DNA from: Streptomyces sp. NPDC092296
GTDB lineage: Bacteria; Actinomycetota; Actinomycetes; Streptomycetales; Streptomycetaceae
Length of the DNA stretch: 64,000 nt
Reading direction: 5' to 3'
Assembly: GCF_044755465.1 (NCBI RefSeq)
Contig: NZ_JBIVRB010000010.1
Location: forward strand, 27,517 to 91,516
Part shown: piece by piece, positions 1-64,000 of the stretch
Layout of the letters: each line of letters opens with the position of its first letter
How positions within the stretch are numbered: the stretch's first letter is position 1
Notes under the pieces: generated by a model
What the model was told of the DNA's origin: nothing
What the model saw: only the letters and a program-made list of their open reading frames with translations
The model's database searches: none
Program-made: the position numbers and the translations under genes

Positions 1-1856
1 CGTAGGCCGGCTCGTCGGCCGCGCCGCACGGTGCGGGCAGCTCGTCCTCGGGCAGTTCGGCGCCGTCCAGGAGGATCACCCGGACCCCGCCGCCGGCCTC
101 CCGGGCCAGGGCGCGGGCCTGCGCCAGGTGCTCCCGGTCGGCGAGGATCGAACCGGCGCCGCTGCGCGACAGCATCGGGACCAGCCGGGCCTCGGGGGCG
201 TCGACGTCGAACGGGAGGTAGACCCCGCCCGCCCCGAGCACACCGCACACGGCGGTGATGAAGTCCAGGCCGGGCCGGGCCAGCACGGCGACCAGGCCGG
301 GACGGCGGTGCGCCCCGTCGGCCGGTCCGCCCGTGCCCAGGGAGCGGGAGAGTGCTCCCGCCCGGCGCACCAGGGCGGCGTAGGTCAGCTCTCCCTCCGG
401 GGCCACGACGGCGATCGCGTCGGGGTAGGCGGCGGCGGTCAGTCGTACGCGCTCCACCAGGTGCCCGCCGCTCTCCTCGACCCGGGGGCCCACCGCGGTC
501 GGCCGCGCGTCGCGGGCCGGCTCGTCGACGCGGAGCCGCGCGAGCGGCGCCGCCGCGTCCGGCCCGGCGAACCGGGTGAGCAGTTCGGCCAGTCGGCGCG
601 CGTGGGCGTCCATCGCGGCCTGGTCGTGACGGCCGTCGTTGCCGCTGAGATGGATCGTCAGGCCGCCCCCGGGTGCCTGGACGAGGGTGAGCTCGAAGTC
701 GTCGATCAGGCCGGTCGACAGGTTGTGTACCGTCACCTCGCAGTCACCGAGGCGCAGTTCGGTCCGCTGCGGCAGGATGTTCACCAGCGGCCCGAACGGG
801 CGGTGGTCGTCACTGCGCAGCCCGATCTCACGGCGGATGCGGCTCACCCGCAGCCGCTGGTGCGTGATCAGCGCGTTGAACTCGCGCGAGACCTGGGAGA
901 GCAGCTCACGGCGGGTGCTCCGGTCGTCGATGCGCAGCCCCAGCGGCAGCGTGTTCGCGACCATCCCGGGCACCGCGCGCATCGTCGCGCCGACCCGGGC
1001 GGTGGCCGGAACGGTCAGCAGGACGTCGCGCCGCCCGGTGTACTTCCAGGTGTAGACGGCGACGGCGGCCATCACCACGGTCGGCCAGGTGACCGCGGCC
1101 TCCCGGGCCAGGGCGCGCAGCCGGTCGGCCACCTCGGGCGGCAGTTCGCAGCGGCTGCGCAGGAAGCCCGCGCCGGCCGTGCCGCCCGGCGCGGCCAGAC
1201 TCACCGGCTCCGGGGGCTGCGGGAAGCGGCGACGCCAGTAGGCCAGGTCCCGTGCCTGGTGGGCCGAGCCCTGGTAGGCGGCCTCCCTGTCGAGCAGTTG
1301 CCGCAGGGGAGGCAGGCGCTTCCCGCCGTCGCCCCCCGGGGCCCCGTCCGGCTCGGCCCCGTCCGGCTCGGCCTCATACAGCTCGGCCTCATACAGCTCG
1401 GTCAGCCTGTCCCAGAAGAGCACCTGGCTGTAGCCGTCGCAGAGCAGGTGGTGGATGCACATGTAGAAGAAGGAGCGCTGTTCGCCGCAGTGGATCAGCG
1501 CGAAGCGGACCAGCGGGCCGTGCTCCCGGTCGAAGGGCGTGGCGAGGTCGTCGCGCATCCACGCGTGCGCCGCCTCCTCGTCCGGCAGCTCGGCGGTGCG
1601 GAAGGGGAGTTCGGTGACCGGTTCCACCACCTGCCGCAGTGCCCCGTCCACCTCGACGATCCGGGCCCGCATGCACTCCGCCTCCTGGACCAGCCCGGCC
1701 ACCGCGCGGCGGAAGGCGTCGATGCGCAGCGGACCACGGATGTCCAGGTAGCCGGCGGTGTTGTAGTGGGCGCCGGCCCCGCCGAGCTTCTCGTCGAACC
1801 AGATGTCCGCCTGCCCGGCGGAGAGCGGCAGCACAAGGGAGGGGGCTTGCGTCATT
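1..1856 (-). CDS. Nonribosomal peptide synthetase, N-terminal part (condensation domain then start of adenylation domain); 3' end runs off window
   Basis: Reverse-strand translation from ATG at 1856-1854 (SD GGAGAG upstream) gives MTQAPSLVLPLSAGQADIWFDE... with C-domain HHxxxDG motif (CIHHLLCDGYS), then linker and A-domain-like sequence (YAALVRRAGALSR.., LVAVLARPGLDF..). No stop before the window edge. The plus-strand 601-aa ORF 128..1933 is its antisense shadow. Confidence 0.8.
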
Positions 1857-1954
1857 CTGCTCTCCTGCCGGGTGAGGATCGACTGCGACTCATCCTTGGT
1901 GCCGCCGCTGACGGCACACTGACGGGCAACTGACCTCCGCCACCGGCCAGTCGG

Positions 1955-1999
1955 CCGCGAGTCGGTCCGCCGCGAGTCAGTCCGCCGCGAGTCAGTCCG
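1955..1999. promoter_or_regulatory. Three tandem 15-bp direct repeats (GCCGCGAGTCRGTCC) in divergent NRPS/KASIII promoter region
   Basis: The sequence gccgcgagtcggtcc gccgcgagtcagtcc gccgcgagtcagtcc is followed by a partial fourth unit. It lies in the 220-bp intergenic gap between the divergent NRPS and the KASIII operon. Confidence 0.5.
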
Positions 2000-2076
2000 C
2001 CGTCAGGGCGCGGTCAGCCCGGCCGCCTAGCCTGCCGGTCAGGGCCGAACCATGCGGTCGGAGGCGGAGGTCGTCC

Positions 2077-3027
2077 ATGAAACAGCCCGGTGCCCCGGGA
2101 TCGCCAGCGCTGCTGGCGATCTCCAGCCATCTCCCGGAGACCATCCCGGTCTCCGGGCTCCAGGACCGGTTGGCGCTGAGCGATCAGCAGGTGCGCCGGT
2201 TCACCCGGCTCTACGGCCTGGACCGGATCTGCCAGTCCGCCGCGTCGGAGGTCGACCTGCTGGTCGCCGCCGCCGGCAAGCTGGACGAACTGGCCGGCCG
2301 CGAGGAGGACGTGCGCTACATCGTCCGGGCCAAGGGGTTGCGTACCACCGCGCCCTATCCGCGCAACCCCGTGCAGGAGTTCCGGCAGGTGATGGGCCTC
2401 TCCCGCGCCCGGACCTTCGCGGTGGAGGACCACGGCTGCGCGACGGGGCTGCTCGCCCTGGACGTGGCCGCGACGCTGCTGGCGCAGGACGGCGACCCGG
2501 ACGCCCTGGCGCTGGTGCTCCTCGGGGACAAGACGCTGACCCCGTTCTCCCAGTGGGTGGCCGACGTCTCCATCATGGGCGAGGGCGTCGCCGTGGCCCT
2601 GGTCGCGGCCGGTGGCACCCGGGACCGCATCCTCGGCTACGCGAGCCGGATCCACGGCCGCCCGGACGGTCAGATCGACATGACCCCGGACCTCGCCAAG
2701 CAGGCCCGGAAGATCTACCAGGACGCCTTGGCGGAGGTCGTGCAGGCCGCCTGCGAGCAGGCCGGGATCACCGTGGACGATCTGGACCTCGTGCTGCCGC
2801 ACAACGTCAACCGGGTCTCCTGGACGGTCGCCGGGGACCGGCTCGGCCTGCCGCAGGAGAAGCTCTTCCTGGACAACATCGCCGCCACGGGGCACTGCTT
2901 CTGCGCCGATCCCTTCATCAACCACCGGAGCGCACGAGAGCTGGGCCGGCTCCAGCCGGGCGACCGGTACCTGATGACCTCTGCCGGGCTGGGACAGGCG
3001 TTCGCGGCCATGGTCCTGCAGCACTGA
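2077..3027 (+). CDS. 3-oxoacyl-ACP synthase III (FabH/KASIII)-like protein, possibly an ACP-dependent acyltransferase
   Basis: The 316-aa protein has a nucleophile region EDHGCATGLLALDVA aligning to the FabH Cys motif. Its C-terminal half is FabH-like (PHNVNRVSW..LPQEKLF..ATGHCF), with GHCF where FabH has GNTS. A purine-rich SD (ggaggcggagg) lies upstream. Confidence 0.7.
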   Translation: MKQPGAPGSPALLAISSHLPETIPVSGLQDRLALSDQQVRRFTRLYGLDRICQSAASEVDLLVAAAGKLDELAGREEDVRYIVRAKGLRTTAPYPRNPVQEFRQVMGLSRARTFAVEDHGCATGLLALDVAATLLAQDGDPDALALVLLGDKTLTPFSQWVADVSIMGEGVAVALVAAGGTRDRILGYASRIHGRPDGQIDMTPDLAKQARKIYQDALAEVVQAACEQAGITVDDLDLVLPHNVNRVSWTVAGDRLGLPQEKLFLDNIAATGHCFCADPFINHRSARELGRLQPGDRYLMTSAGLGQAFAAMVLQH

Positions 3028-3041
3028 ACGTAGGAGGGACG

Positions 3042-4448
3042 ATGACCGACACCGTCAGCCGGGCCGCCCGCTTCCCCCGCTTCACCGACCGGCTCAGGAC
3101 CGCGCTGGGCGCCCCAGGGGCACCGCTGGTGCTGCTGGGCAACTTCGAGGTCGAGGAGGCCTGGTCAGCCGAGGAACTCACCCTGCCGCGCTTCTCGGCG
3201 GACTCCGGCGCCGCCGTGGTCAACCGGATGGACGAGTTCACGCTCCTGCTCGCGGGCGAGCAGGACCATGTGGTCCTCAAGTCGGCCCCCGACCCGGCCT
3301 ACCTCGCCTATCTGACCGCCCTGGGGCTTCAGCTGCCGCAGATCCATGCGGTGGCGGAGCACTGCCGCCGACCGGAGCGGACCGTCACCCTCGACGCCCT
3401 CGACGATCCGGAGCTGCTGGAGCGGCTCGGCTCGCTGGGCCGCTCCGGGGCGCGGCTGCTGCCGCACGGTACCTCTGCGGCGGAGAAACGGCTCGCCGAG
3501 CGCGCCGGCCTGCCGCTGGCGACGCCCGGCGCCGAGCTCTGCAAACGCGTCAACAGCAAGATCTACAGCCGCCGGCTGGCCGAGCAGCTGGGCCTGCGGC
3601 TCGCCCCCGGCTGGGCCTGCGAGACCCTCGACGAGCTGGCCCAGGCCTTCGAGCACGCCCGCAAGCTGCTGGGCGAGGGCCGCCGCACCGTGGTCAAGGA
3701 GGCGTTCGGGGTCTCCGGCAAGGGCATCACCATGCTTGACAGCGAACGCCGGATGGACCGGATCCTGACCATGGTCGCCGCCCAGGCACGCCGCTCGGGG
3801 CGCGACCGGATCGCCTTCGTGGTGGAGGAGTGGGTCGAGAACCTCGGCGACCTCAACTACCAGTTCACCGTGGGCAAGGACGGATCGGTCCACTTCGACT
3901 TCGTCAAGCAGGCGCTGACCGAGGGCGGTGTGCACAAGGGCCACCGCTTCCCGGCCCGGCTGACCGACCCGCAGTCGGCCGCGATCGTCGAGGTGGCGAC
4001 CCTGCTCGGCCCGCTGCTGGCCGCCGACGGCTACCACGGAGTGGTGGGCGTGGACGCCCTGCTCACCGCCGACGGGGGCGTCCTGCCCGTGGTCGAGATC
4101 AACGCCCGCAACAACATGTCCACCTATCAGGCCCGCCTCCAGGAGGAGCTGCTGGGGCCGGACCAGGTGGCCCTCGCCCGGCACTACCCGCTGCGCCTCG
4201 ACGCGGAGCTGGGCTTCGACCGGCTCCGCACCGTGCTGGACGGGCTGGTGCTGGACCGGCCGGGCGGCACCGGCCTGCTGGTCAACAACTTCGCGACCGT
4301 CAACGCCGGCCGGGACCTCCGGCCGGGCGAGTCCTTCGACGGCCGCCTGTACGCCATGGTGGTGGCCGGCTCGGCCGCCGAACTGACCGAGATCGACGAG
4401 GGCGTGAGCGCCCGACTCGCGGCGGAAGGAGTAGCCGGTGCCCGCTGA
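3042..4448 (+). CDS. ATP-grasp family carboxylate-amine ligase (BtrJ-like candidate)
   Basis: The 468-aa protein starts at an ATG preceded by GGAGGGAC. It has ATP-grasp signatures: a K..G..G.GI loop (KEAFGVSGKGITM) and an E.N.R motif (VVEINARNNMST). The 2052..4448 ORF in the track is an N-terminally over-extended frame. Confidence 0.7.
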   Translation: MTDTVSRAARFPRFTDRLRTALGAPGAPLVLLGNFEVEEAWSAEELTLPRFSADSGAAVVNRMDEFTLLLAGEQDHVVLKSAPDPAYLAYLTALGLQLPQIHAVAEHCRRPERTVTLDALDDPELLERLGSLGRSGARLLPHGTSAAEKRLAERAGLPLATPGAELCKRVNSKIYSRRLAEQLGLRLAPGWACETLDELAQAFEHARKLLGEGRRTVVKEAFGVSGKGITMLDSERRMDRILTMVAAQARRSGRDRIAFVVEEWVENLGDLNYQFTVGKDGSVHFDFVKQALTEGGVHKGHRFPARLTDPQSAAIVEVATLLGPLLAADGYHGVVGVDALLTADGGVLPVVEINARNNMSTYQARLQEELLGPDQVALARHYPLRLDAELGFDRLRTVLDGLVLDRPGGTGLLVNNFATVNAGRDLRPGESFDGRLYAMVVAGSAAELTEIDEGVSARLAAEGVAGAR

Positions 4449-5739
4449 ATTCGAGGTCCAGGGCCTCGTGATCACCGATATCGCCGAGGAGTTCGGCACC
4501 CCGCTGTACCTCTACGACGGCGAGGCCCTGCGGGACCGGGTCAGCTCGCTCCGCGCGCTGCTCCATCCCCGGCTGGAGATCTTCTACTCGCTCAAGGCCA
4601 ATCCCAACGTCTCGGTCTGCGCGCTGCTCCACACGTTCGGCGCCAACGCCGAGATCTCCTCGCTGGTCGAGCTGCGCACCGCGCGGGCGGCCGGGGTGGC
4701 GCCGGAGGACATCCTCTTCCTGGGCCCCGGCAAGAGCGTCGAGGAGTTGGAAGCCTGCCTGGACGAGGGCGTCTTCGCGATCGTCTGCGAGTCCTTCGGC
4801 GAACTGGCCCTCATCGACGAGCTGGCCGCCCGGCGGGGGATCGTCGCCCGGGTCGCGCTGCGGGTCAACCCCGAGTTCGCGGTGAAGGGGTCGGGACTGA
4901 CCATGGGCGGCAAGCCACGGCAGTTCGGCATCGACGAGGCCCAGTTGCTGGCCGCGTCCGACCTGGCCGACCGCCACCGGCACGTCCGGCTGGTGGGCAT
5001 CCAGACCTATATGGGAACCAGAATCCTCGCCGCCGGTGCGGTGGTGGAGAACACCGAGCGGATTCTCGCGCTGGCGGAGCGCGTCTCGACCCGGCTGGGC
5101 TTCCCGCTGGAGCTGGTGGACGTCGGCGGCGGCCTGGGCGTGGCGTACTTCGAGGGGGAGGAGGACCTGGACCCGGCCGAACTGGCCACCGGGATCAACC
5201 CGTTGATCGCGGCGTTCGCGGACCGGCACCCCGGGGTCCGGCTGGTGATGGAGCTCGGCCGCTACCTGACGGCGGAGGCGGGCACCTATGTCACCCGGGT
5301 GCGCTATGTGAAGGAGTCCATGGGCCAGCGGTTCGCGGTGGCCGACGGCGGCACCAACCACCACATGGCGGCCGTGGGCATCGGCTCCTTCATCAAGCGC
5401 AACTTCCCGCTGGCCGTGCTCAACCGGCTGGACGAGCCGCCGACCGAGCTGTGGAACATCACCGGTCCGCTGTGCACCCCCAGCGACACCCTGGGCAAGC
5501 GGGCGCTGCTCCCGCCGCTCCGGGCCGGCGACCTGATCGGCGTGGGGCGCTCGGGCGCCTACGGGCCCAGCGCCTCGCCGGTCCTCTTCCTCAGCCACGG
5601 CCACCCGGCGGAGGTCCTGGTCTGGCGGGGCCGCGCCCACCTGGTCCGCCGACGGGACCGGGCGGAGGACCTGCTGGACCGGCAGCAGCTCGCCGACCTC
5701 GGTGAGCCGGCCGACCTCACCGCGAGCCCGGCCGGCTGA
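4438..5739 (+). CDS. PLP-dependent decarboxylase, fold type III (Orn/DAP/Arg decarboxylase family; BtrK-like candidate)
   Basis: The 433-aa protein carries the FYSLKANPN PLP-Lys motif and an overall diaminopimelate-decarboxylase-like architecture. The GTG start overlaps the upstream stop by 11 nt. Confidence 0.85.
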   Translation: MPAEFEVQGLVITDIAEEFGTPLYLYDGEALRDRVSSLRALLHPRLEIFYSLKANPNVSVCALLHTFGANAEISSLVELRTARAAGVAPEDILFLGPGKSVEELEACLDEGVFAIVCESFGELALIDELAARRGIVARVALRVNPEFAVKGSGLTMGGKPRQFGIDEAQLLAASDLADRHRHVRLVGIQTYMGTRILAAGAVVENTERILALAERVSTRLGFPLELVDVGGGLGVAYFEGEEDLDPAELATGINPLIAAFADRHPGVRLVMELGRYLTAEAGTYVTRVRYVKESMGQRFAVADGGTNHHMAAVGIGSFIKRNFPLAVLNRLDEPPTELWNITGPLCTPSDTLGKRALLPPLRAGDLIGVGRSGAYGPSASPVLFLSHGHPAEVLVWRGRAHLVRRRDRAEDLLDRQQLADLGEPADLTASPAG

Positions 5740-5821
5740 CCGGCGCCGTCCCCACCGGCGAGGCACCGAGCCGGCGCCGCCGCACACACCCGCACACCCA
5801 CCGAGAACCGGAGACACCGCC

Positions 5822-6097
5822 ATGACCGAGACCAGCACCCACACCCCCGACCGCGCCGAGGTGATCGGCGTCATCGGCCGCTCCCTCGTCGTCGTCCTCG
5901 GCGACGGACTGCCCGCCCTCACCGAGGAGTCCCGCCTCTTCGACCAGGTCGGCCTGGACTCCAACGGCGTCTTCGAGCTGCTGATGGAGCTGGAGGAAGC
6001 CCTCGGCATCGAGCTGGACACCGACAACCTGGAGATGCGGCACTTCGAGAGCCTCGGCTCCCTGGCGGACTTCCTGCTCGCGGAGATGAGCAGCTGA
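5822..6097 (+). CDS. Stand-alone acyl/peptidyl carrier protein
   Basis: The 91-aa protein MTETSTHTPDRAEVIGV... has a phosphopantetheine-site motif (GLDSNGVFELLMELEE). The track ORF 5702..6097 is over-extended; ATG at 5822. Confidence 0.75.
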   Translation: MTETSTHTPDRAEVIGVIGRSLVVVLGDGLPALTEESRLFDQVGLDSNGVFELLMELEEALGIELDTDNLEMRHFESLGSLADFLLAEMSS

Positions 6098-6099
6098 CG

Positions 6100-6966
6100 A
6101 TGTATCAGGCAACCGCACCGCTGCTGACGCCGTCCGGGACCGACACACAGCACTCCGCACCGCTGCGCCTGGCGCGGGTCGTCCACCGCGCGTTCGGCCC
6201 GGGTGAGTCCCGCATCGACGACGAGTTCTCCACCCGGCACTTCACCGACATCGCCGGGGCCTACGGCCGGGACTACCGGCCGGACCTCGCCCCGGGGGGT
6301 ACGGGCAACACCTTCGCGACGATGTCCCGTGAACTGGTGGAGGCCCTGGGCCCCGACGCCGCCGAGATCCAGGTGGCCGTGGTCGGCCATGTGACCCCGG
6401 ACCTGGACTGCCGATCGGCCGCGACCACCTACCTCTCCGACGCGTGGCCGGCCGGGCCGCTCGCCTTCGGCGTCTCCGAGCAGGGCTGCTGCACCCCGCT
6501 CACCGCACTCCGGCTGGCCCAGGCGTACGCCGCGCGGCACGGACTGGAGCGGGCCCTGGTCCTCCTGCTGGACCAGGCGACGCTGCCGTACGAGACGGGG
6601 CGGCGGCTCGCCGGTGACGCGGGCATCGCGCTGCTGCTCAACCGGACCGGGACGCTCGCCGTGCCCGAGCCGAGGGTGCTCCCCGGCGTCGCCGCCGAGC
6701 GGGTCCGCGACACGCTGGCCGAGCAACTGGCGGACATCGGTCCCACCACCCTGCTGGTCGGGCCGGGCATCGACCCGGACCGCGACCTGCCCGCCGGGTC
6801 GGCGGCGCACCGCTCCGCCACGGGCTTCCCGGCCGTCGGCCTCTGGGCCGACCTCGCGGCCTCGGCGGAACTGCCGCTGCGCCGCCCGGCGGCTCTGATC
6901 GACCGGGACCCGGACAGCGGGGACCTGGCGATCTGCCTGCTCCGGCCGACGCCGGACTCGGCGTGA
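6100..6966 (+). CDS. Truncated KASIII/thiolase-fold protein (N-terminal half with nucleophile Cys), function unknown
   Basis: The 288-aa protein aligns by eye to the FabH N-terminal domain (VAVVGHVTPDLDCRSAATTYL.. and SEQGCCTPLTALRLAQAYA, versus FabH ..STPD..PSTA.. and NAACSGF..AL..A). No C-terminal thiolase half is present. It starts 2 nt after the ACP stop. Confidence 0.5.
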   Translation: MYQATAPLLTPSGTDTQHSAPLRLARVVHRAFGPGESRIDDEFSTRHFTDIAGAYGRDYRPDLAPGGTGNTFATMSRELVEALGPDAAEIQVAVVGHVTPDLDCRSAATTYLSDAWPAGPLAFGVSEQGCCTPLTALRLAQAYAARHGLERALVLLLDQATLPYETGRRLAGDAGIALLLNRTGTLAVPEPRVLPGVAAERVRDTLAEQLADIGPTTLLVGPGIDPDRDLPAGSAAHRSATGFPAVGLWADLAASAELPLRRPAALIDRDPDSGDLAICLLRPTPDSA

Positions 6967-7604
6967 ACGGCCCGGACCTCTGGTCCCGGGTCCACACCGC
7001 GGCCCGCGAGGAGGGACTGGCCCCCGCGTTGGCCCTGCTCTGCGCGCCGCAGGGCCCGGCCGGCCCGCCGTACGGACCACGCGGCCATGCGGTGCTGCCC
7101 GGCACGGACGTCGCTCCGCTGCCCGACGGCGCCACGGTGCTGGACACGGTGCCGCTGCCCGGCGGGTCGGTGACACTGCTGCGCCTGCGTGACGGGGCAG
7201 CGGACCCGCCGCCACCCGCGCCGGAGGGGTTCACCCAGGGGCTGGCCTGGCTGCGGCTCGGCCTCTCGCAGTGGCTCTGCCGGCAGGTGATGGCCTACCT
7301 CGCGACCCGCAACGTCGGCGGCGCCCCGCTGCTGCGGCAGCAGCTCGTCAAGGGCGCGATCGCGGACACCGTCGGGGAGCACCTGGAGCTGCGGGAGACC
7401 CTGGAGGCCGCAGGCGCCGACCCGCTGGACGCGGGCACGCTGGGCGACCTGCACCGCCAGCTCACCGTCACCGACCGGGCCCAGGTTCGCTTGCTGGGCG
7501 CCCGTGGCTACCTGGCCGAAGGGCCCGGACACGCCGCCTACCTCTCGGAGCTGCTGGCGGAGGCGTATCTGAACGAGACCGGTCCGAGCGGGCGGGTCGA
7601 CTGA
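6963..7604 (+). CDS. Hypothetical protein resembling the C-terminal 4-helix domain of acyl-CoA dehydrogenases
   Basis: The 213-aa protein starts at a GTG in a GTGA overlap with the upstream stop. The segment RLGLSQWL..AYLATRNVGGAPLLRQQLVKGAIADTVGEHLELRETL resembles the ACAD C-terminal region (R.G.A..A..Y...R..FG.P....Q.VQ..LADM..E.EAAR). Confidence 0.4.
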   Translation: MNGPDLWSRVHTAAREEGLAPALALLCAPQGPAGPPYGPRGHAVLPGTDVAPLPDGATVLDTVPLPGGSVTLLRLRDGAADPPPPAPEGFTQGLAWLRLGLSQWLCRQVMAYLATRNVGGAPLLRQQLVKGAIADTVGEHLELRETLEAAGADPLDAGTLGDLHRQLTVTDRAQVRLLGARGYLAEGPGHAAYLSELLAEAYLNETGPSGRVD

Positions 7605-7644
7605 CCTGATGTCGATTATATGTCTTCCATAGACCGGGGGGTGA

Positions 7645-7685
7645 TCCTGCTCACAGCAGGACCACCCCCCGGCCACCTTCGAGGC
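7645..7685 (+). terminator. Strong hairpin (about 19-bp stem) downstream of the plus-strand operon
   Basis: The sequence ccggggggtgatcctgct-cac-agcaggaccaccccccgg lies 40 bp after the stop at 7604. It is preceded by an atypically AT-rich stretch (tcgattatatgtcttccatag). Confidence 0.5.
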
Positions 7686-7857
7686 GGACGACCAGTATCT
7701 GATCGCACGTCAGCCGGTCGGGGCGGCGGCCGAGCCCACGTGGACGGCGGAGGGCGGCCCACGGGTCAGCCGGCACCGGCCCGGCGTGGACTGCACCGTG
7801 CACGTGTCGATGCCCTGAGCCCGCCGAGTCCGTCCGCTCCGAAGGGGAAGCCTGTCC

Positions 7858-8622
7858 ATGGAGGTACAGATACTCGGTTCGCTGGCGGTGCAGTCGGGGG
7901 ATCAGCTGTACCGGCTGCCCTCCAAACGCGTACGCACCGTCCTCGCCCTGCTCGCCCTGACGCCCGGCGAGCCGGTGGGCGTCGACCACCTCATCGACCA
8001 ACTCTGGCCGGACCGGCGGATGGGGAACTCCCGCAACGCCCTCCAGGCCAACATCGGCCGACTGCGCCGGTTCCTGGAGTCGATCACGGACAGCGGCACC
8101 GGCCGGGTGGTCCGCACCCTCAGCGAGAGCTATGTGCTGGAGCTGCCGCCAGAGGCGGTGGACTCCCATCTCTTCCTCTCCCTGGCCGAACGCGGCGCGA
8201 TGGAGGTCGGCACCAGCCACGAGGAGGCCATAGCCCTGCTGGAACAGGCGCTGCGCCTGTGGCGCGGCCCGGCACTCTTCGACCTCTACGACAGCCCCCG
8301 GCTCCAGCTGGAGGCCCACCACCTCGACGAGCAGCGGCTGAGCGTCCGGGAGGACCTGATCGCCGCCAAGCTGGCGGTGGGGCGAATCCGCAGCGTCATC
8401 CCCGAGCTGCGCCAGCTCACCCAGCTGCACCCGGGCCGGGAGCGGTTCAGCGAGCAGCTGATGCAGGCCCTGTACCGCGACGGCCGGCAGACCGAGGCGC
8501 TGGACGTCTTCCACCGCACCCGCAGCTGGCTGGTGCGGGAACTGGGCCTGGAGCCCGGCCATCGGCTCTCCGGCGTCTACCACTCGATCCTGACGCACGA
8601 CCCGGTCCTGGACCGGCAGTGA
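7858..8622 (+). CDS. SARP-family transcriptional activator (OmpR-type wHTH plus BTAD domain)
   Basis: The 254-aa protein MEVQILGSLAV...RVRTVLALLAL...VDHLIDQLWPD...LELPPEAVDSHLF.. matches AfsR/DnrI/RedD-type small SARPs by eye. It sits between two biosynthetic operons. Confidence 0.85.
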   Translation: MEVQILGSLAVQSGDQLYRLPSKRVRTVLALLALTPGEPVGVDHLIDQLWPDRRMGNSRNALQANIGRLRRFLESITDSGTGRVVRTLSESYVLELPPEAVDSHLFLSLAERGAMEVGTSHEEAIALLEQALRLWRGPALFDLYDSPRLQLEAHHLDEQRLSVREDLIAAKLAVGRIRSVIPELRQLTQLHPGRERFSEQLMQALYRDGRQTEALDVFHRTRSWLVRELGLEPGHRLSGVYHSILTHDPVLDRQ

Positions 8623-8710
8623 GAGCGGGACGACCAACCCTCCCCGCCCGGCCCGGCGCGGTTGCGACGGACCGGGCAGGGACGCTCCCGCGTACCGGCA
8701 GCGCCGCCGC

Positions 8711-9865
8711 TCAGGTGAGCTTGCCGCTGGCGAAGCCCTGGTAGACGTTGAGACGCTGCATCGCGCTGGTCCCCTCGATGAACTCCAGCGACCGCGCGTC
8801 CCGGGCCAGCTTGTCCAACAGCGGATGGTCGAGCCGCGCACCCGGCCCGAAGAGACCGCACGCCGCCAGGGTGGCATCCTCCGCCAGCGCGCTCGCCCGC
8901 AGTTTGGCCGCGGAGGCGAGCGGCCCGCCGTCGGGGCCGCCCGCGTCCACCGCGGCGGCGGCCCGGTGGACCAGCCGCCGGGTGGCGTCGACCCGCCGCT
9001 CCAACTGCTCCAGCCGGTCGTGCTCGCCCGTGCGGAGCGGGCCGCGATGGGCGCGGACGTACTCCAGCGCGGCGCGGGCCATGCCCACGCCGATCGCCGC
9101 CACCCCCGGCCGCAGCCGGTTGAAGGTCTGGATGAAGGCCCAGGTGCCACGGCGGCTCGGCGGGAGGTGGCGGCCGAGCAGCCGCTCCTCGGGGATCTCC
9201 ACGCCGTCCAGCTCCACCGCGCTGATACACGCTCCGCGCAGCCCGATGGTCGGCAGGACCTCGGCCCGGTAGCCCGGCACCGCCGTCTCGGTGAGCACCG
9301 CGACCACGCCCAGCGGCCCCGGCCGGTTGCGGGCGAAGACCACGCCGAGCTGCGCTCGGGCCGCGTTGCCGACGAAGCGCTTGGCCCCGGTCAGCAGCGC
9401 CCCGCCGTCACCGGCGGGACGCAGGGCGGTCCGCATGGCGCTGGCGTCCGAGCCGTTGTCGGGCTCGGTGAGCGCGAAGAAGGTCCACAGGGGCTCGGCG
9501 AGCATCCGCCCGTAGAACCACTCCTTCTGCTGCTTGTCCGCCAGCAGCCCCACCAGGACGCCGGCCAGCAGCGGCCCCGGGGAGGCGACCAGGACACCGG
9601 CGTCGGCGCAGGACAGCTCCTCCATGATGACCGCGCGTTCCACGGCCCGGGTGCCGTGGAAGCGGTGCCCGGCGATCGGCTCGGGGTCGTTCCCGTACTC
9701 CGCCGGGATGCCCATGGTGGCGAGGTAGCGGACGGCGGGCAGGTCGAACCAGCCGCGCACCGCCGCGGGGTCGCGGTCCAGCTCCAGCGCTCGGGCGCGG
9801 AAGTCCCGCCCCCACTCCCGGAACTGCCCGCGCAGCGCGGTCAGGGGTCCGTCGAGTTCCGGCAC
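8711..9865 (-). CDS. Acyl-CoA dehydrogenase family flavoprotein (possibly ACP-substrate dehydrogenase/oxygenase)
   Basis: The true start is probably GTG at 9865 (SD GAGGAGGA upstream), giving about 385 aa VPELDGPLTALRGQFREW... with the ACAD middle and C-terminal domains (..FALTEPDNGSDA.., ..RLEFIEGTSAMQRL..). The track's 433-aa version has an Arg-rich, over-extended N-terminus. Confidence 0.75.
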   Translation of the reverse strand: MPELDGPLTALRGQFREWGRDFRARALELDRDPAAVRGWFDLPAVRYLATMGIPAEYGNDPEPIAGHRFHGTRAVERAVIMEELSCADAGVLVASPGPLLAGVLVGLLADKQQKEWFYGRMLAEPLWTFFALTEPDNGSDASAMRTALRPAGDGGALLTGAKRFVGNAARAQLGVVFARNRPGPLGVVAVLTETAVPGYRAEVLPTIGLRGACISAVELDGVEIPEERLLGRHLPPSRRGTWAFIQTFNRLRPGVAAIGVGMARAALEYVRAHRGPLRTGEHDRLEQLERRVDATRRLVHRAAAAVDAGGPDGGPLASAAKLRASALAEDATLAACGLFGPGARLDHPLLDKLARDARSLEFIEGTSAMQRLNVYQGFASGKLT

Positions 9866-9879
9866 GTCTCCTCCTCGGT

Positions 9880-10587
9880 TCAGCCGCAGCCGCCGGCGTG
9901 TCCCTCTTCGGAGGAGGGGCCGACGGAGCCGGGGCCGGACGGTACGGGCAGTGACTCCGCGCCGGGTGTCTGCGCGCGCAGATGCGCGACGAAGTCCGGC
10001 AGGCGGTCCCACCCCCAGAAGCGGTTGAACCCCTGAACGAAGAAGGGCACCCCGAAGACCCCGTCCCGGCAGAGATCGAGCAGCAGCCCGGCGCCCTGCT
10101 CGCGCAGGTCCGGGTCGGTCGCGGCCCCGGCGGTCTCCTCGGGGTCGAGGCCGAGTTCGGCCCCGAGCTCACCGACCACCGCCGGATCGCAGATGTTGCG
10201 GCCCTCCTCCCAGCGGGCCCGGTAGGCGGCGGCCACGAACTCCCGGCCCAGACCCTCCCTGCGGGCGACCAGGTAGGCGAGGTGCGGAACCTCCCAGACC
10301 GGCTCCCGGTCGACGGGCCACACCACCCGCCGGCCCAGCCGCTCCGCGAGCCGGCCGACGTCCTGGAGGATGTAGAGGTGCTTGGCACGCGACATCGGCA
10401 CATAGGGGAAGGCGCCCCCCAGCTCGATGAGCCGGGCGGCACTCTTCTCGTCCGGCTCCCAGAAGGGCCGCCACTCCACCTGCTCCGCGACATCGGGGTG
10501 GTGCTCCAGCAACTCCCGGTGCGCCAGCCAGGAGTAGGGACTGCGCAGCGAGAAGTAGTAGCGCGGCTGCCTCGGCTTCCTGCCCAT
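9880..10587 (-). CDS. DsbA-like thioredoxin-fold protein of the 2-hydroxychromene-2-carboxylate isomerase family
   Basis: The 235-aa protein has an N-terminus RYYFSLRSPYSWLA typical of HCCA-isomerase/DsbA-like proteins. Its ATG overlaps the fabG stop (ATGA). Confidence 0.7.
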   Translation of the reverse strand: MGRKPRQPRYYFSLRSPYSWLAHRELLEHHPDVAEQVEWRPFWEPDEKSAARLIELGGAFPYVPMSRAKHLYILQDVGRLAERLGRRVVWPVDREPVWEVPHLAYLVARREGLGREFVAAAYRARWEEGRNICDPAVVGELGAELGLDPEETAGAATDPDLREQGAGLLLDLCRDGVFGVPFFVQGFNRFWGWDRLPDFVAHLRAQTPGAESLPVPSGPGSVGPSSEEGHAGGCG

Positions 10588-11336
10588 CAGAGCACCAACC
10601 CGCCATCCACGCCGAAGACCTGGCCGGTGATGTAGGAGGCGCGGTCGGAGGCGAGGAAGGACACCAGGTCCGCGACCTCCTCGGGCCGTCCGAAGCGGCC
10701 GAGGGGAATCCGCTCGGTCATCCTGCCGACGTGGTCCGGCGACAGGGAGGCGGTCATGTCGGTGTCGATGAAGCCGGGCGCCACCACATTGGCCCGGATG
10801 CCCCGTGGGCCGACCTCCTTGGCCAGCGCTTTGGTGAAGCCGATGATCCCCGCCTTGGAGGCCGAGTAGTTCGACTGGGTGGCGTGCCCGTGGACGCCGG
10901 CGATCGAGGACATCGTGATCAGCGCCCCGGTGCGGCGCTTCATCATCGCGAACACCGCCGAGCGGCAGACGTGGTAGGTCCCGTCGAGGTTGGTGCGCAG
11001 CACCGCCGACCAGTCCGCCTCCGGCAGCAGGACCAGCGGATTGTCGCGCACCAGCCCGGCGTTGGGGACCGCCACGTGCACCGGCCCGAGCTCCCGCTCG
11101 GTCCGCTTGACGAAGGCGTCCACCTCGGCGGCCTGCGCCACGTCCACCCGGCAGGCGAGCACCGAGGCTCCGAAGGCCGCGAACTCCTTCGCGGCGGCCT
11201 CCGCGGCCGCTTCGTCCGCCCGGTAGCAGAAGGCGATGTCATAGCCGTCCTGTGCGAGTCGGGCCGCCACACTGCGCCCTATCCCGCGTGATCCGCCCGT
11301 GATGAGTGCGACCGGGCGCTCTCCCTGGGATGCCAT
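10587..11336 (-). CDS. fabG: 3-oxoacyl-ACP reductase (SDR, FabG-like)
   Basis: The 249-aa protein [24 protein letters not shown]... has the NAG motif, YSASKAG catalytic tetrad residues and a C-terminal GQVFGVDGG. Its ATG overlaps the upstream stop (ATGA). Confidence 0.9.
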
Positions 11337-11866
11337 CAGTTCTCCTCTCCTTGCCCGACCGACGCGCCCGAGGCACCGTACGCATCGTCCGGCCCGTCGC
11401 CGCGCAGCGTCTCCGCCGGGCGCAGCGCTATGGTCATCTCGTCGATCTCCAGCAGCAGCCGGCCCTCGCAGCGGGTCTCGCCGGTCAGGATCGCGGTGCC
11501 ACCCAGGTCGCGGAGGAGCCGGACCTCGTGCTCCACCAGCTGCCCCGGCCAGGCCGCGCCGCTCACCCGGACCCCCTTCAGGCCGGCCAGCAGTGCGACC
11601 GTGCCGGTGAGCACATCCGGGTTGGGCCGCTCCCAGCAGACCAGCAGCACCGCCGCCTGAGCCCAGGACTCCAGCAGCCAGCCCGTCGGGTAGGCATGGC
11701 GGCCGGGGGCCGCGTCCTCCTCGATGCCCGCGTAGCAGGGCTCCGCCGCGCTGACCGCCTTGCGTGCGCGCAGCCGCGTGCCCGGTTCCACCTCGACCAC
11801 CTGGTCCACCAGCAGGACCGGGTGGCGGTGCGGCACCACCCGCCGGATCTCGGCGACGCCGATCAC
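11336..11866 (-). CDS. FabZ-like hotdog-fold 3-hydroxyacyl-ACP dehydratase (subunit 2)
   Basis: The 176-aa protein starts at GTG with SD GGGGGAGGG. It contains [19 protein letters not shown] (FabZ-like LPHRxPFLLVDRV), with [17 protein letters not shown] in place of the QGHFPG..PGVL region. Confidence 0.7.
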
Positions 11867-12363
11867 GGGCCCTCCCCCGAAGAAACAACGCCCGAAGAAA
11901 CAACGCCCGAAGAAACAACGCCCGGAGAGACGACGCCCGGACAGGCGCTGGGCGGAGAGAGGCTGGGCGGATAGACGATGCGCAGCTTCGCCACCGGTCC
12001 GTGCGGGCCGTCGAGTCGGACGGCGGCCCGGGTGCCGCCCTCGGTCTCCTCGACCACGGCCTCCAGCCGGAGCCGCTCCTGCGGACGCACCGGCGCCAGG
12101 AATCTGGCCCGCTCCAGCAGCAGCGGCTGCTCCGGCTCCCGCCCGAGCGACCGGCACAGCAGGGTGTGCACCCGCTGGACCATGAAGAGTCCTGGGACCA
12201 GGGCGAACCCGGGGTAGTGACCGGCCTGGACGGCATCGTCCGGCCCCACCGCTCCGGCGCCGCGCAGGACCGTCCGGCCGTCGGTCTCCGCCGGCTCCAG
12301 CCGGTCCAGCGGCGGCACCGGTACGGCGGCCCGCTGCCCCGCGTCAGCCGGCCAGGACCGCAC
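11863..12363 (-). CDS. FabZ/FabA-like hotdog dehydratase (subunit 1) with C-terminal (GVVSS)n repeat tail
   Basis: The 166-aa protein contains [18 protein letters not shown], the FabZ QGHFPG.P..PGVL catalytic motif. Its stop overlaps the downstream GTG (GTGA). The C-terminal [25 protein letters not shown] tail is encoded by 15-bp tandem repeats. The start is uncertain (GTG at 12363 or downstream). Confidence 0.6.
11878..11945 (-). repeat. 15-bp tandem repeat (gaagaaacaacgccc x3 plus a variant) within the 3' end of the hotdog dehydratase gene
   Basis: Direct reading shows gaagaaacaacgccc gaagaaacaacgccc gaagaaacaacgccc ggagagacgacgccc. The repeat is in frame and encodes GVVSS repeats on the minus strand. 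Confidence 0.85.
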
Positions 12364-13456
12364 AGCCGACCATCCCGTCGCGGTCGATGCCGGTCACCAG
12401 CGCCACCTCACCGGGGGCCAGGACCCCCTGGTCGGCGGCGGCGAGCACGGCGGCCACCTGGACGGCCGTGGAGGCGGCCGAGGTGTCGCCGAGCAGGTCG
12501 CGGCAGTCCAGTACCCGGGACGGCGCGGCTCCCAGCGCGGCGGCCACGGCCGCCGTCTCCGTCTCCGCGTCCAGCGGGGCGAGCAGCCGGACGCGGTCCG
12601 CCGCGACACCGGCCCGGTCGAGGGCCGAGCGTACGCACTCCGTCAGCGCCTGCGCCGCCCCGCCCGGCCGGTGGTGGGCGCGGAACCGCACGCCGAGCAG
12701 GCGCGCCGAGGGCCTGCGGCCGGTCGTCGGCGTCGTCTCCTCGGCCTCCAGGAGGGCGACCGCCGCGGCTTCGCCGAGCACCCGGGGTTCCGCCGCCGCG
12801 GCCTCCTCCAGCCGGTGGCGCCGCACCGAGTACTCCTCGGCCGCTCCGCAGATCACCTGCTCGCAGTGGCCGCCCCGGTAGAGCCGGGAGGCGTACCCGA
12901 GGACGTGCAGACCGGTCAGGCTGCCCCCGGCCACGGTGCTGTTCGGTCCCTTGATGCCGTGCCAGATCGCGCTCTGGCCGGCGGCGCGGTTCATCACCGT
13001 GTTGGGAAAGCGGGCCGGGTCCACGTGGTAGGGCTTCTCCCCGGTCAGCGCGGACTCGGTGAAGTCCATGATGCTCTGGACGCTGCCGTGGCCGGTCCCC
13101 AGCACCAGCCCGACCCGCTCCGGCCGAACCAGCAGCTGCGGACCGCAGTCGGTGAGCAGCCGGTCCACCGCCGTCACCGCCAGCGCGGTGACCCGGTCCA
13201 TGGTGCGGGTGCCCTTGCGGCCGAGCGCTTCGGCGGCGCTGAAGCCCGGCACCACCCCACCGCGCCCCGGGACGCCGGGGAGCGGCCCCGGGCCCAGCTC
13301 CGCCAGGGCGCTGCGGCCCGCCAGCACGCCGGCGCCGAAGGCCGCGCCGCCCACGCCGTACGGGGTGACGGCGGACCAGGCGGTGAGCACCAGCCGGGCC
13401 GTCGCACGCCCCTCGGCGCCGCCGACCGGCGGCGCCGAGGGGGCCGCCGCCGTCAC
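12344..13456 (-). CDS. Ketosynthase-like protein lacking the active-site Cys (KS-beta / chain-length-factor-like)
   Basis: The 370-aa protein has a KS N-terminus ([15 protein letters not shown]). The GP....TACSSSL position reads [14 protein letters not shown], so no Cys is present. It starts at GTG in a GTGA overlap with the upstream thioesterase stop. Confidence 0.8.
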
Positions 13457-14414
13457 CGGTTGCCCCGGCCGGTGATCCGCCCGGCCTTCCCGTGCAGGGC
13501 GTCGGTCAGGCGGTCGTCGAAGTCGACCAGGCTCCAGTCACGGCGGTTGCCGATGACGGCCCAGCCGTGGGTGATCTTCCCGGTCGCCGTCTGCACCAGC
13601 CTGCCGTCGCGTACGACGTAGCAGTCCATCCGCGCGGTGTAGGTGTACCGCTTGAAGACGTTCTCCACGGTGAAGACGGTGTGGACGGTCTCCTCCATGC
13701 GCGCCTCGTCGAGGATCTCGATCCGCGAGTGCGGGACGACCGGTATCCAGTCCTGCTCGTCGAGCAGCGTCTTGATGGAGACGCCCCGGTCCTGGAGGAA
13801 GAGGTCCACGACCTCCTCCATCAGGCGCAGATAGCCCGACATCTGCACCCGCTCGGTGAAGTGGCAGTAGAAGTACGGCATCCGCCAGGACCAGCCGAAG
13901 GCGTTCTGGCCCTCGACCAGCTGCGCGAGCGGGTCGGCACCGGTCACCTCGGCCGACTCCGCCTGCTCGTCGGTCCCCAGCCGGTCGACCACATAGGGCG
14001 CCAGCTGCGCCGGCGGCTGCTCGGCCGCGTGGCCCCGGGGGTCGAGCCGCAGCTGCACGGTGGCCTTGGAGACCACGGCCCTGATCCGCTCGCCATCGCG
14101 GTCCACGGTCAGCTCCACGGCGAACCGCAGCTCGTCGCCCGGCACCCGCCGGACGGTGGCGGAGGCGACGTCATCGATGTGGAAGGCGGTCAGGATCTTG
14201 GTGTCGATCCGGGTGATGTCGGTGCCGATGCCGAACCGCTCGTAGAGCGCGCCGGCCGGATGGCCCTGCTGGCGCAGGTGGTCGTAGATCGCCTCTTCGA
14301 CCATGTAGTTGACGTGCTTGAACCCGATCCAGGTGCAGATGTTCGAGCCTTCGTAGCGGGGGCGGAGTTCCGTCGTGGTGATCGGTTCCGCTGCGGTGAC
14401 GGTGCTCTGGCTCA

Positions 14415-14415
<1 letters not shown>
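13453..14415 (-). CDS. Tandem hotdog-fold thioesterase-like protein (4HBT-like double hotdog)
   Basis: The 320-aa protein has two hotdog-like halves (ICTWIGFKHVNYMVEEAIYDHL and MPYFYCHFTERVQMSGYLRLMEEV). Its ATG is in an ATGA overlap with the hydrolase stop. Confidence 0.6.
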
Positions 14416-15283
<868 letters not shown>

Positions 15284-15287
<4 letters not shown>

Positions 15288-16543
15288 CGTTCCGGCTCGT
15301 AGCGGCCGAGGATCAGCACCGCGTTGTTGCCCGCGAAGGCCAGGGCGTTGTTCTGCACGATGCGGACATCGGCCTGGCGCGCCTGGTTGGGCACCGGGTC
15401 GATACCGCACTCCTCGTCCGTCGTCCGGTGGTTGATGGTCGGCGGGATGAACCCCTCCGTGATGGCCAGCGCGCACGCGGCCGAGGCCAGCGCACTGGCC
15501 GCGCCCATGGTGTGCCCGAGCATTCCCTTCACCGAGACGGTCGGCGGCGCGTCGCTGAAGACCTGCCGGATCGCCCCGGCCTCAGTGACGTCATTGGCCT
15601 TGGTCCCGGTGCCGTGCGCGGAGATGAAGTCGATCTGCTCCGGCTTCACCCCGGCGTTGCGGTGGGCGAGCTCCATGCAGCGGGCGAGGCTGTCCCGGTC
15701 CGGTGCGACCGGATGGCTGGCGTCGCAGTTCAGGCCGTAGCCCAGCACCTCCGCGTAGATGCGGGCGCCGCGCCGCCGGGCGGACTCCAGGCTCTCCAGC
15801 AGCAGGATGCCGCCGCCTTCACCGGTGAGGATGCCCTTCCGGTCGCTGTCGAACGGGCGGCAGACATCCGGTGCGATGGTCCCCAGCCGGTAGAAGCCGG
15901 TGAAGGTCTTCCGGCAGACCGCGTCGGCGCCGCCGCACAGCGCCATGTCGACCTCACCCGCCCGGATGGCGTCGTAGCCCGACCCGATGGCGTAGTTGCC
16001 GGCCGCGCAGGCGGTCGGGATGGTGACGGCCTCCGCGTCGACCAGTTCGAGTTCGCGCACGATGCCGCTGGAGAGTGCGCCGGCCGAGGCCCGGCGCGCC
16101 ACCCGCCCGTCGACGGGCTCCCCGGCGAGCTGCCGCGCCACCAGCTCGTCCAGGTCCCTGGACTCCCCGTCGGTGGTGCCGACGGAGACCAGCACCGCGC
16201 GGCTGCGCAGCTCGTCCAGGCCCAGCCCCGCGTCGTCGACGGCCATGCGGGCCGCCGCGACCGAGAACTGGCTCGCCCGGCCGAGCTCCTCCGGGTCCAG
16301 CACCTCGATCCACCGCGACGGATCGAAGTCGTCGATCTCGCAGCCGTTGGCATGGGCGAATCCGCTGGTGTCGAACGCGGTGATCGGCTTGACCCGGCTG
16401 CGGCCGGAGCGCAGACCCTCCAGGAACTCCGTCACCCCGATGCCGATGCTGGTGACCACCCCGATTCCGGTGACGACCACCCGGTGCGGCCCGTGCCCGC
16501 CGCTCACCGTCTGATCCCCGGTGTGATCCACGGTGTGATCCAC
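15284..16543 (-). CDS. Beta-ketoacyl synthase (KS-alpha, FabF/type II PKS KS)
   Basis: The 419-aa protein has the active-site Cys (TACAAGNYAIG) and the His motifs (SAHGTGT, GHTMGAAS). The GTG start follows SD GAGGAAGG. The N-terminus DHTVDHTG is encoded by a 12-bp tandem repeat. Confidence 0.9.
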
Positions 16544-16579
16544 GGTGTGTCCCCTTCCTCCGCGTCCGATCGGCGTCGG

Positions 16580-16846
16580 CTAATTGGCGGACGCGTCCTC
16601 GACGACGGCCACGACACCCTCCAGATTGACCATGCGGGTGAGCTCGCTCTGGTCGATCTCGACGTTGAAGGTGCGCTCCAAGGAGGAGAGGATCTCGATG
16701 GCCCCGAGGGAGTCGGCGCCGTGGTCCTTGAACAGGCTGGTCCAGGTCACCTCGGCGGGCTCGATCTCCAGGATCTCGCAGACGATCTCCTTGATCTGCG
16801 CGCGCTGCTCGTCGTTCAGCTTCGCGGCGCGATCCGTGGCGGACAT
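16580..16846 (-). CDS. Acyl carrier protein
   Basis: The 88-aa protein contains ..KDHGADSLGAIEILSSLE.., with the DSL phosphopantetheinylation site. It is the first gene of the minus-strand operon. Confidence 0.85.
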   Translation of the reverse strand: MSATDRAAKLNDEQRAQIKEIVCEILEIEPAEVTWTSLFKDHGADSLGAIEILSSLERTFNVEIDQSELTRMVNLEGVVAVVEDASAN

Positions 16847-17175
16847 GTGGCCTCCAGAGAAGAGCAGGTCTGATTACGCCACGATTCTTCGCCGCCGCCC
16901 TGACACAGAGCTGACGCACGACTGACAGTGAGAAACCCGTGGTGGCGCCGCGACCGCTCCGGTCCGTCCGATGCAGACCACCCGGGGCCTCTTGACCTGG
17001 CACCGGACGCGGGATTTGGTTGAGCGGGACGCCGCAAGCCGGACCCGGACCGGCGGCTCCCCTGCGGCCCCCCGACCTGGCGAACCGTCGCGAAGAGAGG
17101 CCCCGTTGGAAGCTTCCGCCTCCCGGCGTTCCGTCCCCGCCGAGCCGCAGCCCGACCGGCCGGACGCCGACGCGC

Positions 17176-17918
17176 TCACCGCCGTGACCCGACGGCTGAC
17201 CGGAGCGCCGCCGCCGGTGACGGCCACCCCTCGGGCGGGCGTGGACCTCTGCCTCCTCGACCTGCGGACGGTCGACGGGACCCGCCTCGACACCTGCGTC
17301 CTGGACGAGGAGGAGCACACCCGCCGACGGAGCCTGCTGCGCAGCGGTGACCGCCGCCGCTTCACGGTGGCTCACATCGCCCTGCGCCGCCTGCTCGCCC
17401 GCCGGATCGGCACGGACGCCCGCTCTCTGGCCTTCACCCGCGAGCCGTGCCCGCTCTGCGCCGGCCCGCACGGCCGTCCTGCGGTGCTGCGGCCGTCGGC
17501 CGAGGTGCACTTCTCCCTCTCCCACGGGGGTGACTTCGTCCTGGTCGGCCTGGCCGACCGGCCGATCGGGGTGGATGTGCAGCCGTTCCCCTCGGGCCTT
17601 CGCCTCAAGGGGATGCTGCGCGCGCTCCACCCGGCCGAGCAGACCGAATTCGCCGCCCTCCCACCGGACGCGGACCCGGCCGCCGCCTTCGCCCGCCTCT
17701 GGTCCCGCAAGGAGGCCTACCTCAAGGCCCTGGGCACCGGACTCGCCCGTGGCCTGTCCACCGACTACCTCGGCACCACCGGCCTTGCCCCCACCCCCCA
17801 GGGCTGGCACATCGCCGACCTCGCACCCGTCTCCTCCCACGCCGCCGCCTACGCCCTCCCCGGCCCCGCACCGGCCGCCCTGCGCATCCGCAGCCTCCCG
17901 GCCGCACTCGTCTACTGA
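17176..17918 (+). CDS. Sfp-type 4'-phosphopantetheinyl transferase
   Basis: The protein carries FSLSHGGDFVLVGLA..GVDVQ and WSRKEAYLKALGTG motifs. The track ORF starts at 16971, and in-frame GTGs near 17176, 17215 and 17239 are more plausible starts, so the start is uncertain. Confidence 0.7.
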
Positions 17919-18055
17919 CCTCTTCGGCTTGCGCGTCGGCCCGCCCCAGCCGGGCCGCTGAGCCGATAGACCGGCCACTGCCGTGACAGGTGTGACTCCG
18001 GGGAAAACATCACTCGTAAGGGTGAACTGACGCTGCGTGGTGACGCGGTGACGGC

Positions 18056-19501
18056 GTGTTCGATCAGGATGGCCGAAGCCCCGCCGCAGCAGTGATGCCT
18101 ACGGCCGGCGGGGTCTCAACGCCATCTGTGGGGGTTTTCCTCTTGTCTTCCGTCTTCTCCGTCATACCCGGCCGCCGCTCTGGCGCGGTGGCCGCGCTCG
18201 CCGCCGGGCTCGTCGTGGCCGGCCTGCCGGCCACCGCCGGTGCCACCGGCACGCCGTCCGGGCACGCCTCGGCCGTCGCCGCCGATGTGCAGCTGGACGT
18301 CAACCTGCTCAACAAGGGCATCGACATCCCGGTGAACGTCTCGCTCAACAAGGTCACCGCGCCCGGCCAGAGCGGCGGCACCCTGCTCACCGCCCGGGTC
18401 GACGGCGTCTCGCAGGGCGCCCCGCTGACCCTGGTCAAGGCCGCCGTCGGTGACACCCGGGCCACCGTGGACGCGTCCGGCGCTCGGGCCTCGGTCCGGC
18501 TGGTCGACGCCGACGTCCATGTGCCGGGTCTGCCCTTCACCTCGCTGCTCGGCCTGCGGACGGTCGAGTCCTCGGTCGACTGCCCGGTGCACGGAGCGCC
18601 CACCGCCGCGTCGAACCTGCTGGGTACGGTCACCGTCCTGGGTCGCAAGGTCACGCTCTCCACCGCCGGTGCCACCCAGGTGACGGTGCCCGGGGTCGGC
18701 GAGGTCTCGCTCGAGCTGTCCAAGCGGTCCACCACCTCGACCACCGCCGCCGCGACCGCGCTGGAGCTGACGGTCTCGGTCAACCCGCTCAAGCTGAACG
18801 TCGCGGAGGTCACCGGGCGGGTCACGGTGGCCGCCGCGAGCTGCCAGAAGCCCGGCACCCCCGCCACGCCGCCGCCCACCGGCCACCCGACGCCGTCGCC
18901 GTCCACGTCGACTGCGCCGGGGTCGACCTCGGAGGGCTCCACCGCCGGCTCCACGGCTGGTTCGACCTCCGGTTCCACTGCCGGGTCCACCGCCGGGTCG
19001 ACGGCTGGTTCGACGGCCGGTTCCACCTCCGGTTCCACTGCCGGGTCGACGGCTGGTTCGACGGCCGGGTCCACCGCCGGGTCGACGGCTGGTTCCTCGG
19101 CCGGTTCCACCTCCGGTTCCACTGCCGGTTCGACGGCTGGCTCGACGGCCGGTTCCTCGGCCGGTTCCACCTCCGGTTCGACGGCCGGTTCCTCGGCTGG
19201 TTCCACCGCCGGGTCTTCCGCAGGCTCGACGGCCGGTACGACCTCCGGCTCGTCCGCAGGTGCGACGTCCGGCGCCTCCTCCGGCGGCCCGACCGCAGGC
19301 GGTACGACCGGGGGCCAGCAGACCGGCGGCCAGCAGACCGGCGGTGCGCCGACCGGCCCGCAGTCCAGCGGCGCCGGCCTGGCCGAGACCGGCAGCAGCG
19401 GCACCCCGCTGATGGCCGGCGGCGCCGCCGCGCTGGTCGCGGCGGGCGTCGGCTCGCTGCTGGTGGCCCGCCGCCGCAAGGGCCGCAAGGCCCGGGGCTG
19501 A
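18056..19501 (+). CDS. Secreted cell-wall-anchored protein (LAETG sortase motif) with long (STAG/SSAG)n low-complexity repeat
   Basis: The protein has a signal-like N-terminus (RRSGAVAALAAGLVVAGLPATAGA) and about 130 residues of GSTA repeats. Its C-terminus is LAETG followed by a hydrophobic stretch and RRRKGRKARG. The start is ambiguous (GTG at 18056 or ATG at 18095). Confidence 0.7.
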   Translation: MFDQDGRSPAAAVMPTAGGVSTPSVGVFLLSSVFSVIPGRRSGAVAALAAGLVVAGLPATAGATGTPSGHASAVAADVQLDVNLLNKGIDIPVNVSLNKVTAPGQSGGTLLTARVDGVSQGAPLTLVKAAVGDTRATVDASGARASVRLVDADVHVPGLPFTSLLGLRTVESSVDCPVHGAPTAASNLLGTVTVLGRKVTLSTAGATQVTVPGVGEVSLELSKRSTTSTTAAATALELTVSVNPLKLNVAEVTGRVTVAAASCQKPGTPATPPPTGHPTPSPSTSTAPGSTSEGSTAGSTAGSTSGSTAGSTAGSTAGSTAGSTSGSTAGSTAGSTAGSTAGSTAGSSAGSTSGSTAGSTAGSTAGSSAGSTSGSTAGSSAGSTAGSSAGSTAGTTSGSSAGATSGASSGGPTAGGTTGGQQTGGQQTGGAPTGPQSSGAGLAETGSSGTPLMAGGAAALVAAGVGSLLVARRRKGRKARG

Positions 19502-19506
19502 GCATC

Positions 19507-19550
19507 GGGTCCGCCCGTCGCCCTGGAGGGGAGGCGGCGGGCGGACCACG
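19507..19550. terminator. Hairpin between convergent genes
   Basis: The inverted repeat is gggtccgcccgtcgcc...ggcggcgggcggacc. Confidence 0.5.
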
Positions 19551-19553
19551 GCC

Positions 19554-21131
19554 TCAGCCGGTCGGCATCGACGTACGGTCCGGCGCGGGCACCTCGGCCG
19601 GAACGCCCGGCGCCCCCGGCAGCCGCCGCAGCAGGATCGCGGCGAGCACCCCGGCCACGGTCAGCAGCACGGCGGCGCCGATGGCGGCGGCGTGCAGCCC
19701 GGAGCAGAAGGCGTCCCGGGCGGCGGCCAGGACGGCGCCCCCGGTCCGCCCCGGCAGCCCGCCCGCCGCCGCCAGTGCGCCGCCCAGCGTCTCGCGGACG
19801 GTGTCCAGGGTCGGGCCGGACAGCCCGGACGGCGCCGCCCGCACCACATCGTGCCGGTACACGGCGGTGCCGATGCTGCCCAGGACGGCCATGCCCAGCG
19901 CACCGCCGAACTCCTGACCGGTCTCCAGCAGCGCCGAAGCGGCCCCCGCGCGCTCCGGCGGCACGCTCCCCAGGAACAGATCGCTCACCAGCGTCATCGC
20001 GGTGACGATGCCCACGGCGGCCACCCCGGCGCCGAGCAGTACCACCCAGAGCGCGGTGTCCGGCCGCAGTACGGTCATCAGCACATAGCCCCCGGCCGCC
20101 AGCAGGAACCCGCCGCCGATCAGCAGCGCCCGGTCCACCCGCCGGCCGAGCACCGCCGCGACCGGTGCCACCGCGCCGACGCCGACCGACGGCACCAGGC
20201 ACCACAGCGCGGCCGTCAGCGGGCTCAGGTCGAGCACCGACTGGAGGTACTGCATCGAGAAGACGGTGAAGCCGACCAGGGCGAACATCGCCACCGCGTT
20301 GACGGTGATCGACCCGCTGAACCCCCGGTCCCGGAAGAGCGCCAGCTCGATCATCGGCTCCGGCCGGGTGCGCTGGCGGTGCAGGAAGACCACGCCGACC
20401 GCCAGCCCGGCCACGACGGCGGCGACCGGAGCAGCGCCGATCCCGTCCGCCGCCAGCTCCTTGAGCCCCCACACCGCCGGCAGCACCGCCGCCAGCGACA
20501 GCGCCGCGCCGAACAGGTCGAACCGGCCCGCCGCCGGATTGCGGGACTCCGGCACCAGCAGCGGGGCCAGCACCAGCAGCAGCACCATGAACGGCGTGTT
20601 GACCAGGAAGACCGACCCCCACCAGAAGTGGTTCAGCAGCAGCCCGCTGAGCACCGGCCCCAGCGAGACCCCGGCCGCCGAGACCGCCGTCCAGACGGCG
20701 ACGGCGGTGCCGCGCTGCCGCGCGTTGTGGAACATGTTGCGGATCAGCGCCAGCGTGGAGGGCATCAGGGTGGCCCCGCCGATGCCGAGCAGCGCCCGGC
20801 AGCCGATCAGCATCTCCGCGCTGGTGGCGTACGCGGCCGCGACCGACGCCGCGCCGAACGCCGTCGCACCGATCGTCAGCAGCCGTCGGCGGCCGATCCG
20901 GTCGCCCAGCGATCCCATGGTGATCAGCAGCCCGGCCAGTACGAAACCGTAGATGTCGAACATCCACAGCTGCTCGGTGCCGCTGGGCTCCAGGTCCCGG
21001 CTGATGAACGGCACCGCGAAGTACAGCACCGACACATCCATCGTGGCCAGCAGCAACGGCAGCAGCAGCACCCCCAGCCCGATCCACTCCCGGCGTCCCG
21101 CGAGCGGGCCGCCGACTGCGCTGTCGTCCAT
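19554..21131 (-). CDS. MFS transporter, DHA2-like 14-TMS drug:H+ antiporter
   Basis: The protein starts at ATG 21131 with SD GGAGAAG, giving MDDSAVGGPLAGRREWIGLGVLLLP... It has the MFS motif region LGDRIGRRRLL and multiple hydrophobic segments. The track's 539-aa version is over-extended by 14 aa. Confidence 0.85.
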   Translation of the reverse strand: MDDSAVGGPLAGRREWIGLGVLLLPLLLATMDVSVLYFAVPFISRDLEPSGTEQLWMFDIYGFVLAGLLITMGSLGDRIGRRRLLTIGATAFGAASVAAAYATSAEMLIGCRALLGIGGATLMPSTLALIRNMFHNARQRGTAVAVWTAVSAAGVSLGPVLSGLLLNHFWWGSVFLVNTPFMVLLLVLAPLLVPESRNPAAGRFDLFGAALSLAAVLPAVWGLKELAADGIGAAPVAAVVAGLAVGVVFLHRQRTRPEPMIELALFRDRGFSGSITVNAVAMFALVGFTVFSMQYLQSVLDLSPLTAALWCLVPSVGVGAVAPVAAVLGRRVDRALLIGGGFLLAAGGYVLMTVLRPDTALWVVLLGAGVAAVGIVTAMTLVSDLFLGSVPPERAGAASALLETGQEFGGALGMAVLGSIGTAVYRHDVVRAAPSGLSGPTLDTVRETLGGALAAAGGLPGRTGGAVLAAARDAFCSGLHAAAIGAAVLLTVAGVLAAILLRRLPGAPGVPAEVPAPDRTSMPTG

Positions 21132-21307
21132 GGCTTCTCCTGTCTGTACGGCGTACGAACCCGGACACCGCACACCGTACGAGGAACCCGGCGTACGGCG
21201 GAAGCAATCCGCTGTTCACCGGCCGCCATGCCTAGTGCACCAGCCGGTACACCCTGCCCTGAGCTGCCGGTTCTGCTAGCCTCGCCCCGTCCAGTGCACT
21301 AGTACGC

Positions 21308-22276
21308 ATGGAGGTGGCCGTGAGCCGGTCCGACGTACCGTCCGACTCGCCGTACACCCGGATCGCCCAGCAGATCCGGCAGCGCATCGAGACGGGGGAG
21401 CTGGCACCGGGCGACCGGGTGCCGTCGACCCGGCAGATCACCCGGGAGTGGGGCGTGGCGATGGCCACCGCCGGCAAGGTGCTGGCCGCGCTGCGGCAGG
21501 AGGGGCTGGTACGGGCGGTGCCCGGGGTGGGTACGGTCGTGGCCGCCGGGTCCGCGCCGCCCGCCCGCCGCCGGGAGCGGCCCGGCGGCGGACCGGAGGT
21601 CACCCGGGAGCGCATCGTGCGCGTCGCGATCGAGTGCGCCGACGCGGAGGGCCTGGCGGCGCTCTCCATGCGGCGGGTGGCGGCCGAGTTCGGCGTCGCT
21701 ACCATGACGCTCTACCACTATGTGCCGAGCAAGGACGAGTTGGTGCTGCTGATGGCCGACGCCGCGCTGGGTGAGGAGCGGCTGCCGGACACCCCGCCGC
21801 CGGGCTGGCGGGCGCAGCTGGAGCTGCTGGCCCGGCTCCAGTGGGCGGCCTACCGGCGCCACCCCTGGCTGGCGACGGTGATCTCGATGACCAGGCCGCA
21901 GCCGCTGCTCAAGGGCATGCGGCACACCGAGATGGCGCTGGCCGCGCTGGCGGGCAGCGGGCTGCCGCACGACGCGGTGCTGCATGCGGCCATCACCGTG
22001 ATCGGCTATGTGCGGGGGACCGCCGTCAGCCTGGAGGCGGAGGCGGAGGCCCGGCGGGAGACCGGCCTGACCGACCAGGAGTGGCTGGAGCGGCAGGACC
22101 CGTACTGGGAGCGGCTGATGGCGGACGGCGGCTTCCCCGAGCTGGCCCGCTTCACCCAGGGCGAGGACGTGGCGATGGACACCGACTCGCTGTTCGAGTT
22201 CGGCCTGCGGCGGCTGCTGGACGGGCTGGCGGTGTTCATCGGGCAGCAGCGGGCGGCCCGGCGCGCGTCCGGATGA
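21308..22276 (+). CDS. Dual-HTH transcriptional regulator: N-terminal GntR-type wHTH fused to TetR-type HTH and ligand domain
   Basis: The GntR-like region is YTRIAQQIRQRIETGELAPGDRVPSTRQITREWGVAMATAGKVLAALRQEGLV. The TetR-like region is TRERIVRVAIECADAEGLAALSMRRVAAEFGVATMTLYHYVPSKDELV. The gene is divergent from the MFS gene. Confidence 0.8.
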   Translation: MEVAVSRSDVPSDSPYTRIAQQIRQRIETGELAPGDRVPSTRQITREWGVAMATAGKVLAALRQEGLVRAVPGVGTVVAAGSAPPARRRERPGGGPEVTRERIVRVAIECADAEGLAALSMRRVAAEFGVATMTLYHYVPSKDELVLLMADAALGEERLPDTPPPGWRAQLELLARLQWAAYRRHPWLATVISMTRPQPLLKGMRHTEMALAALAGSGLPHDAVLHAAITVIGYVRGTAVSLEAEAEARRETGLTDQEWLERQDPYWERLMADGGFPELARFTQGEDVAMDTDSLFEFGLRRLLDGLAVFIGQQRAARRASG

Positions 22277-22385
22277 CAGCCGGTTCACCTGCTGTTCACA
22301 TAAGGGGAACAACCGGGAAACGGCGTCTTGCCAAGCTTCCCCCAGTCGCACCGAACACCCCGCCCGGACGCAAGGGAAGCCAGCC

Positions 22386-23405
22386 GTGAGCTACAAGGCC
22401 GAGTACATCTGGATCGACGGCACCCAGCCGACCGCCAAGCTGCGCTCCAAGACCAGGATTCTCGCCGACGGCGCCCCCCTCCCGGACTGGGGCTTCGACG
22501 GCTCCAGCACCAACCAGGCCGTGGGCCACGCCTCGGACCGCGTCCTCAAGCCCGCGTTCTCCTGCCCCGACCCGATCCGTGGCGGTGACCACGTCCTGGT
22601 GCTCTGCGAGGTGTACAACACCGACGGCACCCCGCACGAGAGCAACACCCGCGCCCTGCTCCGCCCGGTGGCCGAGAAGTTCGCCGCCCAGGAGCCGATC
22701 TTCGGCATCGAGCAGGAGTACACCTTCTTCGAGGGCAGCCGCCCGCTGGGCTTCCCGGAGAACGGCTACCCGGCCCCGCAGGGCGGCTACTACTGCGGCG
22801 TCGGCGCCGACGAGATCTTCGGCCGGGAGATCGTCGAGAAGCACCTCGACAACTGCCTCGCCGCCGGGCTCGGCATCTGCGGCATCAACGCCGAGGTCAT
22901 GCCCGGCCAGTGGGAGTTCCAGGTCGGCCCGCTCTCCCCGCTGGAGGTCTCCGACCAGCTGTGGATGGCCCGCTGGCTGCTCTACCGCACCGCCGAGGAC
23001 TTCGGCGTCTCCGCCACCCTGGACGCCAAGCCGGCCAAGGGCGACTGGAACGGCGCCGGCGCGCACACCAACTTCTCCACCCGGGCGATGCGCGAGGGCT
23101 ACGACCCGATCATCACCGCCTGCGAGGCGCTGGGCCAGGGCGACAAGCCGCTGGAGCACGTCAAGCACTACGGCTTCGGCATCGAGAGCCGCCTCACCGG
23201 CCTGCACGAGACCGCCCCGTGGAACGAGTACAGCTACGGCGTCTCCGACCGTGGCGCCTCGGTCCGCATCCCCTGGCAGGTCGAGGTCGAGAAGAAGGGC
23301 TACATCGAGGACCGGCGGCCCAACGCCAACGTCGACCCGTACGTCGTCACCCGGCTGATCGTCGACACCTGCTGCACCGCCCTGGACCGCGCCGAGCAGG
23401 TCTGA
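22386..23405 (+). CDS. glnII: Glutamine synthetase type II (eukaryote-like GSII)
   Basis: The 339-aa protein MSYKAEYIWIDGTQPTAKLRSKTRIL...GPLPDWGFDGSSTNQA... corresponds closely to Streptomyces GlnII by memory. It starts at GTG. Confidence 0.9.
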   Translation: MSYKAEYIWIDGTQPTAKLRSKTRILADGAPLPDWGFDGSSTNQAVGHASDRVLKPAFSCPDPIRGGDHVLVLCEVYNTDGTPHESNTRALLRPVAEKFAAQEPIFGIEQEYTFFEGSRPLGFPENGYPAPQGGYYCGVGADEIFGREIVEKHLDNCLAAGLGICGINAEVMPGQWEFQVGPLSPLEVSDQLWMARWLLYRTAEDFGVSATLDAKPAKGDWNGAGAHTNFSTRAMREGYDPIITACEALGQGDKPLEHVKHYGFGIESRLTGLHETAPWNEYSYGVSDRGASVRIPWQVEVEKKGYIEDRRPNANVDPYVVTRLIVDTCCTALDRAEQV

Positions 23406-23416
23406 CCCCCCCGAAC

Positions 23417-23452
23417 ACCCGGTGCCCGTCGGATGGATCGTCCGACGGGCAC
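23417..23452. terminator. Perfect hairpin after glnII
   Basis: The inverted repeat is gtgcccgtcgga-tggatcg-tccgacgggcac. Confidence 0.6.
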
Positions 23453-23593
23453 CGCGGTACGCCCAGCCACCCCCGGCGCCCCTCGGCTCGGCCGGCGGGT
23501 GCGCCCCCGTCAGGGGTGCGGGGACTGCGCGACCCGCCACCCACGGACGTGGAGCACCCAGCGCCCCCGCAGCGCACAGCCGCCGCAGCCCGT

Positions 23594-24649
23594 TCAGGGG
23601 CTCAGCGCGGCGGCGAGGGCGGTGAGGAAGGGGTCGGTGATGGTCGGGGGGCGGACGGCGATGCGGAGCCAGTCCGGGCCGAGGCCGGGGAAGGTGTCGC
23701 CCCGGCGGACGGCGTAGCCGGCGTCCCGCAGCCGGGAGCGGACCGCCGCCGCGTCGGGCAGCTCCACCAGCACGAAGGAGGCCGCCGGCTCCCCGTGCAC
23801 CCGGACCGATGGCAGCGCCGCCAGCCCGGCCAGCAGCTGGGCGCGGTGCTCGGCGGTGGTACGGGCGGCCTGCTCGGCCTCGGCCAGGGCGCGCGGCGAG
23901 CAGCAGGCCTCGGCGGCGGCCAGCGCCGGGGTGGAGACCGGCCACAGCGGCTGGCTGCGGGACAGCTCGGCGAGCAGCGGCGCCGCCGCCAGCACGTACC
24001 CGATCCGCAGCCCGGCCAGCCCCCAGGTCTTGGTGAGGCTGCGCAGCACCACCAGCCCCGGCAGGCCGCCGCGCCCGGCCAGGCTCTCGGCCTCGCCGGG
24101 GACGGTGTCCGCGAACGCCTCGTCCACCACCAGGGTGCGCCCCGGCCGGGCCAGCGCGGCCAGCACCCCCGCCGGGTGCAGGACCGAGGTGGGGTTGGTG
24201 GGGTTGCCGACCACCACCAGGTCGGCGTCGTCCGGTACGGCGGCCGGGTCCAGCCGGAAGCCGTCCCCGGCCCGCAGCAGCACCCGCTCCACGGCGTGCC
24301 CGGCGTCCCGCAGGGCCGCTTCCGGCTCGGTGAACTGCGGGTGCACCACCACGGCCCGGCGTGGCCGCAGCGTACGGGCCAGCAGGACGAACGCCTCGGC
24401 GGCGCCCGAGGTCAGCAGCACCTCCCCGACCGGCCTGCCGTGCCGGGCGGCGACCGCCGCGCGGGCCGGGCCGCCGTCGGGGTAGGCGGCCAGGTCGTCC
24501 AGGGTGGCGGCGAGCCGGTCGCGCAGCCAGCCGGGCGGGGTGCCGGTGCGGACGTTGACGGCCAGGTCGACCAGGCCGCCGGACCGCACCTCGGCGTCGC
24601 CGTGGTGGCGCAGGTCGGGTTCGGCGGCCGCCGCCGGGTCAGTGCGCAT
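23594..24649 (-). CDS. L-threonine-O-3-phosphate decarboxylase / histidinol-phosphate-aminotransferase-like class II PLP enzyme (cobalamin aminopropanol arm)
   Basis: The 351-aa protein has an aminotransferase class I/II fold (..LVVGNPTNPT.., ..RSLTKTWGLAGLRIGY..) and is last in the cob operon. Its start is adjacent to the cbiX stop. Confidence 0.7.
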   Translation of the reverse strand: MRTDPAAAAEPDLRHHGDAEVRSGGLVDLAVNVRTGTPPGWLRDRLAATLDDLAAYPDGGPARAAVAARHGRPVGEVLLTSGAAEAFVLLARTLRPRRAVVVHPQFTEPEAALRDAGHAVERVLLRAGDGFRLDPAAVPDDADLVVVGNPTNPTSVLHPAGVLAALARPGRTLVVDEAFADTVPGEAESLAGRGGLPGLVVLRSLTKTWGLAGLRIGYVLAAAPLLAELSRSQPLWPVSTPALAAAEACCSPRALAEAEQAARTTAEHRAQLLAGLAALPSVRVHGEPAASFVLVELPDAAAVRSRLRDAGYAVRRGDTFPGLGPDWLRIAVRPPTITDPFLTALAAALSP

Positions 24650-25550
24650 GGCTGTGCCCGTGCTGGTGCCCGTGCCCGTGGCTGTGGCCCGGGTCGTCCG
24701 GGTGGTGGTGCGGGCGCTGCTCGGCGCCGACCTTGTCCTCGAAGCCGGGCATGGCGACCCGGTACACGCAGGTGTCGCAGTTCATCCGCAGGTCGCCGGC
24801 CAGCGCCTCGCGGTAGCGCTCCAGGACCAGTTCGGCCAGCTCCTCGGTGGCGCCCATCACCCCGGCGCGCCGCACCTCGACCTCGGGGTGCGCGGCGGCC
24901 CACTCGGCGGCCTGCTGGTCGACCCGGTCCGGGAGTATGCCGGTGAACAGGAAGTACGGCAGTACGACGATCCGACCGGCGCCGAGCCGACGGCAGCGCT
25001 CCAGCCCGGCCGGAACGTCCGGGTCCGCCAGCGAGACGAACGCGGCCTCCACCCCGGCCAGGCCCCGCCCCTCCCAGAGCAGCCGGGCGACCTTGAGCAC
25101 CTCGGCGTTGGCGTCCGGGTCGGTGGACCCCCGGCCGACCAGCAGCACGGTGGTCTCCGCCCGGTCCGCCGGGTCCAGCACCTCGTCCAGCCGCCGCTCC
25201 AGGACGGTCAGCAGCGCCGGGTGCGGCCCCAGCGGGCGGCCGTACGAGAAGGCGGTGCCCTGGTGGCGCTCCTTCTCCCGCACCAGCGCCGCCGGGATGT
25301 CCCCCTTGGCGTGCCCGGCGGAGACCAGCACCAGCGGCACCGCCGCGAACCGGCGGGCACCGGCTGCGACCAGCTCCGCCACCGCGTCCGCCAGCGGCGG
25401 CGGCGACAGCTCGATGAAGCCGCCGCCCACCGGCACCCCGGGCAGCCGCCCGCGCAGGCCGTCGACGAAGGTGCGGAACGCCTCGGCGCCGGCGTCGTCA
25501 CGGGTGCCGTGTCCGACGAGGAGCAGTGCGGGCGGCTGGGGCGAGGTCAC
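24639..25550 (-). CDS. cbiX: Sirohydrochlorin cobaltochelatase CbiX (long form, His-rich C-terminus)
   Basis: GTG at 25550 gives VTSPQPPALLLVGHGTRD... The protein has two CbiX-like halves and a C-terminal tail HHHPDDPGHSHGHGHQHGHSHAH. The track ORF 24639..26366 is over-extended. Confidence 0.8.
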   Translation of the reverse strand: MTSPQPPALLLVGHGTRDDAGAEAFRTFVDGLRGRLPGVPVGGGFIELSPPPLADAVAELVAAGARRFAAVPLVLVSAGHAKGDIPAALVREKERHQGTAFSYGRPLGPHPALLTVLERRLDEVLDPADRAETTVLLVGRGSTDPDANAEVLKVARLLWEGRGLAGVEAAFVSLADPDVPAGLERCRRLGAGRIVVLPYFLFTGILPDRVDQQAAEWAAAHPEVEVRRAGVMGATEELAELVLERYREALAGDLRMNCDTCVYRVAMPGFEDKVGAEQRPHHHPDDPGHSHGHGHQHGHSHAH

Positions 25551-25603
25551 GTGGGGTCTCCGGGGATGAGGGGGAGGGGGACGGTGCGTACGGGCGGTGG
25601 CGG

Positions 25604-27307
25604 TCACTGCTGCCAGCGGTAGCCGCGCGGGGTGACCATGCGGCCGCCGACCCGGCGGGTCGCGGTGTTGCCGACGGTCACCACGGTGGTCATGTCGACG
25701 GTGGCGACGTCCAGCGCGGCCAGCGTGGTGACCGTGTGCCACTCGTCGGGCCGCGAGACGCCGTGGGCGACGCCGACCGGGGTGTCGGGGGTGCGGTGCG
25801 CGGCCAGCAGGTCCAGCGCCTTGGGCAGCTGCCAGTGGCGGCCCCGGCTGCGCGGGTTGTAGAAGGTCACCACCAGGTCGGCTTCGGCGGCGGCCCGCAC
25901 CCGCCGCTCGATGACCTCCCACGGGGTGTGCAGGTCGGAGAGGCTGATCGACACATGGTCGTGGCCCAGCGGGGCGCCCAGCAGCGCGGCGGCGGCCAGC
26001 GCGGCGGTCACCCCGGGCACGCCCACCACGTCGATGTCGTCGCCGGCCTCGGCCAGCGCGGGCGACGCCATGGCGTACACCCCGGCGTCGCCGCTGCCGA
26101 TCAGCGCCACCGCCAGGCCCGCGCGGGCCAGCCGCACCGCGCTGCGGGCCCGCTCCTCCTCCGCGCCCAGGCCGGACTCCTCGACCCGGGTGCCGGGCCG
26201 CAGCAGGTCGCGGATCTGGTCGACGTACTGGTCCAGGCCGACCACCACCGAGGCGCGGCGCAGCTCGGCGCGGGCGCGCGGGGTCAGCAGGTCCCGGGCG
26301 CCGGGGCCCAGGCCGACCAGCGCCAGCCGGCCGCGCACCGCGCGCCGGGCGACGGCCACGGTGCACATCGCGGCGCGGCCCCCGGGGCTCGACCTGCGCT
26401 TGGGGACGAGCAGTTCGCCGCCGGGCGCGTCGGTCAGCGCGGCGGCCTCCGCGACGCTCGGCGTGCCGACGGCGGCCAGCGGCGCGGCGGAGGGGTTGGG
26501 CACCTCGACGGCGGCCAGTACCTCGGCGGGGTGGGTCACCACCGGTACGCCGAGCCGGCGGGCGGCTGCCAGGATGCCCGCCTCGTCGGCCTTGGCGTCC
26601 ACGGTGGACAGCTGCGCCACCGAGGCGGCGGACAGCCCCGCGTCGGTGAGCGCCGCCATGACCAGGTCGTATACCTCCTCGGCCGGTACGCCCCGGCTGG
26701 CGCCCACCCCGACCACCAGCGAGGCGGGCCGCAGTACGGCGGCGGGGGAGCCGCCGGGGGCCGCGACCGTGTCGCTGATCCGCAGCACGGGCGCGTCGGC
26801 GGGCGCGTCGGCGCGGACGCAGGGCGGCAGCGCGGGCAGCGGGTACGGGCGGTCGGCGGCCAGCCGTACCGGGGAGCCGTCCAGGATCGCCCGGGAGACC
26901 GCCGCCACCGCGCCCTCCACCGGCAGCCCCAGGGTGTCCAGCCCCGGGACGCCGGTGGCGTCGGTGGCCGTGGTCACCACCGGCTGCCCGCCGAGCACCC
27001 CGGCGACCTCACCGGCCAGCGCGTTGGCCCCGCCGCCGTGGCCGCCCAGCAGCGCCACCGCGAAGCGGCGGCCCTCGTCCACGCAGACCACGCCGGGGTC
27101 GGCGGCCTTCCCGGCCAGCAGCGGGGCGACCAGCCGTACGGTCGCGCCGGTGGCCAGGAAGCACACCAACTGCTCGCACTCGGCGAAGGCGGCGCGCACG
27201 GCGTCGGCCACCGGGCCGTCGTACGCGGTGGTGCGGCCGGGCCACGCGGCGGCCAGCTCGGCGGCGGCGCGGCGGCCGGCGGCGGTGGCGGCGATCAGTC
27301 CGATCAC
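25604..27307 (-). CDS. CbiG / precorrin-3B C17-methyltransferase (CobJ/CbiH) fusion protein
   Basis: GTG at 27307 (SD GGAGG) gives VIGLIAATAAGR... The N-terminal half is CbiG-like. The C-terminal half is a tetrapyrrole methylase (LALVGLGPG..DLLT.., VALIGSGDAGVYAMAS..). The track's 726-aa version is Arg-rich and over-extended. A GTGA overlap joins it to the cobL stop. Confidence 0.8.
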   Translation of the reverse strand: MIGLIAATAAGRRAAAELAAAWPGRTTAYDGPVADAVRAAFAECEQLVCFLATGATVRLVAPLLAGKAADPGVVCVDEGRRFAVALLGGHGGGANALAGEVAGVLGGQPVVTTATDATGVPGLDTLGLPVEGAVAAVSRAILDGSPVRLAADRPYPLPALPPCVRADAPADAPVLRISDTVAAPGGSPAAVLRPASLVVGVGASRGVPAEEVYDLVMAALTDAGLSAASVAQLSTVDAKADEAGILAAARRLGVPVVTHPAEVLAAVEVPNPSAAPLAAVGTPSVAEAAALTDAPGGELLVPKRRSSPGGRAAMCTVAVARRAVRGRLALVGLGPGARDLLTPRARAELRRASVVVGLDQYVDQIRDLLRPGTRVEESGLGAEEERARSAVRLARAGLAVALIGSGDAGVYAMASPALAEAGDDIDVVGVPGVTAALAAAALLGAPLGHDHVSISLSDLHTPWEVIERRVRAAAEADLVVTFYNPRSRGRHWQLPKALDLLAAHRTPDTPVGVAHGVSRPDEWHTVTTLAALDVATVDMTTVVTVGNTATRRVGGRMVTPRGYRWQQ

Positions 27308-28647
27308 GGGTGGGTGCCTCCTGGGGCGGGGTGGTGCCCGCGCTCGGCGGCGGGTCGGGGGTGGGGGTGCGGGTCGGTGGCGGGGCGGCGGCCCCAGAGC
27401 ACGAAGACCGGGTTGGCCGCAGCCAGCCGGCTGACCCCGCCGGGCAGCGGCGCCAGCCGGGAGGCCTGGAGCAGGACGCCGTCGCAGGTCAGCCCGGCGG
27501 CGGTCAGCGCCTCCCGTACGGCGGGCACCCGGTCGAGCGCGGCCAGCGTGACGACGACGGTGCGGCGGGCCCGGCTGGCGCAGGCGGCGACCACGGCGGG
27601 CAGGTCGCCACCGCCGCCGCCGACGAAGACCGCGTCCGGGGCGGGCAGCCCGGCCAGCGCCCCAGGCGCCCGGCCGTGCACCACCGAGACGTCCACGCCG
27701 TGCGCGCGGGCGTTGGCCCGGATGCGGGCCACCCCGTCGGCGTCCTGCTCCACCGCGACGGCGGCGGCGCCGAACCGGGCGCACTCCACCGCCACCGAGC
27801 CGCTGCCCGCGCCGACGTCCCAGACCAGCTCGCCGGTGCGCGGCCCCAGCCGGGCCAGCGCCAGCGCCCGGACCTCCGCCTTGGTGACCATCGAGTCGCG
27901 GTGCTCGAACGCCGCCTCCGGCAGCGCCCAGCCGTCCGGCGTGCCTGGTGCCCCGGCCAGCGCGCGCATCGGGCCCAGCCCGCCGCCGGGGGCCAGGCAG
28001 AGCACCAGGTTGACGGCCGGCCAGTCGCGGGCGGCGGCCTCGGCCGGGTCCAGCTCCTCGACCGCCTCACCGGGGCCGCCCAGGTCCGAGGCGACGATCA
28101 GCCGCCGCTCGATGCCGGGGGTGCGCAGCAGCGCGGCGGCGAGTTCGGCGGGCCCGGCGCCGGGTGCGGTCAGCACGGCCGTCTTGCGGTGCGCCCGGCA
28201 GACGTTGTACGCGGTGTGCGGGGCCCTGCCGTGCGCGCTGACCACCACCGCGTCGTCCCAGGGAAGCCCGAGCCGGGCGAACGCCTCCGCCACCGACGAG
28301 GTGTCGGGGCGCACCTCCAGCCGCTCCGGGCCGAACCGCTCCGCCAGCGCCCGTACGACCCCGAAGAACCCGGGGTCGCCGGAGGCCAGCACCACCGGCC
28401 GGCCGCCCCGGGCCAGCTCGGCGGCGACGGCGTCCAGCGCCGGGGCCAGCGGGCCGAGCACCACCCGGCGGGCCGCCGGCGGCAGCGGCGCGGCGGCCAG
28501 GTGGCGGCGGGCACCGGCGACCAGGGTCGCGGCCGCCAGCGTGGCGGTGTCCTCGGGCGGCAGCGGGTGGCGCCCCCGGCCGAGGACGGTGATCGCGCCG
28601 CCGCCCGGGTCGGTGCGGCGGCCGGGCGGTGCGGGTGGGCTGGTCAT
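27304..28647 (-). CDS. cobL: Precorrin-6Y C5,15-methyltransferase (decarboxylating), CbiE+CbiT fusion
   Basis: The 447-aa protein has a tetrapyrrole-methylase N-domain (VLASGDPGFFG) and a class I SAM MTase C-domain (VWDVGAGSGSVAVE). ATG with SD GAGGAGGG. Confidence 0.85.
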   Translation of the reverse strand: MTSPPAPPGRRTDPGGGAITVLGRGRHPLPPEDTATLAAATLVAGARRHLAAAPLPPAARRVVLGPLAPALDAVAAELARGGRPVVLASGDPGFFGVVRALAERFGPERLEVRPDTSSVAEAFARLGLPWDDAVVVSAHGRAPHTAYNVCRAHRKTAVLTAPGAGPAELAAALLRTPGIERRLIVASDLGGPGEAVEELDPAEAAARDWPAVNLVLCLAPGGGLGPMRALAGAPGTPDGWALPEAAFEHRDSMVTKAEVRALALARLGPRTGELVWDVGAGSGSVAVECARFGAAAVAVEQDADGVARIRANARAHGVDVSVVHGRAPGALAGLPAPDAVFVGGGGGDLPAVVAACASRARRTVVVTLAALDRVPAVREALTAAGLTCDGVLLQASRLAPLPGGVSRLAAANPVFVLWGRRPATDPHPHPRPAAERGHHPAPGGTHP

Positions 28648-28736
28648 GCGGGGGCGGCCCTCCTCTCGGGGGAGCGGCGGGGGTGGGCGTGCGGCCTACG
28701 GGCGTGCGGGCGCGCGGGAGGTGTGGGCGCGCGGGG

Positions 28737-29573
28737 TCAGCTCTCCGGCTGGGCGGGGGCGGCGGCGCCCTCGGTGCGCAGGGTGCGCCGGGCCCGCCGG
28801 TCGGCCTTGCGGAAGGTGTGGAAGTGCCCCGGGTGGTACAGGTGCGAGCGGGTGCCCTCGGCGCCCAGCGCCGGGCCGACCAGGAACAGGGTGTGCTTCC
28901 ACAGCTTGTGCGCCTTGACGGTGGCCTCCAGGGTGCCGACCGTGCAGTGCAGCACCAGCTCCTCCGGCCAGGTCGCCTGGTGCGCGACCACCACCGGGGT
29001 CTCCTCGGCGTAGCCGCCCTCCCGCAGCTCGGCGGCCAGCTGGCCGCTGCGCGCCGCCGACAGGAAGATCGCCATGGTGGTGCCGTGCCGGGCGAACTCC
29101 CGCACCTCCTCGCCCGGCGGCATCGGCGTCTTGCCGCCGCCGAGCCGGGTCAGGATCACCGACTGGGCCACCTCGGGCACGGTCAGCTCCCGCTGCGCGA
29201 TGGCCGCCACCGCCGAGAACGACGACACGCCGGGCACGATCTCGGTCTCCAGGCCCAGCTCCCGGCAGCGCTCCAGCTGCTCCTGCACCGCGCCCCAGAG
29301 CGACGGGTCCCCGGAGTGGATGCGGGCCACCTGGAGGCCGTCGCGGGCGGCCTCCTCGTACACCGCGAGGACGTCCTCCATCGGCACCAGCGAGGAGTCC
29401 AGCACCCGGGCCCCCGGGCGGGCGTGCTCCAGCACCTCGGCCTGCACCAGGCTGGCCGCCCAGACCACCACGTCGGCCGCGCCGATCGCTCGGGCGGCCC
29501 GGAAGGTCAGCAGGTCGGCCGCCCCGGGACCGGCGCCGACGAAGGTCACCTTGCCGCTGGTCGTACCGGTCAC
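28737..29573 (-). CDS. cobM: Precorrin-4 C11-methyltransferase
   Basis: GTG at 29573 (SD GAGGGGGAAAG) gives VTGTTSGKVTFVGAGPGAADLLT..., about 278 aa. The track's 549-aa ORF is over-extended. Confidence 0.85.
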   Translation of the reverse strand: MTGTTSGKVTFVGAGPGAADLLTFRAARAIGAADVVVWAASLVQAEVLEHARPGARVLDSSLVPMEDVLAVYEEAARDGLQVARIHSGDPSLWGAVQEQLERCRELGLETEIVPGVSSFSAVAAIAQRELTVPEVAQSVILTRLGGGKTPMPPGEEVREFARHGTTMAIFLSAARSGQLAAELREGGYAEETPVVVAHQATWPEELVLHCTVGTLEATVKAHKLWKHTLFLVGPALGAEGTRSHLYHPGHFHTFRKADRRARRTLRTEGAAAPAQPES

Positions 29574-30307
29574 AGCTTTCCCCCTCGGGAGTCCCGCCGG
29601 GCGGGGCAGATCAGGGTGGACAGATACGGCTGCGGGGCGCCGTCCAGCTCGGCGGCCGGGCGGATCGACTCCTCCGGCAGGCCCAGCGAGGAGCCCCACA
29701 CCGCGCCCTCGGTGCGGTCGGTCTCCCGCAGCGCGGCGGCGACCTCGGCGGCGATCCGGCCGAACTTGTACGCCACCACGGTGCCCGGCCCGGCCAGCGC
29801 CTGCCGCAGTACGGCGGCGCCGGCGGTTACCGGCACCAGGGTGAGCGGCTCGACGCCCTCCGCCAGCACGGTGCCGCTGCGCGCGGCCAGGTCCTGCATG
29901 GCGGTGATGCCGGGGACGGTCTCCACCACGGTGTCCGGGACGGCCTGCCGCACCGTCTGGGCCAGATAGGTGAAGGTCGAGTACACATTGGGGTCGCCGA
30001 TGGTGGCGAACGCCACGGTGCCGTCCTCGCCCGCCTCGCGCAGCAGCGCCGCGACCCGCTCCCCGGCGGCGTCCCAGGCCGCCTCGCGGCGGGCGCGGTC
30101 CTCCCGCTCGTTCAGCGCGAACACCACCCGGACGACCTTGCCCGGATCGGTGTGGTGCAGCACGGTGGCCTCGGCGCGGCCGACCTCGCCGCTGTCCATC
30201 ACCGGGACGACCACGGACCGCGCCTCGCGCAGCACCCGTACGCCCTTCACCGTGACCAGCTCCGGGTCGCCGGGACCCATGCCGACGCCGACCAGGCGGC
30301 GGCTCAC
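29570..30307 (-). CDS. cobI: Precorrin-2 C20-methyltransferase
   Basis: The 245-aa protein VSRRLVGVGMGPGDPELVTVKG... is a tetrapyrrole methylase and is first in the operon. A GTGA overlap joins it to the cobM start. Confidence 0.85.
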   Translation of the reverse strand: MSRRLVGVGMGPGDPELVTVKGVRVLREARSVVVPVMDSGEVGRAEATVLHHTDPGKVVRVVFALNEREDRARREAAWDAAGERVAALLREAGEDGTVAFATIGDPNVYSTFTYLAQTVRQAVPDTVVETVPGITAMQDLAARSGTVLAEGVEPLTLVPVTAGAAVLRQALAGPGTVVAYKFGRIAAEVAAALRETDRTEGAVWGSSLGLPEESIRPAAELDGAPQPYLSTLICPARRDSRGGKL

Positions 30308-30424
30308 GCGGACGGGCCGGGGTGGCGGCCGACGGGTCGGCCGGTGACGGGTCGGCCGGTGACGGCAGGCCGCGGCGGCGCGGCATGCGGAGAGCGCATG
30401 GCGGAAGTCCTCACTCGGGGTCCT

Positions 30425-30650
30425 CGCCCCGGTCGACGTGACGGCGGCCAGAGTCTCCTGGCTCCCGGATCAGCGCACCCCCGGGCCTTCCAACCGCACG
30501 TTCGCGGCCGTGGCCGACTCCCGCAGCGGGGCTGGTGGAGTCGGGGGTGCTCCCCGGTGACAGTGGCGGGACCGCGCCGGATTCGCACCGGACTTCCTCG
30601 TCAATGCCGCCGTGTATGGCCCGGAAATCCCATCACGCCCCCGGCCCCCA
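30425..30650 (-). promoter_or_regulatory. Cobalamin (B12) riboswitch upstream of cobI operon
   Basis: The reverse complement reads GGAAGTCCGGTGCGAATCCGGCGCGGTCCCGCCACTGTCACCGGGGAGC...GGGAGCCAGGAGACTCTGGCC. This matches the conserved B12-riboswitch core and B12 box (GCCACTG) as remembered from the Rfam cobalamin family. Confidence 0.8.
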
Positions 30651-31133
30651 GTCAACAAGCCCCCCTGTGGCGTACACCGCACCGCACCTGCACCGATGCC
30701 GCCGCGCCCCCGCCCCGGCCCGGCCTCCGCCCCGCTGCGGGGGCGGCCGGAGCGTAGGGAAAGGCAGGATCTCCGGTATTCCGGCTGTCCGGGCTGCGAT
30801 AACCGAATAAAAGGTACATAAATCGGGGCGCCCGGCGCGCTCGAACCCCAGAGCCGCCCGCAATCACGAGCGGATTCGCCGCCGCCAATTCGGGCCGCCG
30901 GGAGTAGCGTGTACCAGTGAGGGCGTCCCGCACGCCGGCCCACCGCCGGCGGCGTCCCCGACGCGCAGACACGCCGGGCGGTGCACACGCCCCGGGAACG
31001 GGTTCGCACCATGACCGTGGGCGGCATCCCCGCACGCAGACCGATTCTCTCCCTCCCCCTCCTCCCCGCTCCGCCGGGACACGGCGGTCCCTCCGCAGTG
31101 CTGCGGCACCGCCTCACGGGGCAGAAAGACCCC

Positions 31134-31358
31134 ATGGGCGATGCAGACGACGCAGAGCAGAGCCCGGTCGGAGCCATCGGCCGGGTGACCGTGCCGATCC
31201 CGGCGGACGGCCCGGGTGAGGTGCTGCTGCCGGTGCGCGGCGGGACGGAGGCGTACGCCGCCTGGTCCGACACGCCGATCGCCAAGCATGTACGGGTCAT
31301 CGTGGTGGACTCCACCTCGGCCCGCTCCGTCGTCGTCCAGCCCTTCCCCGCTCCCTGA
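31134..31358 (+). CDS. Small NfeD-like OB-fold protein (flotillin-associated), tentative
   Basis: The 74-aa protein MGDADDAEQSPVGAIGRVTVPIPADGPGEVLLPVRGGTEAYAAWSDTPIAKHVRVIVVDSTSARSVVVQP resembles the NfeD C-terminal beta-barrel. It lies immediately upstream of the flotillin gene. The track ORF 30981.. is longer and the start is uncertain. Confidence 0.4.
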   Translation: MGDADDAEQSPVGAIGRVTVPIPADGPGEVLLPVRGGTEAYAAWSDTPIAKHVRVIVVDSTSARSVVVQPFPAP

Positions 31359-31378
31359 TCTCGCGATAAGGAGCCCCT

Positions 31379-32623
31379 ATGTTGTTCTGGCATGTTCCCG
31401 CCCCCAATGAGGCGATGCTCATCTCCGGCTCCAAGCGGCAGGCCCAGGACACCCAGTTCAGGATCGTCACCGGGCACGGCAGTTTCGTCATGCCGATCAA
31501 GCAGAAGGCCCGCATGCTGTCGCTGGCGCTGCGCGAGGCGGAGATCACCGAGGACTGCGTCACCCAGCAGGGCATCCTGCTCAACGTCCGCGCCGTCACG
31601 GTGTTCAAGGTCGGCGACGACGTGGTGTCCATCGCCAACGCCGCCCGCCGCTTCCTGTCGGAGCAGAGCCGGATGGAGGAACTGGTCGGCCGCATCTTCG
31701 CGGGCCACCTCCGCTCCATCATCGGCGGACTCACCGTCGAGCAGATCATCCGGGAACGCGACCGGGTGGCCCAGGAGGTCAAGGAGGGCAGCCACAGCGA
31801 GATGGAGAAGCTGGGCATCGTCGTCGACGCGCTCCAGATCCAGGAGATCGAGGACGCCACCGGCTACATCGAGAACCTGGCGGCCCCGCACGCCGCCGCC
31901 GTCGCCAGCCAGGCCCGGATCGCGCGGGCCAGGGCCGACCAGGAGGCCACCGAGCGCGAGCAGCAGGCCGCCGCGCTGAAGGCCGCGTACGAGCGGGACA
32001 CGGCGATCAAGCGGGCCGGCTTCCTGGCCGAGACCGAGCGGTCCAACGCCCACGCCGCCCAGGCGGGCCCGCTGGCCCAGGCCAGGGCCTCCCAGGAGGT
32101 CATCGAGGAGCAGACCGCGCTCGCCGAGCGCCAGGCGTCGCTGGCCGCCCAGCGGCTGGAGGCCGAGGTCAGGCGCCCCGCCGACGCCGAGGCGTACCGG
32201 CAGCGCACCCTGGCCGAGGCCGCCCGTGACCGGGCCAAGTTCGAGGCCGACGGTGACGCCTACGCCCAGCGGACCCTCGCCCAGGCCGAGGCGGACGCCA
32301 ACAACGCCCGCGCCGCCTCGCTGCGGGACGGCAACCAGGAGCTCATCGCGGCCAACCGCATCGTGGAGAACCTCCCCGCCCTCGCCGACGCGGCCGCCCG
32401 GGGCATCTCCGGCTCCACGCTGACCGTGCTCAACGGCACCAGCGGCGTCAACGAGGTGGCGGCGGGCCTGGTCGGGCAGGCGATGGCCATCCTCGACGCC
32501 CTCAAGAAGACCCCGGCCGTCGGCTCGGGCCAGGCCTACCAGCAGCAGACCCAGAAGCCGGCCGAACAGGAACCCCAGCAACCCCAGGACTCCCAGGACA
32601 CCCAGGCACCCCAGGACACCTGA
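31379..32623 (+). CDS. SPFH/band-7 flotillin-like protein
   Basis: The 414-aa protein has an SPFH domain followed by a long Ala/Glu/Arg/Gln-rich coiled-coil region (EAEVRRPADAEAYRQRTLAEAARDRAKFEADGDAYAQRTLAQAEAD) and a Q/P-rich C-terminus. Confidence 0.85.
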   Translation: MLFWHVPAPNEAMLISGSKRQAQDTQFRIVTGHGSFVMPIKQKARMLSLALREAEITEDCVTQQGILLNVRAVTVFKVGDDVVSIANAARRFLSEQSRMEELVGRIFAGHLRSIIGGLTVEQIIRERDRVAQEVKEGSHSEMEKLGIVVDALQIQEIEDATGYIENLAAPHAAAVASQARIARARADQEATEREQQAAALKAAYERDTAIKRAGFLAETERSNAHAAQAGPLAQARASQEVIEEQTALAERQASLAAQRLEAEVRRPADAEAYRQRTLAEAARDRAKFEADGDAYAQRTLAQAEADANNARAASLRDGNQELIAANRIVENLPALADAAARGISGSTLTVLNGTSGVNEVAAGLVGQAMAILDALKKTPAVGSGQAYQQQTQKPAEQEPQQPQDSQDTQAPQDT

Positions 32624-32958
32624 CCCCCACCCTCCCCAGCCGTGCCCCCCGGTCCACCACCGGGGGGCACGGTGCGCGCAGCGGCGGATTCACGCCGGAC
32701 CGGAGCGTCCGCGAAATCCCCACGGCTCGCGGGCCCCGCCGTCCGGTACGCCTCGAATGTGCTGGGCCGGCTGAGCGGCCGGGGCGGGCGGTGCGGGAGG
32801 GGGCCGAATGTGTGGGGGGTTCACCCATACGGGTGTCTGATTCGGCCCGGTCGGAACCTGTATGGGCCCTGTGACGTCATTATCTCTCGGGTGCTGCGCC
32901 GAACCGCTGCGTCGGACGGACGCGCGGGGGCCGCCGCAGCCGGAGAGGCATTCAGGCG

Positions 32959-34197
32959 ATGCAGCTGACAAGCGGGGCGTTCTTCGCGCTCACCGTCGCG
33001 ACACTGGTGCTGCTCACCGTGCTGGTCATGGCGGTGTGGAATCGGATACCCGGCCCGCGTGCCGCCCGCTACGGGGGCCGGGTGGGGCTGCTGGTGCTCA
33101 ACCAGGCCGTGGCGGTGCTGGTGGCGCTGATCTGGCTCAACAACACGTACAGCTTCTACGAGAGCTGGGACGACCTGCTCGGCGACAACGGCGGACAGGT
33201 CGCCCTGGGCCAGGACGGCGGCCCGAGCGGGCCCCGGGCCACGGCGGCCCTCGCCGGGGTGTCCGCGGCCGGGCATCCGGCGCTCACCTTCACCACCTAC
33301 CGGCGGGACGTGCTCAGCGCCACGACGGTCGGCCCCCGGTCCCGGCTGCGCGGCGAGCTGTACGTCTGGCTGCCGCCGCAGTACAACCAGCCCGCCTACC
33401 GGGCCAAGGCGTTCCCCGTGGTGGAGCTGCTGCCCGGTCAGCCCGGCACGCCCCGGACCTGGTTCGGCACCATGGACGCGGACGAGAAGCTGGCCGGTCT
33501 GATCGCCCAGCAGCGGGTCCGCCCGTTCATCCTGGTGGCCGCGACCATGAACTACACCGGCACCACCGACACCGGCTGCGCCGACATCCCGAACGGCCCC
33601 AAGGTGGACACCTGGCTGGCCGACGACGTCCCCTGGCTGATCGAACACAGCCTGCGCGCCGCACCCGGGGCACGGCACTGGGCGGTGATGGGCTACTCGG
33701 CCGGTGCTTACTGCGCGGTCAACCTGACGGTCAAGCACCCCGCCGTCTTCCACGCCGCCGTCAGCCTCTCCGGCTACAACGCCGCCGAGTCGCCGTTCGT
33801 CGTCCGCGATCCCGCGCTGCGCGCCGCCAACAGCCCGCTGGAGCGGCTGCGCAAGATGAATGTCCAACCCGACATCGCGCTGCTGATGGCCGGGAGCCTC
33901 CAGGACGGCAACACGGTCGCGGACGGCCGCGCGCTGCTCGCCGTGCTGGCCCGCCCGGCGCACGGCACCACGCTGACGGTGGCCCGTGGCGGCCACAACC
34001 TCGCGGTGTGGGAGGCCATGCTGCCCACCGCCTTCCAGTGGCTGACCGCCAACGTCGGGGGCCCGGTCGCCGTACGGCCCGCGACCGCCACCTCACACAC
34101 CACCACCTCACACACCGCCACCCCCGGTGGGAACGTCCTCCGCCGGCAGATCCACGCCGCCATCCTCCCCAGCCGGACCACGCCACCCGGGTCCTAG
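32959..34197 (+). CDS. Membrane-anchored putative esterase (esterase-D / mycolyltransferase-like alpha/beta hydrolase)
   Basis: The 412-aa protein has an N-terminal TM segment and a GYSAGAY nucleophile elbow. Confidence 0.7.
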   Translation: MQLTSGAFFALTVATLVLLTVLVMAVWNRIPGPRAARYGGRVGLLVLNQAVAVLVALIWLNNTYSFYESWDDLLGDNGGQVALGQDGGPSGPRATAALAGVSAAGHPALTFTTYRRDVLSATTVGPRSRLRGELYVWLPPQYNQPAYRAKAFPVVELLPGQPGTPRTWFGTMDADEKLAGLIAQQRVRPFILVAATMNYTGTTDTGCADIPNGPKVDTWLADDVPWLIEHSLRAAPGARHWAVMGYSAGAYCAVNLTVKHPAVFHAAVSLSGYNAAESPFVVRDPALRAANSPLERLRKMNVQPDIALLMAGSLQDGNTVADGRALLAVLARPAHGTTLTVARGGHNLAVWEAMLPTAFQWLTANVGGPVAVRPATATSHTTTSHTATPGGNVLRRQIHAAILPSRTTPPGS

Positions 34198-34258
34198 CCC
34201 GTCACCACCCGGCCGTCGGCGGGGGCGGTGGCGACGGGCTAGGACCCGGTGGTCAACC
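34188..34258. terminator. Long near-perfect hairpin after esterase gene
   Basis: The stem cgggtcctagcccgtcaccacc pairs with ggtggcgacgggctaggacccg across a 17-nt loop, with one mismatch. Confidence 0.6.
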
Positions 34259-34502
34259 GCCGGAGGTGCCCCGCACGAGCTGGTCGGCGGCCAGGCTGGT
34301 GGTCCGGGCCGTGATGGTCGCGCGCAGCCGGTCGGCGGCGGTGGCGATGCCGGACTTGTCGGCGCGTTGACACCGGATGGACGGCGGACGTACGCGGCAG
34401 GAACGGGCCGTCAGCTCCGCCCGGCCGTGCGGCCGTCGGGAGTGTCAGTGGGTCGAGCTAGGGTTCCCGCAATCGACGCCGTATCGACCCAGAGGAACAG
34501 CT

Positions 34503-35078
34503 GTGCTCTCGTCACCTGGCCGCCGGGCCACCCGGTGGACCGCGCCCGCCGTGGTCATCGCCGCGCTGGCCGCGCTCACGGCCTGCTCCTTCGCCGCGCA
34601 GGGACCGGCGGCGGGCCCGGCCGACTGCGCTGCGAGCCCCGCCGGCCCGACCTGCGCCCCGGCGGCCCTGGCCCCCACCTCGGCCGCCCCGTCCCCGACC
34701 GCCCCCACCTCAGCCGCAGCCGCCCCCGCCTCGGCCACTCCCAGCACGGCCGCCCTCGCCACGGCCGCACCGAGCCCGACCCGCAGTACGGCCGCCGCGA
34801 AGCCGAAGCACACCCCGGTCGCCCCGGCGCAGCACAAGCCGGACCCCGGCACCCGGCCCAAGAGCAGCGGCAGCGGCGGCGGCAGCAAGAGCTCCGGCTC
34901 GTCCGGCATCGACCAGAACCCCAACAACGGCAAGCATCCCGTCCCCGCGCCGCCCCGGCCCAGCCCCAAGCCGGAGTGGACCCCGTGGCGGCCGGGCCCC
35001 GGCGACGTCGTCCCGCAGCCCGCGCCGCCGGTCGAGCCCGACGAGCCGTACACCCCCGACACCGCCCCGGCGGGCTGA
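34503..35078 (+). CDS. Putative lipoprotein, Pro/Ala/Ser-rich low complexity
   Basis: GTG at 34503 (SD AGAGGAA) gives VLSSPGRRATRWTAPAVVIAALAALTAC.. with a lipobox LTAC. The mature part is low complexity (PSPTAPTSAAAAPASATPS..GSGGGSKSSGSSG). Confidence 0.5.
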   Translation: MLSSPGRRATRWTAPAVVIAALAALTACSFAAQGPAAGPADCAASPAGPTCAPAALAPTSAAPSPTAPTSAAAAPASATPSTAALATAAPSPTRSTAAAKPKHTPVAPAQHKPDPGTRPKSSGSGGGSKSSGSSGIDQNPNNGKHPVPAPPRPSPKPEWTPWRPGPGDVVPQPAPPVEPDEPYTPDTAPAG

Positions 35079-35086
35079 CCGCCCGG

Positions 35087-36466
35087 CTAGCGGCCGGGGC
35101 GGGCCGCCGCCGCGCGGGCCAGGCGCAGCGGCAGGGTGGGGGCGCCCGCCCAGTGCAGGTGGAGGTAGGAGGCGTGCACCGAGCCGTGGGTGAAGCCGTC
35201 GGTGCGGGGGCCGGCCGGGGTGCGCCAGGCCCAGGCGGGCCGGTCGCCCGCGCCCGGTTCGCAGGCCGTGCGGTGGAACTCATGGCCGCGCACCCGGGTC
35301 CCCGCCGCCGCCAGCGGGCTGTCGTGCAGCGCCACCGCCTCCCGGTAGCCCAGGGTCAGCCGCTCGGTCATCCGGGCGTCGCCGTCCAGCACCCCGCACA
35401 TCGGGCGGCCGTCCAGCGTACGCAGCAGATACAGCAGCCCGGCGCACTCCGCCGCGACCGGCGCCCCCGACCCGGCCAGGCCCGCGACCGCCGCCCGCAG
35501 CGCGCCGTTGGCGGACAGCTCGCCCGCGTACACCTCCGGGAAGCCGCCGCCGACCACCAGGCCCGCCGTGCGCTCCGGCAGCCGCTCGTCCCGCAGCGGG
35601 TCGAACGGGACGACCTCCGCCCCGGCCGCCGCCAGCAGCTCGGCGTGCTCCGCGTACGAGAAGGAGAACGCCGCGCCGGACGCCACCGCGATCCGGGGCC
35701 GCCCGGCCACCGGCCCGCCCAGCGCCGCGATCTCGGCCGCCGGGTCCCACGGCCGGTCCGGCAGCGGGGGAGCGGAGCGGGCCAGCGCCAGCACCCCGTC
35801 CAGGTCCACCCCGGCGCCGACCAGCGCGCCCATGTCCCGTACCGCCCGGACCGCCGCCTCGTCCCGCTCCACCGCCGGGACCAGGCCCAGGTGCCGGGAC
35901 GGCGTCGCCACCGCGTCGCTGCGCCGCACCGCACCCAGCACCGGCACGCCGGAGCCCTCCTCCAGCGCCTCGCGCAGCAGCTGCTCATGCCGGTCGGAGG
36001 CGACCCGGTTGAGGATCACCCCGCCGATCCGCACCTGCGGGTCCCAGGAGGCGAAGCCGTGCACCAGCGCGGCCACCGACCGGCTCTGCGCCGAGGCGTC
36101 CACCACCAGCACCACCGGTGCCCGCAGCACCTTGGCGACCTGCGCGGTGGAGGCCAGCTCGCCGCGCCCCGCCGCGCCGTCGAACAGCCCCATCACGCCC
36201 TCGACCACGGCCACGTCCGCCCCGGCCGCGCCGTGCAGCAGCAGCGGCGCGACCTGCTCGGGCCCGCACAGGAAGGCGTCCAGATTCCGCCCCGGGCGGC
36301 CGGTGGCCAGGGCGTGGTAGCCCGGGTCGATGTAGTCCGGGCCGACCTTGTGCGGTGAGACGGCCAGGCCCCGGGCGGCCAGCGCCGCCATCAGCCCGGT
36401 GGCGACGGTGGTCTTGCCGGAGCCGGAGGAGGGGGCCGCCAGGACCAGCCGGGGGACGGTCAGCAC
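35087..36466 (-). CDS. cobB: Cobyrinic acid a,c-diamide synthase
   Basis: The 459-aa protein MLTVPRLVLAAPSSGSGKTTVATGLMAAL.. has a CobB/CbiA N-terminal ATPase domain and a C-terminal glutamine amidotransferase domain. Confidence 0.85.
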   Translation of the reverse strand: MLTVPRLVLAAPSSGSGKTTVATGLMAALAARGLAVSPHKVGPDYIDPGYHALATGRPGRNLDAFLCGPEQVAPLLLHGAAGADVAVVEGVMGLFDGAAGRGELASTAQVAKVLRAPVVLVVDASAQSRSVAALVHGFASWDPQVRIGGVILNRVASDRHEQLLREALEEGSGVPVLGAVRRSDAVATPSRHLGLVPAVERDEAAVRAVRDMGALVGAGVDLDGVLALARSAPPLPDRPWDPAAEIAALGGPVAGRPRIAVASGAAFSFSYAEHAELLAAAGAEVVPFDPLRDERLPERTAGLVVGGGFPEVYAGELSANGALRAAVAGLAGSGAPVAAECAGLLYLLRTLDGRPMCGVLDGDARMTERLTLGYREAVALHDSPLAAAGTRVRGHEFHRTACEPGAGDRPAWAWRTPAGPRTDGFTHGSVHASYLHLHWAGAPTLPLRLARAAAARPGR

Positions 36467-36470
36467 CGGC

Positions 36471-37067
36471 TCACCACTCGATGCCGCGCTGGCCCTTGCG
36501 GCCCTCGTCCATCGGGTGCTTGACCTTGGTCATCTCGGTGACCAGGTCGGCGGCGTTCAGCAGCGGCTGCGGGGCGTACCGGCCGGTGATCACCACATGC
36601 TGCGCGCCGGGCCGCTCCCGCAGCACCGAGACGACCTCGTCGGTGTCCACCCAGCCCCAGTGCATCGGGTAGGTGAACTCGTCCAGTACGTACAGCCGGT
36701 ATGTCTCGGCGGCCAGGTCGCGCTTGACCTGCTCCCAGCCCTCCCGGGCCGCCTCCTCGCTGGTCTCCAGGTCGCGCTGCACCCAGGACCAGCCCTCGCC
36801 CATCTTGTGCCAGCTGACCGGGCCGCCCTCGCCGGAGGCGCCGAGCACGCGCAGGGCGCGCTCCTCGCCCACCTTCCACTTGGCGGACTTGACGAACTGG
36901 AACACCCCGATCGGCCAGCCCTGGTTCCAGCCGCGCAGCGCCAGGCCGAACGCGGCGGTGGACTTGCCCTTGCCGGGGCCGGTGTGCACGGCGAGCACCG
37001 GCTGATTGCGGCGCTGACGGGTCGTCAGGCCGTCGTCGGGTACGGTGGTCGGCTGTCCCTGCGGCAT
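36471..37067 (-). CDS. cobO: Cob(I)yrinic acid a,c-diamide adenosyltransferase
   Basis: The 198-aa protein has a P-loop (VHTGPGKGKSTAAFGLALR) and the BtuR/CobO family fold. Confidence 0.85.
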   Translation of the reverse strand: MPQGQPTTVPDDGLTTRQRRNQPVLAVHTGPGKGKSTAAFGLALRGWNQGWPIGVFQFVKSAKWKVGEERALRVLGASGEGGPVSWHKMGEGWSWVQRDLETSEEAAREGWEQVKRDLAAETYRLYVLDEFTYPMHWGWVDTDEVVSVLRERPGAQHVVITGRYAPQPLLNAADLVTEMTKVKHPMDEGRKGQRGIEW

Positions 37068-37071
37068 GGCG

Positions 37072-39173
37072 TTACGCGGCCTTCCTGCTCGAAGCGGCCG
37101 GATGCCCGGCCCGGGTGTCGCGGACCAGCGCGGCCACGCCCTCGGCCCGCAGCTCCTCCAGCGTGACGGCGGGCCCGCCCAGGTCGGCGGCGAGCGAGGC
37201 CGCCAGGCCGAGCCGCACCGGGCCGGACTCGCAGTCCAGCACCACGGCGGCGATGCCCTGCGCGGCCAGCAGCCCGGCCGCCCGGCGGGCGTCGCCCAGC
37301 GGGTCCTTGCCGCCGGTGGCCCGGCCGTCGGTCACCACCACCAGCAGCGGCCGGCGGTGCGGATCGCGCAGCCGCTCCAGCCGCAGCACCTCATGGGCGC
37401 GCAGCAGCCCGGCGGCCAGCGGGGTCCGGCCGCCGGTGGGCAGCCGCTCCAGCCGGGCCGCGCCGACCTCCACCGAGGACGTCGGCGGCAGCGCCAGCTC
37501 GGCGCCGGAGCCCCGGAAGGTGACCAGGCCGACCTTGTCCCGGCGCTGGTAGGCATCCATCAGCAGCGACAGCACCGCGCCCTTGACGGCGGTCATCCGC
37601 TGCCGGGCCGCCATCGACCCGGAGGCGTCCACCACGAAGAGCACGAGGTTGGACTCATGCCCCTCCAGCACCTTCTCCCGGAAGTCGTCCCGGCGCAGCA
37701 CCAGCGCCCGGCCGCTGCGGCCCCGGTCCCGCTGGTGGGGCGCCGCCGCCTGCACGGTGGCGGCCAGGTGCAGCCGCCCCAGCGCCCCGGCGGGCCGCCG
37801 GGCCCGCACGGTGTGCCCGCCGTCGGTCTCGGCGCGGGAGCGGCGGCCCTGGGTGCCCCGGCCGAGGCCGGGCACCTTCAGCACCCGGGTCCGGTACGGC
37901 TCCCCGGCGGCCACCGGCGCCGCCTCCTGCGGCGCCCGGCCGGGGCCCTGGGCGCCCTCGGTGCCCTCGCCGCCCGCAGCGGGGGCCTGGGCCGGGCCGT
38001 CGGCGGGGGAGTCGGCGGAGTCGCCCGGTCCGCCGTCCTGCGGTGCGCCGTCCTGACCGCCGCCACCCCCGCCGCCACCCCCGCCGCCGTCAGGGCCCCC
38101 GTCCGGGCCGTCGGGGTTGTCCGGGCCGTCGGGGTCCGGCTGGTCGTCCGAGTCGTCCGGCCCGGCGTACTGCTGGAGCGTCTCGTCCAGCTTCTCGTCG
38201 TCCAGACCGGGCGCGTCGAACGGGTTGCGCCGCCGCCGGTGCGGCAGCGCCAGCTGCGCCGCGGTACGGACATCCTCCGCGATCACCCGGGTGCGGCCCG
38301 CCCAGGCGGCCAGCGCCACGGCGGTACGGGCCATCACGATGTCGGCCCGCAGCCCGTCCACCTCGAACGCCGCGCAGACGGCGGTGATCTGGCGCAGCGC
38401 CGCGTCCGAGAGCACCACCTCCGGCAGCAGCGCTCGGGCGGCGGCGATCCGGTCCGCGAGCGCCCGCTCGTCGTCGGCCCAGCGCGCGGCGAAGCCCGCC
38501 GGGTCGGCGTCGTACGCCAGCCGCCGCCGCACCACCTCGGCCCGGGGCTCCGGCTCCCGGGTGGCGGCGATCTCCACCGTCAGCCCGAACCGGTCGAGCA
38601 GCTGCGGCCGCAGCTCGCCCTCTTCCGGGTTCATGGTGCCGACCAGCAGGAAGCGGGCGGCGTGCCGTACCGAGACGCCCTCCCGCTCCACGTACGAGCG
38701 GCCCATCGCGGCGGCGTCCAGCAGCAGGTCGACCAGGTGGTCGTGGAGCAGGTTGACCTCGTCGATGTAGAGCACGCCCCGGTGCGCCCGCGCCAGCAGG
38801 CCCGGCTCATACGCCTTGACGCCCTCGGACAGCGCCCGCTCCAGGTCCAGCGACCCGACGATGCGGTCCTCGGAGACGCCCACCGGCAGCTCCACCAGGT
38901 TGGCCGGCCGCTCCTCGGCGGCGGTGGCGGTCCGGTGCGGCCCGTCCGGGCAGTGCGGGTCGGGCGCGGCCGGGTCGCAGGCGAACCGGCAGCCCGCCAC
39001 CACGTCGATCGACGGCAGCAGCGAGGCCAGCGCCCGCACCGCCGTCGACTTGGCGGTGCCCTTCTCGCCGCGCACCAGCACCCCGCCCACGGCCGGGCTC
39101 ACCGCGTTGAGCAGCAGCGCCAGCCGCAGGTCGTCCATGCCGACGATCGCGGTGAACGGATACCTCGCGTCGC

Positions 39174-39177
<4 letters not shown>
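37072..39177 (-). CDS. ChlI-ChlD-like AAA+/VWA fusion protein (CobN-dependent cobaltochelatase accessory subunits)
   Basis: The 701-aa protein has an N-terminal AAA+ Mg-chelatase ChlI-like region (VLVRGEKGTAKST). The middle is acidic and Gly-rich (DDSDDQPDPDGPDNPDGPDGGPDGGGGGGGGGGGQDG). The C-terminal half is a VWA domain (LVLFVVDASGSM). ATGA overlap with the cobN stop. Confidence 0.8.
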
Positions 39178-42955
<3,778 letters not shown>

Positions 42956-42959
<4 letters not shown>

Positions 42960-44461
42960 GGTGCGCCCGGGGGCGTGAACGGCGGGCCCTGGGCGGGCAC
43001 GCCGTCCTCGATCAGCCGCCAGAGCGCGGCGGTGTCGGCGTGCTGTTCGATCAGGTCGCCCAGCCGGTCGAGGCGCTGCTCGCGGGCGGCGGCGAAGCTG
43101 CTGTCCGGTGCGGCGGTGAAGTCGCGTCCGGCGAGCCGGGCGACCTCGGTCAGGAAGGCGCGGCGGAAGCCGTCGTTCTCCAGCGCGCCGTGCCAGGTGG
43201 TGCCCCAGACGGCGCCGCTGCGGCAGCCGTCCAGAAACGGTTCGCCGCCCTCCACCGCGACCACGCCGTGGTGGATCTCGTACGCCTCCACCCGCTCGCC
43301 GTACGCCTGGCCGACCGGGCGGCCGAGGGTCTTCTCCCGGGCGAACTCCACCCGGACCGGCAGCAGCCCGAGGCCGGGCACCTCACCGGCCCGCGACTCC
43401 ACCCGGTCGACGATCAGCCGGGAGAGCATCTGGAAGCCGCCGCACACCCCCAGCACCGGCCGCCCGTCGGCGGCCCGCCGGGTGATCGCGTCGGCCAGGC
43501 CGCGTTCGCGCAGCCAGGCCAGGTCGGCCACGGTGGCCCGGGTGCCGGGCAGCACCACCAGGTCGGCGTCCGCGATCTCCTCCGGCCGCGACGCCCAGCG
43601 GACCAGCACTCCCGGCTCCTGCGCCAGCGCGTCCAGGTCGGTGAAGTTGGACAGCCTCGGCAGCCGCACCACCGCGACCCGCAGCACCTCGGCGCCGTAC
43701 GGGGCGGCCACCCCCTCGCCGCCCCGGTCCACGGCGGTGGCCAGGTCGAGGGAGTCCTCCGCGTCCAGCCAGAGCCCGGAGAGCATCGGCAGCACCCCCA
43801 TGACCGGACGGGACGTCAGCTTCTCCAGCATGTCCAGCCCGGGTTGCAGCAGCCGGACGTCGCCACGGAACTTGTTGACCAGCCAGCCCGCCACATGCCG
43901 CTGGTCCTCGGCGTCCAGCAGCGCCAGCGTCCCGTACATCGAGGCGAAGACCCCGCCCCGGTCGATGTCCCCGACCACCACCACCGGCAGTGCGGCGGCC
44001 GTGGCCAGGCCCATGTTGGCGATGTCCCGGTCGCGCAAGTTGATCTCGGCGGGGGAGCCGGCGCCCTCGCAGACCACCACGTCGAAGCGGTGCCGCAGCT
44101 CGGCCAGGCACTCCAGGGCCCGCGCCAGCAGCAGCGGCTTGCGCTCCCGGTAGTCCAGCGCGCCGACCTCGGCCACCGGGCGGCCCAGCAGCACCACCTG
44201 GCTGCGTCCGTCGCCGCCCGGCTTGAGCAGCACCGGGTTCATCGCCGCCTCGGGCGCCACCCGGGCGGCGGCCGCCTGCATCGCCTGGGCGCGGCCGATC
44301 TCGGCGCCGTCGGCGGTGACCATCGAGTTCAGCGACATGTTCTGCGCCTTGAACGGCGCCACCCTGACGCCCTGCCGGGCCAGCCAGCGGCAGATCCCGG
44401 CGGTGACCACGCTCTTGCCCGCGTCCGAGGTGGTCCCCGCCACCAGCAGCGCCCCGCTCAT
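42956..44461 (-). CDS. cobQ: Cobyric acid synthase
   Basis: ATG at 44461 gives [27 protein letters not shown]... The protein is CobQ/CbiP with a C-terminal GATase. ATGA overlap with the cbiB stop. The track ORF 42956..45283 is over-extended. Confidence 0.85.
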
Positions 44462-45438
44462 CGGCCCGCCCTCCGGCTGCGCAGCCGGCCGGCCGCCCAC
44501 CGCGCGGTGACGGTGGCGCCCAGCGCCAGCAGCCCCACCCGGCGGGACAGCAGGCACGCCCGCTCGATGTCCGCGACCTGGACCGGCCGCAGTTCCGCGC
44601 CCAGCACCGGGCGGTGCTCCACCCGGCTGCCGTACGCCAGTGTCCCGCCCAGCCGCACGCCCAGCGCCCCCGCGAACGCCGACTCGGCCTGCCCGGCGTT
44701 GGGGCTGGGGTGCGCCGAGCCGTCCCGCCGCCACACCCGCCAGGCCCGGCCCGGCTCGGGCGCGGCGGCGACGGTCAGCAGCGCGGTCAGCCGGGCGCCG
44801 GGCCAGCCCGCCACGTCGTCCAGCCGGGCGGCGGCCCAGCCGAAGCGGCGGTGGCGCGGGGTGCGGTGGCCGACCATGGCGTCCAGGGTGTTGACCGCGC
44901 GGAAGGCCAGCAGCCCGGGGGTACCGGCCAGGGCGCCCCAGGTCAGCGCGTTGACCACCGCGTCGGCGGTGTTCTCCGCGACGGACTCCACCACGGCGCG
45001 GGCCAGCTGCGGGCCGTCCAGGTGCTGCGGGTCGCGCCCGCACAGATGCGGCAGCCGGGCGCGGGCCGCGGCCAGGTCGCCCGTCTCCAGCGCGGCGGCG
45101 ATGGTGCGTGCCTCGCGGGACAGCGAGGTGCCGCCGAGCACCGTCCAGACGGCGCCCGCCGCCAGCAGCGCCCGCGCCGGGGCCCGGTGGCCGAGCGTCC
45201 GTTCGGCGGCGACCGCGCCGACCGCGACGGCGCCCACGCACAGGGCGGTGTGGACGGCGCCGGCGGCCCGGTGGTCGCGCCACAGGCGGCGCTCCAGCGC
45301 GGCGGCGGCGGTGCCGAAGGCGGCCACCGGGTGGCCGCGCCGGGGGTCGGCGAGCAGGGCGTCGACGGCGTACCCGGCGACCGCACCGACGGCGAAGGCG
45401 GTGGGCCCGGGTACGGCGCGCGCAACCGGCGTGCGCAC
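44458..45438 (-). CDS. cbiB: Adenosylcobinamide-phosphate synthase (CbiB/CobD family)
   Basis: In-frame GTG at 45438 gives [42 protein letters not shown]... (CbiB HP..FG motif), about 326 aa. The track ORF extends antisense through the riboswitch. Confidence 0.8.
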
Positions 45439-45539
45439 GCCGGTCAGCCGCTGCGGCGGGTGGACGGGTGGGGGCGGGACGGCCCCGAGGGTCGGTCGGG
45501 TACCCGGGCAGCCTGCATCGCGCGTGTCCTCACTCAGGG

Positions 45540-45740
45540 TCCGCGCCCTGGATCGACGAGCCGGCGGCGAGAGTCTCCTGGCTTCCGGATCGGCACACCC
45601 CCGGGCCTTCCAGCGGCCGGTTCGCGGCTGCCGTGGCCATGGTTCGAGGGTGCTCCCCGGTGACAGTGGCGGGACCGCGCCGGATTCGCACCGGCTTCCT
45701 CTCCATGCCTCCGTACTGGCCCGAAGATCCCACCACGCGC
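45540..45740 (-). promoter_or_regulatory. Cobalamin (B12) riboswitch upstream of cbiB-cobQ-cobN operon (paralogue of the element at 30425-30650)
   Basis: The reverse complement contains GGAAGCCGGTGCGAATCCGGCGCGGTCCCGCCACTGTCACCGGGGAGCACCC and GGAAGCCAGGAGACTC, nearly identical to the core of the first riboswitch. Confidence 0.8.
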
Positions 45741-45822
45741 CCGGTCGCAGCGTCAACACGGTGCGGGGAGGGTTCGGTCACACTCCACCCCTGCGACCTG
45801 CGGCTCTGCCGGATGTGGCGGT

Positions 45823-46059
45823 CTGCGGTCGGGTGGGCGGGGGTGGTCGGGTGGGTGGGTCGTGGGGTCAGGCGGCTGTCTCGGCGCGGTGCGGGGGCCG
45901 TCCGGCGGTGGCGTGGGGCAGGCGGTGTACGGCCGGATGCGGGGGCCTGCGGTCGGGCGGGCGGGGGTGGTCGGGTGGGTGGGTCGTGGAGTCAGGCGGC
46001 CGTCTCGGCGCGGTGCCGGGGCCGCCCGGCGGTGGCGCGGGACAGGCGGTGTACGGCCA
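45823..46059. repeat. Tandem duplication of a ~112-bp G-rich unit (125-bp period), 2 copies
   Basis: The unit ctgcggtcgggtgggcgggggtggtcgggtgggtgggtcgtggggtcaggcggctgtctcggcgcggtgcgggggccgtccggcggtggcgtggggcaggcggtgtacggcc repeats 125 bp later with about 8 substitutions. Confidence 0.85.
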
Positions 46060-46424
46060 GATCGGCGGGCGCGGCGGGCCGGGCGGGGGCGGGCAGGGCG
46101 GTGGTGCCCGGGGCTGCTTCGGCCGGGGCGGCGGCCAGGCGGACCAGCCCCACCGCTCTGCCGAGCGGTTGCGCGGCGGCCCCCGGCAGCTCGTCCGCAG
46201 GCGGCGCGAACGCCCGGTCCTCCAGCCAGGACATCCCGAGCAGTAGCAGGAGCAGCAGCGGGGGGACCAGCAGGCCGACAAGCACGATCATGACTACCGC
46301 CTGGGTTCGGGCACGGAAGCGGCGGCAGCAGCGCTGCCCCGCCACGGGACGCCGGCCGCCGGGAAGCCTCACCCCGCACCGCGGCCTTCTCTGCGGCTTG
46401 CCGCCCTCGCCGCTCGCAAACGCC

Positions 46425-46625
46425 CCCCGGCCTGCCAAGCCCCGCAGCCCGCCAAGCCCCCCCGGCCCGCCAAGCCCCCCCGGCCCGCCAAGCCCCCCCG
46501 GCCCGCCAAGCCCCCCCGGCCCGCCAAGCCCCGCAGCCCGCCAATCCCCCCGGCCCGCCAAGCCTCCCAGCCCGCCAAGGCCCCCGGCCCGCGAAGACCC
46601 CGGCCCCGCGAACGCCCCCGCCCCG
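46425..46625. repeat. Tandem array of ~10 degenerate 18-bp units (cccgccaagcccccccgg)
   Basis: The array reads ...gcctgccaagccccgcagcccgccaagcccccccggcccgccaagcccccccgg... and continues with degenerate units to gcgaacgcccccgcc. It is not explained by any confident CDS. Overlapping ORFs translate only to PAKPPR, PPSPPG or GLGGPG repeats. Confidence 0.8.
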
Positions 46626-46687
46626 CGCACCCGCCGGTCGGCCGTGCGCCGGGAGTGCTCCCCTGGCCCGGTGGCGGGCGGCCCGGC

Positions 46688-47755
46688 ATGCTGAGCGCCA
46701 TGGACACGACGTGGATGCTGTACGGGGCCAACGGCTACACCGGCCGGCTGATCGCACACCTCGCCGTCGAACGCGGCCACCGCCCGCTGCTGGCCGGCCG
46801 GTCGGCGGCCCCGGTCGCCGCCCTCGCCGCAGAGCTGGGCCTGGAGCACCGGGTCTTCGACCTCACCGACGCCGCCGCCGTCCGCACCGCGCTGGCCGGG
46901 GTCGGCGCGGTCGCGCACTGCGCGGGGCCGTTCTCCGCCACCGCCGTGCCGCTGGCCGAAGCCTGCCTGGCCACCGGCACCCACTACCTGGACATCACCG
47001 GTGAGATCGACGTCTTCGAGCAACTGCACGCCCGGGACGGCGACGCCCGCGCGGCCGGGGTGGTGCTGCTGCCCGGGGCCGGCTTCGACGTGGTGCCCAC
47101 CGACTGCCTGGCCGCCATGGTCGCCGCCGAGGTCCCCGGCGCCGACCGGCTCGACCTGGCCGTGCTGCCCGGCCGCGGCCTCAGCCCCGGCACCGCCAGG
47201 ACCGTGCTGGAGGGCCTGGCGCTCGGCGGCCGGGCCCGGGTCGGCGGCCGGATCGTCCCGGTGCCGCCCGGTTGGCGCAGCGTACGGGCGGACTTCCCCT
47301 CCGGGCCGCGTACCGTCCACTCCATCCCCTGGGGCGATGTCGCCACCGCCCACCACTCCACCGGCATCCCCGGCACCACCACCTACGCCGCGCTGCCCGC
47401 CGCCGCCCGCCGCGCCCAGAGCCTGGCCGCCCCGCTGCTGCGCCGCCCCGCCGTGCGGCGCGCGGCCGGGCTGCTGGCGGACCGGCTGCTGCCCGGCCCG
47501 GACCGCGCCCACCGGGCCCGCTCCCGCGCCGAGGTCTGGGCCCGCGCCTCCGCCCCCTCCGGCGAGGCGGCCACCGCCGCCCTGAGCTGCCCGGACCCGT
47601 ACGACCTCACGGCCGACAGCGTGCTGCGCGCCGTCACCCTGCTGCTGGCCGCCGACCTCCCGCCGGGCACCCACACCCCGTCCACCGCCTTCGGCGCCGA
47701 CTTCGTCACCACCCTGGACGGGGTCAAGCTCACCGGCCCCACCCCGACCCCCTGA
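46688..47755 (+). CDS. Saccharopine-dehydrogenase-like NAD(P)-binding protein
   Basis: The protein M(LSAM)DTTWMLYGANGYTGRLIAHLAVERGH..AGRS has a Rossmann GxxGxxG motif at its N-terminus and matches the saccharopine dehydrogenase NADP-binding family by eye. ATG at 46688 or 46700. Confidence 0.65.
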   Translation: MLSAMDTTWMLYGANGYTGRLIAHLAVERGHRPLLAGRSAAPVAALAAELGLEHRVFDLTDAAAVRTALAGVGAVAHCAGPFSATAVPLAEACLATGTHYLDITGEIDVFEQLHARDGDARAAGVVLLPGAGFDVVPTDCLAAMVAAEVPGADRLDLAVLPGRGLSPGTARTVLEGLALGGRARVGGRIVPVPPGWRSVRADFPSGPRTVHSIPWGDVATAHHSTGIPGTTTYAALPAAARRAQSLAAPLLRRPAVRRAAGLLADRLLPGPDRAHRARSRAEVWARASAPSGEAATAALSCPDPYDLTADSVLRAVTLLLAADLPPGTHTPSTAFGADFVTTLDGVKLTGPTPTP

Positions 47756-47822
47756 AGCACCGACCCCCTGAGGCACCGGGCCCCTGAAGCGCCGACCCCC
47801 TGAAGCACCGGGCCCCGGGCCC
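47756..47822. repeat. Four tandem ~16-bp repeats (ccctgaagcaccgrsc) in convergent intergenic region
   Basis: The sequence ctgaagcaccgaccccctgaggcaccgggcccctgaagcgccgaccccctgaagcaccgggcc fills the entire gap between two convergent stops. Confidence 0.8.
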
Positions 47823-49232
47823 TCAGTGGCGGCCGGAGATCAGGTCGGCGACCCGGGCCAGCGGCGAGGTGGTGGCGCGGCCCCGGGACTCCTGGCGGTC
47901 GGCCGCGTGGTACGCCGCGTACAGGCCGTGGACGCCCAGCCAGCGCAGCGGCTCCACCTCCCAGCGGCGCACGGTGTGGCCGACCCACGGCAGCGCGGTC
48001 AGCTCGGTGCGCTCACCGAGCACCAGGTCGCGCAGGGTCCGCCCGGCCAGGTTGGTGGTGGTCACCCCGCTGCCGACATAGCCGCCGGCCCAGCCCAGGC
48101 CGGAGGCCCGGTCCAGCTCCACGGTGGAGCACCAGTCGCGCGGCACCCCCAGCACCCCGGCCCACGCCTGCTCGATCCGCGCCCCGGCGGCGGCCGGGAA
48201 GAACCGGGCCAGGATCTCCCGCAGCTGCCGCACCGTCCGCTGCTGGGTGCCGCCGTCGGCGTCGGTCCCCGAGCCGAACCGGTACGGCACCCCCCGGCCG
48301 CCCAGCGCGATCCGGTCGTCGGCGGTGCGCTGCGCGTACATGTACGCATGGGCGAAGTCGCCCAGCGTCTCCCGGCCCGCCCAGCCCACCTCGGCCCAGA
48401 ACGCGGCGGGCAGCGGCTCGGTGACGACCATGGCGGAGTTCATCGGCAGCCAGGTGCGCTTCTCGCCGCGCAACTGCGCGGTGAACCCCTCGGTGGCCCG
48501 CAGCACGAACTCGGCCGACACCTCCCCGTATGGGGTGACCGCCCGCGCCGGGCCGCCCGCACCGGCCGGCCGGATCTCCGTCACCGGCGTCGACTCATGG
48601 ATGCGCACCCCCATCGCCTCCACCACCCGGGCCAGCCCCCGGACCAGCTTGGCGGGCTGGACCCGGGCGCCGTGCGGCGTCCAGGTGCCGCCCAGCGCCC
48701 CCGCCACCCGGACCCGCTCCGCCGCCTGCTCGGCCGACAGCAGCTCCCGGTCGCTCTCCCCGAAGGCGTGCTCCTCGGCCACGAAGGACTCCAGCCGGGC
48801 CAGCTGCGCCGGGGTCCGGGCCACCTCCAGCACGCCGCCCTCGGCCACGTCCGCGTCGATGCCCTCGGCGGCGGCCACCCGGACCACCTCCCGCACCGCG
48901 CCGTTCATCGCCCGCTGCATCGCCTGGGCCGGCTCCCGCCCGTACCGGGCGGCGAACGCGCCGCGCCCGGCGAAGCCGTTGTACAGCCAGCCGCCGTTGC
49001 GCCCCGACGCGCCGTAGCCGCAGAAGCGGCGCTCCAGCAGCACCACCCGCAGCCCGGGGTCGGCCTGCTTCAGGTAGTACGCCGCCCACAGCCCGGTGAA
49101 GCCGCCGCCGACGATGCAGACGTCCGCCTCGGCCGGGCCGGGCAGCGCCGGGCGGGGCTCCGGCAGTCCGATCGAGGAGTACCAGAAGGACACCCCGCCG
49201 TTGCGGAGCGGGGCGGTGCCGGAGGGGGTCAC
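47823..49232 (-). CDS. FAD-dependent oxidoreductase (DAO / glycine-oxidase-like)
   Basis: The protein contains ..ADVCIVGGGFTGLWAAYYL.., a Rossmann FAD motif. The start is uncertain (GTG at 49232 or 49259), and the track's 517-aa version is over-extended. Confidence 0.7.
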   Translation of the reverse strand: MTPSGTAPLRNGGVSFWYSSIGLPEPRPALPGPAEADVCIVGGGFTGLWAAYYLKQADPGLRVVLLERRFCGYGASGRNGGWLYNGFAGRGAFAARYGREPAQAMQRAMNGAVREVVRVAAAEGIDADVAEGGVLEVARTPAQLARLESFVAEEHAFGESDRELLSAEQAAERVRVAGALGGTWTPHGARVQPAKLVRGLARVVEAMGVRIHESTPVTEIRPAGAGGPARAVTPYGEVSAEFVLRATEGFTAQLRGEKRTWLPMNSAMVVTEPLPAAFWAEVGWAGRETLGDFAHAYMYAQRTADDRIALGGRGVPYRFGSGTDADGGTQQRTVRQLREILARFFPAAAGARIEQAWAGVLGVPRDWCSTVELDRASGLGWAGGYVGSGVTTTNLAGRTLRDLVLGERTELTALPWVGHTVRRWEVEPLRWLGVHGLYAAYHAADRQESRGRATTSPLARVADLISGRH

Positions 49233-49467
49233 GGGAAACCTGCCTTGAGCTGCGGTCACGGGTCGGGGTCGTGCCCGGAGGCTATGCCAGGGCCGCCGAT
49301 CGGACAACGGACACCCTGTAAGGCGGCCGACGGCGCGCCCTACACCCCGTCGGCCCGACCCACCCGCCCGACTCACCCGCCCGACTCACCCGTCCGCCCG
49401 CGCACCGATGGCCGGGGCCCCGGGCGGGTAGTGGACTGGACAGAGGACGCGAGAGCGGGGAGCGGAT

Positions 49468-50586
49468 ATGCGATGGGGAACCGTGGCGGCCGTCGCCGCC
49501 GCCTCAGCGGTGGGAGCGGGCGCCGCCGCGCTGCTCGCCGGGCGCGCGGTGTCCGAGATAGCGGTACGGCCGCGCCGCCCGGGGCCGGCGTCGGTCGGCG
49601 GCCTGCGGGTGCACTCCACCGCGGCCGGCCGGGTGGCGCTCACCCGTACGCCGCAGGCGGCCAGGCGCGGCACCTACGCCCTGGAGTGGGACGGCGACGG
49701 GCACGCGGTGGTCGGTGACGTGCTGGAGACCACCTCGCAGACCGTCGTCCGCCGACTGGACCGGGTCGACGGCGTCCCGCCGGCCGTCGGCACCAAGGTC
49801 CGGCTGACCCCCCGGGTGCTGACCGGCGACCCGCTCTCGGCGCTCGGCCTGGACTACGCCGACACCTGGGTGCGCGGCGAACTCGGCCCGATGCCCGCCT
49901 GGTACGTCCCCGGAGTGCGCGACCTCTGGGTGATCGCCGTGCACGGCCTGGGCGCCGACCGGCAGCAGGTGCTGCCGCTGCTGCCGCTGCTGCACGGGTT
50001 CAGTCTGCCGGTGCTCGCCGTCTCCTACCGCAACGACGACGGCGCCCCGCCCTCCCCGGACGGCATCGGCCACTTCGGCCAGACCGAGTGGCGCGATGTC
50101 GAGGCCGCCATCGGGCTGGCGCTGGACAGCGGCGCCCGCCACCTGGTGCTGTACGGCTGGTCGCTCGGCGCCACCATGGCCCTCCAGGCGGCCGCCCGCT
50201 CCTCCTGGCGCGATGCCGTACGCGGCTTGGTCCTGGACTCCCCGATCCTCGACTGGCACACCACCGTCCGCCGCCAGGCCACCCGCCGGGGCGTGCCCGC
50301 CGCGCTGGCCGAGCTGGGCGCCCGCGCCGCCGAGGGGCGGGCCGGGGTCGACCTGGACAGCCTGGACCGGCTGGCCAGGGGCGACGGCCTGCACGTGCCC
50401 ACCCTGCTGCTGCACGGCCCCGGCGACACCGTGGCGCCCTGGCGGACCTCGCAGCGGCTGGCCGAGCGGTACGAGGACCTGGTGACCCTGCACACCGTCC
50501 AGGGCGCCGAGCACGCCGCCATGTGGAACGCCGACCCGGACGGCTACGAGGAGGCCCTGCGCCGCTTCCTCACCCCGCTGGTGTGA
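49468..50586 (+). CDS. Alpha/beta hydrolase with N-terminal membrane anchor
   Basis: The 372-aa protein has a hydrophobic N-terminus, a GWSLGA nucleophile elbow and a C-terminal HGPGDTVAP...H motif. Confidence 0.7.
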   Translation: MRWGTVAAVAAASAVGAGAAALLAGRAVSEIAVRPRRPGPASVGGLRVHSTAAGRVALTRTPQAARRGTYALEWDGDGHAVVGDVLETTSQTVVRRLDRVDGVPPAVGTKVRLTPRVLTGDPLSALGLDYADTWVRGELGPMPAWYVPGVRDLWVIAVHGLGADRQQVLPLLPLLHGFSLPVLAVSYRNDDGAPPSPDGIGHFGQTEWRDVEAAIGLALDSGARHLVLYGWSLGATMALQAAARSSWRDAVRGLVLDSPILDWHTTVRRQATRRGVPAALAELGARAAEGRAGVDLDSLDRLARGDGLHVPTLLLHGPGDTVAPWRTSQRLAERYEDLVTLHTVQGAEHAAMWNADPDGYEEALRRFLTPLV

Positions 50587-50812
50587 CGCACCCGGTGCGC
50601 CGCGCCCTGCCGGACACCTGCGGTTCTCCCCTGCTCCTCCCCTGCTCCTCCCGTAGTCCTCCCGGCGGACTCCTGCGGACCCGGCGACCTGCGGCCGAAG
50701 GCGGTCGGTGCGCCCGGTTTCGGCCGCCTTGACCCGTCCTCCGGCCGGTCCCGGGAAAGGTGGACGGCAGGCGATGTGACAGAACGCCCGTACACGGGGA
50801 AGACTGCACGGC

Positions 50813-52516
50813 GTGACGTCTCGGAACCCGCGCGACCGTGATGCCCCGCTCCCCTCCTCGCACCGACCCGATCGCCCCGCCGCAGAACCGGAGGCAGGGC
50901 CCGGGGCCGGAGACCGGAACGCCGCCCGTACCGGGCCGGGCGACGACGGTCGGCCCGCGCCCGCCGCACCCCACGGCCGGGCCGGTACCGCATCCCCGGC
51001 GGCCGGCCCCCGCAGCGGCGCCGCCGCCCCGGGCCGCCGCGTCGGCGCCACCGTCACCCGCCTCCCCGGAGCCGCCGGACCGCCCAGGACCACCGCCCCC
51101 GCCCCGGGCCGCCAGCTCGCCCCGCGCCGCCACCCCGGGCGCGGCGGCCGGCCCCCCGCGCCCGAGGGCTTCCCCGTCCCCGCCGAGCTGGCCCCGCTCG
51201 CCCGCCGGATGCTCGCCGACGCCGTCCGCATCTCCCGCTGGTCGGGCGAGCTGGACCGGGTCGACAAGCGCGGCGAACTGCTCCCCGAGGACGCCCGCGC
51301 CGCCGGCCGCGCGCTGGCCATGACCGTCGGCGCCGCCGCCAAGGCCTGGGGGCAGGCCCTGCTGACCGGCCTGGTCGAGCTGCGCGACGGTGGCTCGGGC
51401 CCCGGCTGGCGGCTGCACGCCTGGGAGCACGACGACGAGGCCGTGGTGCGCGGCTGGTCCGCGCTCTTCGACGCCTGGACGCTGCTCGCCCCGGTGCCGC
51501 CCGCCGCGCTGCGCGGCGTCTTCGCCGTCCTCGCCGGGCAGGCCGTGGACCAGGCGCCGCAGCTGCTCTCCTTCCTGCACCTGGTGGACGGCCCGGTGCC
51601 GGACGGCGAGCTGATGGAACTGCTCCGCCGCGGCCTGGACGAGCGCCGCCACGGCGCGGGCACCGGGCTGGCCGCGCTCTCCCCGGTGCCGCACGCCGCC
51701 TCCGCCGTCTCCGCGATCCGGGGCAGCGACCGGGCGGCCGACGCCGAGGAGGAGGACAGCGCCCCGCCCGCCCCGGCGGATGTCGCCGCCGTCCTGGAGT
51801 GGATGCTGGACGGCCTGATCGCGGTCGGCGCGGTGGTCCGCGAGCCCGAGGACGGCACGGGCGGCGAGCCCTCGGTGCGGCTCTCCCCGCTCGGCCACTG
51901 GGCGGTGCGGGCCAAGCTGGAGGAGATCTGCACGGTGGCGCAGACCGCCGCCGGGCACATCGAGCAGAGCGCCCTGGAACTGCTCACCGCCTGCGCCCGC
52001 TACTCGCCGGGACCGGCCCGCGCCGAGTACCGCGCCTGGGTGGCGGCCCGGCCGGTGGACCGGGCCGTCTCCGAGCTGCTGGAGGCCGCCCGGGGCGAGG
52101 ACGCCCTGCTGCGCGGCCTCGCCTTCGAGGCGCTGCGGGTGGCCGGCGGCACGGCCGAGCAGGCCGTCCGGGCGGCCGCCGAGGAGCCGGTGCTGCGCCC
52201 GTACGCGCTGCTCTGGCTGGCGGAGCAGTCGGACGAGGGCGTGGTCCCGGCGGATGTGCTGAGCCGGGAGGACGCCGCCTGGCTCTGGGTGGACACCGGC
52301 GCCGCCGTGCTGGACCACGGCGACACGGCGCTGCTGGTGGGCCATGTCGAGGCGGCCGCCGTGGGCGACCCCAACCGGCTGTTCACCCGGGCGCGGCAGT
52401 CCGGGCACCCCCGGGCGGCCTCGGTGCTGACCGCCGTCGCCTCCACCCACCCGGACCCGGCGGTCGCCCGCGCGGCGCGCCGGTCGGCCTTCAGCGTCCA
52501 CCACGGCGGCGCCTGA
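50813..52516 (+). CDS. Hypothetical protein, disordered Pro/Arg/Ala-rich N-terminus then helical Ala/Leu-rich domain
   Basis: The 567-aa ORF has plausible amino-acid composition in its C-terminal 430 aa. The opposite-strand ORF is Arg/Gly junk. No recognisable motif, and the start is uncertain. Confidence 0.4.
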   Translation: MTSRNPRDRDAPLPSSHRPDRPAAEPEAGPGAGDRNAARTGPGDDGRPAPAAPHGRAGTASPAAGPRSGAAAPGRRVGATVTRLPGAAGPPRTTAPAPGRQLAPRRHPGRGGRPPAPEGFPVPAELAPLARRMLADAVRISRWSGELDRVDKRGELLPEDARAAGRALAMTVGAAAKAWGQALLTGLVELRDGGSGPGWRLHAWEHDDEAVVRGWSALFDAWTLLAPVPPAALRGVFAVLAGQAVDQAPQLLSFLHLVDGPVPDGELMELLRRGLDERRHGAGTGLAALSPVPHAASAVSAIRGSDRAADAEEEDSAPPAPADVAAVLEWMLDGLIAVGAVVREPEDGTGGEPSVRLSPLGHWAVRAKLEEICTVAQTAAGHIEQSALELLTACARYSPGPARAEYRAWVAARPVDRAVSELLEAARGEDALLRGLAFEALRVAGGTAEQAVRAAAEEPVLRPYALLWLAEQSDEGVVPADVLSREDAAWLWVDTGAAVLDHGDTALLVGHVEAAAVGDPNRLFTRARQSGHPRAASVLTAVASTHPDPAVARAARRSAFSVHHGGA

Positions 52517-52545
52517 CCGCAGCCCGACGCCCGGAAGTGCCGACG

Positions 52546-52612
52546 GCCGCCGGGCTCAGGGCTTCTGAGGGCGCTCAGGGTTTCTCGGGGTGCTCAGGAC
52601 TTCTCGGGGCGC
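52546..52612. repeat. Three and a half tandem 19-bp hairpin-containing repeats (gctcagggyttctsrgggyg)
   Basis: The sequence ctcagggcttctgagggcgctcagggtttctcggggtgctcaggacttctcggggcgctcagggcc lies between convergent stops. Each unit contains ctcag...ctgag. Confidence 0.75.
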
Positions 52613-53074
52613 TCAGGGCCGGCCGGCGGTCGCGGGTCGCGGCCAGGGGCGGCCCTGGGCCCGCTCCACGCTCCGGTTGAAGTGGGTGAGGGCGTCCACC
52701 AGCCGGTCGACGTCCGACTGCGGCCAGTCGGCCAGCAGCTCGGCCAGCCTGGCGTGGAAGCCGGCCCGGTCGGCGGCCAGCTGCCGACTGCCCTCGCCGC
52801 TGATGCTGAACTTGCGGGCCAGGCCGCCGTCCGGGTCGGGGATGCGCCGTACCAGGTCGGCCCGGAGCAGCGCCGCCGTCTGCCGGTTGACGGTCGAGAC
52901 GTCCAGCTGGAAGGCGTCGGCGAGCTGGTTGATCGACATCGGGCCCTCCGCCTCCAGCCTGCTGAGCAGCAGATAGGCGGAGTGGTCCAGCTCGCCCAGG
53001 CGGCGGGCGCCCTGCACCTGGTGGCGGGCGAGCAGCATCAGTTCGCGCTCGACCGCACCGACGTTCTCCGGCAC
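52613..53074 (-). CDS. MarR-family transcriptional regulator
   Basis: GTG at 53074 (SD GGGAGG) gives about 153 aa with a wHTH (SINQLADAFQLDVSTVNRQTAALLRADLVRR). The track ORF is 208 aa and over-extended. Confidence 0.8.
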   Translation of the reverse strand: MPENVGAVERELMLLARHQVQGARRLGELDHSAYLLLSRLEAEGPMSINQLADAFQLDVSTVNRQTAALLRADLVRRIPDPDGGLARKFSISGEGSRQLAADRAGFHARLAELLADWPQSDVDRLVDALTHFNRSVERAQGRPWPRPATAGRP

Positions 53075-53130
53075 GCCGCCTCCCGTTCCGCTGTTGACCT
53101 GCCGCTCCGAGGCTACCGCCCGTCGATGAG

Positions 53131-53165
53131 ATGTGCATCCTGCACATTGAATGTACGATGCACAA
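53131..53165. promoter_or_regulatory. AT-rich imperfect palindromes in marR/MFS divergent intergenic region (candidate MarR operator)
   Basis: The sequence atgtgcatcctgcacattgaatgtacgatgcacaag contains acattgaatgt and tgcac/gtgca arms. It is strikingly AT-rich for this genome. Confidence 0.4.
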
Positions 53166-53205
53166 GCTCCGTACCGACCGACCGCCGTTCCGCTGGAGGA
53201 ACCCC

Positions 53206-54678
53206 TTGACCGCGTCTGCCGTCCCTCGAACCGCGCCACCCCGGAGCGGAGCCGTGATCGCCGCCCTGGCGGCGGCCGGAATCGTCGTCTCGGTCATGCA
53301 GACCGTGGTCGTGCCGATCATCCCGGAGCTGCCGCAGCTGCTGCACTCCTCCGCCTCCGACGCTTCCTGGGCGATCACCGCCACCCTGCTCGCCGGCGCG
53401 GTCTCCACCCCCGTGATGGGGCGGCTGGGCGACATGTTCGGCAAGCGGCGGATGCTGCTGGTCAGCCTGGGCCTGATGGTGGTGGGCTCGGTGCTCTGCG
53501 CGCTGGGCTCCGGGCTGCTGCCGATGGTGGTCGGCCGCGCCCTCCAGGGCAGCGCCATGGGCGTGATCCCGCTGGGCATCAGCATCATGCGCGATGAGCT
53601 GCCCGCCGAGCGGCTGGGCTCCGCGATGGCCCTGATGAGCTCCTCGCTGGGCGTCGGCGGCGCGCTGGGCCTGCCGGCCGCCGCCACCATCGTGCAGCAC
53701 GCCGACTGGCATGTGCTGTTCTGGGTCTGCGCCGGGCTCGGCCTGGCGGTCTCGCTGCTGGTGCTGCGGCTGGTGCCGGAGTCCCCGGACCGCAGCGGTG
53801 GCCACTTCGACCTGGTCGGCGCGGTCGGGCTGTCGGTCGGGCTGGTCTGCCTGCTGCTGGCGATCTCCAAGGGCGGCGACTGGGGCTGGGGCAGCGGCAG
53901 CGTCCTCGGCCTGCTGGCCGCCGCCGTGGTGCTGCTGCTGGTCTGGGGCGGCTGGGAGCTGCGGACCGCCCAGCCGCTGGTCGACCTGCGGACCACCGCC
54001 CGCCGCCAGGTGCTGCTGACCAACCTGGCCTCGGTGCTGGTCGGCTTCGCGATGTACGCGCAGGCGCTGATCATGCCGCAGCTGCTCCAGCTGCCGAAGG
54101 CCACCGGCTACGGGCTCGGCCTGTCGATGGTGACGGCCGGTCTGCTGATGGCGCCGTCCGGCCTGGTGATGATGCTGATCTCGCCGTTCTCCGCCCGGAT
54201 ATCCGCTGCCCGGGGGCCCAAGGTGTCGCTGCTGCTGGGCATCGTGGTGATCACGGCCGGCTACTTCCTCGGGCTGGGGCTGCTGCACGCCGCCTGGCAG
54301 ATCCTGCTGGTCTCCTGTGTGATCGGCGCCGGTATCGCGCTGGCGTACTCCGCCATCCCGGCACTCATCATGGGTGCCGTGCCGCACACCGAGACCGCCG
54401 CCGCCAACGGCCTCAACACGCTGATGCGGTCCATCGGCACCTCGACCTCCAGCGCCGTGGTGGGGGTGGTGCTGGCCCGGATGACCCAGCCGCTCGGCCC
54501 GGTCCAGGTCCCGTCGCTCGACGGCTTCCGGACGTCCTTCCTGCTCGCGGCGGCCGGTGGCGTACTGGCCCTGGCACTGACCGCCTTCGTCCCCGGCCGC
54601 CGGCCCGCCGCACCGGCCCCGGCCGCCACCGGGGGCGAGGCCGCGCCCCGCGAGGCCGCGCCCGCGACCCGGGACTGA
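53206..54678 (+). CDS. MFS transporter (DHA2-like, 14 TMS)
   Basis: The likely start is TTG at 53206, preceded by GGAGGA at 53195-53200, with ATG 53158 as an alternative. Motifs include GRLGDMFGKRRML. The gene is divergent from marR. Confidence 0.8.
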   Translation: MTASAVPRTAPPRSGAVIAALAAAGIVVSVMQTVVVPIIPELPQLLHSSASDASWAITATLLAGAVSTPVMGRLGDMFGKRRMLLVSLGLMVVGSVLCALGSGLLPMVVGRALQGSAMGVIPLGISIMRDELPAERLGSAMALMSSSLGVGGALGLPAAATIVQHADWHVLFWVCAGLGLAVSLLVLRLVPESPDRSGGHFDLVGAVGLSVGLVCLLLAISKGGDWGWGSGSVLGLLAAAVVLLLVWGGWELRTAQPLVDLRTTARRQVLLTNLASVLVGFAMYAQALIMPQLLQLPKATGYGLGLSMVTAGLLMAPSGLVMMLISPFSARISAARGPKVSLLLGIVVITAGYFLGLGLLHAAWQILLVSCVIGAGIALAYSAIPALIMGAVPHTETAAANGLNTLMRSIGTSTSSAVVGVVLARMTQPLGPVQVPSLDGFRTSFLLAAAGGVLALALTAFVPGRRPAAPAPAATGGEAAPREAAPATRD

Positions 54679-54760
54679 CGTCGCACCGCCGTACGACGAC
54701 GAGGGGCCCGCGTCCGGATCGGACTCGGGCCCCTCGTACGGGGTGGTGCGGGCGGGGCGG

Positions 54761-55642
54761 TCAGCCCAGCCGGGACTCCGCGCGCCGGGCGCGCACATCG
54801 CAGACCTTCTGGTTGACCTTGCGGCGGATCACCAGCAGCGGCGCCATCGCGGCCAGCGCGATCTGGGCGGTGGCCCCGACCCGCAGCAGCACATCGCCGC
54901 CGGGCACCCCGGCCGCCCAGGCACCCAGGCAGCCGATGCTCACCACGATCCAGGAGAGCGTCGCGGTGGCCAGCAGGCCCTGCGGCTTGGGGTACTCGAT
55001 CCGGCTCACCATCAGGTAGGCGACCCCGAAGATGGCGATCATCGCCGGGATGAACGGCGGGTCCAGCAGCACGATGGCGATCACCGTCATGGCGCCCATC
55101 GGGCAGGGCATGCCCTGGAACACCCCCGGCCGCATCTTCACGGTCGAGAAGCGGGCCAGCCGCAGCACCACCGCCAGCAGCACCGTCAGCGCGATGAACG
55201 CCGACACCCGCTGGTTGCCGTCCGGCGAGACCATGCCCCAGACCGCGACGAAGTAGGCCGGCGCGATGCCGAAGCTGGTCAGGTCGGCCAGGTTGTCCAA
55301 CTCCGCACCCAGCGCGGAGCTGCGCAGCTTGCGGGCGACCAGCCCGTCGAAGAGGTCGCACATCGAGCCGAGCAGCAGCAGCGTGACCGCCATCGCGGCG
55401 CTGTTGCGGTTGGTGGGAGCCGTGCCGTCCCCGGTGATGTGCGGGATCAGCACACCGGTGGTCATCGAGTAGATGGCCAGGAAGCCGCAGACGGCGTTCC
55501 CCAGGGTGAGGAAGTCCGCGGTGGAGAGCGCCTGGGGCGAACGCGGAGCGCGCAGCTCCCGGTCGCGCGCCCAGCGGCGGCGGCGGATCGCCGTCTCCTC
55601 GTCCTCGGCGAGACCCAGTGTCTCGGGATCAGTCACGGTCAA
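54761..55642 (-). CDS. pssA: CDP-diacylglycerol--serine O-phosphatidyltransferase (CDP-alcohol phosphatidyltransferase family)
   Basis: The 293-aa protein has the motif D..DG..AR.....S..G...D...D (DLFDGLVARKLRSSALGAELDNLAD) and multiple TM segments. Confidence 0.8.
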   Translation of the reverse strand: MTVTDPETLGLAEDEETAIRRRRWARDRELRAPRSPQALSTADFLTLGNAVCGFLAIYSMTTGVLIPHITGDGTAPTNRNSAAMAVTLLLLGSMCDLFDGLVARKLRSSALGAELDNLADLTSFGIAPAYFVAVWGMVSPDGNQRVSAFIALTVLLAVVLRLARFSTVKMRPGVFQGMPCPMGAMTVIAIVLLDPPFIPAMIAIFGVAYLMVSRIEYPKPQGLLATATLSWIVVSIGCLGAWAAGVPGGDVLLRVGATAQIALAAMAPLLVIRRKVNQKVCDVRARRAESRLG

Positions 55643-56321
55643 GGCGTGTCACCCCGGCAGTCGTCTTCTGGCCGACCTCGACGCCGACCTCGACGCCGGC
55701 CGGCAGGTAGGTGTCGACGCGGGAGCCGAAGCGGATCAGACCGACCCGCTCACCCTGCTCGACCTTGGTGCCCGGCTTGACGTACGGGACGATGCGGCGG
55801 GCGACGGCGCCCGCGATCTGCACCATCTCGATGTCGCCGAGCTCGGTGTCGAAATGCCACACCACGCGCTCGTTGCGGTCGCTGTCCTTGTTGAACGCCG
55901 GGACGTAACCGCCGGGGATGTGGTCGACGGAGCTGACCGTGCCGGGGAGCGGGGCACGGTTCACATGCACATTGAGCGGGCTCATGAAGATCGCGACCCG
56001 GGTACGGCCGTCCGGCCAGGCGTCGATGCTCTGCACCACGCCGTCGGCCGGCGAGATGACGCGGCCGGTACCGATCTCGCGCTCGGGGTCGCGGAAGAAC
56101 CACAGCATGCCCGCGCCGAGCGCGGACACGGGTACCGCCGCCAGCGCCCACTTGCCGCTGCGCCGGGTGAGGGCGGTACAGGCGGCGGCGGTGGCGAGGG
56201 TGGGGACGAGCCAGGGCGAGGCACCGCGTGCGAGTGTCACACGGGGGCGTCGACCGGTCTCCGGGGACGCGAGGGCATCGCGGTCCGCAGCGGAGGAGTG
56301 TGGGGACGGGCTGTAGGGCAT
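55629..56321 (-). CDS. psd: Phosphatidylserine decarboxylase (short pyruvoyl-dependent form)
   Basis: ATG at 56321 gives MPYSPS.., about 230 aa with an N-terminal TM and a C-terminal GERVGLIRFGSRVD...  The gene is upstream of and overlaps pssA. The track's 272-aa version is over-extended. Confidence 0.7.
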   Translation of the reverse strand: MPYSPSPHSSAADRDALASPETGRRPRVTLARGASPWLVPTLATAAACTALTRRSGKWALAAVPVSALGAGMLWFFRDPEREIGTGRVISPADGVVQSIDAWPDGRTRVAIFMSPLNVHVNRAPLPGTVSSVDHIPGGYVPAFNKDSDRNERVVWHFDTELGDIEMVQIAGAVARRIVPYVKPGTKVEQGERVGLIRFGSRVDTYLPAGVEVGVEVGQKTTAGVTRLDRD

Positions 56322-56659
56322 CGAAGACCTTTGTCGCGGGGGGCGCCGCGGGGATCGAGTGGTACTGGGGACGGCAGCTGTCCCGGTGGATGCTATCGGC
56401 AGCAGGCGGTGGGTGGGCAAGCGCCCGGATCGGGAGCCGACTTGCACCTCGCTGCCCCACTCCTGCTCTGTCTACGACCGTAGCGGGTGCCAGTCCGGTT
56501 CCCAAGTGGGAGATGAAAGGCCGTGAGAGTCGTCTCAGCGACCCGGCGGGGCGTGCGCCGACGGGGGCCCGCACGCCCCCGTCCGCGCCCCCGCCCGTGC
56601 TGTGGACGGCCGGAATTCGACCGGTCGGCGGTCAGCCGACTGCCCGGATTCCGGCCGGT

Positions 56660-57862
56660 TCAGTCGGCGATCCGGTACTCCTCCAGCAGCCGGCGGCCGA
56701 CGATCATCTTCTGGATCTCCGCAGTACCTTCACCGATGAGCAGCATCGGGGCCTCCCGGTAGAGCCGCTCGATCTCGTACTCCTTGGAGAAGCCGTAGCC
56801 GCCGTGGATGCGGAACGCGTCCTCCACGACCTCCTTGCAGTACTCCGACGCCAGGTACTTGGCCATCCCGGCCTCCAGGTCGTTGCGCTCGCCCGAGTCC
56901 TTCTTGCGGGCGGCCATCACCATCATCTGGTGGGCGGCCTCGACCTTGGTGGCCATCTCGGCCAGCTTGAACTGGATCGCCTGGTGCTGCGCGATCGGCT
57001 TGCCGAAGGTGTGCCGCTGCTGCGCGTACCGGATGCCCAGCTCGAAGGCGCGGCGGGCCACGCCGCAGCCCCGGGCGGCGACATTGACCCGGCCGACCTC
57101 GACCCCGTCCATCATCTGGTAGAAGCCCCGGCCGGTGGCGCCGCCGAGCACCCGGTCGGCGGGCACCCGGACGTCCTGGAGCACCAGCTCGGTGGTGTCG
57201 ACGCCCTTGTAACCCATCTTGTCGATCTTCCCGGGCACGGTGAGCCCGGGGACGGTCGGATTCGGGCCGAAGCCCGGCTCCTTCTCGATCAGAAAGGTGG
57301 TCATATTGCGGTGCGGCGCGTCGTGTCCCTCCTCGGTGCGGCAGAGCACCGCGACCAGGGTGGAGGTGCCGCCGTTGGTCAGCCACATCTTCTGGCCGTT
57401 GATCACGAAGTCGCCGCCGTCCGGCACCGCCCGGGTGCGGATCGCGGAGACGTCGGAGCCGAGCCCCGGCTCCGACATGGAGAAGGCGCCCCGGACCTCG
57501 CCGGTCGCCATCCGGGGCAGGAAGTGCTCCTTCTGCTCCTCGGTGCCATGAGCGTTGATCATGTGGGCCACGATGAAGTGGGTGTTGACGATGCCGGACA
57601 CCGACATCCAGCCACGGGAGATCTCCTCCACCACCAGGGCGTAGGTGAGCAGCGACTCCCCGAGGCCGCCGTACTCCTCGGGGATGGTGAGGCCGAAGAG
57701 GCCCAGCTGCTTCATGCCCGCCACGATCGCGGCCGGGTACTCGTCGCGGTGCTCCAGCTCGGTGGCGACCGGGAGGATCTCCTTGTCGACGAAGTCCCGC
57801 ACGGTGGCGAGGATGTCCCGCTGGATCTCGGTGAGGCCGTCGGTCTGCGCGAGGCGTCCCAT
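56660..57862 (-). CDS. Acyl-CoA dehydrogenase (likely methylsuccinyl-CoA dehydrogenase of the ethylmalonyl-CoA pathway)
   Basis: The 400-aa protein has canonical ACAD motifs (FSMSEPGLGSDV, YLASEYCKEVVEDAFRIHGGYGFSKEY). It is the last gene of the ccr-meaA-mcl-mch operon, followed by a hairpin at 56633-56668. Confidence 0.8.
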   Translation of the reverse strand: MGRLAQTDGLTEIQRDILATVRDFVDKEILPVATELEHRDEYPAAIVAGMKQLGLFGLTIPEEYGGLGESLLTYALVVEEISRGWMSVSGIVNTHFIVAHMINAHGTEEQKEHFLPRMATGEVRGAFSMSEPGLGSDVSAIRTRAVPDGGDFVINGQKMWLTNGGTSTLVAVLCRTEEGHDAPHRNMTTFLIEKEPGFGPNPTVPGLTVPGKIDKMGYKGVDTTELVLQDVRVPADRVLGGATGRGFYQMMDGVEVGRVNVAARGCGVARRAFELGIRYAQQRHTFGKPIAQHQAIQFKLAEMATKVEAAHQMMVMAARKKDSGERNDLEAGMAKYLASEYCKEVVEDAFRIHGGYGFSKEYEIERLYREAPMLLIGEGTAEIQKMIVGRRLLEEYRIAD

Positions 57863-57879
57863 GGCGCGGCTCCTGTCGT

Positions 57880-58060
<181 letters not shown>

Positions 58061-58127
58061 GTGGCGGCCGCGGAGCCCCCGGCGGTCCGGTACGGGCGGC
58101 CGATGACGGCGGCCGCCCGCCCGGGGT

Positions 58128-58631
58128 CTAGGGGCGCGGCTCGGGGCGGCCGGCCTGGGCCCCGCCGCGCGCCGCGACGTGCGTCCCGGTCGGCACCATC
58201 ACCTTGCGGCGGAAGACGCAGACCAGGGTGCCGTCCTGCTTGTAGCCCCTGGTCTCCACGGTCACCACGCCCCGGTCGTCCTTGGAGCGGGACAGCCGCT
58301 TCTCCAGCACCGTGGTCTCGCCGTAGACGGTGTCGCCGTGGAAGGTCGGCGCCACATGCCGCAGCGACTCCACCTCCAGATTGGCGATGGCCTGGCCGGA
58401 GACGTCGGGCACCGACATGCCGAGCAGCAGCGAGTAGACGTAGTTGCCGACCACCACGTTCCGGCCGAAGTCGGTGCTCTGCTCCGCGTAGTGGGCGTCC
58501 AGGTGGAGCGGATGGTGGTTCATGGTGAGCAGGCAGAAGAGGTGGTCGTCGTACTCGGTGACCGTCTTGCCCGGCCAGTGCTTGTACACCGCCCCGACCT
58601 CGAACTCCTCGAAGGTCCGTCCGAACTGCAT
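58128..58631 (-). CDS. MaoC-like (R)-specific enoyl-CoA hydratase (mesaconyl-CoA hydratase candidate)
   Basis: The 167-aa protein has a hotdog fold and the MaoC motif region (HHPLHLDAHYAEQSTDFGRNVVVGNY). Confidence 0.8.
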   Translation of the reverse strand: MQFGRTFEEFEVGAVYKHWPGKTVTEYDDHLFCLLTMNHHPLHLDAHYAEQSTDFGRNVVVGNYVYSLLLGMSVPDVSGQAIANLEVESLRHVAPTFHGDTVYGETTVLEKRLSRSKDDRGVVTVETRGYKQDGTLVCVFRRKVMVPTGTHVAARGGAQAGRPEPRP

Positions 58632-58644
58632 CTCAGCGCGCTCC

Positions 58645-59637
58645 TCAGCTCTGCGGGGGCTGGAACTCGGTGGTGCGCCGCATCCCGGCGGCCCTGCCCT
58701 TGCCGGCGATCACCAGCGCCATCTTGCGGGACGCCTCGTCGATCATCTCGTCGCCCAGCATCGCGGAGCCCTTGGCGCCGCCGGCCTCCGAGGTGCACCA
58801 CTCATAGGCGTCCAGGATCAGTTCGGCGTGGTCGTAGTCGTCCTGGGACGGCGAGTAGATCTCGTTCGCCGCCGCGATCTGGTCCGGGTGCAGCACCCAC
58901 TTGCCGTCGAAGCCCAGCGCGGCGGACCGCCGGGCGACCTCCCGATAGCCCTCCTGGTTGCGGATCTGGAGGTACGGGCCGTCGATGGCCTGGAGGTCAT
59001 GGCTGCGGGCGGCCATCAGCAGCCGCATCAGGATGTAGTGGTAGGCGTCCGCCGGATAGCCGGGCGGCTGCTCCCCGACCACCAGCGACTTCATGTTGAC
59101 GGAGGCCATGAAGTCGGCCGGGCCGAAGATGATGGTCTCCACCCGGGGCGAGGCCGCCGCGATCTCGTCCACGTTCACCAGGCCCCTGGCGTTCTCGATC
59201 TGCGCCTCGATGCCGATCCGGCCGACCTCGAAGCCCATGGTCTTCTCGATCTGGGTGAGCAGCAGGTCCAGCGCCTTGACCTGGGTGGCGTCCTGCACCT
59301 TGGGCAGCATCAGGCAGTCCAGGTTGGGCCCGGCGCCCTCCACGACGGTGACCACGTCGCGGTACGTCCAGTGGGTGGTCCAGTCGTTGACCCGCACCAC
59401 GCGGGTCTTGGCCCCCCAGTCGCCGTTGTTGAGCGCGTCCACGATGTGGTGCCGGGCGCTCTCCTTGACCAGCGGCGCGCAGGCGTCCTCCAGGTCCAGG
59501 AAGACCTGGTCGGCGGGCAGCCCCTGGGCCTTCTCCAGGAAGCGCGGGTTGCTGCCGGGCACGGCCAGGCAGGAGCGGCGGGGGCGCAGCCGGTTCACGG
59601 GCGAGGGGGCCGGGCCGGCGGGCGGGGTGGGCGTCAT
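58645..59637 (-). CDS. HpcH/HpaI-aldolase / citrate-lyase-beta family lyase (L-malyl-CoA/beta-methylmalyl-CoA lyase candidate)
   Basis: The 330-aa protein has CitE-like sequence (CLAVPGSNPRFLEKA...LDLEDA, MLPKVQDA). Confidence 0.8.
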   Translation of the reverse strand: MTPTPPAGPAPSPVNRLRPRRSCLAVPGSNPRFLEKAQGLPADQVFLDLEDACAPLVKESARHHIVDALNNGDWGAKTRVVRVNDWTTHWTYRDVVTVVEGAGPNLDCLMLPKVQDATQVKALDLLLTQIEKTMGFEVGRIGIEAQIENARGLVNVDEIAAASPRVETIIFGPADFMASVNMKSLVVGEQPPGYPADAYHYILMRLLMAARSHDLQAIDGPYLQIRNQEGYREVARRSAALGFDGKWVLHPDQIAAANEIYSPSQDDYDHAELILDAYEWCTSEAGGAKGSAMLGDEMIDEASRKMALVIAGKGRAAGMRRTTEFQPPQS

Positions 59638-59671
59638 GGGGGTGGGTTCGTCCTTCCGGTACGGGTGAGGG

Positions 59672-61738
59672 TCAGCGTGGGGCGAGGCCGGCCGCCGGGC
59701 TGCGCCAGGGCTGGAGGCGGTTGGCGAGGCGGATCTCGTCCACGATGCGGCCGATGATGGTGGTGATGCTGAAGTCCTTCGGGGTGAAGACGGCTGCCAC
59801 CCCGGCGGCCTTCAGCGCCTCGCCGTCCGCTGCGGGGATGATGCCACCGGCGATCACCGGGACGTCCGCCACCCCGGCGCGGCGCAGCCGCCGCAGCACG
59901 TCCGGGACGAGTTCGGCGTGCGCCCCGGACAGGATCGACAGTCCCACGCAGTGCACGTCCTCGGCGACCGCGGCGGCCACGATCTGCTCGGGTGTCAGCC
60001 GGATGCCCTGGTAGACCACTTCGAAGCCGGCGTCGCGAGCCCGGACGGCGATCTGCTCGGCGCCGTTGGAGTGCCCGTCCAGGCCGGGCTTGCCGACCAG
60101 CATCCGCAGCTTGCCGGTGCCCAGCTCGGCGGCGGTGGCCGCCACGGCCTCCCGTACGGCGGCCAGCTCGCCGCCCGGCTCGGCGCCGACCGCGACCGGG
60201 GCGCCGCCGACGCCGGTGGGGGCGCGGTACTCGCCGAAGACGTCCCGCAGCGCGAAGGACCACTCGCCGGTGGTGACGCCCACCCGGGCGCAGGCCAGGG
60301 TGGCGGCCATCAGATTGGCATCGCTCCGCGCGTCGGCCCGCAGCCGGTCCAGCGCGGCCGACGCGGCGGCGTCGTCGCGCTCGGCGCGCCAGGCCGCCAG
60401 CGAGGCCAGCACGGCCCGCTCGGCGGCCGGGTCCACCTGCTGGACGGCCGCGTCCAGGTCGGTGGTGAGCGGATTGGGCTCGGTGCTCTCGAAGCAGTTG
60501 ACGCCGACCACCCGGTCCTCGCCGGACTCGATCCGGGCCCGCCGCTCGGCGTGCGAGGCGACCAGCTGCGCCTTGAGGTAGCCGGACTCCACGGCCGGGA
60601 TCACCCCGCCCATCTCCAGCACCTTGGCGATCTCGGCCTCGGCGCCGGTCAGCAGCTCCTCGGTCCTGGCCTCCACCACCCGGGAGCCGTCGAAGAGGTC
60701 GCCGTACTCCAGCAGGTCCGACTCGTACGCCAGCACCTGCTGGATGCGCAGCGACCACTGCTGGTCCCAGGGCCGGGGCAGGCCCAGCGCCTCGTTCCAG
60801 GCGGGCAGCTGCACGGCGCGGGCGCGGGCGTCCCGGGAGAGGGTGACGGCCAGCATCTCCAGCACGATCCGCTGGACGTTGTTCTCCGGCTGGGCCTCGG
60901 TCAGGCCCAGCGAGTTGACCTGCACGCCGTAGCGGAACCGCCGCTGCCGGGCGTCGGTGACGCCGTACCGCTCCCGGGTCACCCGCTCCCAGAGCCGGGC
61001 GAAGGCCCGCATCTTGCACATCTCCTCGACGAAGCGGACGCCCGCGTTGACGAAGAAGGAGATCCGGGCGACCACCTCGCCCATCCGCTCCGGCGCCAGC
61101 TGGCCGGAGTCGCGGACCGCGTCCAGCACCGAGATCGCGGTGCACATCGCGTACGCCAGCTCCTGCACCGGCGTGGCGCCGGCCTCCTGGAGGTGGTAAC
61201 TGCAGATGTTGATCGGGTTCCACCTGGGGAGGTGCGCGACCGTGTAGGCGATCAGGTCGGTGGTGAGCCGCACCGAGGGGCCGGGCGGGAAGACGTGCGT
61301 GCCGCGGGACAGGTACTCCTTGACGATGTCGTTCTGGGTGGTGCCGCTGAGCGCGGCGAGGTCGGCGCCCTGCTCCTCGGCGACGACCTGGTAGAGCGCC
61401 AGCAGCCACATCGCGGTGGCGTTGATCGTCATGGAGGTGTTGGTGCGCTCCAGCGGGATGCCGTCGAACAGGGCCCGCAGGTCGCCCAGGTGGCCCACCG
61501 GGACGCCGACCCGGCCGACCTCGCCGCGCGCCAGGATGTGGTCGGCGTCGTAGCCGGTCTGGGTGGGCAGGTCGAACGCCACCGACAGGCCGGTCTGGCC
61601 CTTGGCGAGGTTGCGGCGGTAGAGCGCGTTGGACTCCCGGGCGGAGGAGTGCCCGGCGTAGGTGCGCATCAGCCACGGCCGGTCCCGGGTGGGGCGCTGC
61701 CGGGGGTCCCGGCCGGTGGTCTCGTGGGGGTCGGTCAT
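59672..61738 (-). CDS. meaA: Ethylmalonyl-CoA mutase (fused B12-dependent acyl-CoA mutase, MeaA/Ecm-like)
   Basis: The 688-aa protein has an N-terminal methylmalonyl-CoA mutase-like substrate domain. The C-terminal B12-binding domain carries the DxHxxG motif (GLDGHSNGAEQIA). Confidence 0.9.
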   Translation of the reverse strand: MTDPHETTGRDPRQRPTRDRPWLMRTYAGHSSARESNALYRRNLAKGQTGLSVAFDLPTQTGYDADHILARGEVGRVGVPVGHLGDLRALFDGIPLERTNTSMTINATAMWLLALYQVVAEEQGADLAALSGTTQNDIVKEYLSRGTHVFPPGPSVRLTTDLIAYTVAHLPRWNPINICSYHLQEAGATPVQELAYAMCTAISVLDAVRDSGQLAPERMGEVVARISFFVNAGVRFVEEMCKMRAFARLWERVTRERYGVTDARQRRFRYGVQVNSLGLTEAQPENNVQRIVLEMLAVTLSRDARARAVQLPAWNEALGLPRPWDQQWSLRIQQVLAYESDLLEYGDLFDGSRVVEARTEELLTGAEAEIAKVLEMGGVIPAVESGYLKAQLVASHAERRARIESGEDRVVGVNCFESTEPNPLTTDLDAAVQQVDPAAERAVLASLAAWRAERDDAAASAALDRLRADARSDANLMAATLACARVGVTTGEWSFALRDVFGEYRAPTGVGGAPVAVGAEPGGELAAVREAVAATAAELGTGKLRMLVGKPGLDGHSNGAEQIAVRARDAGFEVVYQGIRLTPEQIVAAAVAEDVHCVGLSILSGAHAELVPDVLRRLRRAGVADVPVIAGGIIPAADGEALKAAGVAAVFTPKDFSITTIIGRIVDEIRLANRLQPWRSPAAGLAPR

Positions 61739-61739
61739 G

Positions 61740-63083
61740 TCAGTGGCTTCCGCTGCGGAACAGGTCGATGGCCGGCAGGTGCTTGGCGCGCAGCTCCGGG
61801 TCGCGGACGCCGAGGCCCTCGCGGGGCGCCAGGCAGAGCACGCCGACCTTGCCCTGGTGGCGGTTGTGGTGCACGTCCAGTGCCGCCTGTCCGGTCTGCT
61901 CCAGCGGGTAGACCTTGGACAGGGTGGGGTGGATCTTCCCCTTGGCGATCAGGCGGTTGGCCTCCCATGCCTCCCGGTAGTTGGCGAAGTGCGAGCCGAC
62001 GATCCGCTTGAGGCTCATCCAGAGGTAGCGGTTGTCGTACTGGTGCATGTACCCGGAGGTGGAGGCGCAGGTCACGATGGTGCCGCCCTTGCGGGTGACG
62101 TACACGGAGGCGCCGAAGGTCTCCCGGCCGGGGTGCTCGAAGACGATGTCGACGTCCTCGCCGCCGGTCAGCTCGCGGATGCGGGCGCCGAGCCGCTTCC
62201 ACTCCCCGGGGTCCTGGGTGTGCTCGTCGCGCCAGAACCGGTAGTCCTCCGCGCTGCGGTCGATGATCGCCTCGGCGCCCATCGCCCGGCAGATCTCGGC
62301 CTTGCGGTCGCCCGAGACCACACAGACCGGGGTGGCGCCGCCGGCCAGCGCGTACTGGGTGGCGTACGACCCCAGGCCGCCGCCGGCGCCCCAGATCAGC
62401 ACATTGTCGCCCTGCTTCATCCTGGCGCCGTTGGACGAGACCAACTGCCGGTACGCGGTGGAGTTGACCAGGCCGGGGGCGGCGGCCTCCTCCCAGCTGA
62501 GGTGGCCCGGCTTGGGCATCAGCTGGTTGCTCTTGACCAGGGCCAGTTCGGCCAGGCCGCCGAAGTTGGTCTCGAAGCCCCAGATCCGCTGCTCGGGGTC
62601 GAGCATGGTGTCGTTGTGGCCGTCGGCGCTCTCCAACTCCACCGAGAGGCAGTGCGCGACCACCTCGTCACCCGGCTGCCAGGCGTTGACGCCGGGCCCG
62701 GTGCGCAGCACCACCCCGGCCAGGTCGGAGCCGACCACGTGGTAGGGCAGGTCGTGGCGGGCGGCGAGCGGGGACAGCTTCCCGTAGCGCCGCAGGAAGG
62801 CGAAGGTGGAGACCGGTTCGAAGATCGAGCTCCACACGGTGTTGTAGTTGACGGCGCTGGCCATCACCGCGACCAGGGCCTCGCCGGGGCCCAGCTCGGG
62901 GACGGCGATCTCGTCCAGGTGCAGGGAGCGGCGCGGGTCCTTCTCCCGGCTGTCGAGGCCGTCGAACATCTGCTCCTCGTCCCGGTGCAGGGTCACCGCC
63001 CGGTAGGACTCCGGCACCGGCAGTGCGGCGAAGTCGGCGGCGGTGCTGCCGGGGTTGAGGATCGCGTCGAGGATTTCCTTCAT
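61740..63083 (-). CDS. ccr: Crotonyl-CoA carboxylase/reductase
   Basis: ATG at 63083 (SD GGAGG) gives the 447-aa protein MKEILDAILNPGSTAADFAALPVPESYRAVTL... with an MDR fold and GAGGGLGSYATQ NADPH motif. The track's 541-aa version is over-extended. Confidence 0.9.
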   Translation of the reverse strand: MKEILDAILNPGSTAADFAALPVPESYRAVTLHRDEEQMFDGLDSREKDPRRSLHLDEIAVPELGPGEALVAVMASAVNYNTVWSSIFEPVSTFAFLRRYGKLSPLAARHDLPYHVVGSDLAGVVLRTGPGVNAWQPGDEVVAHCLSVELESADGHNDTMLDPEQRIWGFETNFGGLAELALVKSNQLMPKPGHLSWEEAAAPGLVNSTAYRQLVSSNGARMKQGDNVLIWGAGGGLGSYATQYALAGGATPVCVVSGDRKAEICRAMGAEAIIDRSAEDYRFWRDEHTQDPGEWKRLGARIRELTGGEDVDIVFEHPGRETFGASVYVTRKGGTIVTCASTSGYMHQYDNRYLWMSLKRIVGSHFANYREAWEANRLIAKGKIHPTLSKVYPLEQTGQAALDVHHNRHQGKVGVLCLAPREGLGVRDPELRAKHLPAIDLFRSGSH

Positions 63084-63260
63084 GGCTGCCTCCGAAGGCG
63101 TACCTGCGTGAGGGGGCGCAGGGCGTCTGGGGGAGCCGGGAGCGGACACCGGCTTGAGGGTCTGTGAGGGGGGAGTGTGGGGCCGTCCCGGGTTGCGGGA
63201 GCGGTGGGCGGGACACGGCGCGCCGAGGTGGGGAGCCGCGGCGCCGCGACCGGTGGCAGT

Positions 63261-63285
63261 AACGTACTGGCACTCTGTGCCAGTC
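63261..63285. promoter_or_regulatory. Overlapping palindromes upstream of ccr (candidate TetR operator)
   Basis: The sequence cagtaacgtactg overlaps tactggcactctgtgccagt. It lies between the TetR gene end and the ccr start. Confidence 0.4.
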
Positions 63286-63427
63286 GTAAAGACACTGCGT
63301 GCCAGCAGTTTCCTCCAGCGTCGCCCGCCCGCCGCCGCACCGCAACAGCAGCGCCGGCCGGGCATGGCGAAGGGCCCGCCCCGCAGTCGCGGAACGGGCC
63401 CTTGGATCAGGCGCTGACCAGGCGGTT

Positions 63428-64000
63428 TCAGTCGGCCGGGCGCTGCCCGGCCCGGTCGGCGGGCGCGCTGAGCGCCGTCCGGATGCTGTCGAGCACCTGG
63501 TCCAACGGCGCATCGGTACGGGCCACTGTGATCAGCACCTCACCGCTCGGCGTGGCGCTCACCGCGCTGCCGACCACATGTTCCAGTGCCATCTGCGACT
63601 CCCGCATGGCACTGGGTGCCACACCGGTGCCACGCCGCCGCCCCGCCGTCGGCGCCTGCGCCCAGAACGTCCCCCGGATGACCTCGAAGGCATGGTCGAG
63701 CTGCGCCTCCACATCGCCCCGGCCGCCCGCCCGCAGCCAGCGGCGCAGCACATGGTTGTGGGCCGCGACCACCGCCGCCGCCGACACCTCGGCCAGCATC
63801 GGATCGTCGTCGCCGCCCCGCCGCCAGGTGGGGGAACGTTCCACCGCCGCGTCGAAGCGGCCCAGCAGATAGCGGGTGAACAGCCGCTCGTAGCGGGCCA
63901 CCACCGCGATCTCCCGCTCGCGCAGCGTCGGCACCTGCCGGATCAGCCGGTAGCGGGCCACCGACACCGACGGGGTGGAGGCGTACATCCGCAGCACCTC
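63428..64000 (-). CDS. TetR-family regulator, C-terminal ligand domain (N-terminal HTH beyond window end)
   Basis: TetR_C-like helices are present (..AAVVAAHNHVLRRWL..). The ORF reaches the window edge. By analogy to TetR regulators of ccr operons, it is likely the pathway regulator. Confidence 0.55.
   Translation of the reverse strand, partial: EVLRMYASTPSVSVARYRLIRQVPTLREREIAVVARYERLFTRYLLGRFDAAVERSPTWRRGGDDDPMLAEVSAAAVVAAHNHVLRRWLRAGGRGDVEAQLDHAFEVIRGTFWAQAPTAGRRRGTGVAPSAMRESQMALEHVVGSAVSATPSGEVLITVARTDAPLDQVLDSIRTALSAPADRAGQRPAD

What the first reader, a model, noticed from the sequence alone, without database searches (positions are those of the whole stretch)
1..17918. Edge of a hybrid NRPS / type II KS-CLF biosynthetic cluster with a dedicated aminoacyl-ACP cassette, SARP and PPTase
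Six features sit within 18 kb. First, an NRPS begins with a condensation domain, which in initiation modules is typical of N-acylating starter C domains of lipopeptides. Second, a divergent operon encodes KASIII, ATP-grasp, PLP decarboxylase, ACP and two small thiolase/ACAD-like proteins. Third, a pathway-type SARP follows. Fourth, a 10-gene translationally coupled operon encodes ACP, KS-alpha, Cys-less KS-beta, KR, two hotdog dehydratases, ACAD, a DsbA/HCCA-isomerase-like protein, a double-hotdog thioesterase and an alpha/beta hydrolase. Fifth, an Sfp-type PPTase is adjacent. Sixth, a 15-bp x3 direct-repeat array lies in the divergent promoter. The combination predicts an N-acylated peptide whose acyl chain is built by a reducing type II KS/CLF system from an unusual, probably amino-bearing starter. 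I cannot match this gene order to a described cluster from memory.
Basis: partly seen in the sequence, partly recalled or inferred. Interest (0 to 1): 0.85.

Follow-up and report, generated by a model that had tools for sequence, protein, structure and literature searches.

The report
SARP-controlled lipopeptide cluster with aminoacyl-ACP cassette
This is the real right-hand end of a Streptomyces antibiotic-type gene cluster that joins a peptide assembly line to a polyene-making fatty-acid-like synthase, and it also carries a widespread but apparently unstudied seven-gene cassette that probably supplies an amino-bearing building block for the lipid tail.

Summary
The window comes from Streptomyces sp. 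NPDC092296.

- **Polyketide part.** It is a highly reducing type II synthase. The ketosynthase (KS) and chain-length factor (CLF) are closest to Iga11/Iga12 of ishigamide. The layout KS-…-CLF-DH-DH-KR-isomerase matches cinnamoyl and polyene lipopeptide clusters.
- **NRPS.** Its first condensation (C) domain resembles starter C domains.
- **The new element.** The operon KASIII-like / ATP-grasp / BtrK-like PLP decarboxylase / ACP / Cys-less pseudo-KASIII / ACAD-C-domain protein, plus the ACAD at 8711-9865, form one conserved cassette. Relatives of its ATP-grasp were confirmed in 186 stretches of a one-genome-per-species collection. Of the 80 loci kept, at least 26 carry the cassette's ACAD with no type II PKS gene nearby. 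I found no description of it in the open literature.
- **Likely role.** It probably makes GABA- or β-alanyl-ACP and extends it as an amino-bearing primer. This step is inferred, not shown.
- **Regulation.** Three (GTCAG-N6)×3 SARP boxes sit 8 nt upstream of −10-like hexamers at the three operon promoters. These, not the 15-bp array, are the conserved operator.

Verdict: a new variant of a known kind.

The parts
2..1855 (-). 5' part of an NRPS gene: starter-type condensation domain, then the beginning of an adenylation domain; runs off the left edge of the window
   Evidence: Pfam finds Condensation at residues 2-423 and then AMP-binding. The best solved-structure hits are 7C1H/7C1K at 185 bits and CDA-C1 4JN3 at 177 bits; ObiF1 and EntF score 145-147, other C domains 91 or less. 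ATG at 1855 with a GGAGAG ribosome-binding site.
1908..1934 (-). SARP box 1: (GTCAG-N6)x3 pointing toward the NRPS gene, with a -10-like AAGGAT 8 nt downstream (1897-1892)
   Evidence: chance expectation 0.15 and 0.23. Conserved in L004, L005 and L009. Sequence read.
1948..2002 (.). 15-bp tandem array (CAGTCCGCCGCGAGT x3.7); lineage-specific; its units carry extra GTCAG cores and its last unit supplies heptamer 1 of box 2
   Evidence: TRF score 96 and the repeat finder. Absent from the orthologous promoters aligned.
1991..2033 (+). SARP box 2: GTCAGTC-N4-GTCAGGG-N4-GTCAGCC, an 8-nt spacer, then -10-like TAGCCT (2028-2033); upstream of the cassette operon
   Evidence: The three heptamer cores are invariant in the 7-locus alignment. 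An exact triple heptamer occurs in 47 of the 86 loci then held, usually just upstream of the KASIII-like gene. It matches the PapR2 consensus GTCAGSS (PMC7040171).
2077..3027 (+). KASIII-like condensing enzyme (316 aa) with Cys121 and His242; a His occupies the position of the FabH Asn
3042..4448 (+). PreATP-grasp/ATP-grasp ligase (468 aa), the putative BtrJ-like enzyme that loads an amino acid onto the ACP
   Evidence: Pfam. 100% identical to a Streptomyces sp. NPDC092296 protein. AlphaFold model pLDDT 88. Nearest folds are 8YND, 3WVQ/3WVR and BesA, with TM about 0.7.
4438..5739 (+). Fold-type III PLP decarboxylase (433 aa), BtrK-like aminoacyl-ACP decarboxylase
   Evidence: BtrK (7RU7/2J66) at E 2.5e-91 and 310 bits, against 186 bits or less for DAP decarboxylases; NCBIfam.
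5822..6097 (+). ACP1 (91 aa; LDSNG serine), the carrier of the cassette
   Evidence: Pfam PP-binding; sequence.
6100..6966 (+). Pseudo-KASIII (288 aa): thiolase-fold protein with no conserved catalytic Cys; probable non-catalytic partner of the KASIII-like enzyme
   Evidence: No Pfam or NCBIfam hit. Ortholog profile versus FabH 4RYB gives E 2.9e-7. hhalign against the KASIII-like family gives E 1e-3, and the Cys column is variable. 415 representatives at 50% identity reach E 1e-3 or better.
6963..7604 (+). p213: unknown N-terminal half plus an ACAD C-terminal helical domain; no FAD or β-barrel domains and no catalytic Glu
   Evidence: Profile versus solved structures: glutaryl-CoA and short-chain acyl-CoA dehydrogenases, E 5e-4 to 2e-3, over residues 94-210. 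A natural fusion with pseudo-KASIII exists in P0295.
7858..8622 (+). Small SARP activator (254 aa)
   Evidence: Pfam Trans_reg_C + BTAD.
8711..9865 (-). Acyl-CoA-dehydrogenase-family flavoenzyme (384 aa). In most relatives it is the 7th gene of the cassette operon, directly after p213
   Evidence: Pfam and NCBIfam. Gene order in the eight cassette-bearing loci printed. In the 80 loci, the ACAD never occurs without p213, and 26 loci have the ACAD but no type II PKS gene.
9880..10587 (-). Polyene/cinnamoyl cis-trans isomerase (HCCA isomerase / GST-kappa family)
   Evidence: Pfam DSBA and solved structure 3FZ5. It carries both actinobacterial isomerase motifs, PRYYFSLRSPYSW and FGVPFF, as defined in PMC12532209.
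10587..11336 (-). Ketoreductase (SDR, about 249 aa)
   Evidence: Pfam adh_short_C2 and KR. Start taken from the Logan gene call and a TGATG junction.
11336..11866 (-). Second putative dehydratase subunit (176 aa)
   Evidence: No Pfam hit here. Its ortholog in L005 sits next to an ApeI-like gene. Position equals the second DH in published polyene clusters.
11863..12363 (-). FabA/MaoC-like hotdog dehydratase (166 aa or less)
   Evidence: Pfam FabA at E 4e-4, below the family cut-off.
12344..13456 (-). Chain-length factor (KSβ, 370 aa) without an active-site Cys
   Evidence: Best solved-structure hit is 6KXD_B (which I take to be Iga12) at 216 bits. Where KSα has TACAAGN, a rough pairwise alignment shows no Cys in this protein.
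13453..14415 (-). 320-aa hotdog (4HBT_2) protein, possibly a double hotdog; role unknown
   Evidence: Pfam hits only residues 190-291. Found with the α/β-hydrolase in window-type relatives.
14415..15287 (-). α/β-hydrolase (290 aa); role unknown (release, editing or amine deprotection)
   Evidence: Pfam Abhydrolase_6. GTG 15287 overlaps the KSα stop codon.
15284..16543 (-). [quoted passage not shown]
   Evidence: 6KXD_A (which I take to be Iga11) at E 5e-161 and 539 bits; 64% identity by tblastn. Start chosen by a GGAGGAAGG ribosome-binding site.
16580..16846 (-). ACP2 (88 aa), the elongation carrier
   Evidence: Pfam PP-binding; GADSLG motif.
16884..16926 (-). SARP box 3: (GTCAG-N6)x3 pointing toward the ACP2-KS operon, an 8-nt spacer, then -10-like AAGAAT (16889-16884)
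17241..17918 (+). Sfp-type phosphopantetheinyl transferase (start uncertain, 17106-17241)
   Evidence: Pfam ACPS + AASDHPPT_N; start candidates.

Best explanation
[quoted passage not shown] NPDC092296.

**Shown at family level**
- The NRPS opens with a starter-type C domain.
- A single KSα-CLF pair, with KR, two dehydratase subunits, a polyene cis-trans isomerase and ACP2, forms a polyene-type synthase. Its layout is the KS1…CLF1-DH-DH-KR-ISO core of ishigamide, colibrimycin and cinnamoyl-type clusters.
- A Sfp-type PPTase is adjacent.
- The SARP has three canonical operators, one at each operon promoter.
- A seven-gene cassette is an independent, conserved module: KASIII-like, ATP-grasp, BtrK-like decarboxylase, ACP1, pseudo-KASIII, p213 and ACAD.

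**Inferred mechanism**
1. The ATP-grasp enzyme thioesterifies the side-chain carboxylate of Glu (or Asp) to ACP1, as BtrJ does.
2. The PLP enzyme removes the α-carboxylate, giving 4-aminobutyryl-ACP1 (or β-alanyl-ACP1).
3. The Cys-His-His KASIII-like enzyme pairs with its Cys-less partner, by analogy with PqsBC. It takes this ω-aminoacyl group as primer and condenses it with malonyl-ACP.
4. The ACAD, recruited through p213, desaturates the saturated stretch or oxidises a cyclised intermediate.
5. KS-CLF, KR, DH and the isomerase extend the chain to a short polyene with one Z bond.
6. The starter C domain transfers the acyl chain to the first amino acid.
For: **Source and gene families**
- Gene families. 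Source organism.
- The decarboxylase scores 310 bits against BtrK versus 186 or less for DAP decarboxylases.
- KSα and CLF are closest to Iga11/Iga12: 539 and 216 bits, 64% identity.
- The isomerase carries both published family motifs.
- CLF-DH-DH-KR-ISO matches the gla/gac/sky order.
- The C domain is closest to two N-terminal first C domains, recalled as starter type.

**The cassette as a unit**
- KASIII-like keeps Cys, His and a second His, as decarboxylating KAS I/II enzymes do.
- Pseudo-KASIII lacks a conserved Cys.
- Across 80 related loci, 64 have KASIII + decarboxylase + ACP1 + pseudo-KASIII together.
- p213 and the ACAD co-occur in 50 loci, and the ACAD never occurs alone.
- 26 loci have the ACAD without any type II PKS gene.
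- A natural pseudo-KASIII-p213 fusion exists.

**Priming logic**
- In Amycolatopsis loci the ATP-grasp gene sits inside the operon ACP-KS-CLF-KR-ATP-grasp. This argues that it feeds the PKS.
- Two ACPs plus a KASIII recall the priming module of the R1128 type II PKS (from my own knowledge).

**Regulation**
- The SARP boxes.
Against: - No biochemical datum exists for any gene of the cassette. The amino acid (Glu or Asp), the acceptor of the ATP-grasp reaction, and the substrates of KASIII and the ACAD are all inferred.
- No BtrJ sequence was available for a direct comparison. The nearest solved folds are peptide and amide ligases (8YND; 3WVQ/3WVR, which I recall as PGM1; BesA). An amide-forming role is therefore not excluded.
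- The cassette also occurs with FAAL + ACP + a free-standing C domain, as in the S. cavourensis locus L002. It also occurs with an NRPS but no PKS gene within 10 kb, as in the S. rimosus locus L006. Priming a KS-CLF cannot be its only role.
- A free ω-amine on a growing β-ketoacyl chain would tend to cyclise. No protecting or deprotecting enzyme is identified, although the α/β-hydrolase is a candidate.
- Ishigamide, the product of the closest characterised KS-CLF, is a polyenoyl-β-alanine amide. That fits the rival 'spacer' model.
- The rest of the NRPS lies outside the window.
Confidence: 0.55

Rival explanations
1. **Spacer model.** The cassette makes β-alanyl-ACP1 or GABA-ACP1. The amine is then N-acylated by the polyenoyl-ACP2 chain, with the KASIII/pseudo-KASIII pair acting as an acyltransferase. 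The resulting polyenoyl-β-Ala/GABA-ACP1 is handed to the starter C domain. Ishigamide-like polyenoyl-β-alanine would be the hydrolysed intermediate.
For: - Ishigamide is 3-(tetraenamido)propanoic acid (PMC11022428).
- Its KS-CLF is the closest solved relative of the pair here.
- antiSMASH tables report an S. rimosus NRPS region as 'ishigamide 61%'.
- They also type the ishigamide cluster of strain KN37 as 'thioamide-NRP, NRPS, ladderane'. This hints that the reference ishigamide cluster may share cassette-like genes.
- Some KASIII-like proteins are acyltransferases. CerJ and ChlB3 appear among the solved-structure hits.
Against: - The KASIII-like enzyme keeps a Cys-His-His set typical of decarboxylative condensation.
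- FAAL-type loci already encode a free-standing C domain for amide formation alongside the full cassette. This makes an N-acylating KASIII redundant there.
- The iga-like locus of S. chartreusis (98% Iga11) shows no cassette within 10 kb of the KS.
- The model gives no role to the ACAD and p213.
Confidence: 0.2
2. **Heterocycle or building-block model.** The cassette is a self-contained pathway. It extends GABA-ACP by one C2 unit. The 6-amino-3-oxohexanoyl intermediate cyclises to a pyrroline, and the ACAD oxidises the ring. The product is an N-heterocyclic acyl cap or an unusual residue, formed independently of the KS-CLF chain.
For: - The cassette occurs without any type II PKS gene in at least 26 of 80 loci.
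- It also occurs without the ACAD and p213 in S. rimosus-type loci.
- The pairing of a catalytic and a non-catalytic KASIII recalls PqsBC, which builds an N-heterocycle. PqsC is among the solved-structure hits.
- The ACAD hits prolyl-carrier-protein dehydrogenase models (RedW 73 bits, PigA 61 bits).
- Pseudo-KASIII is fused to redox partners in other lineages.
Against: - The ACAD scores are not specific; acryloyl-CoA reductase scores higher, at 95 bits.
- No natural product with the predicted cap is known to me.
- In Amycolatopsis the ATP-grasp gene is embedded in the PKS operon without a KASIII-like gene or a decarboxylase.
- The model is purely chemical reasoning.
Confidence: 0.15
3. **Ordinary cinnamoyl-containing nonribosomal peptide (CCNP) cluster.** The acyl chain is a 2-alkenyl- or 2-methyl-cinnamoyl group, and the cassette is incidental.
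For: - KS, KR and the isomerase, the three published CCNP mining probes, are all present next to an NRPS (PMC6510318).
- The isomerase motifs are met.
- The gene order is syntenic with published CCNP clusters.
Against: - CCNP clusters are said to contain KS1-CLF1 and KS2-CLF2 plus a cyclase complex universally. Only one KS-CLF pair is present here.
- Isomerases of this family also serve non-cinnamoyl trienes such as colibrimycin.
- The regulator is a SARP, not the LuxR type conserved in CCNP clusters.
- No CCNP paper that I could read mentions an ATP-grasp enzyme or a decarboxylase.
Confidence: 0.07
4. **Decayed or silent cluster.** The locus no longer makes a product.
For: - A related plasmid cluster in S. 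decoyicus has lost most of its type II PKS; a 70-aa KS remnant is left.
- Several genes here carry in-frame short tandem repeats.
Against: - All 19 genes are intact, with strong coding signal.
- Junctions are translationally coupled.
- Catalytic residues are retained.
- The SARP operators are intact.
Confidence: 0.03

Closest known systems
Ishigamide (iga) highly reducing type II PKS: Iga10 ACP, Iga11 KS, Iga12 CLF, Iga13 KR, Iga16 DH; structures 6KXD-6KXF
   Same: KSα and CLF are the best solved-structure matches (539 and 216 bits; 64% identity to Iga11). The system is built from discrete ACP, KS, CLF, KR and hotdog DH proteins. It sits next to NRPS genes. The iga cluster was activated by a SARP, as this one is predicted to be.
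   Different: In an iga-like locus (98% Iga11), KS and CLF are adjacent and are followed by KR, an amine-oxidase-like flavoprotein, an OCD-like gene and a MaoC DH. Within 10 kb of the KS that locus has no isomerase, no hotdog/α/β-hydrolase insert and no cassette. Here, two genes separate KS from CLF.
Cinnamoyl-containing nonribosomal peptide (CCNP) and related polyene clusters (sky, cal, kcn, gac, gla, ysf, cbm)
   Same: The order KS1 … CLF1-DH-DH-KR-ISO is shared. The isomerase carries the PRXYFSLRSPYSW and FGVPXF motifs. The NRPS has an acyl-accepting first C domain. A PPTase is present in some of these clusters.
   Different: There is only one KS-CLF pair and no KS2-CLF2. No recognised cyclase complex is present. 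The regulator is a SARP rather than a LuxR type. The ATP-grasp/decarboxylase/KASIII cassette is not mentioned for any of these clusters in the papers I could read.
Butirosin side-chain pathway BtrI/BtrJ/BtrK (and closthioamide CtaD/E/F)
   Same: An ATP-grasp ligase, a dedicated carrier protein and a fold-type III PLP decarboxylase are encoded together. The decarboxylase scores 310 bits against BtrK. The shared logic is that an acidic amino acid is tethered by its side-chain carboxylate and then α-decarboxylated to give an ω-aminoacyl thioester.
   Different: No BtrH, BtrG or BtrO/V equivalents are present. Instead there is a KASIII-like pair, an ACAD and p213. The context is a lipopeptide cluster, not an aminoglycoside or polythioamide cluster. 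A distant Bacillus analogue does carry a BtrH-N-domain protein.
PqsBC (Pseudomonas quinolone synthase heterodimer)
   Same: It pairs a catalytic KASIII-like subunit that has Cys and His with a KASIII-like partner lacking the catalytic residues. PqsC appears among the solved-structure hits of both proteins. The resemblance to PqsBC is from my own knowledge.
   Different: Sequence similarity is weak (E 1e-5 to 0.2). Heterodimer formation here is inferred only from co-occurrence. The substrates are unrelated.
Priming modules of type II PKSs with non-acetate starters (R1128 ZhuH/ZhuG, daunorubicin DpsC)
   Same: A KASIII-type enzyme and a second, dedicated ACP are encoded beside a KS-CLF. DpsC is among the solved-structure hits. 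The comparison is from my own knowledge.
   Different: Those systems prime aromatic PKSs from acyl-CoA starters. Here the putative primer is an ACP-bound ω-amino acid made in situ, and the PKS is highly reducing.
PapR2/RedD-type small SARPs and their GTCAGSS operators
   Same: It is a small SARP with heptamer direct repeats at 11-bp periodicity, ending 8 nt before the −10 element. The core GTCAG equals the published PapR2 consensus.
   Different: Binding has not been tested here. The extra 15-bp array with further GTCAG cores is peculiar to this strain.

Membership tests
Highly reducing (polyene-type) type II PKS | KSα with a Cys-His-His active site, most similar to Iga11-type KSs | tested here: met
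   TACAAGN, SAHGTGT and GHTMGA motifs. 6KXD_A scores 539 bits against 249 for the best FabF.
Highly reducing (polyene-type) type II PKS | CLF partner lacking the active-site Cys | tested here: met
   6KXD_B scores 216 bits. A rough global pairwise alignment shows no Cys at the aligned position.
Highly reducing (polyene-type) type II PKS | Discrete ACP, KR and hotdog DH; no ER | tested here: met
   Pfam. The DH assignments are weak: FabA at E 4e-4 for one subunit, and no hit for the other.
Highly reducing (polyene-type) type II PKS | A polyene product | not testable with these tools
   Needs chemistry.
Cinnamoyl-containing nonribosomal peptide (CCNP) cluster (definition in PMC12532209) | Isomerase of the HCCA/GST-kappa family with the PRXYFSLRSPYSW and FGVPXF motifs | tested here: met
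   PRYYFSLRSPYSW at residues 8-20 and FGVPFF near residue 177 (one search compared).
Cinnamoyl-containing nonribosomal peptide (CCNP) cluster (definition in PMC12532209) | Two KS-CLF pairs (KS1-CLF1 and KS2-CLF2) | tested here: not met
   Only one KS and one CLF lie in 1-18 kb, and none lies further right. A second pair left of the window cannot be excluded. The window-type relatives L034, L036 and L050 show none between ACP2 and the NRPS.
Cinnamoyl-containing nonribosomal peptide (CCNP) cluster (definition in PMC12532209) | Cyclase complex (Kcn17-19 / Gac11-13 type) | tested here: inconclusive
   No reference sequences were available. The α/β-hydrolase and the hotdog protein occupy the corresponding position between KS1 and CLF1.
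BtrIJK-type aminoacyl-ACP formation | PLP decarboxylase specifically related to BtrK | tested here: met
   310 bits, E 2.5e-91, over residues 11-416.
BtrIJK-type aminoacyl-ACP formation | ATP-grasp ligase that thioesterifies Glu to the carrier protein | tested here: inconclusive
   The ATP-grasp fold is confirmed, and the gene is adjacent to and overlaps the decarboxylase gene. No BtrJ sequence or structure was available, and activity is untested.
BtrIJK-type aminoacyl-ACP formation | Dedicated carrier protein | tested here: met
   ACP1 with a PP-binding domain and Ser motif.
BtrIJK-type aminoacyl-ACP formation | Downstream BtrH transferase, BtrG cyclotransferase and BtrO/V hydroxylase | tested here: not met
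   None found among the genes of 1-23 kb.
SARP regulon | Regulator with an OmpR-type winged helix plus a BTAD domain | tested here: met
SARP regulon | Direct heptamer repeats at 11-bp spacing, ending 8 bp upstream of the −10 element of target promoters | tested here: met
   Three triple-heptamer boxes, and only these three in 64 kb. Each has an 8-nt spacer before a −10-like hexamer. The box is conserved. The definition comes from PMC7040171.
Starter (lipo-initiation) condensation domain | N-terminal C domain that clusters with acyl-accepting starter C domains | tested here: met
   Position is at residue 2 of the protein. The best solved relatives are 7C1H/K/P and CDA-C1 (177-185 bits), against 145-147 for ObiF1 and EntF and 91 or less for the other C domains listed. 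The identity of 7C1H as the RzmA starter C domain is from memory. No phylogeny was done.
Sfp-type PPTase | Two-domain PPTase of about 230 aa (ACPS + N-terminal domain) | tested here: met
PqsBC-like KASIII heterodimer | A catalytic KASIII-like subunit plus a paralogous subunit lacking the nucleophile | tested here: met
PqsBC-like KASIII heterodimer | A physical heterodimer | not testable with these tools
   Only co-occurrence is available: 64 of 80 loci.

The most novel reading that the evidence does not exclude
The seven-gene cassette may be an undescribed lipo-initiation module that recurs widely in actinomycetes. It comprises a KASIII-like enzyme, an ATP-grasp ligase, a BtrK-like decarboxylase, an ACP, a pseudo-KASIII, an ACAD-C-domain adaptor and an ACAD. 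On this reading it converts Glu or Asp on a carrier protein into an ω-amino primer, or an N-heterocyclic primer after cyclisation and oxidation.

The work would be done by a PqsBC-like KASIII heterodimer physically coupled to a flavin dehydrogenase. The module would plug interchangeably into type II PKS, FAAL-loaded or plain NRPS lipopeptide pathways. The resulting peptides would carry nitrogen-bearing acyl chains not yet seen in this class.
Probability: 0.4. Interest if true: 0.75.

Novelty: new variant of a known kind. Interest (0 to 1): 0.6.

Why it matters
**A conserved unknown module.** If the inferred role holds, the cassette would add a way of priming or capping lipopeptide acyl chains with a carrier-bound, decarboxylated amino acid. 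It recurs across at least a dozen actinomycete genera. Among the 80 loci examined it appears with three different lipid-supply systems. Two of its proteins match no Pfam or NCBIfam family above threshold. It is therefore a conserved unknown, not a one-off.

**A direct experimental route.** The conserved GTCAG operators and the small SARP offer a simple test: overexpress the SARP and look for nitrogen-containing acyl chains.

**A mining handle.** The pseudo-KASIII (415 representatives at 50% identity) is a specific marker for the cassette.

**Limit on the claim.** The type II PKS, NRPS, SARP and PPTase parts are themselves ordinary. The locus is a new variant, not a new kind.

Tried and rejected
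- **Extending the contig.** An exact-protein look-up found only a 12-kb Logan contig reaching 294 nt further left. One look-up found nothing. The rest of the NRPS stays unseen.
- **Searching with the NRPS fragment.** The protein search returned only five partial hits.
- **Literature.** Ten full-text searches found no paper describing the cassette. They covered combinations of ATP-grasp, PLP decarboxylase, KAS III, BtrJ/K/I, aminoacyl-ACP, ishigamide and cinnamoyl. Subscription-only papers were not readable. These include the original ishigamide cluster paper, the cinnamoyl reconstitution paper and the colibrimycin paper.
- **Does the reference ishigamide cluster contain the cassette?** I rebuilt Iga11 from the solved-structure alignment and found a 98% ortholog in S. 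chartreusis. The 10-kb flanks show no cassette. The question stays open, because indirect antiSMASH hints point the other way.
- **p213 as a truncated paralogue of the cluster ACAD.** Rejected by hhalign.
- **The S. decoyicus plasmid cluster as a 'minimal' system.** Rejected, because it carries a KS remnant and so is decayed.
- **The 15-bp array as the operator.** Rejected in favour of the 11-bp-spaced heptamers.
- **The pachycephalamide/demiguisin clusters of Amycolatopsis as the known product.** Considered and found unrelated.

Full report
**Source and gene calls**

The window is about 73% G+C actinomycete DNA. Its ATP-grasp protein is 100% identical to one from Streptomyces sp. NPDC092296. 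A codon-usage gene caller, Pfam and junction inspection give 19 genes in 1-18 kb.

*Minus strand, at the left edge*
- 2-1855: 5' part of an NRPS gene (C domain, then the start of an A domain).

*Plus strand*
- 2077-3027: KASIII-like enzyme
- 3042-4448: PreATP-grasp/ATP-grasp ligase
- 4438-5739: fold-type III PLP decarboxylase
- 5822-6097: ACP1
- 6100-6966: a 288-aa protein with no family hit
- 6963-7604: a 213-aa protein
- 7858-8622: small SARP

*Minus-strand operon, read from 16846 down to 8711*
- ACP2
- KSα
- α/β-hydrolase
- 320-aa hotdog protein
- CLF
- two dehydratase subunits
- KR
- HCCA-isomerase-like protein
- ACAD

*Plus strand*
- about 17241-17918: Sfp-type PPTase.

*Further right*
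- A LAETG-anchored repeat protein, an MFS transporter, a GntR/TetR fusion regulator and a GlnA-like gene follow.
- From 23.6 kb there is a long aerobic cobalamin operon.
- The biosynthetic cluster therefore ends at about 18 kb, or 23 kb at most.

**Checking the observation**

All six listed features are present. Two details are wrong or unverified.
- The 'double hotdog' label rests on one Pfam hit in the C-terminal half.

Translational coupling is real. Six junctions are GTGA or TGATG overlaps. CLF/DH overlaps by 20 nt if DH starts at 12363. The other two are short gaps with a ribosome-binding site.

The 15-bp array is real: 1948-2002, 3.7 copies, TRF score 96.

**The polyketide part**

- KSα and CLF have their best solved relatives in 6KXD chains A and B, which I take to be Iga11/Iga12 of the ishigamide synthase. 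The scores are 539 and 216 bits, far above the best FabF at 249 bits. Identity to Iga11 is 64%.
- KSα keeps Cys-His-His. The CLF has no Cys at the aligned site.
- The 'DsbA-like' gene carries PRYYFSLRSPYSW and FGVPFF. A 2025 study gives these two motifs as diagnostic of actinobacterial cinnamoyl/polyene isomerases (PMC12532209).
- The order CLF-DH-DH-KR-isomerase, with KS1 separated from CLF1 by inserted genes, matches published cinnamoyl and polyene clusters.
- That study states that cinnamoyl-peptide clusters universally contain two KS-CLF pairs and a cyclase complex. Only one pair is present here.
- Isomerases of this family also serve linear trienes such as colibrimycin.
- I therefore file the PKS as a highly reducing polyene-type system. 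I do not file it as a cinnamoyl-peptide cluster.

**The NRPS start**

The first C domain begins at residue 2. Its scores against solved structures are as follows.
- 185 bits against 7C1H/7C1K, which I recall as the rhizomide starter C domain.
- 177 bits against CDA-C1.
- 145-147 bits against ObiF1 and EntF.
- 91 bits or less against the other C domains listed.

This supports an acyl-accepting starter role. No phylogeny was done.

**The cassette: family assignments**

- **Decarboxylase.** It scores 310 bits (E 2.5e-91) against BtrK, the L-glutamyl-[BtrI ACP] decarboxylase of butirosin biosynthesis. Diaminopimelate decarboxylases score 186 or less. A review describes the logic shared by butirosin, closthioamide and fluvirucin. 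An acidic amino acid is tethered to a carrier protein by its side-chain carboxylate. It is then α-decarboxylated to GABA- or β-alanyl-thioester (PMC11350588).
- **ATP-grasp.** The model is confident (pLDDT 88). It is closest to ATP-grasp amino-acid and peptide ligases, with TM about 0.7. These are 8YND, 3WVQ/3WVR (which I recall as PGM1) and BesA. No BtrJ reference was available.
- **288-aa protein.** It is a thiolase-fold relative: its profile matches FabH at E 2.9e-7 and the KASIII-like family by hhalign at E 1e-3. The catalytic Cys column is not conserved. It is a pseudo-KASIII.
- **213-aa protein (p213).** Its C-terminal half matches the ACAD C-terminal helical domain (E 5e-4 to 2e-3). It lacks the flavin-binding domains and the catalytic Glu. 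It is not a paralogue of the cluster ACAD.

**The cassette is a unit, and the ACAD belongs to it**

A scan of one genome per species confirmed relatives of the ATP-grasp in 186 stretches. The 80 loci kept span Streptomyces, Kitasatospora, Actinosynnema, Saccharothrix, Umezawaea, Amycolatopsis, Nocardia, Pseudonocardia, Thermobifida, Protofrankia, Micromonospora, Streptosporangium and Phytohabitans.

A tblastn presence matrix over those 80 loci (each ±10 kb) gives these counts.

| Feature | Loci (of 80) |
|---|---|
| KASIII-like + decarboxylase + ACP1 + pseudo-KASIII together | 64 |
| p213 | 52 |
| ACAD | 50 |
| ACAD without p213 | 0 |
| ACAD with no KS, CLF, KR or isomerase nearby | 26 |
| SbnA/SbnB-like genes (probable 2,3-diaminopropionate supply) | 47 |
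| NRPS first-C-domain homologue | 41 |

- In all eight cassette-bearing loci whose gene order was printed, the seven genes run in a single co-directional block: KASIII-like, ATP-grasp, decarboxylase, ACP1, pseudo-KASIII, p213, ACAD.
- In this window the ACAD has moved to the end of the convergent PKS operon.
- A natural fusion protein joins pseudo-KASIII to p213 (hhalign probability 99.95%).
- Another lineage fuses pseudo-KASIII to an FMN-dependent dehydrogenase.
- These points indicate a physical complex of the condensing pair with a redox partner.
- The pseudo-KASIII family is small: 415 representatives at 50% identity among 1.84 billion.

**Contexts of the cassette**

- **Window type.** NRPS + cassette + type II PKS with isomerase, hotdog protein and α/β-hydrolase (for example L034, L036, L050).
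- **FAAL type.** S. cavourensis has a fatty-acyl-AMP ligase, two long ACADs, an ACP, the cassette, MatE, a free-standing C domain and a PPTase.
- **S. rimosus type.** NRPS + SbnA/B-like genes + the cassette without p213 or ACAD. A 2026 table lists an S. rimosus NRPS region as 'ishigamide 61%' with no product assigned.
- **Amycolatopsis type.** SARP-ACP-KS-CLF-KR-ATP-grasp-SbnB-SbnA, with no KASIII-like gene, decarboxylase or ACP1.
- **Decayed plasmid copy** in S. decoyicus.
- **Distant analogue** on Bacillus wiedmannii and mycoides megaplasmids, which includes a BtrH-N-domain protein.

**Mechanism**

*Shown:* family memberships, conserved residues, synteny, co-occurrence and the fusions.

*Inferred, as my best reading:*
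1. ATP-grasp loads Glu or Asp onto ACP1.
2. Decarboxylation gives GABA- or β-alanyl-ACP1.
3. The Cys-His-His KASIII with its inert partner condenses this primer with malonyl-ACP.
4. ACAD/p213 dehydrogenates.
5. KS-CLF, KR, DH and the isomerase build a short polyene.
6. The starter C domain attaches it to the peptide.

Three observations favour a condensing, priming role: the retained His-His pair, the two-ACP-plus-KASIII architecture, and the Amycolatopsis operon with the ATP-grasp gene inside the PKS operon.

The main rival is that the amino acid is a spacer N-acylated by the polyene. Ishigamide is a polyenoyl-β-alanine. A second rival is that the cassette makes a cyclised N-heterocyclic cap by PqsBC-like chemistry. 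Neither rival is excluded. The occurrence of the cassette without any PKS shows that priming a KS-CLF cannot be its only use.

**Regulation**

- The pattern GTCAG-N6-GTCAG occurs six times in 64 kb, against 0.15 expected.
- These six form exactly three triple-heptamer boxes: 1908-1934 (−), 1991-2017 (+) and 16900-16926 (−).
- Each box points toward an operon start: the NRPS ATG at 1855, the KASIII-like ATG at 2077 and the ACP2 ATG at 16846.
- Each is followed after exactly 8 nt by a −10-like hexamer: AAGGAT, TAGCCT and AAGAAT.
- This is the published SARP architecture, and the core equals the PapR2 consensus GTCAGSS (PMC7040171).
- An exact triple heptamer occurs in 47 of the 86 loci then held, in most of them just upstream of the KASIII-like gene.
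- Its three cores are invariant in a seven-locus alignment spanning three genera. The 15-bp array falls in an alignment gap.
- The array is therefore a strain-specific expansion that adds GTCAG cores at 15-bp spacing. The 11-bp-spaced heptamers are the conserved operator.

**Comparison and novelty**

The PKS, starter C domain, SARP and PPTase are members of known kinds. The cassette combines known parts (BtrIJK-type logic, a PqsBC-like pairing, an ACAD) in an arrangement for which I found no description. That holds across ten full-text searches and the readable cinnamoyl-peptide papers. Whether the reference ishigamide cluster contains the cassette is also unresolved.

I rate the locus a new variant of a known kind, with interest 0.6. 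The chance that the cassette is a genuinely undescribed lipo-initiation module is about 0.4.

Noticed in passing
window 18056-19501 (+): A 481-aa secreted protein with no Pfam hit. It has a C-terminal LAETG sortase signal, a transmembrane helix and a basic tail. It also has a long (S/T-A-G)n region encoded by 36/48/84-bp tandem repeats at 18938-19285. It is probably a cell-wall-anchored surface protein unrelated to the cluster.
   Followed up: partly
window 23594-45438: A long aerobic cobalamin biosynthesis region. It includes CbiX, a CbiG fusion, precorrin methylases, CobB/CobQ amidases, CobO, a 1233-aa CobN, an AAA+/VWA chelatase subunit and CobD. It marks primary metabolism to the right of the cluster.
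   Followed up: partly
window 21308-22276 (+): A 322-aa regulator that combines a GntR winged helix with TetR_N and TetR_C domains in one protein, next to a divergent MFS transporter (19554-21131).
   Followed up: no
window 11876-11939, 14464-14497, 16512-16549: In-frame short tandem repeats inside biosynthetic genes. A 15-bp x4.3 repeat lies at the C-terminus of the first dehydratase, a 9-bp x3.8 repeat (DSD repeats) at the C-terminus of the α/β-hydrolase, and a 12-bp x3.2 repeat at the N-terminus of KSα. Together with the 15-bp promoter array, they suggest a locally high rate of slippage.
   Followed up: no
P0295 and P0346 (homologues of window 6100-6966): Natural fusions of the pseudo-KASIII. 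One is fused to the p213 domain (hhalign 99.95%). The other is fused to an FMN-dependent α-hydroxy-acid-dehydrogenase-like domain.
   Followed up: partly
L064 and L045 (Amycolatopsis), 5600-13500: A variant operon, SARP-ACP-KS-CLF-KR-ATP-grasp-SbnB-like-SbnA-like. It lacks the KASIII-like gene, the decarboxylase and the second ACP. Here the ATP-grasp ligase sits directly inside the type II PKS operon.
   Followed up: partly
L088 (S. decoyicus plasmid NZ_CP108348), 27000-30430: A related cluster on a 235-kb linear plasmid. It retains only a 70-aa KS C-terminal remnant between the α/β-hydrolase and the ACP. The type II PKS appears to have been deleted.
   Followed up: partly
L089 (Bacillus wiedmannii plasmid NZ_CP036072), 1-25000: A distant analogue of the cassette in Bacillus cereus-group megaplasmids. 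It has two KASIII-like genes, an ATP-grasp (31% identity), a lysA-like decarboxylase, split ACAD genes, a carrier protein, a BtrH-N-domain protein and UvrA/UvrB paralogues. The last might be self-resistance genes.
   Followed up: no
L087 (S. chartreusis, iga-like locus): The locus encoding a 98% Iga11 ortholog has two large NRPS genes, MbtH and ABC transporters directly upstream of the ACP-KS-CLF-KR genes. An SbnB-like gene lies downstream. This suggests ishigamide may be a shunt product of a larger lipopeptide pathway.
   Followed up: no

Follow-up and report, generated by a model that had tools for sequence, protein, structure and literature searches.

A carrier protein, an ATP-grasp ligase and a PLP decarboxylase, placed together with a KASIII-like protein beside an NRPS and a type II KS/CLF operon, raise the question of which amino acid is put on the carrier and in which direction it is joined to a lipid. 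Here this question is considered for one such locus in a 64-kb window, i.e., the whole stretch of DNA that was analysed. A sequence-only reading had proposed that glutamate is loaded and decarboxylated to a carrier-bound gamma-aminobutyrate (GABA), which a KASIII-like enzyme hands to a polyketide or fatty-acyl line. The general idea that such an enzyme couples an ACP-tethered omega-amino acid to a lipid line is borne out, but the amino acid and the direction come out differently. Homology and the products of related clusters suggest that the region is probably an actinomycete module for lipid-linked (dehydro)-beta-alanine of the autucedine/olenamidonin (Aut/Ole) type, a relative of BtrIJK and CtaDEF, which would provide a lipopeptide starter.

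Gene layout and conservation

Six co-directional genes, all on the (+) strand, occupy positions 2077-7604 in the order KASIII-like enzyme, ATP-grasp ligase, decarboxylase, ACP, FabH N-terminal-half protein and ACAD (acyl-CoA dehydrogenase) C-terminal-domain-like protein (Table 1). The codon-position GC pattern is typical of real Streptomyces genes in all six, and an independently assembled copy of this DNA gives identical gene calls. Together with Pfam and PDB matches, the GC pattern confirms the carrier, ligase, decarboxylase and KASIII-like enzyme seen earlier, and the expected neighbours, an NRPS and a KS/CLF operon, are found at 2-1855 (-) and 8.7-16.8 kb (-). The five-gene cassette of the sequence-only reading is real, but a sixth ORF (6963-7604) was not described there. 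Tight or overlapping junctions had been claimed throughout, and this holds for four of the five: +14 nt between KASIII and ATP-grasp, -11 nt between ATP-grasp and decarboxylase, +2 nt between ACP and FabH N-terminal-half protein, and -4 nt between the latter and the ACAD C-terminal-domain-like protein. Decarboxylase and ACP are instead separated by 82 nt, given an ACP start at ATG 5822, which is preceded by a GGAGA ribosome binding site. The 15-nt tandem repeat upstream of the cassette may be a regulator-binding site.

Table 1. Features of the locus, with positions in the window
Feature	Position	Strand	Basis and remarks
NRPS, N-terminal part	2-1855	-	Pfam Condensation (181 bits), AMP-binding; divergent from cassette
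15-nt tandem repeat, 3.7 copies, CAGTCCGCCGCGAGT	1948-2002		TRF score 96; divergent NRPS/KASIII intergenic region
KASIII-like enzyme, 316 aa	2077-3027	+	Pfam ACP_syn_III_C, FabH structures; counterpart of OleH/AutS
PreATP-grasp/ATP-grasp ligase, 468 aa	3042-4448	+	Pfam PreAtp-grasp + ATP-grasp
Fold-type III PLP decarboxylase, 433 aa, BtrK/CtaF-like	4438-5739	+	Pfam Orn/DAP/Arg decarboxylase fold
Stand-alone ACP, 91 aa, GLDSNG Ser motif	5822-6097	+	Pfam PP-binding; independent gene call
FabH N-terminal-half-like protein, 288 aa	6100-6966	+	Profile vs PDB; counterpart of OleL
ACAD C-terminal-domain-like protein, 213 aa	6963-7604	+	Pfam Acyl-CoA_dh_1, E 7e-4; counterpart of OleM/EtmK
SARP-family pathway regulator	7858-8622	+	Pfam BTAD + Trans_reg_C
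Acyl-CoA-dehydrogenase-family enzyme (ACAD), 384 aa	8711-9865	-	Pfam; counterpart of OleN
Ishigamide-type highly reducing type II PKS operon	9880-16846	-	Pfam, Iga11/Iga12 matches
PKS operon: DSBA-like protein	9880-10587	-	
PKS operon: KR	10587-11336	-	
PKS operon: two small proteins	11336-11866 and 11863-12363	-	
PKS operon: CLF	12344-13456	-	
PKS operon: double-hotdog protein	13453-14415	-	
PKS operon: alpha/beta-hydrolase	14415-15287	-	
PKS operon: KS	15284-16543	-	
PKS operon: ACP2	16580-16846	-	
Sfp-type phosphopantetheinyl transferase (PPTase)	17241-17918	+	Pfam ACPS

A relative of the ATP-grasp ligase is present in 186 actinomycete species genomes. Of the fetched loci, 62 extend far enough for a judgement; the full set of seven genes, which includes the ACAD gene at 8711-9865 (-), is found in 48 of these, from several genera and within NRPS/PKS clusters, and is colinear in about 41. 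Since dozens of fetched loci from different genera repeat this gene order, the arrangement is far beyond chance. In a neighbour-joining tree the ATP-grasp and the decarboxylase of the window are nested in a single actinomycete clade with aut-like and iga-like members. One locus, L034, matches the aut/ole cluster in gene sizes and order, by which, and not by accession, the two are equated; its proteins are 46, 61, 68, 47, 32, 42 and 57% identical to the seven window proteins. Another contig, with a KS 91% identical to ishigamide Iga11, also carries the cassette and a SARP; the cassette lies about 15 kb further on, the ends of the loci fall within NRPS genes, and the gap between them is bridged by the lengths of the three NRPS genes and not by sequence.

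Proposed loading and decarboxylation on the carrier

In closthioamide biosynthesis in Ruminiclostridium cellulolyticum, biochemistry has established that CtaD loads aspartate on the carrier CtaE and that CtaF decarboxylates it there to beta-alanine, whereas the Btr enzymes of butirosin biosynthesis convert glutamate to GABA. The ligase of the window has the architecture of CtaD and matches it over the full length (27% identity over 430 aa, E 2e-55, 179 bits), while the BtrJ ortholog aligns over 318 aa only (28% identity, E 1e-32, 115 bits) and BtrJ has no PreAtp-grasp Pfam match. The earlier assignment to the relatives of BtrJ, and not to the D-Ala-D-Ala ligase or RimK type, agrees with these matches, and no structure of the latter types occurs among the PDB matches at E<=0.01. 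The closest comparisons are with the ATP-grasp proteins of iga-type and aut-type clusters, at 57-61% identity. We propose, by analogy with CtaD, that the ligase attaches L-aspartate by the side-chain carboxyl to the ACP at 5822-6097, the proposed carrier of the amino acid. The ATP-grasp family may have more than one role, since 13 Amycolatopsis loci have it without decarboxylase, ACP or KASIII.

For the decarboxylase the best PDB match is BtrK (310 bits), and with the ligase match to the BtrJ ortholog this upholds the claimed homology of the trio to BtrI/J/K. If the enzyme were instead an ordinary LysA, the trio would be a chance neighbourhood of primary-metabolism genes. The NCBIfam lysA model does score 299.0, against a cutoff of 297.9, but the carrier-associated family TIGR03099 is the top NCBIfam match at 382 bits, the best DAP decarboxylase reaches 185 bits only, and the strict gene order is kept in the 48 full-set loci. 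By this conservation the LysA explanation is effectively refuted, with a probability close to nil.

The decarboxylase is equally distant from CtaF (38.5% identity) and the BtrK ortholog (38.9%), and the assignment of its substrate therefore rests on the products of related clusters, whose enzymes are 57-70% identical (70% for the iga-type decarboxylase). By this analogy it is proposed to convert beta-aspartyl-S-ACP to beta-alanyl-S-ACP. The alternative, in which glutamate is loaded, gamma-aminobutyryl-S-ACP is made and the KS/CLF receives this omega-amino acid from the KASIII-like enzyme as a starter, draws on the same equidistance, on BtrK as best solved relative of the decarboxylase and on the homology of the ligase to BtrJ, and the Cys-His-His triad of the KASIII-like enzyme could support the Claisen chemistry. 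We nevertheless regard it as rather improbable: the known or inferred products of cassette clusters contain (dehydro-)beta-alanine N-linked to an acyl chain and are not GABA-primed, the ligase is closer to the aspartate-loading CtaD, homologs of BtrO, BtrV, BtrH and BtrG were not found in the window, and an NRPS with a starter C domain adjoins the cassette.

It is also conceivable, though unlikely, that the same carrier chemistry runs iteratively, so that ATP-grasp and decarboxylase build an oligo-(dehydro)-beta-alanine starter. CtaD and CtaF do build (beta-Ala)3 on CtaE, BtrJ acts twice, and the AFC-BC11 system (AfcQ/AfcP) has three dehydro-beta-alanines assembled on one carrier. The closest cluster types, those of autucedines, olenamidonins and ishigamide, have on the other hand a single such residue.

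Proposed acyl transfer, desaturation and hand-over

The lipid is expected to come from the adjacent PKS operon. Its KS has Iga11 as best solved relative (6kxd_A, 543 bits, 64% identity), its CLF has Iga12 (216 bits), and its KR shares 62% identity with the KR that occupies the Iga13 position in an iga-type locus; in four other loci the same operon lies directly upstream of the cassette. The SARP is 49% identical to that of an iga-type cluster, and a PPTase accompanies the cassette in three further loci, L034 among them.

The KASIII-like protein is aligned over its full length by FabH structures and has a triad, Cys121-His242-His273, that 66-67 of the 67 family members retain. A Cys-His-His triad is of the type used by the elongating KAS I/II enzymes, and C-C condensation is therefore chemically possible. 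A true condensing enzyme, which extends beta-alanyl-S-ACP with malonyl-ACP by a C-C bond, so that an amino-primed polyketide results, and leaves the amide to another enzyme, would fit both this triad and the full-length FabH homology. This is very unlikely, because the conserved set holds no other candidate N-acyltransferase, the products of related clusters have an N-acyl linkage, and the KASIII homologs of the Aut/Ole, Bol and Afc pathways are assigned amide-forming roles; OleH/AutS in particular is proposed as the enzyme that ligates the acyl chain and the carrier-bound residue (PMC11204786). By analogy, we propose that the KASIII-like enzyme acts as N-acyltransferase and attaches the acyl chain to beta-alanyl-S-ACP.

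The protein at 6100-6966 has no match in a Pfam search. Its family profile finds the N-terminal half of FabH (4ryb, E 1.6e-8, residues 50-186), which bears out the truncated KASIII noticed earlier, and hhalign relates its family to the KASIII family (E 6e-5). The family alignment shows no conserved nucleophile Cys. The protein is found in 59 of the 62 cassette loci, and we propose that it assists the KASIII-like enzyme without being catalytic itself.

The sequence-only reading left out two ACAD-type genes of the module. The profile of the 213-aa protein has 13 of 14 matches on ACAD C-terminal regions, the 14th being an ACAD too (best E 1e-3). In most relatives the ACAD proper lies colinear with the cassette, and its identity across those fetched is 50-73%. 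Both genes are present in 49 of the 62 loci and neither in 10, with 3 discordant. By analogy with BolQ, the ACAD is proposed to be the desaturase that forms the enamide (dehydro-beta-alanine), with the 213-aa protein as its proposed partner.

Drawn entirely from homology and from the products of related clusters, the pathway would then run as follows. The preATP-grasp ligase would activate L-aspartate and its side-chain carboxyl would be thioesterified to holo-ACP; the BtrK/CtaF-like decarboxylase would take off the alpha-carboxyl to give beta-alanyl-S-ACP; and the KASIII-like enzyme, possibly together with the Cys-less half-FabH protein, would move a polyenoyl chain from the Iga-type KS/CLF onto the beta-alanine amine. 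The ACAD pair would desaturate C2-C3 to give N-acyl-dehydro-beta-alanyl-S-ACP, which the divergent NRPS would take, through its N-terminal C domain, as lipopeptide starter. This C domain comprises residues 9-430 and is followed by the start of an A domain, where the gene is cut off by the left end of the window; in many loci, relatives of the C-A gene lie beside the cassette. The hand-over is hence probably the reverse of that proposed earlier: the acyl chain goes onto the tethered amine, and the N-acyl-aminoacyl-ACP primes an NRPS, not a PKS. N-acylation and desaturation may also occur in the other order, and more than one beta-alanine may be added. Hydrolysis of the N-acylated, not yet desaturated intermediate would give an ishigamide-type product.

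Comparison with known systems

The context of the cassette had been taken as undescribed, but publications on autucedines and olenamidonins describe it, bolagladin and AFC-BC11 have systems analogous to it, and the locus is a further example of this actinomycete cassette. In the enamidonin-family cluster of Streptomyces olivaceus (Zhang et al., Org Lett 2022, via PMC11204786), the gene order is OleH (3-oxoacyl-ACP synthase, 309 aa), OleI (ATP-grasp, 480), OleJ (decarboxylase, 427), OleK (ACP, 92), OleL (hypothetical, 296), OleM (short 'ACAD', 234) and OleN (ACAD, 387), followed by a regulator, a Dap-biosynthesis gene and then the NRPS. The products carry N-acyl-dehydro-beta-alanine by a pathway which that source gives second-hand as 'proposed' (PMC11204786). 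All seven of these protein types recur in the window, in unchanged order and at nearly the same lengths, and SARP, PPTase and NRPS lie alongside; in the aut-like locus the catalytic proteins are 46-68% identical to those of the window. The window differs in that the ACAD lies on the opposite strand, beyond the SARP, that Dap (SbnA/SbnB-like) genes were not seen in the window, and that the lipid would come from a dedicated Iga-type KS/CLF, while acyl-CoAs are proposed for AutS.

Ishigamide, an N-tetraenoyl-beta-alanine of Streptomyces sp. MSC090213JE08 (MIBiG BGC0001623), comes from the cluster with the closest characterised relatives of KS, CLF and KR. The KS identity is 64% only, the iga type has three NRPS genes between PKS and cassette, and the window has DSBA-like, alpha/beta-hydrolase and hotdog proteins instead of homologs at the Iga14 (amine-oxidase-like), Iga15 (OCD) and Iga16 (MaoC) positions.

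The closthioamide system likewise combines a carrier with a fold-type III decarboxylase and a PreATP-grasp ligase, the latter of matching size (471 aa), at identities of only 27% (ligase) and 39% (decarboxylase); it is iterative, uses the papain-like transacylase CtaG and not a KASIII, and has neither ACAD nor NRPS. Butirosin BtrI/BtrJ/BtrK are of the same three protein families and perform thiotemplated ligation and decarboxylation, in an aminoglycoside context that is absent from the window. Enteromycin contains a 3-aminoacrylate (dehydro-beta-alanine) unit, and there a nitronate derived from glycine takes the place of the lipid as acyl partner. For OleJ, OleK and OleM, the nearest homologs with a name are listed as EtmH, EtmI and EtmK of S. 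achromogenes.

For bolagladin and AFC-BC11, both from Burkholderia, accessory proteins of the half-FabH or ACAD C-domain kind are not described in the literature passages covered; the loading enzyme is of the adenylating VinN type and not ATP-grasp, the lipid is citrate-primed and the hosts are Gram-negative. The logic reported there for BolO/C/N/M/P/Q and AfcQ/K/P/L/E is nonetheless alike: aspartate on a carrier, PLP decarboxylation to beta-alanine, KASIII-type N-acylation, ACAD-type desaturation to dehydro-beta-alanine, with a dihydro product upon deletion of bolQ, and hand-over to peptide assembly.

Organization and limits of the cluster

The DNA has the composition of a high-GC actinomycete (72-81% GC), and its gene map rests on codon-position GC, on Pfam and NCBIfam scans, and on the genes called independently in a second assembly. 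The intervals between the six co-directional cassette genes follow from their coordinates and are, in order, +14, -11, +82, +2 and -4 nucleotides. The sequence-only reading had described all five junctions as tight or overlapping; this holds for four of them, while the decarboxylase and the ACP genes are separated by 82 nucleotides, and the ACP most likely starts at the ATG at position 5822, preceded by a GGAGA site. That reading had also left out the sixth reading frame, encoding a 213-aa protein which matches ACADs only.

Because primary metabolism occupies the DNA from about 22 kb on, the cluster is limited to approximately 0-21 kb, and it runs on past the left edge of the window. The C domain of the truncated NRPS gene at that edge covers residues 9-430 (Pfam). 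The right-hand limit is marked by two regions of ordinary primary metabolism, i.e., a cobalamin biosynthesis block (CbiX, CbiG, several TP_methylases, CobQ/CobB, CobO, CobN with chelatase subunits, and CobD) and an ethylmalonyl-CoA pathway operon (a ccr-like reductase, a B12-dependent mutase, an HpcH-type lyase, a MaoC hydratase and an ACAD).

Coordinates of features in the window (positions in nucleotides)
Feature	Position	Strand	Remark
NRPS C-A	2-1855	-	cut by window edge
15-nt tandem repeat	1948-2002
KASIII-like, 316 aa	2077-3027	+
PreATP-grasp/ATP-grasp, 468 aa	3042-4448	+
Fold-type III PLP decarboxylase, 433 aa	4438-5739	+
ACP, 91 aa	5822-6097	+
288-aa protein	6100-6966	+	no Pfam match
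213-aa protein	6963-7604	+	weak ACAD C-terminal match
SARP regulator	7858-8622	+
ACAD, 384 aa	8711-9865	-
DSBA-like, KR, two small proteins, CLF, double hotdog, alpha/beta-hydrolase, KS, ACP	9880-16846	-
First small protein	11336-11866	-	no Pfam match
Second small protein	11863-12363	-	no Pfam match
Double hotdog	13453-14415	-
PPTase	17241-17918	+
ORF with weak coding signal (score 16)	18064-18954	-	no Pfam match; may not be a gene
MFS transporter	19554-21131	-
ORF with GntR-type and TetR domains	21314-22276	+
Cobalamin block	23594-45438
ORF	50813-52516	+	no Pfam match
Ethylmalonyl-CoA operon	56660-63083

The 221-bp region between the divergent NRPS and KASIII genes holds a 15-nt tandem repeat, CAGTCCGCCGCGAGT, in 3.7 copies with 92% matches. 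This repeat might serve the cluster SARP, or another regulator, as an array of binding sites; the boxes read by SARPs have a spacing of 11 nt, which differs from the 15-nt period seen here. A sequence scan of positions 1800-8800 found no promoter-like sites, and one terminator-like site, the number expected by chance. At the cluster edge, an unusual regulator with two DNA-binding domains is encoded in a single reading frame, where a GntR-type HTH (residues 13-76) precedes a complete TetR module (TetR_N 101-145, TetR_C 157-307).

Conservation of the cassette and its accessory proteins

In a scan with one genome per species, a relative of the ATP-grasp ligase was found in 186 actinomycete genomes, and the cassette is present in most of the 80 loci that were fetched. 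For 62 loci that carry the KASIII, the ATP-grasp ligase and the decarboxylase, with enough downstream sequence, the accessory genes could be counted. The 288-aa protein, the 213-aa protein and the ACAD are all present in 48 of these, and all seven genes are colinear in about 41. The ACAD and the 213-aa protein are both present in 49 loci, both absent in ten and discordant in three, and on account of this joint presence and absence the 213-aa protein is grouped with the ACAD. The 288-aa protein is kept in 59 of the 62 loci, including eight five-gene variants with neither the ACAD nor the 213-aa protein (five in the S. rimosus group and three in Pseudonocardia and Nocardia), and it is therefore grouped with the loading and acyl-transfer part of the cassette. 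The five-gene variants presumably make a saturated N-acyl-beta-alanine.

Two other arrangements were seen. Thirteen Amycolatopsis loci have the ATP-grasp ligase alone, without decarboxylase, ACP or KASIII; this lone ligase is 57-62% identical to that of the window and stands after ACP-KS-CLF-KR and before SbnB-/SbnA-like (diaminopropionate) genes and an NRPS (for instance at 9962-13406 of locus L044), so the ligase family may have a second substrate or role. In S. cavourensis (loci L002 and L003, 3456-19198), the cassette lies in a compact cluster without a multimodular NRPS, together with a fatty-acyl-AMP ligase, two ACADs of about 570 aa, an extra ACP, a MatE exporter, a stand-alone C domain and a PPTase. 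This cluster probably yields a small lipo-(dehydro)-beta-alanine amide.

The 288-aa protein, which has no Pfam match, had been read from the sequence as the truncated N-terminal half of a KASIII. The reading stands, since a profile of 38 relatives matches the N-terminal halves of FabH proteins (4ryb, E 1.6e-8, residues 50-186) and the family aligns with the neighbouring KASIII family in hhalign (E 6e-5). The nucleophile Cys is not conserved in the 288-aa family. A single-sequence AlphaFold model of the protein, with a mean pLDDT of 37, was set aside. The 288-aa and 213-aa proteins were also considered as two halves of one ACAD, and for the 288-aa protein this was rejected: hhalign found no match to the ACAD family, the profile matches FabH/thiolase N-terminal halves only, and the protein is kept in eight loci without the ACAD pair. 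For the 213-aa protein, a PDB profile search gave only ACAD matches (E about 1e-3), 13 of 14 of them on ACAD C-terminal regions, and Pfam points the same way (E 7e-4), while hhalign against the local ACAD family gave no match. Since the PDB profile and Pfam alone point there, the likeness to an ACAD C-terminal domain is weak but consistent.

The KASIII family itself has an invariant triad, Cys121-His242-His273. FabH has a Cys-His-Asn triad instead, with Asn274 in the E. coli sequence used as reference, and His replaces this Asn in 67 of 67 members. It is possible, although the combination as a whole is somewhat doubtful, that both accessory proteins are obligate non-catalytic partners, the half-FabH as a CLF-like subunit that enables amide formation by the Cys-His-His KASIII at an amine tethered to the carrier and the ACAD C-terminal-domain-only protein as a heteromeric ACAD subunit specific for N-acyl-beta-alanyl-ACP, and that the cluster makes a new polyene-enamide lipopeptide.

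The neighbouring polyketide synthase

The KS and the CLF of the window have Iga11 (543 bits; 64% identity) and Iga12 (216 bits) as their best solved relatives, both being top PDB matches, and the KR shares 62% identity with its counterpart at the Iga13 position in L088, an iga-type locus. The window thus has the KS/CLF heterodimer, the discrete KR and the ACP of an ishigamide-type highly reducing type II PKS. The MaoC-type dehydratase Iga16 gave no tblastn match in the window, and for this reason the two small conserved, hotdog-like proteins between CLF and KR, or the double hotdog protein, may be the dehydratases. The first and second small proteins are 55% and 44% identical to their counterparts in L031, a relative locus.

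In many loci, the genes ACP-KS-hydrolase-hotdog-CLF-small proteins-KR-DSBA stand directly upstream of the cassette and an NRPS stands downstream, and from this shared layout the combination of PKS, cassette and NRPS is taken to be a recurrent cluster type. Ishigamide, i.e., 3-(tetradecatetraenamido)propanoic acid, is an N-polyenoyl-beta-alanine, and it is the release product that would be expected from hydrolysis of an N-acyl-beta-alanyl-S-ACP. The cassette was not found within ±10 kb of a KS of S. chartreusis that is a 98%-identical ortholog of Iga11, and no KS in the 80 genome loci exceeds 72% identity to Iga11. On one contig of Streptomyces sp. NPDC014991, a 91%-identical Iga11 occurs at 52.5-73.8 kb and a full cassette with SARP at 88.3-109.6 kb. 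The 14.5-kb gap between these loci was not read; both flanking ends lie within NRPS genes, and three NRPS gene lengths account for the gap.

Predicted route and comparison with known systems

From homology and from the products of related clusters, the following route may be assigned. The ATP-grasp ligase would load Asp on the ACP, and the tethered Asp would be decarboxylated to beta-alanyl-S-ACP. The KASIII-like enzyme would then put the polyenoyl chain on the amine, the ACAD with its C-domain partner would desaturate the residue to an enamide, and the product would be taken up by the predicted starter C domain of the NRPS. N-acylation is placed before desaturation because of a bolagladin mutant and because a free enamine would be expected to be unstable. 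For bolagladin, Asp on the carrier BolC is described, with a proposed decarboxylation by the BtrK-like BolN followed by a proposed N-acylation by a KASIII homolog, and deletion of the ACAD BolQ gives dihydro-bolagladins. For AFC-BC11, in vitro reconstitution covered the decarboxylation of Asp loaded on the carrier and the step in which the KASIII-like AfcL forms its acyl-enzyme. The route keeps the ACP-tethered omega-amino acid coupled by a KASIII, as first suggested; the direction of hand-over in that suggestion, into a polyketide or fatty-acyl line, is probably wrong.

CtaD loads L-Asp, not beta-Ala, on the carrier CtaE, and CtaF decarboxylates only tethered Asp, while BtrJ and BtrK perform the same carrier loading and decarboxylation with Glu. 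The homology to BtrI/J/K proposed at the outset is confirmed by a stand-alone carrier in the cluster, by the decarboxylase, whose best solved relative is BtrK (2j66/7ru7; 310 bits, E 2.5e-91), and by the ligase, which is 28% identical over 318 aa to the BtrJ ortholog encoded in a butirosin-like locus of Paenibacillus (E 1e-32); the trio with its flanking genes is likewise as first reported. The ligase matches CtaD better than this ortholog (27% over 430 aa, 179 bits, E 2e-55) and has the PreATP-grasp architecture and size of CtaD. Its PDB relatives are weak, and neither D-Ala-D-Ala ligases nor RimK, the types named at the outset as speaking against the reading, occur among them. The decarboxylase just passes the LysA model TIGR01048 (299.0, cutoff 297.9), but TIGR03099 scores 382, the best DAP decarboxylase structure reaches 185 bits, and BtrK outscores every LysA structure. 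As the decarboxylase is equally identical to CtaF and BtrK, its similarity leaves Asp versus Glu undecided, and the Asp assignment rests on the known products of the family and on tree position (neighbour joining, no bootstrap). These indirect pointers favour Asp/beta-Ala, and the Glu/GABA substrate first claimed is probably wrong.

The cassette may be regarded as a portable means of joining lipid to peptide through an enamide (dehydro-beta-alanine) linker, and its recognition lets genome miners predict this linker. A relative of the ATP-grasp ligase occurs in 186 species genomes, yet most annotations of the cassette genes say no more than "ATP-grasp", "type III PLP enzyme" or "hypothetical". 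In the window, the predicted starter is corrected from Glu/GABA to an N-acylated Asp-derived beta-Ala, and an ishigamide-type polyene synthase is linked to the cassette. This is an incremental advance, since the chemistry is already published; the points of interest are the two accessory proteins, the Cys-His-His triad and the predicted polyene-enamide lipopeptide. The initial observation is borne out and its interpretation partly supported.

Compared with butirosin, the Paenibacillus btr-like locus has luciferase-like, BtrH_N and GGACT domains, whereas the scanned window genes have no Pfam match to these three, i.e., no BtrO/BtrV/BtrH/BtrG-type genes. Compared with closthioamide, the window has counterparts of all three of CtaD/E/F, namely a PreATP-grasp ligase, a carrier and a decarboxylase of fold type III (E 4e-114), but closthioamide uses the papain-like transacylase CtaG, a domain that Pfam did not find in the window, where the KASIII-like enzyme would fill the acyl-transfer role.

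The closest likeness is to autucedine and olenamidonin. A literature search on the cassette components combined gave no match, one on glutamyl-/aminobutyryl-ACP and Etm gene names gave nothing relevant, and a paper on enteromycin-class metabolites has nothing on the cassette. The view that this context had not been described is nevertheless probably wrong, as the olenamidonin cluster of S. olivaceus lists OleH-OleN in the order of the window set and with nearly equal lengths (PMC11204786). According to the same source, this cluster is identical to the autucedine aut cluster, the products carry N-acyl-dehydro-beta-alanine, and OleH/AutS, the KASIII homolog, is proposed to join the acyl chain to the residue on the carrier. 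All seven gene types are present in the window, with 316/468/433/91/288/213/384 aa against 309/480/427/92/296/234/387 in Ole, and the ACAD has moved to the minus strand, as in four other loci. The aut-like locus L034, which matches Ole in gene sizes and order (the deposited Aut/Ole proteins being WP_194276129-149), shares 46/61/68/47/32/42/57% identity with the seven window proteins, i.e., 46-68% for the catalytic ones. The window NRPS also begins with a C domain, the predicted starter acceptor, as would be expected next to a cassette of the Aut/Ole type.

Follow-up and report, generated by a model that had tools for sequence, protein, structure and literature searches.

The window analysed here, a stretch of 64,000 nucleotides with a GC content of 74.7%, carries on its minus strand a 235-codon open reading frame (9880–10587) that is the frame with high third-position GC and whose product, which we call ISO, has a 100% identical counterpart at NCBI from Streptomyces sp. 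NPDC092296. The gene lies within a minus-strand operon whose order, from position 16846 to 8711, is ACP, KS, hydrolase, 320-aa protein, CLF, DH, DH, KR, ISO and ACAD. The operon opens with a type II PKS ACP (16580–16846) and a KS with Cys179, HGTGT and GHTMG (15284–16543), which is 75–83% identical across related loci; these are followed by an alpha/beta-hydrolase whose likely GTG start overlaps the KS stop (14415–15287), a 320-aa hotdog/4HBT_2-like protein (13453–14415) and a KS-like CLF that has neither the active-site Cys nor HGTGT (12344–13456). Next come a FabA/ApeI-like DH whose start codon is uncertain (11863–12363), a FabZ-like DH (11336–11866) and a KR of the FabG-type SDR family (10587–11336), and an acyl-CoA-dehydrogenase-family flavoprotein (ACAD, 8711–9865) ends the operon after ISO. 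Since the catalytic triad of the KS is intact and that of the CLF is missing, the operon itself can supply a polyene substrate. A phosphopantetheinyl transferase gene (16971–17918, plus strand) diverges from the ACP gene, an arrangement that is also found in S. venezuelae. The initial annotation had described the ISO gene as translationally coupled between fabG and the ACAD gene; this holds on the fabG side, where the ISO ATG (10585–10587) overlaps the TGA (10587–10589) of the upstream SDR/FabG gene as ATGA, but not on the ACAD side, where the ACAD GTG at 9865 lies 14 nt downstream of ISO with no overlap and the spacer holds GAGGAGGAG.

Several lines of evidence agree on the fold of ISO. Pfam PF01323 (DSBA-like) matches its residues 11–203 with E=1.7e-17, and 3fz5, described as a "possible HCCA isomerase", is the PDB entry closest to it in sequence (6e-13; profile, 7e-17), with the NahD HCCA isomerase 2imd, kappa-GST and FrnE as further matches. 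In an AlphaFold model the core pLDDT exceeds 90, and with this model Foldseek recovers the same structures as the PDB sequence search. ISO therefore has the HCCA-isomerase/GST-kappa family fold (IPR014440 / PF01323), and its initial assignment as an HCCA-isomerase-like protein with a thioredoxin fold is confirmed; an NCBIfam search with ISO gave no match. More than 1400 homologues were found. S16 of ISO stands where DsbA has its CxxC, and its aligned counterparts are the Ser of human GST kappa "LSPYSW" and that of NahD "LSPFSY"; S16, P17, S19 and W20 are invariant in an alignment of 139 sequences. Across the same 139 homologues Ser16, the FGVP cis-Pro loop and a GxDR motif are invariant or nearly so; the last of these aligns with GSDR of human GST kappa, although the Ser of GSDR, which in GSTK1 presumably contacts the gamma-Glu of glutathione, is replaced by W, L or V in the ISO family. 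Comparison with GSTK1 (1yzx, 3rpn) gives an aligned Ser16 ("LSPYSW" against "RSPYSW" of ISO), the same cis-Pro loop and the Asp-Arg of GSDR/GxDR, and the differences are the hydrophobic residue in place of the GSDR Ser and the fact that GSTK1 is a tail-less, eukaryotic detoxification enzyme.

The structure prediction and active-site comparison that the initial annotation had called for accordingly yield an HCCA-isomerase fold with a Ser where DsbA has its CxxC, and the two features that would have spoken for a periplasmic disulfide oxidoreductase were not found. No CxxC occurs in ISO, S16-P-Y-S19 taking its place, and the polar N-terminus has no hydrophobic signal peptide; none is to be expected, because strand beta-1 already begins at residue 9. 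ISO is a cytosolic DsbA-like protein, and with neither CxxC nor signal peptide its identification as a periplasmic DsbA was dropped. A cytosolic thiol-disulfide oxidoreductase of the DsbA/FrnE type, in which Cys133 and Cys234 would form a redox pair that might, for example, protect or regenerate PKS thiols, is highly improbable in our judgement. The DsbA-like fold and the conservation of the two cysteines (C234 invariant and Cys133 conserved in at least 90% of the 139 sequences) agree with such a function, and a cysteine in a C-terminal tail is also found in the DsbA-like FrnE of Deinococcus; SPYS rather than CxxC at the thioredoxin-fold active site and the lack of a signal peptide argue against it, as does the fact that both the sequence and the fold of ISO are nearest to the Ser-type HCCA isomerase and GST kappa and not to CxxC enzymes. 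FrnE of Deinococcus radiodurans (5cnw, 5cp1), whose flexible, Cys-bearing tail works with its active site, resembles ISO in being cytosolic, DsbA-like and tailed, but it keeps the CxxC, is a disulfide oxidoreductase and has the tail motif Cx4C rather than GGCG-COOH.

ISO is not simply NahD in another host. NahD is a tail-less protein of about 200 aa that uses free glutathione and acts on a free-acid substrate in naphthalene catabolism. With NahD (2imd) and 3fz5 ISO shares the fold, the N-terminal F-x-F-x-SP-[YF]-S-[YW] in which Ser replaces CxxC, and FGVP and GxDR; it is only about 23% identical to NahD, however, carries a 30-aa tail that ends in GGCG, and is encoded in a PKS operon. In place of the aromatic-catabolism operon and free glutathione of NahD-type enzymes we find a PKS/NRPS cluster in a Streptomyces host. 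NahD orthology was considered and dropped on account of this PKS/NRPS context and the low identity.

A different group of relatives fits much better. HCCA-isomerase/GST-kappa-type isomerases are listed as universal core enzymes of highly reducing type II PKSs, the systems behind the cinnamoyl groups of non-ribosomal peptides and behind related polyenes, and their named members are Sky27, Cal27, Kcn15/Kcn33, Atr16, Cip20, YsfG, GlaV and Cbm22; they are proposed to convert an all-trans C8 triene-ACP into the (2E,4Z,6E) isomer, thereby enabling elongation and 6-pi ring closure (PMC12532209, PMC6510318, PMC9381841). The isomerase role was proposed for Sky27, and the isomerase gene has served as a genome-mining probe since 2019 (PMC6510318); PMC9381841 states, citing Deng et al. 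2021, that elongation of the chain depends on the isomerase. The products of characterised clusters contain Z double bonds, among them colibrimycin, with a Z-containing C8 triene made with Cbm22 (PMC12532209). Two motifs, PRxYFSLRSPYSW (residues ~6–18) and FGVPxF (residues ~176–181), set the actinobacterial isomerases apart from NahD-like proteins (PMC12532209), and both are present in ISO. The first is PRYYFSLRSPYSW at residues 8–20 (10528–10566, minus strand) and the second FGVPFF at residues 178–183 (10039–10056, minus strand), the equivalent of FGLP, the cis-Pro loop of GST kappa. ISO also resembles Sky27, Cal27, Kcn15, Atr16, Cip20, YsfG, GlaV and Cbm22 in its HCCA-isomerase/GST-kappa fold, in its size (~233–237 aa; GlaV, 233 aa), in the position of its gene directly after that of the KR, and in having an NRPS nearby. 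Look-ups of cluster members gave no link from ISO to any of the isomerases named in the literature. Compared by motifs and gene order, ISO nevertheless appears to belong to the polyene/cinnamoyl isomerase family, as it agrees with that family in every sequence and context test that we ran.

The operon tells a similar story, with exceptions. The canonical order of these clusters (PMC9381841 Table S4) begins with ACP Sky16, KS1 Sky17, KS2 Sky18 and CLF2 Sky19, continues with the alpha/beta-hydrolase Sky20, a protein of unknown function of ~336 aa (Sky21/YsfF), CLF1 Sky22 and ACP Sky23, and ends with two DHs, KR Sky26 and ISO Sky27. When the window's operon is set against the skyllamycin, atratumycin, cinnapeptin and gla clusters, its order equals Sky16, 17, 20, 21, 22, 24, 25, 26, 27, with the hydrolase at the Sky20/GlaH position, the 320-aa protein at the Sky21/YsfF/GlaI position and the KR at the Sky26 position; relative to skyllamycin the operon lacks KS2, CLF2 and the second ACP, and it has the ACAD gene in addition. 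A second KS/CLF pair (KS2-CLF2) was sought in the operon, but only one KS and one CLF were found. Small GlaN/O/P-like proteins of 108–134 aa are present in the gla and cinnapeptin clusters (PMC9381841 Table S4), where we take the trio to be the cyclase, and no such trio was seen in the window's cluster, in which the hydrolase and the Sky21-like protein are present; in complete cinnamoyl-forming clusters the cyclase is a three-protein complex (Kcn17-19 / Gac11-13). The cluster is not a complete cinnamoyl-forming (CCNP) one, since KS2/CLF2 is missing, and without a second KS/CLF pair and a GlaN/O/P-like trio the cluster may not make a cinnamoyl ring. It departs from the clusters of the named polyene isomerases in having a single KS/CLF pair, a single PKS ACP and an ACAD gene after ISO, in lacking the GlaN/O/P-like trio, in carrying a KASIII-like gene and a BtrJ/K/I-like cassette of the Glu-to-GABA-ACP type, and in using a SARP regulator in place of LuxR regulators. 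The initial annotation had held that type II FAS/PKS operons do not as a standard include a gene of this kind, which is true of the canonical systems only; it is a hallmark of the polyene subclass.

The genes that are peculiar to this cluster lie on the far side of the ACAD gene, on the plus strand. They comprise a KASIII-like gene (2077–3027) that is co-conserved in 21 loci, a pre-ATP-grasp/ATP-grasp ligase gene at a BtrJ-like position (3042–4448), a BtrK-like PLP-dependent decarboxylase gene (4438–5739), a second carrier protein gene at a BtrI-like position (5822–6097), two co-conserved genes of unknown function (6100–7604) and a gene for a SARP-family regulator (7858–8622). The top PDB match of the decarboxylase is BtrK, the L-glutamyl-[BtrI ACP] decarboxylase, which acts in butirosin biosynthesis, with E=2.5e-91 as against 1e-53 for DAP decarboxylases. 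The 288-aa product of the first co-conserved gene has a faint KASIII-like match, and the 213-aa product of the second a faint match to an ACAD C-terminal domain. The only other contig with a BtrK-like gene begins 294 bp before the window. At the window's edge lies the 5' part of an NRPS gene (1–1855, minus strand), which encodes a condensation domain first (HHLLCDG) and then the start of an A domain before running off the window; an NRPS next to the polyene operon is a feature of CCNP clusters, seen here in a gene that the window edge cuts. Cobalamin-biosynthesis and unrelated genes occupy the window from ~23.5 kb onward, so that the cluster should extend from before position 1 to ~21 kb. A search for literature linking BtrJ/K/I-like genes to type II PKSs returned nothing relevant, and the cluster, a trimmed skyllamycin-type polyene cassette joined to a butirosin-like Glu-to-GABA-ACP cassette and an NRPS, looks uncharacterised.

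This amino-acyl cassette raises the question of whether ISO might catalyse something other than a double-bond flip, namely an HCCA-isomerase-type ring opening or closing or a hetero-Michael cyclisation that would, for example, close a GABA-primed polyene into an N- or O-heterocycle. NahD, its closest characterised relative, converts a chromene hemiketal into an open trans-enone and back, and the BtrJ/K/I-like amino-acyl-ACP cassette that is peculiar to this cluster would provide an internal nucleophile. We regard this reading as quite unlikely, because the same ISO motifs and gene order are found in many clusters that have no Btr-like cassette, and the amino cassette is therefore not required for ISO function.

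Comparative genomics shows how firmly ISO is tied to the polyene genes themselves. A scan of one genome per species gave 431 loci that encode an ISO relative, and neighbourhoods were counted in 81 loci, consisting of the best 80 of the 431 plus the window's own region in another assembly (L001). A KR adjoins ISO in 80 of the 81, and KS/CLF genes are present in 76; an ACAD gene is found after ISO or elsewhere in the cluster in 17 loci. The nine-gene cassette is syntenic in Streptomyces, Kitasatospora, Saccharothrix, Actinosynnema, Umezawaea, Kutzneria and Actinomadura. Three architectures were distinguished. The first (A), to which the window's cluster belongs, combines the KASIII-like gene with the Btr-like cassette, usually together with the ACAD gene, and is found in ~20 loci; two of these, L004 and L010, keep the order and have the whole set and an NRPS gene on a single strand. 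The second (B) is a short ACP-KS-CLF-KR-ISO-NRPS arrangement with a tryptophan halogenase (L083), and the third (C) is the cassette alone beside anthranilate/tryptophan-type genes, as in S. venezuelae (L082). Two further loci (L042 and L079) have extra genes at the KS2-CLF2 position. Outside the actinobacteria, Porphyromonas macacae (Bacteroidota) has a tail-bearing ISO relative clustered with KS/CLF, KR, DH and hydrolase genes and with a gene for a 305-aa protein at a Sky21-like position.

So tight a co-occurrence of KS, KR and ISO might also be expected of a non-catalytic, gatekeeping partner of the KS/CLF, one that binds the ACP-tethered polyene and permits its elongation or controls chain length; the C-terminal tail, whose bearers occur only in PKS contexts, could then be a docking element. 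We consider such a role unlikely. The Ser16, cis-Pro loop and GxDR elements of the GST-kappa G-site are invariant in ISO, and a pure scaffold needs none of them; in addition, the products of the characterised clusters carry the Z double bonds described above.

ISO is, in our view, probably a cytosolic actinobacterial polyene ("cinnamoyl") isomerase that is accessory to a highly reducing type II PKS and that has a putative role in the E-to-Z flip of polyenoyl-ACP. The gene, its fold, its motifs, its gene order and its conservation were observed directly, and the E-to-Z role comes from the literature on the family. The initial annotation had suggested a candidate double-bond isomerase, an activity by which cis geometry or the precursors of ring closure could be set; exactly this role is given to the family in the literature, and both family motifs are present. 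The annotation was therefore correct but not new, as the gene is a further copy of a known accessory enzyme.

The events at the ACP might then run as follows; what we infer here is the thiol mechanism as well as the substrate and the product of this cluster. The KS/CLF, KR and two DHs would build an all-trans polyenoyl thioester on the ACP, which in characterised systems is a C8 triene, and ISO would flip one of its internal double bonds from E to Z. A thiolate beside Ser16 would add reversibly to the conjugated polyenoyl thioester, the transient single bond would rotate, and the thiol would be eliminated. In this superfamily, of which NahD, GST zeta and the maleylpyruvate isomerases are examples, conjugated C=C bonds are isomerised via reversible thiolate addition, and by analogy with this chemistry thiolate addition, rotation and elimination is most likely the mechanism of ISO, being the best supported one. 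The maleylpyruvate and maleylacetoacetate isomerases, which use GSH, mycothiol or L-Cys, share with ISO this proposed sequence of steps, but their folds are unrelated or distant, their substrates are small and free, and their thiol cofactor is diffusible. The Z geometry would set the next fate of the chain, which in cinnamoyl systems is further elongation or ring closure. With its one KS/CLF pair and no GlaN/O/P-like trio, the window's cluster may go no further than a short polyenoyl chain of Z configuration, comparable to the triene of colibrimycin, and this chain is probably passed to the adjacent NRPS, whose C domain comes first, and/or joined to a GABA-type unit from the BtrJ/K/I-like cassette.

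The source of such a thiol is suggested by the C-terminus of ISO. Beyond the folded domain a linker (residues ~207–226; 9910–9969, minus strand) that is rich in Pro, Gly, Ser and Ala, variable in sequence and length and of low pLDDT leads to the invariant tail EEGHAGGCG-COOH (residues 227–235; 9883–9909, minus strand), which follows the motif D-x-[D/G]-[H/T]-A-G-G-C-G. All 120 of 120 close homologues end in H-A-G-G-C-G-COOH (HVGGCG in one), and the tail is fused to the isomerase domain in 81 of 81 loci. More distantly, the motif stands at the extreme C-terminus of 44 of 150 cluster representatives (clustered at 50% identity), down to ~33% identity. Among the 139 homologues G232, G233, C234 and G235 are as invariant as Ser16, and the spacing from Arg195 to the Cys varies from 26 to 77 residues, with a median of 40. 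AlphaFold gives the tail a pLDDT of below 50 with 19 sequences and of 52–65 with 139 sequences. In a second subgroup (Micromonospora, Amycolatopsis, Nonomuraea and others) 82 of 118 members end in YDTDTAGGCG, and the remaining 36 are tail-less proteins of ~209 aa. In three such genomes, each of a different genus, the shortened isomerase gene is followed by a small ORF that carries the tail and overlaps the isomerase stop by 4 nt; these ORFs encode 68, 41 and 60 aa (L085, L086 and L087) and end in YDTDTAGGCG or YDTDSAGGCG. A tail that forms its own overlapping ORF in three genera must be a separable functional module.

Glutathione itself ends in Cys-Gly-COOH. The initial annotation had called the family glutathione-dependent, which describes the wider family; no glutathione synthesis is known from actinomycetes. 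This circumstance, together with the Cys-Gly end that the tail shares with glutathione, the retention of the G-site elements and the hydrophobic replacement of the GSDR Ser, leads us to propose, tentatively, that the tail might be a genetically encoded glutathione surrogate, either tethered or present as a separate 41–68-aa peptide, that gives the catalytic thiolate at the Ser16 site. The terminal Cys-Gly would swing into the kappa-GST-like site beside Ser16, and its thiolate would drive addition, rotation and elimination on the polyenoyl-ACP. Circumstantial support comes from Porphyromonas macacae, whose tail-bearing relative likewise lies among PKS genes, and from Deinococcus FrnE as an earlier example of a cysteine in the tail of a DsbA-like protein. 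Alternatively, the tail could serve the PKS specifically, for example in docking or in carrying acyl groups. Named tail-less relatives belong to the Proteobacteria and Binatota and lie away from PKS genes, and tail-bearing relatives are found only in PKS contexts; tail-less relatives thus differ in both lineage and context, and fit a glutathione surrogate and a PKS-specific element equally. No mention of a Cys-Gly or C-terminal tail in polyene isomerases turned up in the literature within our reach, which did not extend to the in vitro work of Shi et al. 2022 and of Deng et al. 2021, where it may be described.

ISO is thus the marker of an apparently uncharacterised kind of cluster, conserved in ~20 species-representative genomes, and the composition of the cluster suggests that its product is an undescribed Z-polyenoyl/amino-acyl lipopeptide. 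The family-wide Cys-Gly tail and its mini-gene form provide a concrete hypothesis for the thiol source and mechanism of these isomerases. If the tail is indeed a glutathione surrogate, it would explain how a glutathione-dependent fold functions in lineages from which no glutathione synthesis is known, and it would represent a new kind of tethered or peptide cofactor. The hypothesis also bears on the engineering of cinnamoyl and polyene lipopeptides in heterologous hosts.

The C-terminal tail of the isomerase (the 235-aa polyene isomerase with the HCCA-isomerase/kappa-GST fold), which ends in GGCG-COOH and is encoded at 9883–9909 on the minus strand, is an invariant feature of the family, and the linker that precedes it is variable. 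Some genomes of Actinomadura, Streptosporangium and Micromonospora encode the tail as an overlapping ORF of its own, 41–68 aa long, and these separate ORFs (L085:8627–8833, L086:3627–3752 and L087:3621–3803) end in YDTD[ST]AGGCG. Streptoalloteichus sp. ATCC 53650, the kedarcidin producer, is the recorded source of a 211-aa isomerase homologue that has no tail (P0343).

Isomerase genes lie in clusters of more than one architecture. A locus of Streptomyces venezuelae (L082) has the window-type cassette, in the order ACP-KS-hydrolase-321aa-CLF-DH-DH-KR-isomerase followed by a 369-aa gene; it adjoins TrpC/TrpD/TrpE/TrpG-like and DAHP synthase genes, and the butirosin (Btr)-like cassette discussed below is absent from it. 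A shorter and widespread type, found in Streptomyces subrutilus (L083) and about 40 similar loci, runs SARP, LysR, ACP, KS, CLF, KR, isomerase and then a large NRPS; it has neither the hydrolase nor the Sky21-like (320-aa, hotdog-like) gene, and a tryptophan halogenase and a flavin reductase are encoded close by.

In the window, a butirosin-like Glu-to-GABA-ACP cassette at 3042–6097 on the plus strand is made up of three genes: one for an ATP-grasp ligase, one for a PLP decarboxylase that is BtrK-like (E=2.5e-91 against the L-glutamyl-[BtrI ACP] decarboxylase), and one for a carrier protein. This cassette, the polyene cassette and the KASIII-like gene are co-conserved in about 20 species; our literature search found no link between a butirosin-like Glu-to-GABA-ACP cassette and any type II PKS. 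The two ORFs at 6100–7604 (plus strand; 288 and 213 aa) are likewise co-conserved with the cluster, and the 481-aa ORF at 18056–19501 (plus strand) gave no match among the related loci. Family searches with these three, which lie in or adjoin the cluster, gave nothing convincing; the KASIII-like match of the 288-aa protein is a faint one (E=0.027).

The 221-bp intergenic region between the divergent NRPS and KASIII-like genes contains 3.7 copies of a 15-bp tandem repeat, CAGTCCGCCGCGAGT (1948–2002, 92% matches), which may be a binding array for the SARP regulator. The alpha/beta-hydrolase has an acidic repeat, DSDDSDDSDDS, shortly before its C-terminus (14415–14500, minus strand). To the right of the cluster, a large cobalamin-biosynthesis region at about 23600–46000 (CbiX, CbiG, several tetrapyrrole methylases, CobN, ChlI/VWA chelatase subunits, CobQ/CobB and CobD) appears to be unrelated to it.

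Finally, a Bacteroidota cluster on a Porphyromonas macacae-type metagenome contig (L088) combines three KS/CLF pairs and an isomerase whose tail ends in FDHTGGCG with genes for a KR, DHs, a hydrolase and a 305-aa protein. The system therefore also exists beyond the actinomycetes.

Follow-up and report, generated by a model that had tools for sequence, protein, structure and literature searches.

The gap at 45760-46690 of the window, by which we mean the whole 64-kb stretch of DNA that was analysed, contains a small membrane-protein gene and two tandem repeat blocks and adjoins a vitamin-B12 riboswitch. The features of the locus are the following:

45572..45700, minus strand: cobalamin riboswitch aptamer (RF00174, 73.9 bits), preceding cobD (45438..44458) and cobQ
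45727..45756, minus strand: promoter-like block TTGACG-N18-TGGGAT immediately before the riboswitch aptamer; the variable region is bounded here on its lower side
45757..45991, minus strand: untranslated spacer from the small-gene stop to the riboswitch promoter, 235 nt, enlarged by duplication
45808..45931, no strand: 124-bp repeat copy 1, an out-of-frame, untranslated duplicate of the small gene's 3' end, stop and trailer
45831..45867, plus strand: canonical G-quadruplex (G4) motif in repeat copy 1, with equivalents at 45955-45983 and 46067-46098
45932..46055, no strand: 124-bp repeat copy 2, comprising in minus-strand order the small gene's translated last 21 codons, the stop (45992-45994) and a 60-nt C-rich trailer
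45992..46291, minus strand: small membrane-protein gene, 99 aa (MIVLVGLLVPPLLLLLLLGMSWLEDR...DLAVHRLSRATAGRPRHRAETAA) plus stop
46056..46089, no strand: incomplete third copy (76% identity), whose minus strand is rich in C, within the small gene's Ala/Pro-rich linker
46292..46429, minus strand: non-coding but conserved element before the small gene (promoter, 5' UTR or both), from alignments with relatives
46412..46638, no strand: 17/18-bp tandem array of about 12 units, minus-strand unit CGGGGGGGCTTGGCGGGC
46440..46632, minus strand: two clusters of overlapping G4 motifs over the array (46440-46556 and 46566-46632)
46700..47755, plus strand: saccharopine dehydrogenase-family gene, divergent from the small gene; upper boundary

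A small membrane-protein gene beside the cobalamin riboswitch

The riboswitch-controlled operon downstream of the small gene is cobD-cobQ-cobN. The TTGACG-N18-TGGGAT block before it was invariant in every relative examined, and full-length Rfam matches begin at the last base of TGGGAT. Since a simple sigma-70 consensus scan gave no matches and did not flag the block, its promoter status is one that we infer. At the other boundary, the annotated start of the saccharopine dehydrogenase-family gene at 46700 agrees exactly with that of MFJ6215793.1. Rfam was searched with 45700-46750 and gave no RNA family match up to E = 10, and a 39-nt likeness to the riboswitch core at 46640-46678 (72%) was judged to be chance because Rfam found nothing there.

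The first-pass annotation had correctly placed the repeats beside the B12 riboswitch promoter and had seen no convincing gene among them. This latter view does not hold. Comparative genomics, the approach by which it had itself said that it could be refuted, reveals a conserved coding gene at 46291..45992 on the minus strand, with syntenic homologues in five other genomes, purifying selection and a GenBank annotation (hypothetical protein ACIQGZ_21035 / MFJ6215792.1 of Streptomyces sp. NPDC092296); the product is a 100% match to P0001. The minus-strand hydrophobic peptide MIVLVGLLVPPLLLLLLLGMSW, which had been pointed out before, is indeed present, with its ATG at 46291, and the codon-position GC pattern agrees with the frame 46291..45992. 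Over the first 30 codons, dN/dS was 0.101/0.694 (about 0.15) against L081 and 0.093/0.412 (about 0.23) against L088, values which, in this small sample, indicate that the gene is under protein-level purifying selection. AlphaFold gave a helix at residues 2-27 (pLDDT 81-95) and pLDDT values of at most about 54 outside it. The protein has a single N-terminal transmembrane helix and a juxtamembrane S-W-x-E-D motif, followed by a tail that evolves fast and, judging from the model, is probably disordered. Searches of Pfam and NCBIfam with five members of the family, at E up to 10, found no relevant match. Taken together, 46291..45992 is a real, conserved and lineage-restricted gene. The earlier suggestion of a repetitive small membrane protein was right about the membrane protein but not about its repetitiveness, as the 18-bp array lies outside the gene and only the last 21 codons fall within the 124-bp repeat.

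Homologues of 51-102 aa were recovered as P0123, P0002, L083:3305-3613, L087:3589-3744 and P0125-P0129, a narrow range covering Peterkaempfera and Streptacidiphilus. An exhaustive phmmer search with the 33-aa N-terminus returned P0001, P0002 and P0123 only, the query being too short for the Streptacidiphilus subfamily, whose members were found through synteny and a profile search; pairwise BLASTP joined the two subfamilies at E = 1e-09. In every member, a single membrane helix at the N-terminus is accompanied by SWxED, which is invariant, and by a variable, probably disordered tail, and twelve or thirteen N-terminal positions are invariant across the alignments. The linker of the homologous gene carries a frame-preserving 33-nt indel between two genomes with 99% identical cobD, and the DLAVHRLSRATAGRPRHRAETAA C-terminus resembles the P. 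bronchialis tail DLAVRRLARVTAARGRARHRARSAA. This is a previously undescribed family of small proteins, marked by one transmembrane helix, SWxED and a hypervariable tail in which indels and short repeats readily arise.

A cobalamin riboswitch and cobD lie just downstream of the small gene in all six carrier genomes, one of them with an IS110 element between. The gene stands on the same strand and immediately upstream of both in the window, L081, L083, L087, L088 and L090; in L091, an IS110 element separates it from them. Both the small gene and the repeats are absent from Peterkaempfera sp. SMS 1(5)a, which is the closest GTDB species representative, from P. griseoplana and from Kitasatospora. 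The closest CobD in the collections searched was 88% identical, and a sister genome was not found there. That the family is locked beside a B12 riboswitch/cobD operon in Peterkaempfera and Streptacidiphilus gives it a modest wider interest. Like the CbtB-type proteins, it is a small single-pass membrane protein encoded near B12-riboswitch-regulated genes; unlike them, its gene lies upstream rather than downstream of the riboswitch, and the protein has neither a His-rich tail nor a Pfam or NCBIfam match.

Two tandem repeats of local sequence

Both tandem repeats are real and lie where they had been reported; TRF and a repeat search led only to small numeric corrections. The duplication described as 125 bp is tandem, with a TRF period of 124, and the array described as about ten 18-bp units is likewise genuine and consists of about 12 units of 17/18 bp. 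Each is made of head-to-tail copies of one unit, as in tandem duplications and minisatellites.

For 45808-46089, TRF gave 2.3 copies with 89% matches and a score of 450. The repeat search resolved two full 124-bp copies (45808-45931 and 45932-46055, 92% identical) and a 34-nt partial third copy at 76%, a similarity that may in part be compositional in such low-complexity sequence. The partial copy ends in ATCTGGC, like the ATCCGGC end of the 124-bp unit, which gives the duplication junction a microhomology. Since 124 = 3x41+1, successive copies are out of frame with one another. Copies 1 and 2 differ at 10 positions, five of them in the formerly coding part, where three of the five are non-synonymous: copy 1 shows the changes S>P, R>H and R>P, whereas copy 2 keeps the residues common to P0123, including Arg at two of the three sites. 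The protein is unchanged by the duplication, since the first copy reached by the ribosome still has the stop. The 124-bp unit does not behave as a low-complexity coding repeat, its length not being a multiple of 3 and copy 2 alone being translated. The locus thus exemplifies how a stop-spanning tandem duplication can lengthen an intergenic spacer and leave the protein unaltered.

The array takes its sequence from the conserved element upstream of the small gene. This element contains an invariant block, GGGCGGCAAGCCGCAGAGAAGGCCG (46379-46403), and CCCAGGCGGT precedes the ATG; the 20-mer GGCAAGCCGCAGAGAAGGCC occurs once in the window (46383-46402) and also in L081, L082, L083, L088 and L089. 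When metagenomes were scanned for the conserved 21-mer ATGTCCTGGCTSGAGGACCGG, the one match, in an unrelated FadL-like gene, was due to chance. The element is not coding, because indels among relatives are not multiples of 3; the same indels led us to reject an in-frame upstream extension of the small ORF through the array. A uORF from the GTG after AGAGAAGG was also rejected, the codon being CTG in L081.

TRF counted 11.8 copies in the array (46422-46626), and a manual layout placed 13 units across 46412-46638, with a core of four identical 18-nt units (46447-46518) flanked by degenerate 17-nt units. The 5' edge of the small gene's conserved upstream element serves as the proximal unit, CGGGGGGCGTTTGCGAGC. 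With up to 3 mismatches allowed, the 18-mer had 10 matches in the array and 12 window-wide against 1.65 expected by shuffling, a total reached in none of 100 shuffles. The array is absent from the relatives examined; the 17-nt units break its frame, and no ORF through it was found in a collection of 15 billion proteins. The genes on its two sides carry consecutive GenBank protein accessions (MFJ6215792.1 and MFJ6215793.1). The array is therefore not coding; it arose locally, from amplification of the GGGGGCGTTTGCG motif found at the upstream element's 5' edge. The divergent spacer between the small gene and the saccharopine-dehydrogenase gene, in which the array is placed, is a synteny breakpoint: in relatives, DUF4235 and BrkB genes or other genes occupy this position. 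A CRISPR array was considered and rejected: the units abut, at a 17-18-nt spacing that equals the unit length, instead of being set apart by unique spacers of similar length.

No further copies of the repeat units, that of the array included, were found in the 64-kb window, in 92 comparison loci or in plasmids, and BLASTN of the whole region against plasmids gave no match. The MIRUs of Mycobacterium tuberculosis are a family scattered over about 40-50 loci and show signs of having been inserted (PMC3184786). The MIRU-VNTR loci and the present repeats are alike as head-to-tail intergenic repeats, of tens to about 100 bp, in a high-GC actinobacterium. On the authority of Supply et al. 1997, PMC3184786 describes MIRUs as containing open reading frames and as overlapping adjacent genes at their ends, a feature to which the 124-bp unit, including its neighbouring gene's end and stop codon, may be compared. 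They differ in that both units here are local duplications of native sequence, not dispersed in the window or the 92 loci. Both repeats look like ordinary products of DNA slippage rather than a new functional element.

Spacer, G-quadruplex motifs and possible roles of the repeats

The RNA of the 235-nt spacer that precedes the riboswitch promoter contains 54% C and 24% G and is poorly structured, folding no better than shuffled sequence (z = +0.69). The corresponding spacer measures 54 nt in L088, 86 in L081, 85 in L083, 22 in L087 and 0 in L090. A shorter C-rich trailer (C 56%) also follows the stop in L081 and L083. A consensus scan of 45400-46800 found no intrinsic terminator, defined as a GC-rich hairpin with a U tract. 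In sequence terms, the spacer has the make-up expected of a Rho-dependent terminator, being C-rich, G-poor, unstructured, untranslated and about 80 nt or more in length. It resembles rut sites as a long RNA of this kind just past a stop codon. The rut criteria are those of general knowledge, and the likeness, drawn from the sequence, is set against the existence of family members without the trailer.

The two repeats have opposite G/C skew, as had been described (GC skew +0.48 in the first and -0.46 in the second), and together with a poly-G region near 58 kb they form the most skewed 200-nt windows in the 64 kb. ORFs over them translate to low-complexity sequence (PPSPPG, GLGGPG and similar), again as described. 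The G4 prediction proposed in the first-pass annotation was run with a regular expression (G3+N1-7 x4) and G4Hunter (1.5-2 or more), and it returned canonical motifs with scores of 2 or more. The motifs in the first repeat score up to 2.28, and the strand on which they are G-rich serves as template for the small gene; cluster 46440-46556 is the longest G4-motif cluster in the window, and both repeats are among the strongest. The idea of G-quadruplexes therefore stands at the level of motifs with G4Hunter scores of at least 2, which are expected at 75% GC; by motif and score the repeats qualify as G-quadruplex-forming sequences, whose folding and effect on transcription are putative. They are like the promoter-associated G4 motifs of GC-rich bacteria in being canonical motifs in intergenic DNA near promoters, and differ in being motifs only, which arose via amplification of one unit.

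The locus consists of a lineage-restricted small membrane-protein gene and its conserved upstream element, flanked by tandem duplications which we consider likely to be near-neutral and mediated by slipped strands or microhomology. Duplication of the last 21 codons, the stop and the 60-nt trailer has left the second copy as an untranslated, frame-shifted relic, and has extended the spacer before the riboswitch promoter from the 0-86 nt of relatives to 235 nt. On this reading, neither repeat would have a selected function, and the G4 motifs and strand skew would be by-products of amplifying units rich in G/C runs in a 75% GC genome with many short arrays between its genes. As the most plausible side effect, the enlarged trailer, which is C-rich, unstructured and untranslated, may load Rho better and so shield the riboswitch promoter from read-through. 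The result is chiefly a correction, in that a 900-bp "repeat desert" turns out to be an annotated, uncharacterised small gene with two ordinary tandem duplications.

Against neutrality, the C-rich trailer is common to L081 and L083 and the amplified upstream motif is conserved, so that some selected role is possible. If the repeats were selected regulatory elements, the duplicated trailer, G4-prone on the template strand, would be a Rho-dependent terminator or G4 roadblock against read-through from the small gene, and a G4 or i-motif of the array would tune the divergent promoters. Such a role agrees with the composition and lack of structure of the untranslated 235-nt trailer RNA, with the shorter C-rich trailers of the two relatives and with the G4 motifs, scoring 2 or more, in each repeat unit. 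It also accords with published work, as a survey found intergenic enrichment of bacterial G4 motifs (PMC12563890) and G4PromFinder uses G4 motifs as a feature in promoter prediction in S. coelicolor (PMC5801747). However, G4 motif density climbs steeply with GC content (PMC12563890), and the repeats themselves are not conserved in the relatives examined. Moreover, the family has no need of the trailer, because the spacer is 0-22 nt in Streptacidiphilus members and in S. rugosus the -35 hexamer of the riboswitch promoter contains the small gene's stop codon. We regard selection for both elements as unlikely, while leaving it some weight. Should the repeats prove to influence read-through into the riboswitch, this locus would offer a small, naturally occurring system for testing Rho or G4 insulation in a high-GC actinomycete.

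A broader, joint reading is improbable. It would tie the small protein to B12/cobalt metabolism, with its transcription entering the cob operon, the trailer acting as a Rho/G4 insulator and the array as a hypermutable tuner. The insulating duplicated trailer would then uncouple the small gene from the cob operon in this strain, and the array, as an amplified promoter-proximal motif of the small gene, would tune the divergent promoters.

Little credit is also given to the array as a hypermutable contingency locus, in which slippage would alter motif copies or promoter spacing and so switch the small gene and/or the saccharopine-dehydrogenase gene. In its favour, a core of four units without a single difference suggests that the array expanded recently, what was amplified is a motif at the edge of a conserved upstream element, and the genes on either side of the array are divergent; against it, the divergence of the 17-nt units on the flanks shows that most of the array is old. 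Its position between divergent genes and its identical-unit core are reminiscent of the phase-variable promoter repeats of Neisseria and Haemophilus, whose units are 1-7 bp as opposed to the 17-18 bp found in the single strain read here.

That the repeat structure is an assembly artefact, collapsed or expanded, is very improbable. The assembly is a draft (206,830-bp contig), and a 44-nt poly-G run elsewhere in the window casts some doubt on G-rich regions. Yet ordinary reads should resolve both repeats, given 10 differences between the 124-bp copies and an identical array core of only 72 bp, and the copies match a coherent evolutionary picture.

We can give almost no weight to a low-complexity protein encoded by the array or the whole gap, Pro-rich on the plus strand or Gly-rich on the minus strand (for example, an N-terminal extension of the small protein): both strands do have stop-free frames, the GLGGPG frame of the minus strand has the same phase as the small ORF, and a plus-strand ATG at 46290 opens a 134-codon frame ending at the saccharopine-dehydrogenase start, but each 17-nt unit shifts the frame, the 130 nt between the array and the ATG vary by non-multiple-of-3 indels in relatives, the ORFs are absent from the 15-billion-protein collection and relatives lack the array, and stop-free frames are expected where A and T are nearly missing.

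Five more short arrays were seen in the 64-kb window, all of them in intergenic spacers.

A small gene in the repeat-dense gap

The first-pass annotation described 45760-46690 as a repeat-dense 900-bp gap with no convincing gene. We found there a minus-strand ORF encoding a 99-residue protein (P0001) identical to the NCBI hypothetical protein ACIQGZ_21035/MFJ6215792.1, and the window-encoded protein is 100% identical to a Streptomyces sp. NPDC092296 protein. The features of the region are as follows.

45438..44458, minus: cobD, followed by cobQ on the same strand
45572-45700, minus: cobalamin riboswitch (73.9 bits), preceding cobD
45756..45727, minus: TTGACG-N18-TGGGAT block, directly upstream of the aptamer
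46291..45992, minus: small gene
46700 (start), plus: saccharopine-dehydrogenase-family gene, with a start identical to that of MFJ6215793.1

Homologues of the small protein
P0123: 78 aa, Peterkaempfera bronchialis
P0002: 91 aa, Streptacidiphilus sp. ASG 303
ORF in locus L083: 102 aa, Streptomyces sp. NPDC001380
ORF in locus L087: 51 aa, Streptacidiphilus sp. BW17
P0125-P0129: 51-74 aa, S. fuscans, S. rugosus, S. monticola and two metagenome contigs

All homologues share M1, L7, P11, L18, G19, S21, W22, E24, D25 and P30, and the two subfamilies of the protein match each other across the first 32 residues in pairwise BLASTP (E = 1e-09). For the 30 N-terminal codons, dN/dS came to 0.101/0.694 against the relative locus L081 and 0.093/0.412 against P. 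bronchialis (L088), and the reading frame agrees with the position-specific GC pattern. AlphaFold, run on the family alignment, predicted a helix spanning residues 2-27, with pLDDT of 81-95 over the first 30 residues and about 54 or less beyond them; the family matched no Pfam or NCBIfam entry. A conserved protein-coding gene is thus what comparative genomics revealed, the outcome that the first-pass annotation itself had named as refuting its reading, and the annotated ORF with its homologues, synteny and low dN/dS overturns the view that the gap holds no convincing gene. Taken together, we conclude that the product is a real, lineage-restricted single-pass membrane protein. The repetitive small membrane protein entertained earlier survives in its membrane part, but not with the 17/18-bp array as coding sequence.

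In L081, L083, L087, L088 and S. rugosus (L090), the riboswitch and the genes cobD-cobQ-cobN directly follow the small gene on its own strand. An IS110 element separates the small gene from the riboswitch in S. monticola (transposase gene, L091 4439-5665, containing an Rfam Ms_AS-4 sRNA hit in antisense orientation at 5272-5353), and in Peterkaempfera sp. SMS 1(5)a and P. griseoplana, which are without the gene, a short gap takes its place. The other side varies among relatives, carrying DUF4235 and BrkB, an RHS toxin gene or a DAO-family oxidase gene. DUF4235 and BrkB separate the small gene from the dehydrogenase gene in L081 and L083; in P. bronchialis, RHS/YD-repeat toxin genes lie upstream beside a phage-integrase fragment (L088 1193-4950). 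Throughout the clade this upstream DNA is a hot spot for rearrangement, and the 17/18-bp array sits at a synteny breakpoint.

The TTGACG-N18-TGGGAT block does not vary among the aligned relatives, and full-length Rfam riboswitch hits in the relatives start at its last base. We infer that it is the riboswitch promoter; a simple consensus scan for promoters did not flag it. A second cobalamin riboswitch lies at 30452-30598 (minus, 63.4 bits). The riboswitch core (45635-45673) also has a 39-nt direct similarity (72%) to 46640-46678, just upstream of the dehydrogenase start, which we attribute to chance, since an Rfam scan at E up to 10 gave no hit.

A duplication across the stop codon

Tandem Repeats Finder and the repeat search bore out two types of tandem repeat in this gap, although their reported lengths of 125 and 18 bp need correction to 124 bp and a mixed 17/18-nt period. 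The first repeat (45808-46089, period 124, 2.3 copies, score 450) comprises full copies at 45808-45931 and 45932-46055 with 92% identity and a 34-nt partial copy with 76%; a window search found the unit core only in its own two copies. Read on the minus strand, the unit CGTACACCGCC...GCCGCCTGA consists of the last 21 codons and stop of the small gene and then a C-rich trailer of 60 nt. The translated C-terminus DLAVHRLSRATAGRPRHRAETAA comes from copy 2 and is similar to the P. bronchialis tail DLAVRRLARVTAARGRARHRARSAA, while copy 1 comes after the stop and, because 124 = 3x41+1, is out of frame relative to copy 2. As a result of this anatomy, the protein is unchanged and the spacer is enlarged. 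The stop-to-(-35) distance is 235 nt in the window and 54, 86, 85, 22 and 0 nt in L088, L081, L083, L087 and L090, respectively. In S. rugosus the stop is the TGA within the -35 hexamer TTGACG (L090 4187-4200), and therefore transcription of the small gene must run into the riboswitch.

The two copies differ at 10 positions, five of them in the coding part, where three are non-synonymous (S/P, R/H, R/P); copy 2 retains the residue present in P. bronchialis at both Arg positions. Although the numbers are small, this pattern is consistent with release of copy 1 from constraint. The unit closes with ATCCGGC and is immediately preceded by the similar ATCTGGC, a microhomology consistent with slippage or illegitimate recombination.

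The protein tail is fast-evolving and indel-prone throughout the family. It carries short repeats of 15 bp x 3.8 copies in L081, 30 bp x 2.4 in L083 and 15 bp x 2.9 in L088. The cobD DNA of L081 and L083 is 99% identical and the N-terminal 125 nt of their small genes almost so; the linker alone is hypervariable (L081 6127-6245 versus L083 3431-3582), with a frame-preserving 33-nt indel and clustered substitutions.

The trailer RNA (54% C, 24% G) is no more stably folded than its shuffles (z = +0.69), features that agree with what is generally expected of a Rho loading site. Family members without any trailer show that it is dispensable.

The upstream array and its origin

Upstream of the small gene, Tandem Repeats Finder reported a period-17 array of 11.8 copies (46422-46626), which laid out by unit comprises 13 units (46412-46638): four identical 18-nt core units (CGGGGGGGCTTGGCGGGC) with degenerate 17-nt units to either side. 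The 18-mer has 10 matches inside the array and 12 across the window, versus 1.65 expected by chance. We ruled out a coding array, as its 17-nt units do not keep a constant reading frame; no ORF through it was found among the ~15 billion proteins of the collection, and the consecutive GenBank accessions of the small-gene and dehydrogenase-gene proteins also count against it.

Upstream of the ATG, a stretch of 130 nt is conserved in four loci.

46292-46429, minus: conserved element in the window
5867-6000: in L081
3171-3304: in L083
4864-5000: in L088

Its indels are not multiples of three, so the stretch is non-coding. It contains an invariant 25-mer, GGGCGGCAAGCCGCAGAGAAGGCCG, with the dyad GCGGC-AA-GCCGC, and matched no Rfam family; RNAalifold predicted a long-range stem, GGGTTTG/CGARCCC, beside the ribosome-binding site, with minimal covariation among the four sequences. 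The element may be a promoter, an operator or a 5' UTR. The proximal array unit, GGGGGGCGTTTGCGAGC, is the 5' edge of this element, and in relatives the motif is single-copy, without an array. The array is thus an amplified form of a motif that belongs to the locus itself. Three components account for the region, namely a conserved small gene, a tandem duplication that spans a stop codon and a minisatellite of local origin, and nothing indicates a new kind of element.

Strand skew and other arrays in the window

The opposite strand skew reported for the two repeats was confirmed, with GC skew up to +0.48 over the 124-bp repeat and -0.46 over the array; these repeats and a poly-G region near 58 kb are the most skewed windows of the 64 kb. 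Each 124-bp copy has canonical G-quadruplex (G4) motifs on the plus strand, and those on the minus strand across the array form the longest cluster in the window; many of the 25-nt windows that reach G4Hunter 2.0 (only 0.45%) fall in the repeat region. The earlier G4 suggestion is borne out for motifs and scores. In a survey of bacterial genomes, motif density rises exponentially with GC content and intergenic enrichment is general (PMC12563890). At the 74.7% GC of the window, motif presence is therefore expected and uninformative on function. In S. coelicolor, G4 motifs serve as a promoter-prediction feature (PMC5801747). The top G4Hunter scores and strongest skew belong to an extremely G-rich intergenic tract at 57882-58064, with a homopolymer of ~44 G (roughly 58007-58050), which could be real or a poly-G sequencing or assembly artefact.

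Short tandem arrays occur in five other intergenic spacers of the same 64 kb. With genes delimited by third-position GC, those at 1948-2002 (15 bp x 3.7), 11876-11939 (15 bp x 4.3) and 52554-52619 (19 bp x 3.5) fall within intergenic gaps or on their borders, so the genome appears prone to intergenic microarrays. The CCGACCCCCTGAAGCA array (47744-47816, 16 bp, 4.2 copies) first covers the final codons and the stop (47755) of the saccharopine-dehydrogenase gene and then occupies the convergent spacer as far as the DAO-family gene end (47823). In a 1.6-kb stretch where the crude GC3 gene map called no gene (17918-19554), a 36/48/84-bp repeat of TCCACCGCCGGT-like units (18938-19285) may encode a repetitive Gly/Thr/Ser-rich protein.
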